In this document: piece by piece, positions 1 through 64,000 of the stretch
Numbering within the stretch: position 1 is the stretch's first letter
How the letters are laid out: each line of letters opens with the position of its first letter
Assembly (NCBI RefSeq): GCF_026571515.1
Contig: NW_026853081.1
Span: 186,001-250,000, forward strand
Direction of reading: 5' to 3'
Source: Ruditapes philippinarum
Taxonomy: Eukaryota
DNA length: 64,000 nt
The notes under the pieces: model-generated
The model's input: the letters and a program-made list of their open reading frames with translations, nothing else
Told to the model about the DNA's origin: nothing
Database searches by the model: none
Program-made: the position numbers and the translations under genes

Positions 1-123
1 TATGATAATAAATTATTATGTAACTATAAACCATGAAATGCATTTTACGCTTTTTCAAAACCTTACGTGCTCAAGAAACAAAACTATTTGATTCTTAACA
101 TAATCCGATTTACAGATATGTAC

Positions 124-2817
124 CTTGAAAGCCAACCCAGAAGAGTCCAATTGAATTTATTTGTCCTTTCCACACCATTGTTAGATTCTGATTAGAAGAA
201 TTGTATTGTCCACTTCGGAAAGAGTCGCAGACGGAAACTAACACAGAACCTTGTTCTTGTTCAATTGTCAAGTTTTGTTGATTACCAGTACAGTTTAATC
301 GGTAGTCGTAAATTGTAATTGAAATAACCGGTGCCGGGCTGGTAATTTTACATTCACAGTGATGCGTGCCATCAACGGAACGGATAGCCGGATAGCCATT
401 GTTGTAGACAGATAGTTTCTGACCGGTTTTTGTAGACGCACTACATATGTCTGATATACTTGATGCTTCAATAATATGAAACAGTCTTAAAATGTTTAAC
501 GTTTTCAATACATATTTATATGCGTATTAAAAAGTCGCCAAGCGATTTCGGACATTAACTTATTTTGTACAGAGTTCATAAGTCAATCAAAAGTATATTA
601 CAATGGTATTAACATGATTAGATTTAATGAATTGTTATGTTGCATTTTTGCCTCCGATATTTTAATTTTTTGAAAAAATATCGATGTAATTGCTTTACGT
701 ATGTTAAGATTATTTAGATATTTTCATACATTTGACTGTGTTTGTTTATATGGGGTTTATATTTTAGCGACTCGACAAAACAATTAAACGCAAGGAAATA
801 TGAAGTCATACATTTTAGACATTCGAAATTAAATGCCATATAATCCGGTATATCGCCAAAACCTTTGCAATCATGAGACTTGTCAACCGCCGGAAATTGT
901 ACAGCATTCATGGCAACTTGTGCTGACCCCTTTTCAAGCATTAAACCCGTTTGGATATCGGACATTCTCTCTTCACAACCTTCCGTTTCTGCAAATTATT
1001 TGATTCAAAATACGATATTTACATATCAATCAATATGTTAAGTCTGTTTCTTAAATATAAATCAAAATATTCTGGAAGAGGTATTTGAATGCATAACATT
1101 TCTTACACCCGCTAGCACCGACTTCAGCAGCACATTTTAATCTCGATGATCATAACAAACCAGAGAAATTATATAACAAGATATTCAACATTTCATTTTG
1201 GCGTTTGTGCAATGTAATATATATGCCATGACTTTATATATCAGTTTTAAGATAAATTGACATAGTTGTATCTTCAAAATCTATAATACAGTATGACCCA
1301 CTTACAGGATTGCATAATCGATTAAATATCTGATGTAAAATGAAAACATTGAAACTCGTAAATAACAAACGTAGCCCGATTATAGTTAGAAGATAAAAAC
1401 AATTTAAAATATTTCAAAAATGTATAAAAAGTGTTAATAATTGTCGCATTAATAATTCATTTACATTGGTTAAACACTGAAAAATAAATTTAGTCCAATC
1501 TGCAGTACTGAATAAGTTATAAATACATTAACAAGAGAATGTTTAGAGAACCTGATATTTTTTCGAATGTTAGGAACCAAAATTTTAACATTAACTCTCT
1601 CCCTCCCAACTTTCAAATGTGAAGAACAAAGTTGAATAACTTGTCATACAGTAATACGGTATTTGCAGGGGTTACCTGTTCTATGTTCAAAATGCCACTA
1701 GTATTGATAGTTTGATATCAGAGGCCAATGCAGTAGCTATGTACGCAGGATTTTGTAATAATATCCATGGTTAATACAGACAGCAAACATACCTTGTGTT
1801 TCCGAACAGTTGGTCGACATGTTCAAGTACCCGAACATAATATTGTGGAGGCCGATCACAATAGGATCATCGCCTGCATCTTGGACACATTTTACATTTT
1901 TAAAATTGTGCATTCCTTCATTACAAACAACTTTTCTCAGAACACCCTGGTCATCTATAATGAGATGCAAATACTTTATTATCAAAGAGTTATCCATCAC
2001 AACAATAACTACAAGGATGAAAAACGTATTATGATTTTATTCGGCTGCTTTTGACATTGATATATTAACAATATTGTCTCATATACATGTATATTTCAAA
2101 TGTTATGCAGCCGGATAAAATATTATGACATGTGTACTTTATACATGTTTGTTAAAACATAAAAAGATTCATAATTTAGAGAAAAATCAACACCTTTTTA
2201 TCAGATGCACGTGCAATATAAACACTTATTCGAGAAAATTAGTTAAATAGTGAACTGTTGTCTGCAACTAAACAAATAGAAACTTAATCTACCTAAGTTT
2301 CTGCATGCACGGTTTATTGAAGTCAAAAAACGAAATGTTGAAACATTTGAACGTGTACACATACGATTATGAAATGAAACATGTAATCATGTATTATCTG
2401 TTATTTTAGTTGGTTAGATATTTATCCATGTCGACAATGTAAACGGTCTTATGGAGACCCTTTCCAGCTTAATTGTTGAATGAAGACCAAAGTTGTCCCT
2501 CAGTGCATTATTTCATGCACTAATGATGCTATATATAGACACATATTTTGGTGTTATTCTTTCTACTTTGCAATTGATATTGATTTGCTTGTTACTTTTG
2601 ATTTCAAACCGACACCGTAAAGGTCATACGATGACTTTCCAACTTTACTGGTGGAGGAAGAACTCAGGTGCCTTTCGAGCTGCAGCTGTTATTAAACAGT
2701 TGATACTATTGACAAGTATTTTAAATATTGAAAACCCTACTTACTATCATAGTATCCACTAGCGTATGTACAAATCGCACACAGGACCGAGAAAACAGAG
2801 ATAACTTTAACCAACAT
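124..2817 (-). CDS. R0: divergent SUEL-like + CUB-like extracellular/receptor protein, 5' part only (continues off window)
   Basis: Exons (minus): 2817-2745 signal peptide MLVKVISVFSVLCAICTYASGYYD; 1954-1793 (VVCNEG..KC..VIGLHNIMFGY..C); 988-812 (GCEE..HDCKGFGDIPDYMAFNFECLK); 465-124 (DICS..NNGYP..CECKI..YDYR..FWVGFQG). All GT-AG, all phase 1, open frame. Motifs match the two Cys domains of R1-R5. Confidence 0.8.
2440..2680 (-). mobile_element. Two fragments of a tRNA-derived SINE
   Basis: gactttccaactttactggtggaggaagaactcaggtgcc and related text, shared with the copies at 11.0, 17.5 and 59.2 kb. Confidence 0.6.
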
Positions 2818-3193
2818 TTCATAATAATGTTAAACATTCAATTAAGGTCCAATTATGAAACACGGAAGTGTGTTCAATTGACAATGTACATTAAAATGAT
2901 AAAACTTATCCATGTGTTTACAATTGCTGGGTAATAGGCAAATTCAGCGCAATGTTGATAAGATGATAATTTTGTTATCACATGTGTTAATGACACATAT
3001 ATTTATTCGTAACATAAAAGGTCATACCTCAACTGTTTTCAAGTGAATTGCTCGCTTCTAGATTGACAAAGAAAACATCAGTAGAAAACACAACGAATCT
3101 GACTGACTTTTTGTACAGTGCACCCTAATCTAAGTACTATGGAACCATTTAGATAACTATTGGCATGATTTCTACAGCGGATCTACTTGAAAT

Positions 3194-3329
3194 NNNNNNN
3201 NNNNNNNNNNNNNNNNNNNNNNNNNNNNNNNNNNNNNNNNNNNNNNNNNNNNNNNNNNNNNNNNNNNNNNNNNNNNNNNNNNNNNNNNNNNNNNNNNNNN
3301 NNNNNNNNNNNNNNNNNNNNNNNNNNNNN
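3194..3329. other. Assembly gap (N run)
   Basis: Run of N. Confidence 1.
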
Positions 3330-5882
3330 AATTTCATTTCTACTTTGTACATGGAACGAGCCTCGTTGTTACTATTCATAATATAATAAAATTAACAATG
3401 TCATACTGATAAAGAGCTAATATGTAAATTAGTATGTTATTAGTATGTTATTAGTTTTTGTGGCCAGTCGTATTTTTATATCAACTAATGAATACAGCCA
3501 AAGCATATAGGTTTTTTTACTCGAGTCTTTGTCAAAGGTGAACAATTTAGTCCTGGTGTTCTATCTGTTCAAGGAAATGTTAAATGATCTCTCATTGAAA
3601 TATAGAATGGCAATTATGATGTACAAATGAGGATAAGCAATGTTTACGGAATGCACAATTCCCAGTTCGCATGACCACTGAATTTGGAAACATTTTTCTA
3701 GAGTAAAAAAAGACGAATCATAGCTCAAACAGTTATTAGAAATTAATGCATATATCAAATTCCATATACAAAATGATTAAATAGTTGTTTTTTTGTACTA
3801 ATTTATCAGAATTTCATATATCTTGGCATAGTTATTGTTATAACTTGATTTTGCAACTCTGTTAATGAGGAAAATCATATATGTTAGTTTATTAAGGAGG
3901 CACCATGATAACACCATGATGACACCATGTCAACATGATAACAGCAAATGGCTATAAAGATTTAACATTATCCAAATAGTCGTGTTATTTGTTAATGCTT
4001 TCTCTTGTCAGTAAATGTGAGTCTTCGCAAAGGATTTTCATGAACCACAAATGCTGTTTTATAGCTATTTGTTACCTGTTGTTGAAAATGACATGAAAAG
4101 TATAACTCACATTCAGGGGCATATAACTCAACAAGTTGAATGATGACCACCATTTCTTTCCATGTGTTTCAATTATGATTTTCCTTAAAGACGTTTTCGG
4201 AAGTATTGTTCTTTTAACAAAAGCAAATAAGGAAAATTAAGATCTAAGGCAGAAAATTTTCTTAAACATTCCAAGGTAAATGCTCCTTATTTATCTTTGT
4301 AAAATTTACACTTCTTTAATATGTGTTTTGCCAATTGAAATATTTATTTAAAAGTTTTATTATTAATTTGTTGGAAATTGTAAGCAAATAATATCACGGG
4401 ACAAACCAATTATGAAACAAATCAGAGATGCATTAATCATACATATGGCAATAGAAAGAACGTTTCAAGGCAAAAAGCATTTACTAGTACTTGACGTACT
4501 TTTAAACTCGTACATTTCATTGAGTTTATTTACCTTCTCTCAATACCAAAGGGAGATTAAGCTTATGAAGTCACTTTGTTAATGATAGCTTGTTATCTCG
4601 AATTCAACTGCAAAACGAATAAAATTATTTGTCTCTGATACTTTTTACGTTTATTCTGTTGATAATAGACAATCTGATAGTTATTCTTATCTTCAGTATT
4701 CTGGGAAATATTTTTTAGTCTTTTAGTAATTATTTTAAATATATGTTTTGATCATAATCTACTGATAATTTCTTACTCATTTTCATAATTTTCATAATTT
4801 GTACTTTACTGGTTGGCTTATAAGCCATTTTCCTTTCGTTAATCCAATGGGTGACCTTTTTAAAATTTACTTTCCTTACGCGTCTGTTTTTTTGTCGATT
4901 TAATACAAGATGATTGTTTCCTTGTTGAAGAACGGAATGTACAAGTGTTCAAAACTTCCGTGTTTTCTTGTTTCGGAAGAACACACCCAATGTATCTATA
5001 GTAACTAAAGGTGTTTATAAGGATAATTGTTGTTTACGGTTTATTACTTGAAGAAAATTTGAAATGAACTTTAATTACATTATTGACATACAGATAAACA
5101 GTGTTTGTGAACGCAAAAAATTAACAGAGAAGTCAATTTCAATGACGGCCAAAATACGACTGTCCGTATAATTGTGATAAACCTTACAAATTTAACAATA
5201 AGAGATTTATGTTTAAAATTAAGCTTTGTACTAGATTGGTTTTAATTATTTTCTATAATATATGATAAGTTACTTAAATTTAATGGTCTATACGTTATTA
5301 GCTTATTTTTTAATCAGCTAAGAAGTAAATGTCATATTGCTGTCTTTGGGTAAATCAATGGTAATATGTTTTTGACAAGTTAATGCAGGATTTTTTTTCT
5401 TAAAGTGACAACTAAACATTTCATTTTTTTTTTGTATAATGTGAACATTGTTTCAAAAGAATGAAAAACTATTCTATATTTTAAATACAATTTTAGCTAA
5501 AGTCTTAAATTGTACAGAATTAAACATATAATTCCTTTGATATATTACCTTTCTGAAAAACAGTAGAATAAACACAATATATTGGCCTATTCAAGAATTA
5601 AAATTTATTGTATTTTGGAATATTATCAAAAGAAAGCTATGTATTGCATGTAAAATAATGAAATACGATATATTTAATGTAATTATAATGTTGCTAATTT
5701 CCTTAATATATTTTATTTGTCTGATTGTAAAATGCGATCCAACTAGACTTGGCACACTAACCCATATGTTACTTTCTTCATTTGCGACTATTTTGTACTT
5801 GGTCTGAAAAAATTAATGAATAGCAGAAACATATACGAAGCCATGTAAAACGAAAAACATGTGTTACCTTTTTTTAATAAAT

Positions 5883-6280
5883 ATATAGAGGATATTCAAG
5901 TTTTGTCTATAAATACATAATTTATTTTCATCGAGCGATATGAAAATAAATAGTTCATGAGTGGCGGTAGCCACGAGTGAAATATGATAATTTTCATGCC
6001 ACAAGATGAAAATAAATCATGTATTTATAGAAAAAAAATTGAATTTTCTGTTTATTTTATATATTTTTCTCTTTTTAGACATCACAATTTGACAGTCTTT
6101 TCCTTAAAATTTTCTATACTGGCAGAAGTTAAGAGAAAGTAGTCCGGCAAGACACCAGTGGAAATACGGAAAATATGTTTCACTGCAGTGAAAAATAGAT
6201 TTTTACAGTGAAAATACGGAAAATAAAAATACACATTTTATTTTATCAATATTTTTCAATATTTCATTTATAAGTATATA
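5883..6280. mobile_element. Foldback non-autonomous element with a long internal palindrome (possibly Crypton-type)
   Basis: Arms tataaatacataatttattttcatc and gatgaaaataaatcatgtatttata around the centre gagtggcggtagccacgag. Family assignment is tentative. Confidence 0.5.
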
Positions 6281-6806
6281 ATATATTATTATTATTTTTA
6301 TTGGCGCGATGCATTGAAGTCAATATAGACTATTATAATTATGGAGCCACCACTTTTTTGGCCTTTTATTCTCACACATTTTTCTTTAATCACATAAACC
6401 AACGTTTCATAATATAATGATAACATAAATTTACAATAATAATAATTTAATGCTCTTACAATTTAAAGTGCATTTAGATTTAAATAATCATTTTGCAAAA
6501 GATGCCGTTAAATAAAAAAATGAAAGGTACGCCAAATATCACTTGTATTTTTATAATGCTCATGCTGACATAAATACTTTTGATAAATTTCAACAACGTG
6601 ATAGCTCTACAATCTCTATACATTTCCATGTCTCACAACCATTTACGTTATTTATTGCACCAATGAATCATTGTGTCGGTGACTTTTTTATTTCTTCTTT
6701 ATTAACATTTACGACCGTTAAGCGGAACGAAATAGATAACACTGTGTAAACACCATAACACTGTAATTGCATAAAGGATGACAAGGTTATTGAAGTAGGA
6801 CTCACA

Positions 6807-9800
6807 ATGTTTTTAATGATCTGGTTTGTTTATCTAGGTAAGTGTAGAAGTAATTTTCACAGTACTTTTTTTTAATTATTACTCATCTAACAATAAAATG
6901 TTTTTAACGAATACATATTTAGAAGTACAATTTCGCCTTATCAGTGATATGAAAGTGCCACATTGTACCCGAAATACTTGGATAGTTATTAGTTGATATT
7001 CATCTTAAAATTGAGGAAGTTAATTTTCTCTTTTTCCAGTTACACAAAGTAAAGCATATTGTATAATCTCAGTAGTCATTTGAACTCGAAACATTAAATC
7101 AAGTACATGCATACCAAATTGTTTTGTTGCTAGGTTTACATGATGTCATTTTTATTTGTCATTCAAATACAAAAACCTTGCGAAATATCTACAAGGTCGC
7201 AATAATTATTTGTTACATTACCGAGGCCACCTGGAAGGAATGCACTCGGTAGATTCATAGAAATGTTAATTTGTTTAGTTTATTTATTCTGGCATGTTAT
7301 ACTATTGAATATACCTTTCAATACAAGTTGTTGATTTTTTTACTTACAATTCTATGCGAAAATATTATTACGGCATTGAAAATGTTAAATTTAATTTCAT
7401 AAACTACTTTTTCACAGGTTCCGTGAATTCTTTTCCCGATAACTCATCAATACTATGCTTCCTTCATGAAAACTTTAAAAGCAGTCCTTGTAATGATGAA
7501 TCTGAATCATTGTCATGTTCCGAAGATCAACAAATTAGAATAAAAGAGATTCAGATCTCCAAAAGAACAACTGGAAACACTGGAATTTGTAATGGCTGCA
7601 ACCTACAAGCAAATCAAGGTCACTGGGATACAGTTGATGGAATTGTATATTTTGAAACGTTACTTTATCAGGCTTGCTCAAGAAAGAGCCAATGCAACTT
7701 CTCTCAAGATGATATAGTACAAAGCAACGAGACTACTAAATATTTATGGAGAGCCAACATAATGTATGAGTGTGTAGAAAAAGGTGAGCATTGAGATTTT
7801 ATTGCCAAATTGTACATATGTTTGCATAATAGTAGCATTAATTACATATGATAATTGACGACATTAAAATAATTTAATTAAATATATCACTACATCGTTA
7901 AATGCAACTAAATTATGCGATTAAAAATGTTATGATGCTGCTTAAGTCTATAATAATTTGTAAATAAATTATGTCTACCCATTTTGGAAAGCTGGTCAAT
8001 ATCCACATGTTTACATGTTAGAATGACATAACAATTCAATTATTCAAGTTGGCCGTGGAAGACTCAAAAACACACAAAACACGTCAATCCCCACAACTTC
8101 CGAAGATCTTGCAAATCATTCTGACATAGCTGACAAATTGCATGATAGGTTTTATATATTTTATCATATTGTCTTCAGATTTGTTCAAAGATTTATGTTC
8201 ACCATGGAGACAAGAAACAGACTCCGTACATATTTCATTGAATACAACTGGTAACGCTACAAGAAATTGTTCATGTAGCATTATGGGGAACTCAGAAAAT
8301 GCCAGTATAGAAGTTGTTGACTACAGGCCATATATTAATGATATTGAATGTGCCGGACATTCGGTTGAAATCGATTGTATAGACTTGTTTGAATGTACTG
8401 AGAATGGCACAACCTTTTCTGTATACAACAAAAATATTACAGTTGACAACAATGTGACCGACATAACATTTCTATTTGGTGATTATTTGCCTAAAATGAT
8501 ATGGATTCATGTAAAAGGTAAACATTAAACATCTTTTTCTACATGTTTAAAACATTTGAATTATATGATTTGATCTTAGTGAAAACAAAAAAAAAACATT
8601 ATATAATTTAAACATTGTATATTGCATATTCAACAGATAACAATGCTTATATGAAAATCACTTAAATTTTTTCTATAACCCTTATAATTGATTGATAAAT
8701 GTATGTGTTTCAATATTTCTATCGCGCATAGGCAATAATTTGACAGTCAAGTGTAATGATTCGGAATACAGGCCGGTGCACCTATGTAGCATGTCAACAG
8801 TGGATACCACATCGACAACGACGTTATCAACCGTACCAGAAACAGAAACAGTTCCAAAGATGACAACTACGGAAGAGTCAAATACTACAACGACCTTTCC
8901 CCCATTTAATAACGAGGGTATGTGCATTATAAACAAATAGTCCTTGTACCTTAAAAACTTTATGGTCTTATAAGACACAATCCGATGCTCAAATGAAGAC
9001 TTATCAATATGATAAGTTATAAAAAGCATATCTTATAAAGATATGACCGGATATAACAGTTCATGTTAATATAGGAAGGTTATAAAAAAGTGTTGTTTTG
9101 GTAAAGTCATGACAAAAAAGATGCATTTTTTTTAAAACTTATTTATAAAACTTTTTGTATAAATGTAACACATTTTCAGATGTCTGTATATTGTGTTGGT
9201 AGGAAACTTATATTCTGGTACATAGTTTCACTGAATTGTGCTTAACTGCATTAGTTTCAATGTACATACAGGATCTTTAAAAGAAAATAAACATGTCGTT
9301 TTTATTTATCTGGAGTTATGTATATGATTCCTCATTTGTTATTATGTATACCATGTCAGCTATTCATCATTTTTAGACTATAAAATATTTTCTTTGTTCG
9401 CTTTTTTTACATTCATATTAAAATTGAAGAGGGGGCATTCCTAGCCGAGTGGTAACGGTTGTTGACCTCAGACCACTTGTTCCTCACCGCTGTCCTATCA
9501 GGGACATAGAATTCGTTCATGTGAGGAACTATTTGGAAGGGGCAAATGAGGTCATCCTCTTTTAAAGTTTGTATGTCGTCATCTAAATTTCATTGTGACT
9601 TATAACTCATTAACAACAACAATAATAATAGTAATAAAATGAGGACCAGAGAAAAGATATTGAAATATTATTTTTGATCATTAAATTCACATACATGCCA
9701 AAATCTGATAATTAATAATTTGTTTTGACTTTAAGGTAGCACAGACAGAAGTATTTTCAGCCTTCCCGTAATAGCCGGAGGGTCAGCAGGGTTGTTGGCT

Positions 9801-10944
9801 TTGATTGTTATCATTACTATCATTATTTGCATCCTTTGCAGAAGGTAAATGCATAGCATATATTTGATACCTTATTTGATATAATGTTTAAATACATGTC
9901 AACATATCATTGCAAAAAAACCCCCATCGATTCTATGTAAGAGAACAAAACCTAAAATCGGATATATTACGTTTGCTTAAACATAAACACTCTCCCTACA
10001 GATAACATTTCGAGTACTTCATCATTCTGTTATAGAACTGGTGACATTCGGCTTCTTTAAAACAAATCAACAAATCTCTTCGTACATTGTACATGTATAC
10101 ATCAGGTTTACAAATTATGGCATTAATAGCTAGACTAATGTCAAATAATAGTTACTTAAAATGACACTTGTCTTACAGGAAGTCAAATACCAAAGATAAT
10201 GGCAAGGAGAACATGTACGCAGTATATCACGCTGAATCAAACACGGCGAATATATCGACTAGAACAGATAGTGCCACGAAGGAAGGTTATAAAACCGAAA
10301 ATAACATAGTACATATCACAATGAAGGATACATTAAACTCAAACTATGAAGAAGTAGGGAAGAATATAGAAGAAGCAGATGCTGATGGTGGTGGTGACGA
10401 CACTGTTTATGCAGAGCCAGCAGATGTTGTTGATAACATTAATGCAGAAACAGATACAGGTATGCAGATGTCAAATAAAGCTCAGAATAAAACCGAGAGT
10501 GTTAATTACACGGAACCGTACGATAAAGCTCTTGTTATTGATAATAAAAGCCAAAATGACTATGCCAAAGTCATAAAATGTGGACGGAAGAAAGAAGCGT
10601 ACGACACGTGCACCGGAATCGACAAATATTCACACATCCAGATTGGAAAGACTAAGCAGGTACCAAAAACTGAGGACAACTATTCTCATATACAAATAGC
10701 CGGGAATAAAAATGAAAGCTCGTGTTCAGGAAATTATTCCCATACCAAAGTGAGACCAAGGGATGAATGTAAACCTCAGGAATGTTCTGACATGTACAGT
10801 CATGTTGAAATCAACACCACAAAACAACAAGACCTAGCTGATACGGGAAATAAATCAGTAGAAGTGGATAACAATAGTACAAGCTTAGAAGAAGTGGAAG
10901 AAGAAGAAGAATATGACCATTTGAACAATTTTTCTCATCACTGA
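6807..10944 (+). CDS. R1: type-I membrane receptor (SUEL-like, CUB-like, Thr stalk, TM, Tyr-motif tail), 598 aa
   Basis: Exons 6807-6837, 7418-7783, 8179-8517, 8732-8917, 9736-9844, 10179-10944. GT-AG, phases 1,1,1,1,2, total 1797 nt open. Signal MFLMIWFVYLGSVNS; TM LPVIAGGSAGLLALIVIITIIICILC-RRK; tail SNYEEV, YAEP, YTEP, YAKV, YSHI x2, YSHT, YSHV, EEEEYDHL. Confidence 0.92.
9431..9620 (+). mobile_element. Degenerate tRNA-derived SINE in R1 intron 4
   Basis: A-box-like head tagccgagtggtaa, body catgtgaggaa, (caa)/(taa) tail. Confidence 0.55.
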
Positions 10945-11029
10945 ATTATGTTAATTATATTATTATTAAAGGGTTAATATGAATGAAAATTGTATGGGTT
11001 TTAATTCCCATCATCATTGTAGTCGTCAA

Positions 11030-11262
11030 AGGGTGGTTTTGTAGCTTTATTAGGGGAGAACGACCTCAGGTGCCACATCGTGCTTTATTTCAGGCACGAA
11101 CGGACGCCTGAGTAGAGTAGAACCACTGACGTTTCGTAAAGCTAGATGGACAGCTTCTTTACATGATGGAGTCCAAAGTTCCTGGTAGAATTCGAACCCA
11201 TAGTGGGGAGGGTCAATTTGTTTTAAGTCAGTAAAGTTTACCACTCGGCCAAACACAAACCC
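11030..11262 (-). mobile_element. tRNA-derived SINE
   Basis: Minus-strand A box (tggccgagtggtaa) and B box (ggttcgaattc); body atttcaggcacgaacgg..ctgagtaga shared with other copies. Confidence 0.7.
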
Positions 11263-13083
11263 GTTATTTTTATTCGATAGAATCTGAAATTATTAGTTAT
11301 AGTTCGTAGTCCAATACGGGGTTTCTATGGTCCACGTCAACACTCATTTCCAAGCATATTACTTTAAAGGGTAACTTATGAAATATTCTATAAAATTTAT
11401 CAACAGTAAAGTTATATTGTTTCCATAATCTTATGCTGTTTCTTGAAGAATTTGTAAAATAAAATCTCTGTTATTTAACATGCATTAATATTGTCTGAAT
11501 ACAGAATAAGATGTTTCGGAGGAAAATATTATGCTGCTATTGAAAGTAGGTTTTAGCTAACATATGAGTCATTCCCTTTTAAGGCAATATACGACAATAC
11601 TATATTTCATACAAGTATTATGGAAGTATTATTCTACAAAATGAAAATAATAATTTTGCAGTAGATAGCTTAATATACACTTAAATTATTTGGATGAATA
11701 GTTCTTAACTAGTATATCCGTTTCTATCAGTAAATCACGCGCACATTTTGTTGATATCCGTTGTTTAACCTAATTTGATATATCGCCGTGTATATTGCAT
11801 TAAAACATTTAAACACTTTCTAAGTTATATATAACAGGCTCTTATTAAAACAGTCTAATGATTAAGGGTACTGTCATTAATAGCATCTTAAAAATTGTAA
11901 ATGCATGGTATTCTTCATAATGGACATACATTTGTGTAGCACATAGGATATCATAGGTCTTAATTTGTAAAGCTTTGTCATAATGAAGATCATATGTGGA
12001 TTAACTACAAAACATCTGCTTAAAAATAAACTATTCTTTATACAATGATAATGCAAAATATATGTATTTCCATTATAATAGGTAACGAATTGTTTTAATA
12101 ACAATCAGTCCACTTGACGATATTTTTTTGGTCATATTTAGCATTGAGGGAACATTCCTGCTTTAACACAGTGCATTTGTATTATTTTAAGACATTTGAC
12201 AGAAAGCCTACTCTCTGTAATATTAGTAGGTAGTGGTAACAGTATGTTAAGAACGAAATTGCAATAATTCGTCTGACCTTGTCAATGATTAAAGCAACAT
12301 ATTGAATTTGAATTTCATTTAGAATAATATACACGGCTTTGTGTGTTTGTATGTTTTTGCAATAAGGAAGTGCTATATAATTTACCTGAAATCTAAAGCT
12401 GTCATTGTAGGTGGTTTAGCAAGATAAAAAAGTAGTATGCGTATATTGTATAAACGAATATTAAATTGTAATATTTTGAAACAAATGTGAAAGTTATTTC
12501 GTCAAATAAGCCACTTGAACCAAGTCATAAGTGACAATGATACAGCGCTTATAACTTTACACAGACTCGATCATCTGTTGATACAAATCCTACCTGCAAG
12601 AACACATCAAAAGCTATCTTTAGGAATATAAGATAGTACTTAAGTTTACTTTGTTACTTTGTTTACAAACTAGAGAAAACAAGAAATGTCCAGTCCAGTG
12701 ATACAGTTCCATAGGTTTCTTAATTCAAAAAGGAAGTGTCTATCACATACGTTCCTTAAATTGCATTTGATCATGTACTGACAGTATCCCTTCCATGGGC
12801 TAAATAAAATTTGAATTTCTAATTTGAATTATAATTTATGTCAAGTTTTTAATTGTTTATTACAATATTATTATTTATGTTTTTACAGATATCACGTACG
12901 CCAACGTTACCTGCCAATTTGTAAATCACTTCATACTTTATTTACAATCTCAGTAATTTATTGTTTATAAATGTGACTTTCATAAGTCAGGTTTGTACGC
13001 GGAACGAAAAAGATCACATTTGGTAAAAAATATATAAATTAAATAACATATATGATGACAATTTTGTTTCAGTAGGATTTAAA

Positions 13084-16000
13084 ATGTTTTTAATTATTTG
13101 GATTATTTATCTAGGTAAGTATAGAAATAACTTTGATAGTACTAATGATCTGTGCTACTCTTCAACGTTATAAAATTCAAAATATTAAATTTTTAAGTGA
13201 ACAAATAATGTTGTATCACGTTAAGATATATTGCTCGGTATTTTCAAACTTAACATCGCGAAAGATTAATATGTACAATAAGATGATTAGATAATAATGA
13301 AGTCGAAAATTATCAGACGCATTTCTTTTCACAATTAGTTTCTTCCATATATTTGTGATTAACCAACCTACATTTTATCAATTTATGTGCCAAATCGATT
13401 TTTTATCATTCAAAGGTAGATTATATATAAGCATTATATATAAGAGTATTATTTTGCAGGTTCCGTTAGTGCCTTTCCTAATAACTCGTCAACAGTTTGC
13501 TTCCTTCACAATAAAACTCAAAGTTATATTTGTGACCAACATTCTATGCAGTTGTCTTGTTCTGGTGAACACGTGATTAGAATAAATAACATTCAAGTAG
13601 TGACAATGTCGACTGGACATTTGTTGTGCAGCAAATGCGAAACAGACTATACAGCAGGGGGATGGGATATAGTCACAGACAAAGTCATTGTATATTTTGA
13701 AACTTTGTTATATCAATCTTGTTCAAGGAAAAGCCGGTGTAATTTTTTACAAGACAATATACATACCACAGAGCAATCGAAATATATCTGGAAAGCAAAC
13801 ATAAATTTCGAGTGTGTCAGCAAAGGTAAGAAAAATTTACAAAATATCAAAGTATATTTTTAAAGATTATATTTCTTTTAATATCTTTAAATGTACATTT
13901 TTCAAACAACAACAACAACTACAACTACAACTACGACGACAACAACAACAACAACAACAACAACAAAACTACAACAACATTATCATTATTATGACCACCC
14001 CGAAGAAAAAGAAGAACAAAGAAAACAATGCGTGCCTGAAAACTCAATCCAAAGATCCTAAACAAACTGTCATTCGTAACTGATTCACAAAATATAGCTA
14101 TCCCGAACGAACTGTAAAGGGAAATGTTTACCAACTTTCAAAGCAAAACAAATCAACTTACATCAAAATGTTGTCCGAAAATTATGTTCAAGAAAATACG
14201 CAACGACGAGCAAAAATTAAATGGCTACTTACGAAGTATTTAACATCTCTTTGTTTATTATCAATATTATCAAATTTTACGCATCACTTTAGCGCATGTA
14301 TGAAACATTAAGATCTACACGTTTAACGGTATTACTACAAATTTAAATTCATGTTACAAATTTGTATTTCTTTTCTTATACGCAAAAGTCGCATTATTGA
14401 ATACTTAACCATTAACATTCTTACTTCAAAACTTTATATTACGGTGAAGAAAAAACTGCTTTTTTTAATTATCTATGTATCATTATATTCAGATTTATTC
14501 AAGAATATATGTTCACCATGGAAACAGAAAACTGACTCCGTGCATATTTCCCTGAATAGAACCGGTTATGCTACAGGTAACTGTTCATGTATTGTTGAGG
14601 ACTACACAGAAAATATCAACATGGAAGTTGTTGACTACAGACCATACGGAAATGATTTTAGATGTGCAGGTAGCACATTTTTAATTGGCGACACAGCCAT
14701 GCCTGAATGTGAAAACGACGGCGTAGACGTTTCTATGTATAACACAAAAATGACAATTATCAACAATGTAACTATGATATCAGTTTTATTTTCTGACTAT
14801 TTTCCACAAATGATATGGATTCACGTAGAAGGTAAGCACTGTTTTAAGATTTTGAACGATATGATTTAATTTATGATAATACAATGCGTTTATCAAATCG
14901 GTTATCAAATTATAAATCCATTTTATGATAGTTTTATAAGAATATGATAATGTTCAAGGAAAAAAATATTTTTTTTTGTAACGAGGGCTACCTAGCAAAT
15001 ATAAAATCGCATTTGACAAAATCGAATGAAAATTGTTAACAATGATTAAGCTATCAATATGTTAACAATTGTGTCATGTTCACACTTAATTGTAATGATC
15101 ATCAATACATCTAGTTGATTACGTAGATATTTTTTATATACTTTGTAATCAAAGTTAATGTTGGTAATATTTATTAGAAATATAAAACGTTAGAAATAGA
15201 AAATCTTACTGATGATTTATTTAAATATTCTGTGGTTTATGTAATGGACTTAATATATTTATGCTTACAGGTTTTCAAAAGCTTACCAATTTATGTATAA
15301 AAAGAACATACGCTTTGGAATTATATCAATTTCTATGTGATACATTGTTGTATCATTTTTAGGTAACAACATGACAGTTCAGTGTAATAATGAAGGTATG
15401 AGCTTAACAAGCTCCCCGTCAAGTTCCTCTTCCACTGATTCTATCTTCACAGATACCTTAACAACCTTACCTGAAAAAGACACAACAAAAGAAAATACTA
15501 TCACAGAAACAAATACTGCAATGACTACTTCCTCGTTATTTAACAAAGGTATGAATGTAACAGAAAAGTGGATGAATATGGTATTGCGTTTATCCGAAGT
15601 TTTGTCCATTTTTTGTTACATATAATGATTCATACTTATTCATTAATTTACATAAAATGCCAAATTATTCATTTTTATTTGTATACTTTACACATTTTTT
15701 CTTTCAATAATTTCGGAATAAAAATGTCAATGTTAACTTAAATATTGTTAGATTCAGGTGTAGTACCAGGTCTCTTTAATCTTCTTTAAATGTGGTAACT
15801 TGTGCAGGACTTAATAACCAACATTTGGCTGGACCGTAAAGTCGACAATGTCTTAACGAGCAATGAAATAATTACATATCACAGTCATAAAGATGTTCTA
15901 TTTAAGATAGAAATAACTTTGGCTTGTATGTCTCGATAATACATGTACAAATACTTGTTTCTTACAGGCGTCAAAGCCTTTAGATCTGTATATTTGCAAT

Positions 16001-18604
16001 ACCTTATTTTAACATCTGATAAAAGTGGGCTACTCTGTATATGTAAAAAATAAAGCACTGTATTTTACTGTTTCCTCATTATTCCTTACATTTCGAGGTA
16101 CTGTTTAATAGAAAAACTTGATTCACAAACAAGAAAGACTGTTAAAAGTTTACTAATTTTCTAAGACATCAAATTATATAAGACTAAGTATATGTTGTAC
16201 TTATTGATTATCCCTCATGTACAGACTGCAATTTTCATGTAATTTTGTTGTGACTTATGCTTCCGAGGGATCACTTTGTTTCCCGATTTTTGGTGTTAAT
16301 CTATTGTCCATAAAATATAAAAAGATTGCAAATGATTTTTATGCAAGCTACCTAGTATTTCAGTCCTACATATTATATGAATCCGCATTACAACACGCGA
16401 ATACCAATGCCACTTAATAATTCTTATGAATATGAAATGTAAGTTCAAAGTCTGATCGGGTCAAAGTGAAATAAGAATACAAGTTCTTAGATAATATTTT
16501 ATTAAATCGAAAAAAAATAATCTAAAGTCCATGTTTTTATTTATTTTTGCCTTAGAAATAAATAGAATAGCTTTTCCAGACATTACCACAATGAATGTGT
16601 TTTTACAAAAAGTTAAGTAAAACCTGACTGAAGTTTATCATTTTTAGCATATTTATATTAAAATCTGAGTTAACGAACACAAAAATATGTACGTTTTAAT
16701 ACAACGTTCTAAAACTGTAAGCTGTTTTCAAGTAATATGTAAATTATAAATGAAAAAGGGGCATAACTCCTAAAATATTGCTTTCAGAATATGGCCCTTG
16801 TCTAACAACTGCACCTTGTCAAGAAAAGCAAGTATCCAAAGTTTCATGTTGATATCTTTTAAAATGTTTGAAAAGTGAGCTACGTTAAAGTTTTTGCACG
16901 ACGATAACGACAACAACAACGAAGACGACGACAAGGACGACGACGCCGCAGCGATCAGAATAACTCGATTTTTACTTCGAAACAGACAAGCTTATAAATA
17001 TTTTTTTCATTGCAAATATGGCAGTATTTAGTGTTGGCAGTATCTTAAGCTAACAAATGCACATGCAAAAAAGTGATCAGTGACAAAAATTACATACATG
17101 TATAATTTGAGTAAAGTAAAAATACATCAACCACAAAATTCCGTTCACATTGCAAACCTTAATTCTTAAATTTATATTTAATAGATATGTGAGATATGTG
17201 GATATATTACAGGAAACGAAGACAGAACAATTTTCAGCCTACCGGTTATAGCAGGGGGCTCAGCTGGTCTGTTGTTTCTAGTTGTTTTTATTGCTGTCAT
17301 TATTTGTTTTCTTTGCAGAAGGTAAATACACGTATACATATACGTGAGTTAGGAACAATCATATTTATATTTAGATTTGAAAATCTGTGTATTTTTTGTC
17401 AGTATATTGCAAGAACACTGTTCGGTATTGGCGATCCTATATTCATATTATTACGTTAACTTGTATAATCAATTGTATTTTTGTTTGTTTGTTTTGATTG
17501 GGGTTTACGTCACACAAACACAGTATAGGTCATATGGCGACTTTCAAGCTTTACTGGTGGAGGAAGACCTCTGATGCCCTTCCGTGCATTATTTCAGGAA
17601 CGAACGGGCACCTGAGTAGAACCACCGACCGTTCCGTAAGCTAGCGAGATAGCATACTGACATGAAAAATTCGGAGACCCTGTCGGGATTCGAACCCAAG
17701 TGGTTATTAGATTATAATGTCATGTTTTAAAATGATAAATCGTACAGTTCTGGCGTTCTTCTAGCGTTGTTTATTCATTGAAATACTTAAATAATAGAAA
17801 CTAATTTAAGGATGGTAATAGAATTCAAAAAATGAGTCAAATACATACTTGTCTTACAGGAAACAAAACCAGACTTCCAAAGCTAAAGACAAAGAAAACA
17901 TGTACGCGCAATATAATGCTCAGTCAAACACAGCAAACATATCACCGATAAAGTGTGGTGTCATAAATCAAGGTTACGAAACCGAAAATAAAAGGGTTCA
18001 TATCGTACTAAAGGATTTTTCAAACTCAAACTACGAAGAAGTAGGAAGAAAAAATGAAGAAGCGGATGTTTGTGATTATGATGGTACTGAATATGCAGAG
18101 CCAGCAGATGTTGTTGCAGATAATATTTATGCTGAAACTTCCAAAACAGAGGCAGGTATTCAAATGTCACAAAAAGCTCAAAGTAGTATCGAGGGTCATA
18201 ATTACACGGAACCGTATGATAAAGGTCTTATAATCGGTACTGAAAATCAAAATAACTATGCCAAAGTGAAAAGTGGACAGAAGAAAGAGGCGTATGACAC
18301 ATGCGGTGGAATCGAAAACTATTCCCATATTCTTACTGGCATGATAAAACAAGCACCAAAAACCGAGGACAACTATTCTCATATACAAATTGCCGGAAAT
18401 AATCACGACACTTCATGTTTAGGCAATTATTCACATACCAAAGTGAGACAAAGGGAGGGAATTAAAGCTCATGAATGTCCAGACATGTACACACATGTTC
18501 AAAATGACACCCCAAAACAACAAGGCCTGTCTTACAAAGAAACCAAAGAAACTAAATCAGATGAAGAAGAATATGACCATTTGAGCAATTTTCCTCATCC
18601 ATGA
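13084..18604 (+). CDS. R2: paralog of R1, 591 aa
   Basis: Exons 13084-13114, 13460-13825, 14493-14831, 15363-15548, 17213-17321, 17860-18604. The first five exon lengths (31/366/339/186/109) are identical to R1. 1776 nt open. TM LPVIAGGSAGLLFLVVFIAVIICFLC-RRK. Confidence 0.92.
13904..13980. repeat. (CAA)n-type microsatellite in R2 intron 2
   Basis: caacaacaa.. with cta/cga variants. Confidence 0.9.
16750..16997 (+). mobile_element. Helentron-associated (HINE-like) repeat, one core unit plus (GAC)n and 3' end
   Basis: aaaaggggcataactcc..aagtttcatgttgatatc core, shared with the 48.7-51.7 kb elements, followed by a gacgac microsatellite. Confidence 0.55.
17483..17702 (-). mobile_element. tRNA-derived SINE in R2 intron 5
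   Basis: B box gggttcgaatcc on minus, shared body, (tttg)n tail. Confidence 0.75.
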
Positions 18605-19608
18605 ATCATTTTATAATAATCGTTCTGATTGCATTCTTCAAATGAAATAAAAATATCCCTTTTACAATTGATTTCAATTTATGGTGTGGGTTGTTATTGA
18701 GTAATCAACTGCATGTGTGATAAATAGTTATGTGTTCATTGTCCAAGCCGGTGTCTCAAAAACAGATCGTTAGAAATTCGTAGACTTTTAAAAACTTCAC
18801 CGTCATAGGATTAAATTCCTGCAAACAGCTTTGGTTTTTGTGAGCAAAATATGTAACTTGTATTCGAGTGAGAGTTGGTTCTTGACATAGAAACCGGCTA
18901 ACCCCTGAAATTGTGCTTTGATGGGTAAATACGGCCTTGTATTACCACTTATAACTAACAAATTGAAACAAAACAAGCCTAATTTATGCCATTTATAAAA
19001 TTATATAAAATATTGATATGCTTACTTTATTATCTCATATTAAGCAAATTTTGTAAACACAAAACAAAAATTATAAAATGTAAGAGATATAAGATAGCGG
19101 TCCGTTTTCAATGCAATGACAACACAAGTGCAAGTTTTCATATCATGTATTTTACTTTCATTTATTTGGATAAAATTGTTATTGATAACAATATCAAAAT
19201 AAGGAAGAATGATTAAATTAACTTTTAAGATGTGCTTGCATTTATATTTTTTACAAAACCACTCAGGAAGCCGTTATAACATAGAATAACATAAAATATG
19301 TACGTATTACTCAAATACATCGTTTACGTTTCTACAATGAGGCAAATATAGTTCAATCTTATATAAACTTAAAATCAAGCAAATCTTTATTTATTCATAT
19401 GTTAAAAAACCTAGTTAAAAAGTTCGCCATGCATATTGTGCAGATTCATTCCACAACGGTCGTTTGCATTTAACATTTTTCACAATATCTAAGCTTTGTA
19501 GAGCAGGCTCTTAATAACTATAGTCATATGGTTATCTTTAAAATCATTTTAAAGCATTATAAATAAACTTTCTATTGACATAACATCTGAACGACTATTT
19601 TCTTTCTA

Positions 19609-20578
19609 CGAGGGTTGTCCAAAAAATTCGTGCACTGCAGTTATTGTCGCAAGAGTTATTGATAGAAAAACATGAATTATATATCACTTGAAGGGGAAAT
19701 CTATCTCAAATAAGAAAACAAAAGAAATAGCCATGTAACCGGCGTGTCGTGAAAACGAATCGTCATACAGATACCTTAGTAACGTAATACAGGCGCACGA
19801 CAAAAAATTGGGTTAGTTCATTACTTTGATGCAGCACTGTATTCTTTAAACACTACACATAAACGTCAAAATTCAGGGAAAAATGTGTGTATGTATTCCT
19901 AACGTCACTAGAAAATATGACGTCATTTGCTCTTTTGTAACGGTCCTAAACAAACATTTCTGTGTGGTCGTCAATATTGTAATTACGTGAAAATGCAGTC
20001 GCTAAACGTCTGGAAATACGGACGATCATTAAATTTTTGCGCAAGTATTGGTAAAACACCGACATATACCTACACAGAACTTAAAAAGCAAGCGGGACCA
20101 GTTCAGTGTCACGAAGGCTGTTTTTTAAATGGCACAAACGCTCTGTAGAGGCTGGGTAGACGATAACAACCGGTCAGGCAGACCTCCGTCCGTAATGCAT
20201 GTGCATGTGACGAGGGTTGTCAAATATATTCGTGCACTGGTGAATATGTTACATATACGTATGAACAATAAAAACTACAAAATACTTCGCATCAATCATT
20301 CCTCTATTGACAGTAAAACAAATTATGACATAAAAAGCAAATGCCACTTTACAAGCAACAGAAAATTAATACAATTACTGTAATGAACTAACCCTATTTT
20401 TGTCGTGCGCCGGTATTACTTAATGACAATTCTTTTTCACGACACGCCGGTTACACGGCTTTTTCTTTTGTTTTCTTATTTGAGATAGATTTCCCCTTCA
20501 AGTTATATATAATTCATGTTTTTTATTAATAACTCGCAGAAAAATAACTGCAATGCACGAATTTTTGGACAACCCTCG
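19609..20578 (+). mobile_element. Internally deleted mariner (Tc1/mariner) element with ~200-bp terminal inverted repeats
   Basis: ta|cgagggttgtccaaaa ... tttttggacaaccctcg|tt. TIRs ~19609-19823 and ~20380-20578. Frameshifted HTH remnant EIRTIIKF..GKTPT.TY..SVSRRLFFKWHKR..DNNRSGRP at ~20010-20190. Confidence 0.9.
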
Positions 20579-22400
20579 TTTATGAAATGCTTATGCAAAA
20601 TATCTATTCCAAGTCTGCATATATAGTATATTAAAACATAGGAAAGTTTAATCTTATCTTTTTCATAGCAGGAAGTAGTGGTATACGTATTGGAAGTAAG
20701 AAGAGGCAATAAATCAGTCGATTTTGTCCTTGAATAAAGGGATAAATTTTGATTTCTATGTCATTAGAATAATCGACGCTTGAAACGTGTGTGTATGTTT
20801 GCAATAATGAAGATTTTTAATTTATCTGAAATCTACAAAGCTGTCATTGTTATCAATTAAAAAGATGACAATTCTTTTGAACACAAATACAAGAAGACAA
20901 ATTAGGTTTTCACGATTTATTTAAGATTTGGCAAAATTTTGTCAATGCCTGGTGAAAAAGAAATACCGATACAAATTTTAAGGTATATGTTTCATGTATG
21001 CCCCGACATCGACCACATACTATTATGATAGAATATGCCTTAAGCAAATTCAATTACCTGATACTTATGATTTAGGGAAACGTAAATCTTGCTTCAAATC
21101 ATATATAAATTGCAGATGTATGTTCCATATAAATGAAAATAATCTTCACTACATGTCATATCAACGTCAGCGCCGTTAACGGAAGCTGATGCTCAACAAC
21201 GTCTTTACCAGTTTTAACCTCTTCAAAGGATTATAAGTACCAGACAAGAATTCTGTTTCCAGACATTACGAAAAGCTCCCACATTGTAATTGCCTAAAAA
21301 TACAATAAACTTTCGGCAGCAAATATCATATGTGTAAAGAGAATGAGGATGTGGTTATTATTGAGTAAAGCTAGATTAAATTTAAGTTGAAACAATTTGA
21401 AAATTTACATGCCACCTTCTTTGAAAGAGACCGCTATCACGCCACTCAGCTTCTTATATAGGTGATAAAAATAACTTATCAATTTTGAACCAACAAATGG
21501 CCCCTTATAAAATCTGTTGTTAGATTGAATAAAAAATTCAATCTATAGCGATGAAACTGTATGTCATGTGTACATTGAATGAAAATACAAAGCGATTTTA
21601 AAAGTACTATTTTGAAGCTATTCCGTCATATCAGCCCTTTGAACTAGGCAAAAAGTACCACTGACACAGCGCTTATAACTATACATCGATTTGATTCTTC
21701 TGCGTGTTTTTTCATGATCACAATGTGATATCGTACTTAGAAAAATCCCCATGAAAGAACAATTCTCTTTGATAATAGTATTTCATTTTTATTAACCGAT
21801 TTGTATTTGATATTAAACTGAATCTATGAAATGTCGGAATGCTTTATTGTCCAACAACGTCGAGGTGTCCAGGACCGATTGTTGAATTTTGTCGACACCA
21901 TTGTTGCAAGAACTTTGATTAACGGGTTGCTGGTGGCGCGGGGATAGGGGGGCAACTAAGGTGCCTTGCTTTACTGAAGTAAATTCAATGAGGGGGTATA
22001 CGGTTTTGTAAAGTGTCATGTAAACTTAACACTATTTGTACGATGTCAATTTCTCACTCCTAAAAAATATTGTAGTTTATGACCTTATTATTTTAAACGA
22101 TTTAAACAAAATTAATTGATATGTGTAAGATAAGGCCGTCGACTAGTTTACATTGTTGTAGATATACAGCATATTTATCACAACATGAAATTAGATGTCC
22201 GTCAATAAACAGTTAATTGAGTACTGAAACAGGATAATTATATTCAATCAATATTTTATTATCTTGACTTGATTATTTACCATAAAATCGACAAAAACAT
22301 TTGCATAATTTGAATGTCAATATAAATAATGTACGTCTCTTACTTACATATTACCGCTTTAAATATTATTTATTATAGAGTGCAATTACAATAAAGGAAA

Positions 22401-22754
22401 NNNNNNNNNNNNNNNNNNNNNNNNNNNNNNNNNNNNNNNNNNNNNNNNNNNNNNNNNNNNNNNNNNNNNNNNNNNNNNNNNNNNNNNNNNNNNNNNNNNN
22501 NNNNNNNNNNNNNNNNNNNNNNNNNNNNNNNNNNNNNNNNNNNNNNNNNNNNNNNNNNNNNNNNNNNNNNNNNNNNNNNNNNNNNNNNNNNNNNNNNNNN
22601 NNNNNNNNNNNNNNNNNNNNNNNNNNNNNNNNNNNNNNNNNNNNNNNNNNNNNNNNNNNNNNNNNNNNNNNNNNNNNNNNNNNNNNNNNNNNNNNNNNNN
22701 NNNNNNNNNNNNNNNNNNNNNNNNNNNNNNNNNNNNNNNNNNNNNNNNNNNNNN
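22401..22754. other. Assembly gap (N run)
   Basis: Run of N. Confidence 1.
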
Positions 22755-24826
22755 ATACATAATATAAAGACCTTAACAAAGTTGAAATGTTTAATCATAA
22801 CATATAAAATAATCATTATACAAAATTGGAAAGGGTAATCGAAGGGAATAAAACACCAATCAAGAGGTGTTAATTGCAGACTTGAATTGAATGAATGTGT
22901 TTATAAGACAGAACAGATAAAGATAATGAAAAGTGCGACATCTCTCACGTATTGTATTCAATCTTCAACACTTCGGAAGCAATAATCATTTTAGATTACT
23001 TTGTATAATGTGACAAAGATAGTGCCCGCCATTTATGACATCGCGTGAATATTACTGTCTTGACACCGTGCTTTCAATCGTACATGTGCACGCTGTATAT
23101 AGTCTTTTATAGACATGGAAAAGGTGGAAATGGACAATAATACTTTATATTTGTTCACGTTAAAAGCAAAACATGTAGTAAAACTTGTTTTTCTTTTCAT
23201 GTAATCTATAGATTTAATAAATAAACACAACTTCGTGTTTAAGCAATAAGGAAGTGCTGTAAATTACTAATACTTTCTTCCAGATAGTCATTGTAAGTGC
23301 TTGAGAAAGGTCATAAATATGTTTATAAGAGATGAAGGGTGTTTCAGTTCATCACAAAAGTTGTCAAGTTGTTAGTTGTATATCAATTAATTATAATAAA
23401 TAAAAGTAATATTTAATGTTGATAAACTGAGTTGTGGCGAAGTTAGTGAATAAACATTAATCAAAAGGAAGTTTTTTGAAACATTACGTCATTGTGGAAC
23501 ATATTGTTTGTGAAATGATAATTGGTAGTTTAAGAAACTTTCTTGCCCAAAGACTGTATAATATTATATAATGCCTAATATATCAATAATTTTCACTCAC
23601 ATTACGAGACAATTTAACACAGAATCAAAATATAAAAGCCACCGTATAAACCTGAGAAAGGAAGTTTATTTACTTTAATAAATACATTCGTGTGTATATT
23701 TACACATTTTTGAAGTAACTATTTCTATACTCATTTATATAATGAACATTTAATGGTTTTGAGATAATCTTTCGGCATATTAAATGAAATTCGACACGCA
23801 GATAATAAATAATCATATTCAATAAGGGCATAAACGCGTTTAGTAAGATAAAATCAATGAAGACATTCAATGTAGAAAACCATTTTATCAGGTATATTTA
23901 TGGGCAATATATGCACTTCATGCATGTTATTATAATCATTACGTAAAATACACTCCATAACTTGAGAACATTTACTAACAAATGATCTAATTCACATCAG
24001 TCCTGGGCCGCGACATTACCAATTAAATGGTTGAAAAAAATCATTAGAAAATATATTTATCATTGCAGTATTTCTTTATCTGTAATGCTAAATAGTTAAA
24101 CTAAGATGACCAGGTAATTGAAAAGAAGCCCATTGTAATTATACTATTAGATGATTAATATCCCTTAAACTTCTAATGGACTGTTCCAGAATAAAAGCAG
24201 CTCAAAACCATAGTTACAATTTATATATTGCATATGAAAATATAGAGGAGTTAGTAAAAGATTTGCAGTTGGGCTCATAATAGCAACACAGTCTATGTCA
24301 TTAACACAGATTATTGTAAACACTGAAAAGATAATTAAGCAAAAAAATGGAAAAACAAAACAAGAAAAACATATTTTTGTAAAGAGTTTTATAAACATCA
24401 TTGACTGTGACACCGTTTAAATAGTTTCTTAATCCTATTTATGTTAACTATCTGTCACACAGTCCATTTTAATCTTTTTAAAATAATCTCATCCTATGGA
24501 TGATTAATCGTCCTTATCAGTAGTTATGTCAATGATATATGAGTTTTTAAGATCACTTCAAAGGGCTAGATAAGAACTGAATTTATAATTTTAATCAAAA
24601 TTTATATCACGTTTCGAAAAGCACACACTTTTTATTCATGTCTTAAAAGATATTACTTATGTCAACGTTACATATCTCTTCCTGACTCACTTCAAACGTT
24701 ATTTACTGTCTTCTTTAATTACTATTAAGACCGCTAGGCGGAAGGAGAAGTAACACAATTTAATAAAATAACTGAAAACCGTAATTACACATATATGATG
24801 ACATTGTTGCTAAAGTAGGATTGATT

Positions 24827-27800
24827 ATGTTTCTATTTATTTGGATTCTGTATGTAGGTAAGAATAAAAATTAAAGAAGAAGAAGAAGAAGAAGAAGAAC
24901 GTTTATTTCACTTAAATGTCTTGTTATGTAAACTTTCATTTTTAGTAACATTCATATATACTTATTTTTTCTGTGTAAAATATTTAAATACTCACATTAA
25001 AACTTAATTAGGACAAAACAAGCTTAGTTGGTGCTCTGTACAATGTTGTTGATTGTTCAATGCTGATAAAATGTTATGACTTTCTTGAATGTTTACATGG
25101 TAACTAGCTTATGGAGAAAATTAAACCAATATTAACATAAAATGTATGCAAATATATTCATTGAAGCGGTAAGCTTCCGATTTTTTTTCTGAACAAAAGA
25201 AAAGAAAAAAGAAGAAAAAGAAATGTGTAAATTTATAAATTGGCATAAACCTTCTCTTAAGACTATCAACGGATGTTAACATCTGTGGTATTCATCGCAA
25301 GGTGGTCTCATCTTTGGATATCGTAATCGAGGCTAATATATTGGTTTTCTTTGGTCATTTTGTATGTTCAAACAGTATGTATTATAACCGACATATACTT
25401 ATGTAAATACATATGTTATAATGTCTTATCTGATAAAAGCAAAACTTAATTCTAGAGAAGTAAAATTGTATAGATTTGATATCTCTCATTGGTCTAAATG
25501 ATATATTTAATTATTTAAATTATTCACATATAAAATAATTATTTAATTGTTTACGAAACCAAAGTTTAACATCGCTTAAATTTATCTTCTCATTTTGCAT
25601 AATTGTTCACTTTGTATAATATTCCAGTCAATTAGGTTATAAAGTTATCAAGTATCAAGACCAGATAGATCTAATTTGGTCTTGCATTGATTATTAGTGG
25701 TCTCAATATTGGGGAAACTTAATAGAATAGAACAAAGAAATGGGACTGAAATTGGAGGTCTTAGAAGTAAAAAAGCAGGGTGGTCTTTATTGTGGATCAT
25801 GCTACAATTGAAGGACAGAAATTATCATTCTATAAAAAATGTCCTAAAAGAAGAATGATTTTAATTCCGGAATGGTCTTAATTGGGGTGTCTTACTAAGT
25901 CAAAGAAAGTTATAGATATCCAGAACCCAAGTGGCTCTGTAATGGGCAATTGCAAATTGTGATTATTTAATTGTCTATTAACATAATAGACACTCTGTGC
26001 TACATGGTATTTACTAAATTTATATGTTACAGGTTCCGTGAATTCTCTTTCGGACAACTCGTCAAAGCTATGCTTTGTCGGTGATGGTATAGTAAACGTT
26101 TTTTGTGAGAATAGTTCTACGGAATTATCGTGTTTTAATGATCACATGATAAGGATAAAAGGAATTCAAATAGAAAGTACTTATGAAAGTAGTCAGATGA
26201 ATGATTGTGGAAAATGTCCTCCTAATAATGACCCGCAAGATGAGTGGAAGAATGAAACGGATATTACATATTTTGAGGCATTACTGTACAAGGCTTGCTC
26301 CAAGAAAAGGATGTGTATTTTTACAACAAGTGATATTGGGAACGATAATCATGTCTGGACAGCAAATGTTAAGTATGATTGTGTTGAAAAAGGCAAGAAC
26401 AAACATTTTGTATGATACAGTTAATATTTTATAATACATTTGTGAAAGTCCCATAAATCATTATTTAATTCATATATCATTATTTTATAGTTTTAAATGA
26501 CTTAAAGGGACAACGTGGCAGGATGGTGGTATCTTAAGTTACCATATTGAACTTAACACAACATATTCTAATATTTCTTTAAATCTTATTTATGAACCTT
26601 TCTATGGTTTCATTTCTTTTATTTTAAAGATGTTAGAGAAATTCGAAATATGAATGCACAGTGCATATACATATCATATGTTTATCTAAGAAACACAGTT
26701 AACATTGCAACATTTTATTTCAAACTACACAGAGATGTCATTAATTTTATAAAACCTTAACATCCAAATAAAATGTAAACGATAACTTTATGTGATCATA
26801 TTATTGTATTATATGTATTATATACAGAATTATTCAAGGATATGTGTTCACCGTGGACAAAGAAAACAGACTCCGTTCATATTTACCTGGACAGAACTAA
26901 TAATGCGTCCAAAACCTGTTCATGCACCATTGAAGGCGACACGGAAAACACAAAAATGGCAATTGTTGACTACAGGCCATACACAGGCAACTCTAGTTGT
27001 GCTGGTAGCTCAGTTATAGTAGATGGTGAAGATATGTTGCAATGTACAGAAAACGGCACATACTTCTCAGTGTTAAACAAAAATATAACGATCATCAACA
27101 ATGTTACCAAAATAGCAGTTTCATTTTCTGATGATTTACCTCAGATGTTATGGCTACATGTCAAAGGTAAAAATAATTGTTCATATACATGTAAATGAGT
27201 ACATTCACATTTTCAAGATATCTTAAAGAACTCCAAAGTTCTCCTTCATGGTGACTTTATCAACTTTACGCGTTTATCATTAATATGTCTGTGCTGAAAG
27301 ATAATGACCATCAAAACATCAGCTTGATATGTCTTTCAAAAACTTACAATTATATAATACAAGCATAATATCTATAGAATTTATAAGAATATTATTTTTT
27401 ATGGATTTATATATTTTTCTTCTCTAGTTACTAGTATCGAGTTAATGTAGCGATAGCCGCATATTTTTCAAAAGTTAACAATTTTATTTTTAAAAGAAAA
27501 ATGTTTATAATAATTATAAGAGTTATATGATTTAGATTTAAAAAGGCCCAGTATGCACAAGAAATGCTTTCACTTTTAGTTCTTAAAGGTTTGTTGTATT
27601 GAAGTACTTTTATAGTTTCCTAAGAATACTCATTGGCCAATTATCTTAACCATTTTTCCCTTTTTGGTAATAAGTTCAGCGCCTTTTAACATATTGATGT
27701 ATCAATTTAAGGTATAAATATGACAGTTCAGTGTGGTAACAAAAATATCAGCTCAACCTTTCCATCTAGCTCCCCAACTAGCATCTCTACTATTGACACC

Positions 27801-29876
27801 ATTTCAACAGATACCTTAACAACCTCACCAGAAAAAGATACATCAAGGGTAACAACTAACACAGAGTCAAATACTGTAACGACTACTTTGTCGTTAAGTT
27901 ACGAAGGTATGTGCATAAAAAGATTAATATGGTTTGATTTATCTAAAATTTTGCACATTTTAGTGTCATGTTATCATATACAATAATTAAAAAGTATTCA
28001 GTTAGAGTCATATAAAAACTAAATCTAAACATCTAATACTTTTTACTTGCATGATGTGAACAAATGCTTCATCTTTAGAACGCTGATTTACTTATAACGT
28101 TTAGAAAACCACTTAAATTATGTTATTTGTTTGCAATTCCAAAACAAAAATATCAGTTCTAATCTTACTGCGAGATATATCTTTCACATTATTAATTTCA
28201 ATTTATATTAATTTTTATGTGTGTTTACGTTTCAGAAAACGAACATGAAAATGTTTTCAGCCTTCTGGTAATAGCCGGGGGCTCAACTGGTCTGTTAGCT
28301 GTAGTTGTTATCATTACCGTTACAATTTGCTTCCTTTGCAGAAGGTAATTACATACTAATATACCTACCATTAAATATTTCACTTTGATACTGAGTATTT
28401 AATGACTAATCATTTTTCGATGGTGTGACTGGCTAAGACACAGTCACAACAATGTCCATAGAAAATGACATTGACCTCGATACTAGTAAAACTTATTTAT
28501 AATTTACGTCATACGCGTGAAACATGACTTAGCTAAAGGCAACCAGTCATTCAAGGATTTACCGGATTTAGGGTTAAACGTTACGTAAAGTAAACATGCG
28601 ATGTAAATTATTGATTTTGGTATTACAAATACAAAAAGCGTTTTGCTTTGCATTCTAATGAACATAATAACATTGAGAAAGCGGTGAAAATGCCGAAGAG
28701 ACGTATAGCGTCTGCTAAGTAAGGACCTTTTTGCTTTAAAAAGGCTATCGGTCAAAATGAAAATTAAAAAAATGAAGAATTTTTTTTGCCATACAATTAA
28801 GAATTACTACAAGGTTATAAAAGTCTATTGACCTGATTAAACAATGCCCGTGGTATATAACAACTTGGACAGGTGATCATCACCATAACATCGCTGTATT
28901 ATCGGAATTTGCCATCAATTTTTGATTTATTTTTGTTCACTAGTGAAACACAATGGATGATTTTCAGGTTAATAAGTCAACATACAAGTATATCACAGGT
29001 GTCATTCATTCGTTGTTAATAAATTGAAATACTTGAATAAGAGTTACAAATAACATGATGGTATTAAAGTCAAACAGTGTTAAACATTTGTCTTACAGGA
29101 AATCAAATAGGACTACCAAAGATAAGAACAAAGAGAACATGTACGCGGAATATAATGCTCAGTCAAACACGGCAAATATATTTAATTTAACAATAAAGAG
29201 TGGTGTCATAAATCAAGGTTACGAAACCGAAAATAAAATTGGTGATTTCGAAATTAAGGATCTTTCAAACTCAAACTATGAAGAAGTAGGGAAGAAAAAA
29301 GAAGAATCGGATGATGGTAGTTGTGACGACAATGTGTATGCAGAGCCCGCAGATGTTGCTGATAACATGTATGCAGAAACATCCGAAACAGAGAATCTAA
29401 GACCACAAACAGAACAAAGTAAATTTGAGGGTGTTAATTACACTGAACCGTATGGTAAGTTCGTTATCACTGATAATGGAAGCCAAACTAATTATGCCAA
29501 AGTCATTAAAAGTGAGCGAAAGAAAGACGCGTATGACACGTGCGCTGGAATCGACAACTATTCACATATTCTTATTGACATGAAAAAACAAATACCGAAA
29601 ACCGAGGACACTTATTCTCATATGGAATTTCCCGGAAAAAACCATGACACTTCGTGTTTAGACAATTATTCACACACCAAAGTGAGACCATGGGATAGGA
29701 GTAAAGTACAAAAATGTACTGGTATGTACATTAATGTCAAAATCAACACCACGCAGCAAGACCTGATGGATAGAGAAACTGTTATAAAAGAATCAGATAA
29801 TAATAGTGCTAGTCTAGAAGAGGAAGAAGGAGAATATGACCATTTGGACCATTTGTCTTATCACTCTGTTATTTAA
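24827..29876 (+). CDS. R3: paralog of R1, 603 aa (intron 2 needs a GC donor)
   Basis: Exons 24827-24857, 26033-26392 (AAG|gcaaga), 26828-27166, 27712-27906, 28236-28344, 29099-29876. 1812 nt open. TM LLVIAGGSTGLLAVVVIITVTICFLC-RRK; tail SNYEEV, TNYAKV, YSHI, YSHM, YSHT, YINV, YDHL. Confidence 0.9.
24875..24899. repeat. (AAG)n microsatellite in R3 intron 1
   Basis: aagaagaag run. Confidence 0.9.
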
Positions 29877-32800
29877 AATAAATGTCAATAATGTCAAACT
29901 TAAACTTTGATATTCCTTTGACAATCGTATTTAAGAATTTTGAGGATCGGATGAACATTGAATATCAAACTATTTCTTTGATCGTTATATTTTATTGTCC
30001 CAAAACGTCAGGGTCTAATGGTTGAAGTTAGATTTACGTGAGGAAGATATTTAACTTTTTAATGTTTGATGATCGTCTACTAAGGAATTCCGAAATTATG
30101 TACAAAAGTGCATACAATTTCTTTTTAAGTGTCATGTGATCTTTGGTGATAATTATGTTTAACAAATCCAACGTTGTTGATATATAAATTTTATATTTGT
30201 AAAAATGGTTAGCTTACTTTATTGTAAAAAAAATTCAATTTAAAAACGGTTAATTATCTGAAAATTATATTAAATTAATGTCTGTTATCAGTCAAGTCAG
30301 TTCACATTACATATTGTCCATAATCATTTATGCTTGTTTGCATTTGACAATTTTAATAATTTTACGAGGGTAATAAGCAGTAAAAAGAAATATCAACAAG
30401 GGAGCGAGACATGCACTTAACGCAGCCCCAATAGTACCTTGCCACACAGGGCCATAGGATAAGCACCCTGTTATGAAACACAGAAAAAGGAGAGAACAAG
30501 CCCGGAACAAACATTAAAACAAATACAGTTTATAATGGATACAGTTTTATAACTTATGTAATAGGTTTGAATGTTAGTTCATTGACAGAATCGCACAGGC
30601 CATATGTCTGAGTAGCTGCAAGCTTCTAAAAGATAAACCTGGTATTATTGAATGATAATGCAATATAAAAATATAAAATATCTTTTTTCGCATTCTGATA
30701 TAAAAAGAATTTTTCAAAATCTTTGACTATCATTCACAATAGATATATCAGTTTGATGTCATTTTTGTTAATATTCATCATATTTGCGACGTATAAATGT
30801 CTCAGTATTAATATCGTGTATACGTCTTAGTTAAACATAGCTTTGCTCTATCAGGAAGTAGTGGTAATCGTATTACAAACGGGCAATAAATCACCCGATA
30901 TTTGTACATTAACGATATTTCATTTCAAATAATTTATAGTTGAAACACGTGTTGATTTTTATATTGAGGAAGTGTTGTGTCAAGATGGTGTGTCTTTGAT
31001 TCTTCTTTTCGTGTGCTTTAATTGCTTTTATATTAAATACATTATGAATTTAAGTACTTACAATTTTTTTTAGATAACTTGATTGTTTTCATTTTTAAAA
31101 ATATAATATATTTAGAATACGGTCAGAATTGGAGAAGGGCGAATGCAAAAGCAATTGGCTAACCAACCAGTAAAACTTGCAACGCGCAATTTGACCTAAT
31201 AAAAAAGTGTTATTTTATAATTTAAATCCCAACAAACCATCAAAACATTTAAGGTTTTATTTCGAAAATGAAAATTTCACTATATCTAATATTCTTTGGT
31301 CTCTTTCATAGTGATCTGTAACAGAAGTTTATCATGCAACTGCTTTTGCAATTGTCCGATATATACTATGTACTTTATGGCAGGTAAGTAAACTGCTCAC
31401 CGGTTTTAATTTGCTTTGTAGAAAAAAGCTTTTTGTTATTTTTGCAAATCATCTCATAATCTGTTATAGTCTATCTAGTCTAAAATTTATGCTTTAACTT
31501 CTATCATTATTTTGGCTTTTCGAATATTAAAAGGGATATCCTACTTATGTGGACTTAGGTGTTTGGGTAACACTTTACTTAAAGATCCTGTTACTCAATT
31601 TTTTATGGTTTTATATCATAAATATAAGTTCCGAAAAGCATTACTTGTAAAGATATTACCGAATTTACATTTCATGTTAATAAAATGAGATAATTAGAAA
31701 TTTATTTTCTATACAGTATAAGTCAAATTTGCCAATAGAAAATCAATGCATATATTTTAATTGATTACATATGATGTGCACAAATATCATACATATTCTT
31801 CGATGTTTAAATGTTGTCTTAGAAACATAATTAAATACATATATAAAATTTCACTTAAATGTGGTAACAACATTGATTTTCATATACAGGATCTTTAAAT
31901 TTTATGTGCAAGTTGTACAATATCATCTCATCAACCACTGAAGTTGCTTATAACTTCACACACTTATTTTGAGATCATAAAATAATGACGACATCAAATA
32001 CCCATAGGTAATAGAAAGAGCATCGAAACACGAGGCTATCTGATTTGTACGAGGGGGCGTAGTCCCCGAGTAAACCGAGTATAAATCAGATTGCCAAGTG
32101 TTTTGATGTTCTTTCTCTTTTGTATCATAGTCAAGCATAAAAACACGTTCCCTGTTGTCACAATATGAAAACCCCAGAGAAAAGTATCCAATGAAAGAGC
32201 ATCTGAATATGAAATTTCTGTCGCTTTTCCTTTCTCAGCCGTCACAATAAGTAAACCCCAGCAAAAATGAACCAATCAATTGGCATGCTCTGGAGAGCGG
32301 GTAACTAATACCTGCACTCCAGTTAACGCACTGTGCATGTATATGTATACGATTTAACTCTGACACATTTTCAACAGAAAAGTCCCCAAACTATGATACA
32401 ATAATATCTTATACATGTATTTCAAGTGAAACATGACTCTTTATATTATAAAATTCCTAGTTAAAGAGCAAATTGCAACATCAATTTTCAGATTTATTGA
32501 AGATTTTTGCTGGGTACATAACGCATGTATTCGGGATCATAACTGTCGGTTACTCTCCAAGGCCCGTAACTCTTGTACTGTTTTTGATTGAATTAAGACC
32601 GTGTGTGAACTTTGATAGTTTTACATGCAGTTATAATCTTCAAAACTACTGGAGGTATCCACATGAAACATATCTAATAAGTGGAATAGTTGGAGATCAC
32701 TTTCAAAAGCCTGTTACTCTTGGCATTAATGATCTGAATTCCGTACACATATAACTTTCAAACAAGATTTATTATTATTATTCTTTTAGACATGAATTTG

Positions 32801-33435
32801 AAGTAAATTGCCCCCTTCTTTGCTACTTATATGGCTCGTTGTGAAAATAGAAAATTATTTGACCAATATCCAAATCTCATAACTATATAATGTCTTTTTT
32901 TTTAATTAAATATTTTTCCTCTTTTACTTTCTACGTTATCCGAGGGCATATTTTACTATGATGCTCTGATAATTTGAGCCCCATTCAACTTACAGCTCTT
33001 GTCTTTATTTCGGTAACAGATTAATTAGCAAATAGGTACAAAATGCAGTAACAATAGTTGAGTTTCATGTATAAGGGTATTTTTGTCGAAACTTTGCAAA
33101 ATAAAAGAAAATGATAACAGATCTCAGCAAAAAAATGTAATTTGCATTATTCAAAATGTAAATTCATTGGAACAGGAATCAGATTTTGCATTTCTTTCTC
33201 TGATTGTAACAGAACAACAAAAACACGGTTTGACATGCTTGCCCAACTAAACATTCTATTACATTCAATTGAGGACGAATAATAAAGACAAAGTAAATAA
33301 TCTGGATAATATTTGACTGATGCCGTTTATTACATTTGCTTGAAATTGTATAAACTAGAGTTATGCGTAAATATTGCTAAAATACAAACAAGTTCAGAAA
33401 AATCAAATAATGTTTATCTATCACTTGTCTTTAAG

Positions 33436-34017
33436 GAAATTAAACACAAAAATACGAAAGTAAATCAAAAGGAAAACATATTCACGGTATATAATTGTCA
33501 GTGAAACACGGCAAATATATCAACGATAAGAGATTGTATCATAAATCAAGGAACCTGAACCGAAAAATGAAATTAACATGATTAATATAAAAATGAAAAT
33601 TGCTGTTAATAACGAAAACGTAGACCTAAAAGAAGAGGAATCAGAAAGAATCTCAGGATAATGATGGTAGTGTAAATCGTCCATGTGCAAAGCAAGAGGA
33701 TGTTGTTTCTGATGAAAGTTATACAGAAATTCCAAAAGCAGGAGCAGGTATTCAGATGTCATAAACACCAAGCAAATTACAGCAAGTCTCATAATTGAAC
33801 TGAACCGTTTGATAAGAGTGACCTCGTCATAAATAACTGACACTAAAATAGCAATGCTTAAGTCATAAAAAAGTTAACAAAAGAAAGAAGCAGATGCCAC
33901 ACATTTGATTGACACGCCAAAGCACCAAGAATTACGGATAACTGTTCTCACATACATACATAGTATATAGCCGGAAATAAACATCAACATTTATCTGTAG
34001 ATAATTACTCATACACA
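33436..34017 (+). pseudogene. R4: decayed cytoplasmic-tail exon of an R1-R3 paralog
   Basis: Acceptor context cttgtctttaag|g matches cttgtcttacag|g. Colinear blocks cagTGAaacacggcaaatata, ataaatcaagg, gcaggtattcagatgtcaTAA, actgaaccgtttgataag, atagccggaaataa. Several stops and frameshifts; I could not recognise exons 2-5 upstream. Confidence 0.85.
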
Positions 34018-36335
34018 ATTTCACAATTTACACAAATAAAATAAACAAAAATAATATTAAAGTGTATAAAGCTATATATCTGCTTCAGAATTATTGTTTG
34101 AATTTCACAAAAGAATACATAAAAATGGTAGATAATTGCCTTAAAAGCATGTGACGCATGCACAAAAAAGGGATAAAACCATACTTAAAATAGCAAATAA
34201 TATTTTGTTCCGGAACATTTTATTCTGTTTTCATACAATATTCACGTGTAATAAATACGAGTAACAGAGATATTCTATGTAACAACTTTTTCGGCAATCA
34301 ACCATATACTAATGAGACCAATATAAAATTAGATCTACTGTTGATAATATTTTTATAAAAATATTTCATTTTTGTTATTATTATTGTTATTTGTGCTCAC
34401 AATTTTTTTGTCTATCGACCCGATTTTGATCAATTAATCCCTTCGATTCAAACTAGAAATAAATTCGGAGCTAAAAAGGACTTTTTTGTCGAAAGTGAGC
34501 GAAAGTGAGCGAAAATGACATTAAAATGTGAATTATAGCATTTTTATAGAATTTTACAATATAATTGCAGTTTGTAGACATATGTTATTAGAAACTAATT
34601 ATATTTATTATCAAAAAGAATCATAATGATGATTTAATCGCTATTTATTTGCATACTTTCTATACACAATTTAGTATGAGATATCATGATATACCATTTG
34701 CCGCACATTTTGAAAATGTCGATTGGCTTTTCATATATTTTTACATAGGAATTTTAACATTTTTTTACTATAATAAGTTGTTGATATTTGTAGAAAATGA
34801 GTAGTATTACAGGAGAAAAAGAAAATGTATATGCTTTAATATTTTATTATCATCTTGTATTACTGACTACAGTAGTGACACACACAGAACAATGTTGCAC
34901 TGCTGTCATGTCACATTACAATTCTTGTTAGTCTTGTTTGTGTTGGAATTACTTTCCTTATCAAGTAGGCATAAGTGAAAGCATTTTTGAAATTATTATC
35001 TGGCCCCTCTCTCATTGACAGTGCATAGGATAAGTATAATTATGCGAATTTAAATGATTTACAAAACATTCAGAATAATGTACAATAGTACTTAATCTAA
35101 ATAGAAAATGACATGTGTGTAGGAATGATTTAGAAATGTATCTGTAATGAGTGCATTTCTTTGCGCGGAGCTCCTCAATTGATGCATTGCAGCAACATTT
35201 GTATTTGTTAGATATAGATTTATACCCTTTAAACAAAAATAAACCAGTATGTATAATCATGTTTAAATGGGCACCGAAATTCAGATAGAATCAGAAAATC
35301 GGCCTAATGGAGGGGTAAGCTAGGAGAATATGAAGACTGATCACTTGGTAATTTTTCACATCACATCATTATGAAATTTGTTTTCATCCAAAATAGATTC
35401 GTCCGTTCAAAGCTTTTTTTCATAATGCCTGTTGCAACTGTGATTTAATTATCAGTGATTAGTGACTATATCGTATTTAGTAAAACATTCATATCTTGTT
35501 TATATCAAATGCTTGATGTGTGCGCTTTAAATTGAACTATTCATACATTTTATTAAATACAACATGCCACTTGATTAAATGATAAACTTTCAAAAAAGTA
35601 TGTTTCCGCTTCATTGCACATTTTCTTTCGATTTCTTTTTATAATTGCATTATCATTTAGAAATTACTTAAAATAGGGAAAGGAGATTTTATCTAATAAA
35701 TTTGTCATTTTTTGCGTTCTTACATTTAACTAAACAAACTAATATAACATTAAACAACGAATGGTGAATCGAAACTTTAACTAGTTATGCTAAGTGCTCA
35801 CAATATTTTCAAGTCTGCTTTCCTACAATATTGAAGCCTTATATTAAAATATTATTATGTGCATTTCAGATTACCAGTAGGGAAATTGATGATATGCATT
35901 AATAATTATTATATAATGCTACTTTTCATGGTGCGCAGTCACCAAAACATATACACTCTATCGCAAACTTGCTTCAGTAACTTTGGATATCTTCCTGGTT
36001 AAGGGTGATGATTTATAACAAAATCGAAACTACAAAAATAAAAAGAACAACAACCCATAACAGACTCTTTATTGAAACATTTGGATTTGTGCAAACATAT
36101 AAAATACGATACATTATAGTACTCAAGCGTTTAAATAACCTTTTTAAGAAAATCATTCTATTTACTCAAGCTATTTAATAGCATTTCTATGTTTAACAAC
36201 ATGTTTTATTATCAGCGGAATGAAAAAGTTGATTTTTAATGTTTTATGACAGTAATGCTACGGAAGGGCAATTTTAAGATTTATTCTTTCAAATTTTGCC
36301 TTACTGCACGACTTGTCAGATAGTGGATTAACAGG

Positions 36336-39300
36336 ATGAAACTTTTTCTTATGTTGATATATATCACAGGTAGGTTTTTCTCATACATAAAAACATTAAA
36401 TAAAACGATTAATTAACGTTAATTTAACAGCTTTTAATTGAATGTAAATACAACTGGTACATCGAACTGATATTATAAACGTATTGAAAATTTTACAAAT
36501 TATAAGTAATTACTTGAAATGATATAATATAATAATATTAATAGAATATAATAATATTATATATTGTTACATATTTTCTAAATATTTCTTCAATTAAGTA
36601 AAAAAATAATATTAGCTGTAATAGTATTCCAAATTGTTTTAACATGATTCTAACTGCTGGATATTTTTTCAATGGAAATTTAATCGAACTACATAATTAT
36701 TTCCATTCTGTTGTATATTTATTTTGTAATTTGTCTAACAATACATATTGTATTTGCCTTATGGAATTTAACTCGAGAAATATATACATATGGAAAAAAC
36801 TCCTTACGTTTGAACTTTTTTATGGACATTAAGAGAACGCAGGTGTAATGTAACTGCTTCGATTAAGGTGGTTAGCTTATATTCACTCATGTTGAAATGA
36901 CTTATGAGGTTTTTGTTTGATTTCATTATTAAGGATAAATATTTAATAAGTGTGTAATGGAGAGTTACTTTTAAAGTAGAAATTAAAATCGGATAAAGAT
37001 GTGTACATGATAAGGATGTATTTGCTAAATCTAGAGACTAAAATCTATTTATTTCGTACATGTTAATCTTATCACCACCGTGCATCCGTTCATGTTTTGC
37101 CTTCATTATGACTCGGATTTCCCGAAAAAAAAACACAATTTATGCCATGCAATAAAACCGGTTTTATAGATAGGCGTCCGTGGAAGTATAGCAAATTGTT
37201 GACTTTGTCAGAAAAAAGAAGTAAACTTTAAATGATGTTAACGTTATCCATTTTAATGGGCAATATTGTTTAGATAAGTTAGATGCAGGGTATATGGAAA
37301 ACGCCGTTTGTTCTCTCGAAATCGTGAAAATTCCCTAATTAGTATTTGTTTTCCAGCGGTTAAAATTAGAAAACGCATCGCTTTCAAAATTTTGAAAGTT
37401 CGCCGATGATTGGCTGTTTGAAAACTCCCGAGGAGGTTACAGCCTATTGCTGATCGTCAGATTCTAATATGTAGCGTTATTTAAGAGCTGACTTTAATCA
37501 GATTGCCGCGAAATGTTACTTGAACATTTATAGATCAGAAAAGATAAAAGTCTTATTTATAAAGTAAATCTAGTATTGGTATTTTTGAAAGTGTTAACAG
37601 TGGAAATAAATAAGGCACTAGTAACTCGACAGTGAGTGTCTTGAATCGTGTGGATATTCGCAAAGTAGAAATATGGTTATAGTATCTTGTTTCTAAGTAA
37701 GTATTTAAAACAACAAACGTGGATATATTTTTTGTGCCTTTGGTGTTATTATTTTCAGAGCATTTATATCACGTGAAGTGTTATTCGTCAACTATTTGCT
37801 TAAGACATTACTTTGACACAAGTGATATCTGTAAAGGAAGATCTGACAGTCTTTCTTGTAGCCATGGTGACGTCATTATTATCGAAAGTATTCGTTATGC
37901 AAAAAGTGAAAAAGGATACAAGTCGTGCTCATACTGTTCAAATAAAAATTTAACATCGGATTTGGACATTAATCCAATTTTCTTCAAAAACGAAGTCTAC
38001 GAGTTATGTTCTCAGGAAAATAATTGTACACTGAGTGAAACATTCAAATCACCACCGAACATTAGTCAAAATAAACGCCAAACATGGTATGCCATCCTAA
38101 CATATGAATGTGTAGCTAAAGGTAAATATTTCATTTCAATCTGACACTTTTTGCCTTATCAAATCACCTTTTTGTAGATATCTCTGTTAAATCTTTTTTC
38201 TCAAAAGAGCAATATCAGCAAAAGTTTTCTTTCTTAACTAAGTGAAAAAAATCAGTTTACTATTACCGTCAATAATTTGGTTCCACAATCATAAAATGCT
38301 AATTAATAAGTTACAATGTGTAAATTTTATAGCACAACCTTTGATACAATATTTTGTCATTTTAAATTTGTGAAAAATATCTAATTAAAAATAACTCTAA
38401 GTCAATACTAGATTACTCGTCTGTATGATACATTTTAATATACAGGTTCAATACGTGACATGTGTTCATCATTTGAAGCTGTGATAAATGACAATGACAC
38501 TTTACATGTCTCACTGCTTGGAAAAGATATTGCTTCGCAACACTGTGGCTGTTTTGTACATGGCACTAAAGATAATACTGCTATTAATATCGTCGATTAC
38601 AGGTAATCAAATGAACATATTTGTTTAGCACCATGGTACCATCAGCGTTTCGAGGCCATGCTCATTTGTAAACGAATATGTTTAAAATGTCCTTGTCACT
38701 ATGTCTTTTTGCCTTTATAATACACATGAGCTTTCAATAAATTTCTCAAAGTCTCAATATCATAATAATCATAGTAATTTATATCTTATATCAACATTCT
38801 GAATCAACATTGGGGTGTTTGAGAAGAAAACAATGACTAATTGATGTATGGAAAAAAGATAATTAAACAAGAAGATATATTAATTTTGAAAGCATAGTTT
38901 GGTTTATTTACTGCTACAATTTGTGATTTTTTAGACCTTTTGTCGTCAGAATTATTATTACAAGTACTTTCTAATAAAATAACATTTAAATCATTATTAA
39001 TAGATATTCTAAATAATAGATTAATGAATATTTTTGAAGATTCAGGGGTGATGAACAGTATTTGAATTCTTTACTGCTTGTAAGGAGGCATAATGTCTGG
39101 TACAATTTTTTGAAACACACTTTTATCCAAGTAAAATAAAGTTGAAATGTCCAATTTGGAAAGTCATAGATATACTATGATGCAGATATTACCAGTAATG
39201 ATACAAATTTGTTTAAATTGTAAACAGAAAAAGGTACTTTGAACATGTAACGTCGTTGTATTTAGAAAAATAACCTTGACTGTTATGTTATAGACATAAT

Positions 39301-42163
39301 CTCTTTCATACATAGCTGCTATAATAATATAATAAAATAATCTCTTGTCATTATCATTATTACAGGCCAAATGATGACCATACTAAATGCACAGATGACA
39401 CTTTATTTTACGTAAATGGCGTACGGATATTTCAATGTTTGAAAACCATTTCAAATGAAGGCACGCATATTTATAACACAGCTATAAACATAACTGGTTT
39501 TGTAACTAACATGACGGTGTCATTCAAGGAAACGCTTCCAAAGATGTTTTGGATTACAATAAAAGGTACGAATATATATTATTTACAAGTTGAAATTTAA
39601 GTTTAATTTAATAGAATATTCCCGATCAAGATGTTTACTCTCAATTTCATAAAGTCAATTCAGTATATATATCTAATAACAAATGTAAAGACTTTGGAAT
39701 CATATGGTGAATAATAAGTCCACTATTAAAGTCTGTCAAGAAATAAATAAGATTTAATCAGATCTAATTTACCATTTGTTAAAACGGTTTGGTTAGACAA
39801 TTTTGTTTAATTGTTATGTTTTATATTATACATTTATACCAACATAAAATTAGCTAACCATAAAATTATTTATCTTACTCTATGAATATTGTTATTTTTC
39901 AATTTGTCGATTTAATAACAATTGTAAAACATCGTAAAATTTAAGAAGCACAACTCATGTGTGGTACACATATTACTTTAATTGCATAAATACAAATAAC
40001 TGCAGTTGAAAAAATCTCAAAAACCTATTAATGATCAAGAACATGATTCTGATAATATTTCCGGTTGAGCATTTGCTGGGAAAGTTAAAACCTTTGAGAA
40101 AAGACTATCTGTTATCAAAGACCACAATCTTAGATATACTCTTAATATAACCATTAGTCTGAATGAAAGTAATAAAAAAAAATCTGCTTATAAGAGCTTT
40201 ATAAATCATCACAGAAATTGTATTTTCATTTGAATGTATTCTTTTTCTTTCACAAAAAGGTGCCAACGTACTAGTTCAGTGCAATATTGTAAACAGCGCC
40301 ATCAGCCGATATACAAGTGTGCCAACATCTGTTGGAAATACAGACACATCACTAAACTCTCAAGAAAAAGCAAGTCATTTACCATCCGGTGGCATGGCAC
40401 AAACAACTCGACACACAGAAAAGTCAGGTAAATGACGACTGCGTCTAATTGAATAACATTCGATACTTTATATATTCTGTGATTATTTTTAATTTTTACT
40501 TTATTATCTATAATATCTTCATTTATTGTTTATAATTCAACATGAACTTGTGGATATTACTTACTTTAAAATTATAACACTTTATAACGATTTATGTGAT
40601 GAGAAGACATTTAAAACTCTTCTTTTTATTACATCTATAATCTTTAATATCAAAATTACTTCCTTGATTTACAGTTTCATTTATTACTATATCAATGCAT
40701 GGTTAACTCATGCAGTCATACATGAGAGTAATTGAAATAGTGACGCACGTAATTTAAATACCGTGTACTTAGACCGATTTATTAAAGGATATACTTTCTG
40801 TATGAATAAGGATCGTTTTAAAACTCAAAGCGTTTTATATCTATTCCAGTCAGTTCAGAAGTATTTACAACACCAGCTATAATCGGAGCAACTGTAGCAG
40901 TTGTAACATTTATGGGTATTATTGCAGTTGTTGTTTGGCTATATCGCAGGTAACCCTAATACCATATTAGCATACTTAATTTATACGACACATATTTATT
41001 TTACTTTTTCTTTGTTTTGATTATTTCAAATCATATGAAGAAGTTTGGAAATGCCCATTAGGACAAAGAAATGCTTGATTTTTTTTCTTCAAAAGCTTTT
41101 CATTTTTGTTGCCCTGTTGATTTCTAGAGAAAAAAATAAATTAAATAAATAAATAAATAAACAACCGTTTACCTACATAGTAATACGGTTAGTATAGCTA
41201 ATATTGATTTGGTATTTTAATTAATTGAAGTCAAAATACTACTAAGTTTACAGTTTGCTTCTCTTGTAAGTCAAAAAATTTCACATAAAGCACTACTGTC
41301 TAAGTGATAAGCGTCTAACATGCCCTAAAAGCATGAATTAAACAATATAAAAATTATATTTTCCATTCTTTAGAAAGAACGATTTTTTTTCTGAGGCAAA
41401 ATATGCCTTTAATCAGATCTCTTGTGAAAATGTAAAGATGCCATAAGTACTTCAAGCACAAATATGTCTCCAGTTTTAAAGGCTTATTCTGCCCCAGAAA
41501 TAATTTTATTTCTATTTCTCATTAGCTTTTTATATATATGTTTTTTATTTTTTGAATCCGGATATTGTTTCCAAAAATTTACTTATAGACCAAAAAGTTG
41601 AGCCATCTTTTTTTTCTGTTGTTCTTTGATTATAAGTACGGTTATGATTTAAAAACCATTATTCAAACGTTATTAAACTCATGCTTGGCCTTCTTAATGA
41701 AGGAAAATGTATTCGATTCTGAGGCAATTTGCCTTTTAGCCATTTTAACTTCAGAAAAACTTCTGTACAACAAAAACCCGAAGTTACTGAAGCTGTATAC
41801 TACAATGAAGGACACATTAATGGTGAATGCAGAGACGGTGGTAAAGGTGACAACGAGAATAATCTCTCTAAAAATAAAGTTGACAATCTATACATAAATG
41901 CGCCAAGTGCACCAGGACACGATAATGTAGAGAACATAGATAATGTTTACTTAAATGAAAATATGAAAGATTCACCTATTGCTGGGTCAAACAAAGGTGA
42001 ACAAACGAATGCAAGGAAAAGAGACAAAAATAAAACCAGAGAACACAATAATCAAGATACCCATTACAATGTTCTAGGAACTCCAGGGGAAGAACACACC
42101 TATTCGGAGTTAAATTGCTCTGGTGGAGACAAACATGCATATTACAATTTAGTTAAGACATAA
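36336..42163 (+). CDS. R5: divergent paralog with ITAM/YxN tail, 476 aa
   Basis: Exons 36336-36369 (MKLFLMLIYIT), 37759-38121, 38446-38602, 39366-39565, 40260-40427, 40850-40949 (TM PAIIGATVAVVTFMGIIAVVVWLY-RRK), 41755-42163. All GT-AG, 1431 nt open, same Cys skeleton as R1-R3. Confidence 0.88.
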
Positions 42164-44200
42164 TTATCAGATGAATACGATTTATTAGTAATCTTTGACG
42201 AGAAGTTTGATAATGATACTGAGTTTTCTTTCTGACAGCTACCAGTATACTTTTCAAAATGATAACATAACTAAGGAGCGCTTATTCCAATATAAATTAT
42301 GGAAATATCCAAATTAATACAACGGATAAGAGGAAACAAACGAAGATATTTATGACTTGAAATTTTAATGGAACCACATGACAACATAGTTTAATTTACA
42401 AAAAAAGCTTCTGAAATTACAATACATAGTTGAGTTTGTTTAAAAGATGCAAAAGCAAATTCAATATTCATTTGGTCGATATTTATTCCTTTCTGTGTAT
42501 GTTTTTCGGATTCATCAGATTTCGTATAATCATAAATTGTTCGTGCAGAAAGAAATATTCAAATGCCTTGGTATACCATCAAAGACATGATGAGGACTAA
42601 ATTTTTATTAACTTGACTGAAATTAAACTTTGTATGATCTATCAAACACACAATATGAAACTTAATATCTTAACATTTAAAAATAATACTTACGAAGTGA
42701 TTTAGTACCAACTTACAAGGGTTGTAGAATATATGCTTAATATCACAATATTGCTCACTTACATTTCAATCACTTTCCTTTTGCTTCCTTATTAAATCAT
42801 CGTGCCAACCTTACTGGCGGTATGGATTGTTGTATTTACAATTATTGTTATCTAGTTTCGCTTTTACAGATAAGAAAACTACTGCCATTATATCTATACA
42901 ATACAAATTTCTTCTGATGATTTGAGCTTCATTGTTACATAAAGATGACATAAACTGTGAGTTGTTTACTTTTTTATATTGAAATGGTTAGAATAAATGA
43001 TTTTGATCATTTTAGTTCTGCTGTAAGTTTACAGCATTCAGATATAAAAACATATAGTGAAATTTAATTAATAAGCCATTTATTTCAATGGTAGGATACT
43101 ACGTCATCTCGCACCTACAAAATGCTCTAAAACGGACTGCTTTTTTCGTGTAAACATTAGTCGATTAGAAGGTAAAATATATTTTTATTTTAAGAAATTG
43201 TTAGAATATCAACAAATAATGTAGCCCACCAAAGATTTGCCTTTAATTTAGTACTGCCAATTATTAAAAAAAAAACAACAACAGAAAAACGTTCTACTGC
43301 CTAGTTAAGTCCTGAAAACGGGATAAAGTTGTTTGTTTCCTAGATGCTCTCACTCAGACTCCTAAAAAATAATCCCGTTTTCAGGCTATAACCAGACATA
43401 ACTGTCATTATAACTCAGCTATATCAAAACACGAACTTGAAACACCATCTAGGCATTTTTATTTTTGAATGGGTATATGGAAATCTGTTATATATGTTAC
43501 GGTTATTTAATGATATAATCTAAGCTATTGATGCTATATTTAATAATAAATGTACAAAAAATACAAGGTTTTATGTTATTTTAAATTTTCAAAAATGTAC
43601 ACCCTCAGTAAAAAAATACCATGCCAAAGATGTTAGCATATACAACAATGTCTGTTAATATAGATATAACAAAAACATAACACAAATAAATTCATGAAAT
43701 AGTTTCCTGTTAAGTCAGAGTAAGGATAATTAAAAATGGATTGTAATCTAGCCTTTTGTCACTCAGAGTCTTGACAAATATATCCTATTATTGTCCGTGC
43801 ATGATAAAAATCGAAAACTAAATTGTTGTTTTCAAAGATGATATGTTCTGTTTTTCTATATTTATTTTATACAAAAGCACGTTAAATTTGTGTTTGCTTA
43901 TGCTAATTTAGAAATCTTAATACTTGTTATTCTAAGACATAATCTAAAAGCTTTAGCAATGTTTAAATTGAACGCTCAAGATTTTTATTTTGCCATGACA
44001 AGACCTTTCAATTTTCATCTGTTTTGTGTAGGATCGGAAGAACTTTATCATAGAGAACATTTGCATACATTGTATAAAGTTAACACGAGGTTAACTGTTA
44101 TGATTATATTTATAATCAACAAACTACGACGACACATTAATAGCTGTTTAAAAATCTCCAACTTTTCAATTCTTCACAGCATCTGTTTATATTTTTTAAC

Positions 44201-44638
44201 TCACAGTTTGTGTTTGTTATACATAAACGATGTATTCCCGGGTTCGGGAAGATATCGTATGCTTGATACTTTCGTTTGAAGACATACGTTGGAGTCTTGA
44301 ACTTGCCTGCAATTAAATAGTAAAATTTTAAAATCAAAATTCAATTTAAAGATCAGTATTACACGGAAACAGCAACATTATAAACATTAAAAGGCAATTA
44401 AATACTGACATATTGACATATTTGTTTATTCTTTTTTTTCAATTTTTAATAGGAGATATTAAAATAAGAAATAATTCGTTATCAAAAAATGTAATTACCG
44501 TTTTTTACGTGACCCTTTGCAACACACGAAGTAACAAAGAAGAACTGAGGCAACAACAACAACAAGAGCACATCCAATAGCGATTCCTATAATCATTTCT
44601 GTAGTCATTTGTGAATCTACCTCTACACAGGTACCTGA

Positions 44639-44697
<59 letters not shown>

Positions 44698-47600
44698 GCT
44701 TAGTATTTTTTTCTGTCATGATTAATAAATTCTTATTCAATATAATAATTGCTTTTCCATTTAGTAATGAGAATTTACCATTCGTCCATCTGTAAAGATT
44801 TGAATCCGGGTCACAAAGTAAACAACCAACCGGTGACAAAAAGTTACGTACTACACAAATCCCGTCGATAAAGCAGTAGCCATCCTATTGGAGAAATAAA
44901 ATAAAATTTTACCGCAAGAAAACGTCAAGTTGAAGCTATTGAAACAGTAAAGTACTGCAGACTAGTATCTATTGTGTTTGCTCAAGTGTAAATGCAATCA
45001 GTATTAAAAAGGCCAACGGCTTTAAAATTGATGCTCATAAGATCGAACACGCTAAGGTTAAGTAAGTAATGGAAAGTATAAACTGACATGACAAAGGCAT
45101 AATATATTTCACTGACATATAATGTTTAAATGGCCGAGTATTGTTAATTTCAAATTAACGTATTGTTGACTATAACATAATCATGCGTGTTTTTTCTGTT
45201 ATGAGGATCTCTTGAATACTGACTTGATAAAACACAAATTTCACTATATCAAATAAAAAGCCTATAAAACATCACCTTCAGTTCAATCATGATATTCCCT
45301 TGACTTGTACTTTGTGTCAAGCATGTAGTATCATAGACAAAGACGGTGTTGATTTCACCATAGGCAGCACCATCATTGCTGACAGAAATGTCATACGAGA
45401 TAACAAAAGGATCATCATCGTTGATTTCTTCAGATCGCCTTTTTCTACTTTCAGGTGCGCAACACTCGCCAGTGAAGATATCCTCATAGTAACCAGCATG
45501 AATAGATTGTTCCATCTTAACTCGAGTACCATTGAGATATTCCTTTATATATAATGAAAAAAATCTGGTGACACAATACATTAAATCCTGTGTATAGTCA
45601 TTTTTATGATTTCATGATGTACACTGTTTTTTCAAAGCTCAATTTGCAAAGGACGCTCTGTTGTTATATATGATAAAATGATCAATAAGATTAAAAAAAA
45701 ATCTATCAGGTTATATATTCACCTGTGAGAAAAGCGTTGAAAAATAGAAAACAAACCCTATGTTTACTTATATCACACATGAAACCATCAAACATGTTGT
45801 CAGATCGGATTTCGAAGCAAGTACAGTCATCCTCTTCTGACAATTCACAGATTCCATTTCCTTCTATACCATAAACTACAGGAGGTATTCTTATGTCATC
45901 ACTACAGTCTGGTCCACGGAATGTTCCATGGCATTCACACACTCCTAAATCAAAAAGGAAACAACTGATATGAAAACATTATACTTCAAAAATAATATAT
46001 ACTCTATCTTTAGGAATATGTTCGCCAAACTGTTTAAATTCAAAATATTCGAAAAACAAATACATGATGAATCAATTAAATAATCTCACACCCCTCTTGA
46101 TAATAAAAGTTAAAAAACAACAAGAGGAAATGGAGTCATACACAAAGGAAATAAAAGATGAAATAATAAACATGGAAATATCAATTAAACGTATGTTTAA
46201 ATTTAATAAATGTTTTAAAATATAATGTTAAACATGCAATGAATTAAAACTGCCTGCTCAGTTTAATTAAATTAGCATTTTATGAAACATGATAGTGTAA
46301 GTAAAGCAATTGATAAGCTTTTCATATAACTAATTTTAAGTCTTTGGTGAAAAAAAACATTATACCTGTCTTTAGGCATTCACCATTTCCACTACAATTG
46401 TTCAAACAAATTTGCAAACGAAAGCTGTTAACCTTGTCTGTATTATTTGCAACAAATACAGGATTGAGGTTTAGAACAGTGTCTGCGACATTGTTTACAT
46501 TAGTGACATGTGCATCAACCCAGCCTGTGTCGTTCCCATGCTAAAATGTATAAATACATATCTTGTTTTGATTTGTAATGTACTTACGGTTTTGTATGTA
46601 TCATAGCTAATTGTTCAGTTGAATTATCTTGTAAAGAAAGAAGACATTAAATTTTTTTTCACATAATGCTGGTTAAGTATGACTTGACTGCAATGTAATC
46701 AAATATTACTTCTGTAAAACCCTATATTAAATTGAAGCAAATACTGATGTAATCAACTCACAGTCAAATCATAAACACATTGTTCAACAATTATATCCGG
46801 GTCTTCTTCGGCAAGGTAGTCTGGAAACTCCATAACTGCTGGAGTATTATAAATGGAGCTGTTACACAGTGCAAATGCTTCTTCTTCTGTGAAACTGTCT
46901 GTGCTCCTCTGGTAAATGTTTACAAGAAAAAGATTAGAAGAATAATTGATATGCACATATGATGAAAGGAGTTTGATATTTTTGTACAATTTCTGTACGA
47001 GGGATATGATCAAAGGTGGTAAGAACAATAAGTTATGCCTTAAGAACAACCAAAATCGTACAATTATATACATTTCAGGTTCTGTGTGATTGAGCCTGTT
47101 CATGGACGGCAGTTGTAAATACAGTCTACTTTCTAAGCGTCTTCTAGCACAAAACTTAGCAGATATAAGAATACAATGTGTTTAGAATTTATAAAAGCTA
47201 AACGCATGAATAATTTATCAAATTTGTATGATCATGTATAGCTTAGTAATTTACTTTACTTACTCTTTCTCGGGATACAGACTCCCGGCTCCTATGTTTG
47301 TGCTGTACGGGAATTTGAGTTTCTCGCCTATTTCTACGATTAATCTTACATTTCCTCTTTGTTATAGAGTTAGGTCTGCTACAAGGCTGGTCTGCCATCC
47401 CGTTCGTTTGTGTGTTCCATGGCGTCAGCAAGCGTGCATCATTTTTAAACAAGTTTTCTTCATCCGACAATCTGATGCATTAAAAAGATCAAAGTTCCCA
47501 TATTTACGACGTAGATAAGAAAGTAGAGAAAAACGGAGCACAAAACGGCAGAGTTAAAAATTTTGCAAGACCAGTTGCTTGTATGTATAACTAGAGCTGC

Positions 47601-50600
47601 AAGTTTGGTTTTAATTTGATTTAATTGTTGTGAAGTTTATATCATTTTTTATACACAGATGCTAGCAATGTATGAAGTAAAAATTGTCGATTCACTTCAA
47701 ATATAGTTTTCTGCTGTATAGCAAATTCGTTATAAAGTTGTTAACCTTTTTACCCCATGAGCATATTGCGAAAAATGGCCGTTGTCATTGAAAAACCTTA
47801 CAATTTCAAACTGCTATGAAACTATACAAAATGCTTAAATACTAATGAAACTTTGCACAAATGTTGACTAGACCAAAGCCTGTGTAACAGCATGCTCAAT
47901 TTTAAATTTTATGTAACCATGGCAACGGAGGACGTCACAAAATTGCCAAAAATCACTATTTTGCATTGTTTTTTCCATCAAAACTGATTTCAAAGTGCTG
48001 CAACTTCTCAATGAATTGAGATAGAGTAAAAGGCTTTTCAGCGTCGGTTTCTAGTTACCCTAATATCGACCTAAGGCCATTTTTAGCCTGTCACATGTCC
48101 AAACAGATGGGGGCACATCCCCTTCTGGCAACCCCCTGATGTTACATTTGGATGGGGGACGGCGCCGAAAAAGTGGTCACTTTTATTTAACAATATATCC
48201 AAACGAAAAACAGTGCCTAAAAAAAGGGGATGGGGGGGGGGGAAAAAGCCGTCGAAAACACGCTTATATAAGGGAAAAGGTTAAACGGTGGTTTGTAATA
48301 TAAAACTCGCATAGCGGCCCGGATTATGTCAGCTCACAACCGTTGATACCTGCCAATACAACAATAAAATAATATTATATTATTCATGAAAATAATTGTG
48401 GGTCCTTACTTTTAAAAGAACGCACAGGAAGGTTAATTCATAATTTTCCTTAGAAAACTTTAAAACGCCGACGAAAAAGACTAGACTACTTCTACTTTCG
48501 CCAACTTTTTTTCCGAGCATTGATAAAACTTAGGTTTTATCCTTGTGTTCTTTGACGGATTTACAGATTTTATATTCTAAAATATCTTTTCTTTCTAGGA
48601 AAAGGTAAATATACTCTTATAATGCTCTGTTATTTATTTTCAAATAATTCATCAGAACGATTGCAACAAGAGCTATCGGTAGAACAGAAACGCTCGACTA
48701 TTCATAGTTCTTGATAGTAAAAGAGCCGTGATAATGTAAAATTTTCTGAGTAAATAACTAAAGGACAAAATTTTCATAGCTTCTATACTTTAGGAGAAAT
48801 GGCCCGGACAAAAATAAAGTATGAAAAATAACAAAGGGCAATAACTCAAAAAATAAGAAATGCAGAGTACAGGTTCTTGTGCACTGCACTTCTTCTTAAT
48901 GAGATCTATCATCCTATGAAGTTTCAAGTCCATACCTTTTATACTTTAGGAGAAATGGTCCGGACAAAAATAAAGTATGAACATTAACAAAGGGCAATAA
49001 CTCAAAAATTAAGAAGTGCAAAGTACCGGTTCTTGTGCACTAAGAAGCATGCATACCAAGTTTGAAGTCAATACGACTTATAATGACTGACTTATGCTCC
49101 GGACAAGCTTACGGGGACACCGACGCCGGCACGGACGCCGACAACGACAACGACGCCGATAAAAGCAACCCCTATATGTCGCCTTTTTCAAGGCGACACA
49201 AAAAAGGGCATTATCTGTCAAAATGCCTGATAAAATTACCGCCTCCTGTATACAGGTTGGGGTTATAATGGTGAACAAGTGTGCAAAGTTTCAAAGCCAT
49301 ATGTCAATGGACTTTGAAAATATTTGAGGTATTATAAAATCTTCAACGTTAATTCAAAGACGAAAAAGGGGCATAATTCTGTTAAAGTGCTTGATACAGT
49401 TACCTCCTCCTGTCTACAGGTTGGGGTCATGATGGTGCAACAAGTGTGCAAAGTTTCAAACCCATATGTCTATGGATTTTGAAAATATTTGAGGTATTAC
49501 AAAAACTTAAACATAAATTTAAGTCGAAAAGGGGGCATAATTCTGTCAAAAAGCTTGATACAATTACCTCCTCCTGTTTACGGGTTGGGGTCATGATGGT
49601 GAACAAGCGCGTGCAAAGTTTCTAAGCCATATGTCAATGGACTTTGAAAATATTTGAGGTATTACAAAAACTTTAGCATAAGTGGTTACGCCGACACCGA
49701 CGCCGACGCTCGGGTGAGTACAATAGATTTACTTATTTTTATCGAAAATGCATTTTTAAGCTATTCAAAAATTATAAAATAAAGTAAATTTATTGTTAGG
49801 TAGGGTTATTGACTTCGAACCATTTGCCCCGTACCAATGCGGGTTAAAATCCGCAAATGACTTTGGATTTGTTTGTTTAAGGAAGATATTCAGATACAAT
49901 GTACATGCATGAAAAGCTGTTGGGTTTACCCCGTTCGTATAGAGGTGCGTCTGAGGACATTTTCTAAAAATCAATAAAGCTGGAAAGTCACATGACTTTA
50001 AAATGCCTGTGTGAATAAAAAACCCAAAAGTAAAACATTAAGCAATAAAAAGCAATAATAAACTTAGGTAAACACATAACTTTGTTAATGACTTTAGAAC
50101 AGTCAAGTTAACTTTTGCAAAATTTAGATACATTAAAGCAACCATTCATTAAATACAAAGCCTATTACCTAAAAGAAGAACACTGAATCCTTAAGGAATG
50201 TCCCGAAACGGGAAAAATGAAAACAAAAAAGACGAAACAAATATATGAAAAATGCCCCGACGTTCGAAAAAAGGCCCTAGTTTGTAAATCATCATTTAAA
50301 AGTATCTGTTAATAAAACACCTGTTTAAACACAAAATATTCCATTTAAAATTAATAATTCTTTTTCTCAACGTTGCAACATCAACTGAACTGAGAACTTT
50401 TTAAAAATTAATATTCTTACCTCCAACTATCTGCGAATCGATAGCTCCGATTATTGTCATTTGAAATGGTTTTGTTATCTCTGTGAAGAAGGTCATTGCT
50501 TCTGTCGCCATCAAATGTTCCACATAAGCCATCAACATTGCCGTAATCTTTAGCAGACATGTATATGTCAATGTTCATTGTGTTACTCCATCCATGAAAT

Positions 50601-53600
50601 GCTATGTCGATAATGGTACCTATTGGTGTTCTGACCTATATATTTAACCGAAATTAATGTAAATAAAGAAATGAAATTTATATCTAAGTTATGTTACTTA
50701 AACAATGTATTCAAGATTAATATGGTTTTGTAAATTTAAAGATCCGAATGTTTCCATAAAAAGTTGTGTATGTGAAAAACTATCTTACTTTACTAGTGAC
50801 TCGACTATTTGTGATGAGATAAGGGGATAAGATAAAAATAAGAAAACTATTAAACATTTCGATTTTTATCCGGCCGGAAAAAAAAAATAATTTTATGTTA
50901 AATAGAAGTAACAAGAGCCCGGTTGAGCCGGGTGATGCTCCCCGAATAGGTTTTGGACACAGGAAAGTACACTTCTTGTAGTTTCAGAGTTATGCTCCTG
51001 GAAAAAGTTCAAAGTGCAATAATTCCCAAATTAGGCAAGGCAGAGTAACTGTTCTTTGCACTGCACTTCTAATCAATGCGATCTATCAACCTACAAACTT
51101 TCTTGTTGATATCTCTTATTGTTTCCCGGACAAGTTTAAAATGTGAAAATGAACAAAGGGCAATTACTACAAAATTTGGCAAGGCAGAGTTCAAGTTCTT
51201 GTGCACTGCACATCTACCCATTGAGATACATCTACCTACAAAGTTTCAAGTTGATATCTTGTAGTTTTAGAGTAATTTCCGAGACAAAGTTCAAAAGTAA
51301 AAATAAACAAAGGGCAATAACTCCAGAATTAGGCAAGGCAGAGTTATGATTCTTGTGCACTGCATATCTACCCATTGAGATATATTCACCTACAGAGTTT
51401 CATGTTGATATCTCTTATAGTTTTAGAGTTATGTCCCGGACAATATTTTTCTATAAGGGGAAATAATTAAAAAACCGGGCAAAATAGAGTTATGGTTCTT
51501 TGACACTGCACTCCCCCTCAATGCCCTCTACCACTGTATGAAGTTTAAACAAATTATCTCCAACGGTTTTCAAGTTATGCTCCGGACAAGACAACGGACG
51601 GACGGACAGACGGACAAGGCGTCGACTATATGCTCCCCCGAAATTTTTCGGGGAGCATAAAAAAGTAACTTGCTGACGTTGCCTTCCCAGAAACATTTGC
51701 TGTATCAGGAAAAGCACTTGATTATGTATGTGTAGATACGGATTAAACTAAAAACATATCGAAACTATGGATTTCAGTCAGCGAGATGAGTGTGTTTGTT
51801 TTATGTAAAAAAAACTGTTTACTTAACAGTGAACTAAACTGAAAGCCAGAATGTGGCCTTATCAACTTCAGTGTTGTTAAGTAGCTTCTATATATGTATG
51901 TGTGTAATAAGAGATTAATACACGGCAGAGTAGGACCGGAAGGTGATAATCGGCCCGCAAAATAAATAATGGCCCGAGGGCTTCAGCCCGAGGGCATTAT
52001 TCATTTCAGGGCCGATTATCACCTTCTGGCACAACTATGACTTGTATTATTGTATTTAATACAGTTGGTAGATCTAATAATAGCATTTGTATTAAACAAA
52101 TACTTTGATATTTATACGTTCAAATTCCTGTCTTTACTTCTACTGTACAGTTACTTCTACAGAGTTGTTTACTCTTTATGTGTACAAAGTACACTAGAAA
52201 TTAGAAGCAAACTTGTATTATTTTCTTTTTTTTTTTCGGAATGAATTTGTCGTATTATTTAATTAAATTTCAATAGTTAAAAGACTGTGTTTGTACGAAA
52301 TACGCTTAAGCTCTCATAATAAAATCAAGCGATTCGTGCTAAAAACCTACTTTCATTTTACAGTTAACAGTTTGATGACGTAAAATCTGACGACATTGTT
52401 TCAGTTTGTTTCAGTTCTCGGCCCCGGGCCGCAAAGCCCCGGGCCGCAAAGTCATAATAGGTCACGTGACACTTATAATCAGTTAAATCACGGGCAATTT
52501 TCTTACTATATATAGTAACAAGTGTATTAATCTTGGATAAAAATACCTTAATTAATGTTCTTCAGTTTTTTTAATAATGGAATTCATTTTACTTACACGT
52601 ATTGTAGATTTCTAAAATTAATACAGACCTTGTAATGGTGGGGATGCATTTCGTCGATATCAATAAGTCCACCTTCATTACATATTAAGTCGAATTTGAA
52701 TATGGTGTTGTAACATTTGTTAAAGATGAAAGTATCAGCTCCAACAGCTATTGCTATTCCACATGCACATACAGGTCCGCTGTTTGATCCAGGGGAACAA
52801 TACTGAGCTGACTGTTGAACCTGAAAACATGAAATTTATTCTATTATTTATCAAAGCTTAATTATTTCATGCTAAGTATGTATATTTTTCCCCATTTCAT
52901 TAAGTTTACCTTTTGTATTATAGAAATTGTTTTAGCATTGTCTTTTCAAAACACTATGATTGAAAGGAAAAAGAATGTTTCAAAAGTAGTGATCATAAGG
53001 TTACATGCTTTGCTTTGTACATTATAACCATCATTTAATCAGTGTTGTTTCTTTATCAGGTATCGGTGTAATGAATGATTCCTTTTCTGCCGAAAATACA
53101 TGACACGTTGTTCAAGTTATTGTTTCATAAACTCCACTGCAAAAACTTTAAACAAAAGACTAAAAGCATTAAGCTATGTGGAAAGTTACAACCTCTGTTT
53201 GGTATCTTTTATTCCTGTATAATGTATAATTTCCTTCCTCCTGAGCTTCATAATACCTGAAAAATAGATAAGTGAAATATTGGTTTTGTTTGTTTATTTA
53301 TTTGGTTTACGGTACATCAACACGATATTTGTCAATTGGTGTCGAAACAGGAAAAATGATTTTGGCTAACCTCGGGTGTTATAAACTTAAAATTAACACC
53401 AGGTTCAAAGCAACCTCGCTTGCTGAAGGTTACTGATGCACATAACCCATTTTATCGGCAGGGATACACTGTGGCTGCAATTCTTATGTCCTAACCATTA
53501 AAAGCATCAACTCAATCACAAGGAAATCTTGCTTTTGTAAAAAGTTAAACACACATATATTATAACACGATTGTGACGCATCATTTTTAAATTCATTAAA

Positions 53601-56600
53601 ATCATTTGAAAATATGTTCACCTTAAATACTATCATTATATCATACTTACATTATAAGTTTTGGTAAAACTGACATTCCATTCCCTGTAACCTTTCAAAT
53701 TTCGTTTTTGCTTTAAATAGACATATGTTCTTGAACAAACTTTTTTAATGATATCATGCTTAAATAAACACAGGAAATATCACGAGGGGAGTTCAGTAAG
53801 AACGTAAAACTTTCCTAATAGCAGCATATGCCTTTATGATAAATGTCGTCTGTTTGGTTCCTAAACGAAATTTCTGTAGTTTCCTTGAACTCTTTATTTT
53901 CCTCGATCCACGCAAAGGGGTCTTTAAATTCGAAACAGATAATAATCACTTCGGGCCAGGTCTGGAATGAATGGCGGATGACTTTATTGCTCAAACTTAC
54001 AAATGGCCGTTTGTACAACTCTGGACATGTGCACTGGGACATTGAGAAAAGGACACTGTGTGCTAGCTTCACCCTTCGTTTTTGATATTAATGATATTAG
54101 CATAGTATTCACCTGTAATTGAAAAACATGTATGCTTGCAAGCTGTTCATATGATACCTTTTGATTCCCAATAAAACCGTTGCCATTACTTTGTCGGCTA
54201 ATGGTTCGGGATAGTTCTTAAAGCCATTTGGGACTGACTAGTCTTAATGTTCCGTCTTCTGCCTTGCTTCGTCGGGCCCTTGTAGGTGATTTTCTTGTTG
54301 CTCTGTCTTCCTTTAGGACATTGAGTACTTTTGTTATAGTCATTGGGTTTACTTTTATATGTTTCTACATTATCATTTTGGTGTTTTACTTATTTAACCT
54401 TGTTTTGTAACCATAACAACTGTTAGAATTTCACTTAGCGAGGATTCATTTTATTTACACTGTCTCGTTTATAGGAACATGGTGGTGCTAAGAGCGAGGT
54501 TTGGTGCACCATTAACCGGTTCAAACTCCCCAGCAGTCATTATTATGCTGCTGACCGTTCCAAGGCGGTGCCCCTCTGTGTTCCTCAGATGTATGTCTAT
54601 GTTGTTTCATACTGTTTTGGTGACACTTTTGCTTGTGTCCCTTGTTGTTTTCTCGTCTACGGTAAGTATCTTCCCCATTGCCCCAAGTTTTTATTTCTTT
54701 GATTACCCCCCTTCCCCCGGTCTCCTGTCCCCTTCCCTTTTGTGGGCCTATTATTTATTTAATCATTTATTTGTTTTCTTTGAATTCCTAATCAGTTACA
54801 AATTATTTATCATTTAGTGATTAACCTGTCCGTGCTCTGTCTTTGCCCTGTCCTGTTTTTGTTTTGGTTCTGTCTGGGCTCCTTGCCATTGGTTTTTGTT
54901 GATGGGTCATATGGGGGTTGCGTTCATTGAACGCCGTCTTTCCTTGTTGATCTTGTTTATATTTTAGGTGAGGGTAAACCAGTGCGCTCCCATTGTATGG
55001 CCTCTGTATTACATAGGTTCCAGTGGTGAAACAAAGTTTCATCTCCTGTTACAAGACTATTATGAAAGTCTGGGATTACACACTTGTAAAAGCTCCTGAC
55101 CTGACACTATCCTCTGATCTTTTATGTTCAGGTATCTTGATACCATCCTAGCAGATGTTTTTGATATGCCAAAAGATTGTTCATAGATTAAAGTGTAATA
55201 AATTCTGGTAAATTCTGAAGCAAGTTTGGCAACTTTGATTGGACGATCATTGAGCAGTCTATCATCTCCTAGCTGGTGAAATCAGGAGAACAACCTGGCT
55301 CAAGATAATCATATTCTAAGATGTCTCAACCACGATTAATTTATAGTGACCATTTTGCCACTGTGAAATACTTTTGGCTACTATCACCATACATTTCAGT
55401 CATGCGGCGATGGATTTCTTTGGTGTTATACATTAGTTATGAGCCTCATGACTTCTGTTGACTACTGTTTAGACCAATGAGATTACAGATATATTTAGAT
55501 CATATAATAAAGAAAAATATCGAGTTCTACGGACTTTAACTCTCATTGTTTTGTAAAACATTATAAATATACATGTATATTTTCTTACAATCCGTCTACT
55601 GTTCTCATATGTGGATCGACGTGTGAGTAACATCTTTTGTTCCGATGTCTGTCATTGTCTGTTACTGTGACCTGAAATTACATAAAAATACATTATACTA
55701 AAGACAATTGTAAAATACTTACATATGTTCTGGTGTAATCCAGTATTCCTACTTGAATACTATACTATCACCCTTAGGATATGTTATTTGTCTTTTGACA
55801 ACTTGTCTTTGATATACAGGCTTCATTACCACAGTTCTTCTTTTAAAATTCCTTTTTATTTAGTTTCACCCATTGTTTTTCTCGTTTAGCACACACACAG
55901 CCTTTATTTGGCGACCATACGCCGCTTGTCATGGTATGACATGACCATGTCGCATTGAAGGTTCCATTATAACCGCCGTATGAACACATCTGCGCGTAAT
56001 GTTTCTAAATTCAAAATTTCACAATTTTCACGTTTAAATGTTAGATTCTACTTAAGCTGGGGGCGTGGATGGTACCTTGCATTTTCTAGTACTGAACATG
56101 AACAGGCTCAATCACACCGAGTCTGCAACATTTTTTCAGTTCACTCGTTGTGGGCGTTCTGTAGGAATTCTGTTTTCAGATTTCAGATTTTTCTCTATTT
56201 TATTGCATAATATAATAAGACCATAAGGACCTCCTTTTAAAGAAATGATGAAAGTGTTAAATGAAATTTAAATCCCTAAGCATTCTATGGTCGTCTTAAT
56301 GTTAAACAACTGATGCCATTTAAAATTAAATCAAATTCACTCACATGAATGGCTCCTATAGTCTGAAACAAAAGAAAAACATTAAAAGAAAATATAGTTC
56401 TCACCTATATGACACATGTACTAGTTTTTACACAAATAAACCCATCTATAAATATTGTAATAAAATAGTGATATGAAAGCCTTTAAATACATTATTAAAC
56501 ATTCAAAATTTTGTTTAGGTTTATTTTAAAACAGTACCATCTCTTTGCAATCATGAAATAAACTCAAGGAAGGGAATTAACTATACCTCTGATCTGACTG

Positions 56601-59600
56601 ATCTTCGTTTGTCATGACCAGTGGTGTCTGTTACATATACTTGTAGGTCGAAGTCTGTTGCATCGTCATATGTGCTGTCAGCAGTTGTCAACATTATCCT
56701 ATGTGTGGTACTTGTCCATTGTTCATCTTTCTTTAAACTCTGTACAAAAGTGTTATCTTTAAATGAATACTCAAAATGTTTGTGTCATTTTATAAAGGAT
56801 GTTATCGTTAGTACACGTTTGCACAGACGCGTTCTTACAACAATATTCATATTTTATCCATGGGATTGAGCAGTCCCTGCGAGGAGAATAAAATAAAATT
56901 CAAACGGTTCCAAATCAACAATTAAACTAGAATGTATTAAACACTCTAAAATAAGTAAAAATAGGTATACCAATACTCAAAAAAGTTCCCGGAGACGGAT
57001 ATAACCTCATGGTTTATTATAAAGACATATAATCTCGCACAATATGTCATATAACACCTACGTATTTGCAACGATTATATCAAATGTTTGTAAATAGCTT
57101 AAATGGTTAAAAGGTGATCTATAAAGTATTCAATAATGTTTCAAAAGGTTTTAACAGACATCGACAATTTTGATTTACAACATTGTAAAATCTTTTGATA
57201 ATTTTCTAAACAAAACAATCTATTAAAATTCTTGCTTAAGTTTATTATAAAAATGATAAAACATTTATATACCTCGTTTGCATTGAATATTTAAAGTAAA
57301 CATGCTATTCAATGCAAATATATAGATTATCTACACTCATTAGACAATACAGATGTATGATGAAACACAAATATCTACTACAACAATAATGCACAAGGGC
57401 CGTTAGTCCTTCGCATGAAAATTATTGCCTTAATTAGATAATTACAGTTGTGTAATATAAAGATTATGGTAATTATGCAAGCAATGTCTGTTTAAGTCTG
57501 GAACCTTTTTAGGATCATATCAAATGTTTTGTTGTAATACAATTGAAAGTAATCTTACATGAGGTAAAGACGACTCCACAGACATCTTAACCTCAATAAC
57601 CTCAACCCTTTTTCAAGTTTATTTAAGTTATCTGAATAGAGACCACTTACACGTGTGGTTGAAAAATCAAGGTTCAAAAAGAGAAAACAGTAGCAAAATC
57701 TTATAACACCTTGCAGCATTATTAACCTTGAACCCGGTGAATGACAGGCGTCCATGAAAATGCGTCATAAGTAAATTTCCAAGACCCACAAAATCCTCAA
57801 AAAACAAAAGTTGTTTCCAATGATTGCAAATAAATATTTTTTTCTTAAATCTTTTTAAGGTCCAGAAATACAAATTTTAAACATGTGTGTTTTTCCCTTA
57901 ATGTATATTTGTCCATATAAGAACATTAAAAACCATCCGAAACAATCATAGACATGACATTGAGATCAATTGTGTCAATGAAATATCTATTCCAGGCAAT
58001 ATGATAGTGCCGTTGTGTTCAAATATAAGCAAAATTCAATAATTTATTTCTAAGTTCATATTTTGATAACAAGGTTATAGCCATTTTATTAAAGATCAAC
58101 CATTTGACATAAAATGAAATTTTAGCGCTCTTAAAGGATTCTGTTTTCTGTATTTTGTTAGGTTATACTGAAATTTCTGTTTTTATTAAAAATAAAATAA
58201 AAAGTGAAAATACATGTACTACTTTTCGGACACAAACAATAACGCAAGCACGAGCGGAAGGATGATAGACAATGTGCGATTATAAAACGTTTACTTTTAA
58301 ACTTAAAATAATATAAAAAAATTAATATTTTTTCTTAAAACGAAAGGAAAATGGTGACATCATACAAAGGCTTTTATTATATATTTGCAATGATCATTTG
58401 TTGAATGCAAGTGAACTAACTGTCCTGAATTTACCATTTGATATGAGGCTTAGTTCTAGTACAGCGATTTCATAATAGTTACATATGTTTAAACAAAATG
58501 TGTATTATCAATTGTTAAAGCATATGTAATATTTCAATTAACGCAGTCAAATGCTAAATGTTTAATGCAAATAATAATGATATCATATAGTCACACAGAT
58601 CCCTAAATTGCGTTCAGCCGTGTTTTGTAAACGGACTCCATTTTCTAAGGTTTTAACGGTAACAATAACTATCCTTAACCTTAACCTTAAATGTTTCAGT
58701 GCTCAGTATTTTTATAGAATTATTGATTTGTTTATTTGAACATTCTCTCGCTGGAACGCTTCTGTCTGAAATTGAAAGTATTTGCGTGCTCTAACAAACA
58801 ATTCAAATACAACACGTGGATGTAATATAATGGGTTGACAGATTATTTGTAATAATTGCATTATGCCTCTATTGTTTTCAAAACGCACGATTTATGAAAA
58901 TTAAATGAAGATGTTCAATTAGGTTGGTGCTTAGATGTTATGTGTTGTGGTAAGAAGCTTGCATTGGTTACATTTGTCCGTGAACAATCTCAATCAATAT
59001 ATCACTTTTTAATTTGAACACAATAAACATATTTACTGTTTTAAATGAATTTGACTTACGCCCATGTATCATTTTGACAAATATATTTATAGGCTACACT
59101 GTAATAAATTAATATTTTCAAAGAGTTTTTTTATTTTTGTTTTTTATTTCATTCTTTTTTTGGGGGGGGGGGGGAGGGGGGTCGTTATAGGAACACAGTA
59201 TAGTTTATAAGGCTTTTTTCCAGCTTTAATGATGGAAGAACACCTCAGGTGCCCATCTGTACATTATTTCAATCACAAACGAAAACCTGACTAGAACCAC
59301 CGGCGTTCCGTAGGTTTCTCATATGATCAGTTTGCCTCAGAAACATAAACCTGTATTTTAAACATGGAAATGAACCCGTTTTGCTTGTTCCTTTAGGAGA
59401 ATTTCCCCATCTTTAAATACAAGCAGACATGTAATGGTAAAAGACATTTGAAACCGTTATGTTTATTTCAAAGCATCAGAATCATCACTTCGTCAAATAC
59501 GTACATTGTGTATATATGAAGATATATGTGAAATATGTGTAATACATATTTAAATGTTACCTTTATTTTAACAAAAGGATTACCCACATCAGCGATGTTT

Positions 59601-61991
59601 TGTACACGAAGTTTTCCTGTACACATATCAGGTACAGAAGATTCATCTTCAAAAGTAATTCTTTCTTCACAATTTGGTTCTTCGTCATCAGTGTAATAGC
59701 AGCCTTTAGGAATTGTCTGCTCGATATCAACAGTAGCAGAACCGCTTTTGCTCAGTGTAATGGAATCGTCCTTTACCTGTAAGAAAGACAAAACATGTTG
59801 CCTTTTCGATGATTATAGAAAATGTTGTTGATGCTATTGTTTCTGTTGGTGTGTTTATGTTATGGATGAATCATGACATATTTTTATAAGTTTAAGCCAA
59901 ATTTTTACTTCTTTTGTCCCGCGTAAAGGCTATAATGTTTTCAGGACTCTTTTCCATCCACGTGATCAACACTGTACCTGGGGACCAAAAAATACATCAA
60001 AAAAAAGGGTTTTTTGGGAAAAAACCAGTAACAGTCATTTATATTAGTTTTTTTCTAAAAAAATAGAATCAATTTAACAAGGGGTTGGAGCAATGATCTT
60101 TTTTTTTATTTAAATCACTTGGGAATATTAAGGGCTTACCAGCACTCATTGTTCTGAAATAAGCACGCGCCCTTTTGACCTAACCCCCGTAAATCTTAAA
60201 AATCAAAAATAGTTTTATATTTGTGTCTGGATAAAGCTATAATCTCTACAAAATTCTAATACATTTGACGTATAAGGCAGTGAAATAAATATTCAACTGA
60301 TTAATGAAGATATTAAGAGGTTATTCTTAAAATGTTGATTAATTTCCGACTCAATTGTCTATATAGTTAAGTGAGTGTTAGATGATTTAAAAACATGTAT
60401 TGAAACATCAAATGAGTTTATGTAATGTAATAACCAAGTTACCTCATACCCAGGTCCAAGAGCCGATAAGAAATCTTCCTTAAATAAAAGTTCGTCCTGA
60501 TTTGAAGAGGGTCCCATCTGAACTTGGAATGTACCATTTATGTACCTAAAAAAAGAAAGATACCCTGAAAGAACGTTTATGCGTATAATCAACATTATTT
60601 GTATATGTATATAATAAAATGTAATCTCTAAATAAATGGCACATGAGTGTAGATGACAATCAGTAAAATATAAGGTTTTATCCGTGAAATAAGAACCATG
60701 ACAGTTGTCACTCACTGTGAGTGATTCCCGAATTTCTTATTGGCTATGATTCCGTAAATTCGTAAATACGTGAAAAGGTTATGGTTGCGTTTTGTTCTTT
60801 ATACTATCCATAGTTAAATGAAACGCCCCAGTAACTATTATATTTGTTTGCACTGTGTAACGTCGCAGAGAGCTCTCGGCGAATAAAGATATGGGGAGAG
60901 TTTTGTCTGTTGCACTGTAGTATATATAGCTCTTCGTCAGCTGTATATTTGCAGTACAAACGAATAAAGCTTCGGGATACAACATTCATTTGATTGAAAT
61001 AACAAAATAAGCATGTCATTCCATATTCTGTAGAGTCTAAAAAGTTTTTTTATGTCAATTTTGTGTATTTTAGGTAATTACAAATTACGATATCATGCAA
61101 TATTTATATGGGGATAGATTATTTGTTCAGAAACAATCTTTAAGGTGAATTTTAAGGAGATAATACGAAAGAAAATGAAAGAGTAACTTTATTTACCATT
61201 TTGTGATATACGTTACCCCATCAAGTATGTCAGATTCACATCTATATTGCAGAAAGGGACTATAAACTTTACGTAATTTGCCGTTGTCTTCAGTATTCAG
61301 GATTTTATGACCAATTTCGGGCTTGACTTTCACATTGTTCCGATGCACTGTAACGAATCATACAAAGTAATAGAGGTTCAATGTTGTGACATTATGCTTA
61401 TGTTTTCATTGTCAAATTGAGCTGAATTGAGTACATATTTCAACAGATTGACTGCTCTGATAGTGATTGAACAGCAATTTCTACTTGGAAAAGTTTAGGA
61501 TAAGATATAAATATGCCTTATATATAAAAAGACTGTCCCAATTTTGTTTTTATAAAATGAACATTACAGGTAAATACCGTTGGATATTTTCAGATTGTTT
61601 AATATTGGATTTAAAATATTTTTAGATAAGCTAACAAGTAAATATTCAACTCAATCACACTTTTTCTATCCTACTAAAACAAATAGATAGCTTAAATTTG
61701 ATATGGATTTAAAATAAAAATTTTTTTTTTCGAAATCTAATTTATGGCCAGCAAAAATCTTTTAATATTTTGTATCTTTTTATGATTTTACAAAAAATTA
61801 TGCTCTACCTAAGCATAAAAAATCACTCCAAGTTGCGAAATAAGAGAAATCAAATTGAAGTTGTCCGTTGCACAATCTGGTATAAATGTATATGTCAGAA
61901 CAGGTGTTCGTTTCATAATCACCATATTTTTCATGAACCCAGCACATCGACAGTCTCACTGGTGTTTCACTAAGCACATTTGGAAATGGCT
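44201..61991 (-). CDS. VWDE-like (von Willebrand factor D and EGF domain) membrane protein; 5' end unresolved
   Basis: Phase-compatible minus exons: 61991-61809, 61347-61197, 60545-60443, [59977-59909 disrupted], 59776-59561, 56739-56587, 55671-55589 (CYSHVDPHMRTVDG), 53256-53193, 52820-52629 (PVCACGIAI), 50635-50421 (GLCGTFDGDRSND..FADSWR), 47471-47264, 46908-46762, 46540-46366 + 45944-45757 (EGF CLNNCSGNGECLKTGVCECHGTFRGPDCS), 45542-45276, 44884-44779 (CFIDGIC..CLLCDP..W), 44634-44499 (TM), 44306-44201 (stop; a further small exon is possible). Confidence 0.88.
44640..44696. repeat. (ATCA)n tetranucleotide microsatellite
   Basis: About 14 perfect units next to the TM-exon acceptor. Confidence 0.95.
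47741..48284. mobile_element. piggyBac-like MITE (TTAA target duplication), apparently nested in an older TIR element ~47519-48499
   Basis: ttaa|ccttttt..ccc and ggg.aaaagg|ttaa termini. The host ends in gaaagtag..ctactttc. Confidence 0.6.
48665..49745 (+). mobile_element. Two adjacent HINE/Helentron-like elements with internal tandem units
   Basis: aacaagagct start, repeated aaagggcaataactc..gttcttgtgcact units, (gacgcc)n and end hairpin atgtcgcc..ggcgacac. A second array of three ~160-bp gggcataattctgt..gttggggtcatgatggtg units follows. Confidence 0.7.
49795..50030 (+). mobile_element. Degenerate tRNA-derived SINE
   Basis: gacttcgaacca..gggttaaaatcc..ggaagat..aaagctggaaagtca..catgact. Confidence 0.5.
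50910..51663 (+). mobile_element. HINE/Helentron-like element with ~150-bp tandem core units
   Basis: aacaagagccc start; 3-4 units of aaagggcaat.actc..ggcagagt..ttcttgtgcactgca; (ggac)n; terminal hairpin tatgctcccccgaaatttttcggggagcata followed by an A-run. Confidence 0.8.
51914..52531. mobile_element. Foldback non-autonomous element (possibly Crypton-type)
   Basis: Palindrome gaaggtgataatcggccc..cccgagggcttcagcccgaggg..gggccgattatcaccttc; ends ttaatacac / gtgtattaa. Confidence 0.6.
53781..55480 (-). mobile_element. Decayed near-full-length mariner transposase (irritans/Himar-like), split by a ~750-bp insertion
   Basis: In order on minus: KEIHRRMTEMYGD..YFTVAKW, SARMVSRYL (WVPxxL), LVTGDET, [insert ~55010-54250], KVMATV..WESKGII, TGEYYANII, NVPVHMSRVVQTAI, HPPFIPDLARSDYYLF, YHKGI, then TIR ..actcccctcgtg. 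Many stops and frameshifts. Confidence 0.88.
59185..59330 (-). mobile_element. tRNA-derived SINE fragment
   Basis: tttccagctttaatgatggaagaacacctcaggtgccc..tagaaccacc. Confidence 0.6.
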
Positions 61992-64000
61992 CTGCAATAA
62001 TAAATCAAAGCATTGAATGTACTGATGGGGAGGCTATGACAGAATGTTTCAGACTTATAGTTTCTTTTCTTTTTGCTTAAAATGTGCTGTTAAATAAGAA
62101 GATATGCACATTGCGCCATTTATCGTTCAACCATTCATATATATGGTTAATATGGTTGACTATTCATTTTGTTAATATTCCAGAACATTTCATTGAGGTG
62201 TACATTCGGATTGTTAATCATGCAAATTTTGAAAAACCTAAAAACCATTCATAAATGACATACCAGCAGGTATGACGACTGTTCATTATAATATCATAAT
62301 ACCATTTTACAACTTACGGTTCCTTATCAAAATATTCTAGGACTGTTCATCATAAATACTTTATGTCATTTTAATATCATTGAATGATAATAACAACTGC
62401 AAGTTAAGCAACATTTTAATTGAACATAAAAATTATACATATTTACATGTACCATAATTGAGATCAATAAGACACTGTCTTGTGATGAGTATTAATATTC
62501 ATTCTCTATGGACAGAAAGTTGTCTTCTCCCGAAGCAAATCTCGAATTAAATCACGTTTCAGAAAATTATTCCCATTTCATTACTCGTCGCTGACTTTGA
62601 CGGCTTCGGATAATATTAAAGCTAAATATTTCTTGAAAAAATACATATCTGCAAAGCTTATTCAAAATTGAATCAACCTAAGTGAAAATTGATCAGGAAG
62701 TTATATTCTTTTTTTTACCGCCAACACTCAACCAACTTATGGTAGTTTAATCGATAGATTTTAAACCTCGCTAGCTTGAAAATATATACTGCGGAAAATC
62801 TGTTGTTAACAGGGTGTGCGGTTATCACGTAGGGTTTTCCTTGTCGACCATTTCCCGCAAATAGATGAGAACATCGAAGCATCAGTGCTATAAATGGTGT
62901 TATAAATAGCGTGTTTTGGAGGTTTTTGTTGAAACTTCTCCAAATCCCTCCAGGGATATGCACGTCGCAGAGAAGCCACACGGCAGGTCAAGGTCAAGTC
63001 ATCTCAAGTACCAAAGGTGATTGGTTGAACTGTCGTAACTTACTCTGGAGGTTTGGCGCTAATGAACGCCGTTTTTGTTGTCGTCAATCAGGAAGTTGAT
63101 GCCTTGACAGTACTGTCGTCTCCTTTACCACTAACGAACGAAGAATGGGCTACCAGGAAGATTCTGCTTCAAAAAGACGTCCCCGATGCTATAATCTCGG
63201 ACATATGGTTATTCCTGCGCCGAGAATAATTGAACTTAAAACACACACTCTTGTTGAAAAAAAACAAAAAAAACAAAAAAAAAAAACAACAACATATTTT
63301 CTGTAGTAATTTTTCAAGTGTTGTAAAATGAAAACGAAATTCGATTCATGCCGCCAATTAATTTTAGAACACAAGCATATAAGTTATTTTTATTTGATTT
63401 ATTCAAATAAACATTAATCACTTCAGCGCGCGCAAATATCGTTTTCAAATTAAAATTTCGTAAGATACAAATGTATGTTGATGAATTTCCGATGCTCGAC
63501 TGTAAGTCATTCGTATATATATGCGGTTTTTTTTTGTTTTTGTTTTTTAAAGCTTCTTATTCTTTAATATTTTTATGTATCTCACAATCTGTATTGAAAA
63601 TTTTATTACACATGGACTATCAAATTATGATTCGTTGCCCTAGAATTGAATAAACTTTCTAATTACACAATACGGGGTCATTCATTTGATTGAAGACTGA
63701 TCTTTGCGTCTTTCTCTGAAATAATTATTTCCTTGTTAAAACATATTTGACCACATATTTCTGTCATTTAACTGTTCCCTTTACTTCCGATTTTTGTTGT
63801 ACCGAAACACATGTTTCTATTTGTGATTTCTATTCGAATCCTTAATCAGTTTAATGGGATCACCACCGGGTAAACGACTACTAGGTACTTTTGTCATGTT
63901 TTTTTACCCCAAATATTTGAATGTTTCTATTGGGATTAAAATGAGCGTAGATAACTAAACAACTGGTTGTATAAATCCCTGACCTGTCTAATTCTAATTA

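Follow-up and report, generated by a model that had tools for sequence, protein, structure and literature searches.

A small mollusc-restricted family of putative surface receptors with two unrelated tyrosine-rich tails in Ruditapes philippinarum

Vertebrate paired receptors (CEACAM1/CEACAM3, KIR, LILR, Siglec-5/14) are clustered paralogues of common ectodomain architecture on an Ig or C-type lectin scaffold, nearly identical outside the cell. Their tails are unrelated, one ITAM-like and the other with an ITIM-consensus match, and gene relics accompany them. CLEC-2 and Dectin-1 are type II C-type lectins with an N-terminal hemITAM. The adaptors LAT and PAG, and the phagocytic receptor Draper with its extended ITAM, have long tails that are disordered and rich in conserved tyrosines. 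SIT is a transmembrane adaptor of the same kind (PMC2193021). The tail of CEACAM1 is of the ITIM/ITSM type and that of CEACAM3 is ITAM-like (PMC5112662); the hemITAM, one YxxL preceded by three acidic residues, signals through Syk (PMC3576117). Two type I receptors are described from oyster, CgIgR, signalling from an ITAM through Syk to ERK (PMC6994640), and CgNCAM1, with two ITIMs acting through SHIP2 (PMC11841013), so that such effectors exist in bivalves. SUEL, Gal_lectin or rhamnose-binding lectin domains (PF02140; latrophilin Lec, CSL3, SUL-I) sit on a GPCR or in secreted tandem lectins.

The window, a 64-kb stretch of Ruditapes philippinarum DNA analysed as a whole, contains four genes of a different build, R1, R2, R3 and R5. 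With a probability of roughly 0.6 they represent a small, mollusc-restricted, undescribed family of type I glycoproteins, surface recognition receptors with SH2-docking tyrosine tails, in two adjoining subfamilies, A and B. The predicted proteins consist of a signal peptide, a divergent SUEL/latrophilin-type domain, a beta-sandwich, a Ser/Thr-rich stalk, a transmembrane helix and a tyrosine-rich tail. Features of the locus are as follows.

124..457 (approximate), - strand: R0, beta-sandwich-like exon (hmmsearch E = 4.8e-4, profile excluding the R0 piece).
6807..10944, + strand: R1, subfamily A, 598 aa; intact frame, AG/GT sites.
R1 exons, + strand: 6807-6837 signal peptide; 7418-7783 SUEL-like domain; 8179-8517 beta-sandwich; 8732-8917 Ser/Thr-rich stalk; 9736-9844 transmembrane helix; 10179-10944 tail.
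13084..18604, + strand: R2, subfamily A, 591 aa; tblastn and gene model.
R2 exons, + strand: 13084-13114, 13460-13825, 14493-14831, 15363-15548, 17213-17321, 17860-18604.
22401..22754, intergenic: assembly gap (N), 3.8 kb past the R2 stop and 2.1 kb ahead of R3 exon 1.
24827..29876, + strand: R3, subfamily A, 603 aa; tblastn and gene model.
R3 exons, + strand: 24827-24857, 26033-26392, 26828-27166, 27712-27906, 28236-28344, 29099-29876.
33448..34092, + strand: relic of an A-type tail exon between R3 and R5 (tblastn; separate pieces 54-56% identical to the tail of R2).
36336..42163, + strand: R5, subfamily B, 476 aa; frame intact.
R5 exons, + strand: 36336-36369; 37759-38121 SUEL-like domain; 38446-38602 and 39366-39565 beta-sandwich; 40260-40427 stalk; 40850-40949 transmembrane helix; 41755-42163 tail.

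R1 exons are matched in register at four places of the window, all on the + strand (tblastn). Reading frames of R1, R2, R3 and R5 are uninterrupted, with canonical splice sites and identical exon phases (0/1/1/1/1/2); the R3 exon-2 donor (exon 26033-26392) is GC, not GT, and one additional intron interrupts the second ectodomain of R5. The sequence-only reading had described four intact tandem genes of common architecture and exon phases, and tblastn and the gene models confirm it. R5 is transcribed and spliced: 6/6 junctions are reproduced by spliced RNA contigs (X1, X3, X8; three runs from three studies), including exon 1 at 36336-36369. No reads matched in the single true raw-read RNA run, of which ~6% was sampled. 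The gap lies in AT-rich non-coding surroundings and touches no exon or frame, no family exons were found within 2 kb of it, and the scaffold is needed only for placing R2 physically next to R3. R0 is a probable fifth, very divergent member on the strand opposite to R1-R5; the exons for its stalk, transmembrane segment and short tail are found beyond the left edge of the window (L032), the stalk starting NVTVNC and the transmembrane segment reading ALAGGGGGLLL...KRR.

The SUEL-like character proposed for the first domain holds in structure and sequence checks. In predicted models, of moderate confidence for both ectodomains (pLDDT 66-67), each of the top 11 Foldseek matches of this domain is a lectin domain of latrophilin or of the rhamnose-binding type. 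The whole domain matches ten lectin structures with VIA-align Z 6.9-7.6 over 89-97 residues, vs 3.9 for unrelated folds. Profile matches to the LAT-1/latrophilin lectin domain have E = 7e-4 from window genes and E = 1e-4 from Mercenaria/P0004 rows, and the cysteine framework and C-terminal ...YxCV ending are common to SUEL lectins and R1-R5. Differences from SUEL lectins are the scores for Pfam SUEL_Lectin (PF02140), sub-threshold in three members (14.9-17.6 bits) and below the gathering score of 31.4 in every member; the absence of YGR and DPC sugar-binding motifs in alignment; and the joining of the domain to a tyrosine-motif tail. By model and profile, the first domain is a divergent SUEL/latrophilin-type lectin fold. 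Since YGR and DPC are absent, its ligand may be a protein.

The second ectodomain, ~112 aa, is modelled as a generic beta-sandwich. CUB is one among many tied matches, and the label CUB-like given to it earlier is not supported; no sequence relatives of the domain were found outside the family. R1 has one hydrophobic transmembrane window and 13 N-glycosylation sequons; all members have one such window, 6-13 sequons and Ser/Thr-rich stalks. The topology of R1-R3 and R5 is predicted to be single-pass type I. Values of dN/dS, 0.16-0.66 across all domains, indicate that the family is under overall purifying selection. Near-identical copies are 83-88% identical in the ectodomain vs 92-97.5% in the tail.

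Several of these properties would suit non-immune adhesion or recognition (e.g. gamete, larval-settlement or neural), in which the lectin-fold domain binds a protein and the tails feed cytoskeletal or growth signalling. The closest structural matches, lectin domains of latrophilin, were solved in complex with the protein ligands teneurin or TOL-1, sugar-binding motifs are missing, the family is small and selectively constrained, and stronger divergence of ectodomains than of tails is also a pattern of reproductive recognition proteins. However, tails that combine ITAM-like and YxN motifs belong more typically to immune or phagocytic receptors, and the tandem duplicates and relics agree with the turnover of genes that face the environment; a non-immune role is considered unlikely.

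Within the 1.4 Gb genome the family is confined to the window cluster and decayed fragments, and seven matches were obtained among 1.84 billion representative proteins. Among these seven, both tail types recur with conserved tyrosine motifs, the B type in the uncharacterised Mercenaria protein XP_045198919.2 and the A type in the distant homologue transcript P0008. As the sequence-only reading had stated, R1-R3 and R5 belong to no recognised named family, none being matched in domain and database searches; the family is so far undescribed, mollusc-restricted and very small. It is unlike many expanded invertebrate immune receptor families in being tiny, a point counted against the receptor reading.

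Ectodomains of R1 and R2 are 56% identical, those of R5 and R1-R3 about 30%, and the ectodomain tree divides by tail type with moderate support (84/87). Subfamilies A and B thus look, from sequence, like two old lineages rather than recent partners, a difference from vertebrate pairs, and a shared ligand is not implied. The similar ectodomains claimed for the cluster are not supported. Motifs of the A tails are as follows.

10339..10356 (R1), 18026-18043 (R2), 29271-29288 (R3), + strand: SNYEEV, ITIM consensus.
29487..29504, + strand: TNYAKV, ITSM consensus, R3 only.
10627..10806 (R1), 18320-18499 (R2), + strand: four YSH[I/T/V] motifs, spacing 18, 18 and 20 residues.
29559-29738 (R3), + strand: YSHx array of the same spacing; fourth motif YINV.
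10903..10923 (R1), 18563-18583 (R2), 29826-29846 (R3), + strand: EEEYDHL, acidic C-terminal, hemITAM-like.

The A tails are ~250 aa long with 14-17 tyrosines. Of the tyrosine columns 14/18 (78%) are invariant, as against 25% for the remaining residues (Fisher p = 7e-6), which fits phosphotyrosine signalling without proving it. SNYEEV is present as first described, invariant in R1-R3 and in near-identical copies; it is absent from P0008, in which the membrane-proximal half of the tail is unconserved throughout. About 31% of shuffles give one ITIM match among 14-17 tyrosines, so that such a match is not beyond chance. TNYAKV was likewise seen in R3, with NDYAKV at the aligned site in R1 and NNYAKV in R2 and in P0009, a near-identical R3 copy. 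Best conserved are the YSH[I/V/T] repeats and the acidic EYDHL, not ITIMs. Five YxH[ILVT], YDHL included, have P < 5e-5 in shuffles, and three of them are conserved in P0008. EYDHL, the A-tail motif best conserved there (KEYDHL), is invariant in R1-R3, the tails ending EEEEEYDHL (R1), DEEEYDHL (R2) and EEGEYDHL (R3). This acidic ending resembles a hemITAM in sequence; it differs in lying at the extreme C-terminal end of a type I protein and in being accompanied by 13-16 further tyrosines.

The tail of R5, ~135 aa, is without similarity to those of R1-R3. Its motifs are as follows.

42065..42151, + strand: ITAM-like region at the C-terminus, YNVL-x8-YSEL overlapping YSEL-x9-YYNL.
41798-41806 (YYN), 41891-41899 (YIN), 41948-41956 (YLN), 42140-42148 (YYN), + strand: YxN sites.

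In composition-matched shuffles the ITAM has P = 0.007 when spacing is set at 6-8; with spacing widened to 6-12, two matches have P = 0.0003. Four YxN have P = 0.03. The ITAM-spaced pair and four YxN noticed earlier are thus present, the former unlikely by chance and partly kept in Mercenaria: the aligned position there reads YKNL-x10-YCKL, the YNVL half sits in an R5-specific insertion, and Mercenaria retains YYN and Y[I/V]N.

Each A tail has six Yxx[LIV] (P 0.004-0.012), the R5 tail four. Together with the mucin-type stalk and the lectin-like ectodomain that it carries, they would suit endocytic or scavenger receptors whose YxxPhi motifs would mainly direct AP-2 sorting during ligand uptake instead of docking SH2 domains. 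This is held to be very improbable, as fourteen conserved tyrosines far exceed sorting needs, YxxP, YxN and YSHT are not YxxPhi, and the ITAM-like spacing and regular 18-20 residue periodicity are foreign to sorting signals. YxxPhi motifs may nevertheless double as sorting signals, which is counted against the SH2-docking reading.

Gene turnover, part of the earlier claim, is borne out by one relic inside the cluster as well as by R5-like relics, which lie on two further contigs. The decayed copy between R3 and R5 is real, with at least 7 in-frame stops plus frameshifts; it is limited to the tail exon, no other exons of that copy remaining, and is not a whole gene. In a decayed R5 copy on C8098, YNVL has become YNVQ (Leu lost) and YSEL has become ISEL (Tyr lost); these losses suggest relaxed constraint and are counted in favour of tail signalling.

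An independently evolved paired system, with R1-R3 inhibitory and R5 activating, same or related ligands and opposing haemocyte thresholds, was the sequence-only reading. Its tandem cluster, SUEL fold, two unrelated tails and turnover stand; the inhibitory label, the similar ectodomains and the CUB-like domain do not. The physical clustering of R1-R3 with R5 in a common architecture, the ITIM consensus invariant through near-identical copies, the ITAM-like motif unlikely by chance and the relics agree with such a system, as do ITIM-SHIP2 and ITAM-Syk signalling in bivalves (PMC11841013, PMC6994640), and we infer that YSHx spacing of 18-20 residues would suit bidentate tandem-SH2 phosphatases. 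Yet the A-tail ITIM is, unlike that of vertebrate pairs, neither statistically supported nor conserved in P0008, the ITSM threonine is not fixed (Asn in P0009), the A tails conserve best an acidic YxxL of the hemITAM type, activating in CLEC-2 (PMC3576117), and ectodomains ~30% identical divide by tail type. A paired system is accordingly rated improbable. Sequence cannot tell whether the A tails are inhibitory, activating or mixed in sign, nor does it show A and B working as an inhibitory/activating pair.

The family is best seen as putative recognition receptors on a SUEL-lectin fold and beta-sandwich. CgIgR and CgNCAM1, similar as bivalve type I receptors with ITAM or ITIM tails, are experimentally tested single genes of the Ig superfamily, whereas R1-R5 are without an Ig domain and known from sequence. 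The long tails with many conserved tyrosines resemble multi-tyrosine docking proteins, to which R1-R5 have no sequence similarity; SIT, LAT and PAG are without a sizeable ectodomain, whereas R1-R5 have two folded extracellular domains. Mixed tyrosine contexts (YxxV/I/L, YxxP, YxN) suggest several SH2 partners. Clustering driven by ligand would lead to phosphorylation of tail tyrosines and docking of SH2-domain proteins. Subfamily A tails would act as a multi-site docking scaffold, and subfamily B (R5) would probably couple to a Syk-type tandem-SH2 kinase and Grb2/Drk. The family may serve in immunity. Oyster receptors use ITAM-Syk and ITIM-SHIP2 signalling (PMC6994640, PMC11841013).

The window is AT-rich (GC about 30%) and corresponds to C1568:186001-250000 of a 1.41 Gb assembly. 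The six exons of R1, taken as peptides and compared with the window by tblastn, recur in the same order at three more + strand sites. Searches, folds and database look-ups were made by single exon; joined models were used for reading frames, motif counts, alignments and the tree. The members of the cluster and the gaps around them are as follows.

6807-10944, + strand: R1, 598 aa, uninterrupted frame
13084-18604, + strand: R2, 591 aa, uninterrupted frame
24827-29876, + strand: R3, 603 aa, uninterrupted frame, one GC-AG intron after exon 2
36336-42163, + strand: R5, 476 aa, uninterrupted frame
22401-22754: run of N, 3.8 kb 3' of the R2 stop and 2.1 kb 5' of R3 exon 1
3194-3329: second run of N, between R1 and the probable fifth member R0

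Exon phases, with splice sites taken from the DNA, are 0/1/1/1/1/2 and identical across R1, R2, R3 and R5; R5 has one extra intron, within the second ectodomain. Four intact tandem genes with common architecture and phases, as proposed in the sequence-only reading, are thus confirmed. The decayed copy reported with them exists, but tblastn finds it as an isolated tail-exon relic alone. Both flanks of the gap at 22401-22754 are AT-rich and non-coding, with no family exon nearby and no frame broken; that R2 and R3 are neighbours is all that rests on the scaffold across it. The donor of R3 exon 2, at 26392/26393, is GC (between AAAG and GCAAGA), not GT; GC donors are a recognised minor splice class, and R3 splicing is predicted. 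An unrelated gene at about 45250-47180 on the - strand has an EGF-like exon (CECHGTFRGPDCSDD...) and more cysteine-rich exons.

All the proteins begin with a short hydrophobic stretch, continue with two extracellular exons rich in cysteine (about 120 and 112 aa) and a Ser/Thr-rich stalk, and have one hydrophobic transmembrane (TM) segment, followed by RRK and a long tail. Ectodomains carry 6-13 N-glycosylation sequons. No Pfam match above cut-off is present in any main exon or homologue. SUEL_Lectin (PF02140) scores 14.9 bits in R5, 17.6 in the homologue P0003 and 16.2 in the distant A-type homologue P0008, all below the gathering cut-off of 31.4; R1-R3 give no PF02140 match in the Pfam search. 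The AlphaFold model of the first domain (moderate confidence, pLDDT 66) has latrophilin or RBL domains as all of its top 11 Foldseek matches (E 2e-3 to 2e-2), with latrophilin Lec, LAT-1, CSL3 and SUL-I as the top structures. In VIA-align, ten SUEL/RBL structures reach Z 6.9-7.6 over 89-97 residues, the next unrelated fold standing at Z 3.9. By hmmsearch against PDB sequences, a profile of the window's four genes matches the LAT-1 lectin domain at E = 7e-4; a profile from the rows of the Mercenaria relative and the homologue P0004 matches LAT-1 at E = 1.2e-4 and four more latrophilins at E 0.006-0.07. Models and profiles together indicate a SUEL-type alpha/beta fold with sequence homology to solved members. 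The SUEL-like assignment of the first domain therefore stands, Foldseek, VIA-align and profile matches agreeing, with a sub-threshold Pfam score in three members. The sugar-binding motifs of SUEL domains are YGR, DPC and KYL. Aligned to LAT-1 by HMMER, the domain has no match at the YGR and DPC positions, and its ligand may therefore be something other than a sugar; KYL is kept only in R1, and R2 has KYI. An unlikely alternative is that the lectin fold binds a protein, as latrophilin's does with teneurin, and serves non-immune adhesion or gamete recognition.

The second domain is modelled as a beta-sandwich, again with moderate confidence (pLDDT 67). All Foldseek E values are 0.013 or higher; C1s CUB1 comes second (E 0.019), level with CBM35/36, BcsB and GOLD. 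The wide VIA-align comparison places CBM6/35/36, malectin and GOLD at Z 6.3-7.6 and the first CUB at rank 50 (Z 6.0). CUB (PF00431) is not matched by the second domain in Pfam at E <= 1, and PDB sequences give no match to the beta-sandwich part of the profile. Language-model features point to CUB clusters at 0.83-0.88, at lead level only. A CUB-like second domain is possible but not established: of that earlier designation the beta-sandwich fold is retained, but CUB could not be told apart from CBM, GOLD and malectin-type sandwiches, with no sequence relative in Pfam or PDB.

R5 is transcribed. Between 10 and 17% of sampled R5-region words, approximately the exonic fraction, are present in 15 runs of the same organism. 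RNA contigs of three different studies (runs X1, X3 and X8) are spliced at GT..AG exactly at the modelled R5 exon ends, with the following junctions.

36369/37759, 38121/38446, 38602/39366: R5 junctions in RNA contigs
39565/40260, 40427/40850, 40949/41755: R5 junctions in RNA contigs, continued

These contigs fix the first exon of R5 (MKLFLMLIYIT-) and show that the gene is expressed as intact mRNA. R5 exons have dense SNPs between RNA runs. The one raw-read RNA run (X23), sampled at about 6%, yielded no reads here, which at that depth says little. In a minor junction, 36369/37357, the acceptor lies about 400 nt 5' of exon 2, and the reading frame soon meets a stop. A depth spike of 77x in X3 falls in this stretch (37250-37449) and points to an expressed repeat. 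Where the stalk and TM exons of R5 meet (40422-40427 / 40849-40850), the contigs of two runs have four different letters (TGCC), a variant that is either allelic or due to alternative splicing.

Of the animal's own 1.41 Gb genome, only the cluster was found to contain the lectin and beta-sandwich exons and the A-type tail of R1-R3. R5-like pieces are decayed copies on two other contigs.

C8098, about 121.7-124.35 kb (extracted stretch L031, 2698-5349): partial beta-sandwich, stalk, TM and tail, with stops and frameshifts
C5070, about 10.4-12.3 kb (extracted stretch L030, 390-2293): lectin-exon remnant with a stop; first half of beta-sandwich 74.5% identical

The beta-sandwich profile matched seven proteins among 1.84 billion representatives. 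Full-length comparison across species covers two of these seven: in Mercenaria mercenaria, XP_045198919.2 (480 aa, listed as 'uncharacterized protein LOC123553237') has a tail of R5 type; P0008, transcript-derived and 520 aa long, has one of R1 type. Word-based, length-bounded searches, which say little, returned for P0008 and P0003 their own clusters only, and for the A-tail alignment only three near-identical tail ORFs on metagenome contigs. Neither this architecture nor LOC123553237 was found described in the literature; together with the lack of Pfam matches above cut-off, this bears out the earlier statement that the family is not a recognised named one. Its only named relative and the taxa of the Atlas clusters are molluscan, from which a bivalve origin of the family is inferred.

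Ectodomains are 46-56% identical within R1-R3 and 29-30% identical between R5 and R1-R3. The ectodomain tree places R1, R2, R3 and P0008 apart from R5 and Mercenaria, with moderate support (84/87) and long branches. Since the split follows tail type, two subfamilies, A (R1-R3) and B (R5), would predate the separation of these species, and A and B would not be recent partners with a retained common binding face. This bears on the sequence-only reading of the cluster as paired inhibitory (R1-R3) and activating (R5) receptors. Clustered paralogues with a common ectodomain architecture and differing tails are present as that model expects, four genes with an R5 tail unrelated to the others; highly similar ectodomains, which would imply shared ligands, are not seen, at 29-30% identity and with a tree that separates the tail types. 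No sign of positive selection is found among R1-R3 by domain (dN/dS 0.16-0.66, below 1 everywhere); dN is highest in the lectin exon. Exon-wise dS (R1 7420-7782 versus 10180-10941, and the R2 and R3 equivalents) is 1.4-3.3 and saturated in the lectin exon versus 0.5-0.66 in the tail, and 0.5-1.0 in TM, stalk and tail exons together. The lectin-exon excess could stem from gene conversion in the 3' halves, from a mosaic origin, or from saturation alone. In near-identical copies the beta-sandwich exon is 83-88% identical versus 92-97.5% for the tails.

The R5 tail was examined for YxxL/I-x6-8(12)-YxxL/I against composition-matched shuffles. YNVL-x8-YSEL has P = 0.007; with the overlapping YSEL-x9-YYNL added, two matches at spacing 6-12 have P = 0.0003. 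The four YxN sites have P = 0.03. The tail thus carries an ITAM-like motif beyond chance, and its earlier description as an unrelated tail with an ITAM-spaced pair and four YxN sites is upheld. AVYYN and LY[I/V]N are kept in the Mercenaria tail, where YKNL-x10-YCKL aligns with the second R5 pair, YSEL-x9/10-YYNL(V); in the same alignment the canonical x8 pair lies within an R5-specific insertion. In the decayed C8098 copy YNVL is YNVQ (Leu gone) and YSEL is ISEL (Tyr gone).

Tails of R1-R3 have 14-17 tyrosines each (5.5-6.8%). Aligned, the tails keep 14 of 18 tyrosine columns unchanged, other residues doing so at 25% (Fisher p = 7e-6). This argues strongly for the tyrosines as the functional elements of the tails. 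That they serve mainly endocytic sorting is highly improbable. SNYEEV fits the ITIM pattern [S/I/V/L]xYxx[I/V/L] and is the same in R1-R3 and their near-identical metagenome-contig copies, but a single match is expected in about 31% of composition-matched shuffles, and in P0008 the whole membrane-proximal half of the tail is unconserved, including SNYEEV, VYAEP and NYTEP. TNYAKV, noted earlier as an ITSM match, does occur in R3 but is NNYAKV in the near-identical copy of R3 (P0009). Four YSH[I/V/T] sites at spacings of 18, 18 and 20 residues are conserved across species, as is the acidic C-terminal EYDHL; counting YDHL, YxH[ILVT] occurs five times (P < 5e-5, shuffles). The hemITAM, a YxxL behind a tri-acidic stretch, signals through Syk in CLEC-2 (PMC3576117), and the acidic EYDHL resembles it. 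By this analogy the best-conserved motif of the A tail looks activating rather than inhibitory. For R1-R3 as ITIM receptors, the motif is neither beyond chance nor conserved in P0008, and the inhibitory label is not supported. The paired model, which fails here as well as on ectodomain similarity, is improbable.

A probable, very divergent fifth member lies head-to-head with R1.

Window 124-457, then to the left in C1568:178001-188000 (extracted stretch L032), about 6040-7611, - strand: R0

Its beta-sandwich-like exon scores E = 4.8e-4 against a profile without the R0 piece. A Thr-rich stalk exon starts NVTVNC, and the TM exon is ALAGGGGGLLLILVIVCVIAVKRR. A possible short tail has two tyrosines only (DYEMDKYVMD) and would be a third tail type. 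SUEL-like exons upstream of the R0 beta-sandwich were rejected: the resemblance was by eye, with no match to the family lectin-domain HMM.

From sequence, the genes are best read as type I receptors of a lectin fold that form a small new family and are predicted to signal via phosphotyrosine docking tails. Subfamily B would plausibly be coupled to a Syk-type kinase and Grb2/Drk; subfamily A would be a multi-site scaffold that may inhibit, activate or do both. The machinery exists, since bivalves employ ITAM-Syk (PMC6994640) and ITIM-SHIP2 (PMC11841013) signalling. Also improbable is that bivalves built an activating/inhibitory pair independently on a non-Ig, non-C-type-lectin scaffold, the SUEL-lectin fold with a beta-sandwich private to the family, the B tail being ITAM-like/Grb2 and the evenly spaced YSHx phosphotyrosine pairs of A forming a new class that recruits tandem-SH2 phosphatases, with opposing thresholds for one ligand class.

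To our knowledge, non-vertebrate tyrosine-motif receptors are mostly known on Ig scaffolds. Here ITAM-like and multi-tyrosine tails are joined to a SUEL-lectin fold and a domain without known relatives. A lone ITIM pattern match means little in a tyrosine-rich tail. The family is very small and hence tractable, and offers a compact test of whether invertebrate tails matching vertebrate motif patterns signal the vertebrate way, and of what binds the conserved, regularly spaced YSH[I/V/T].
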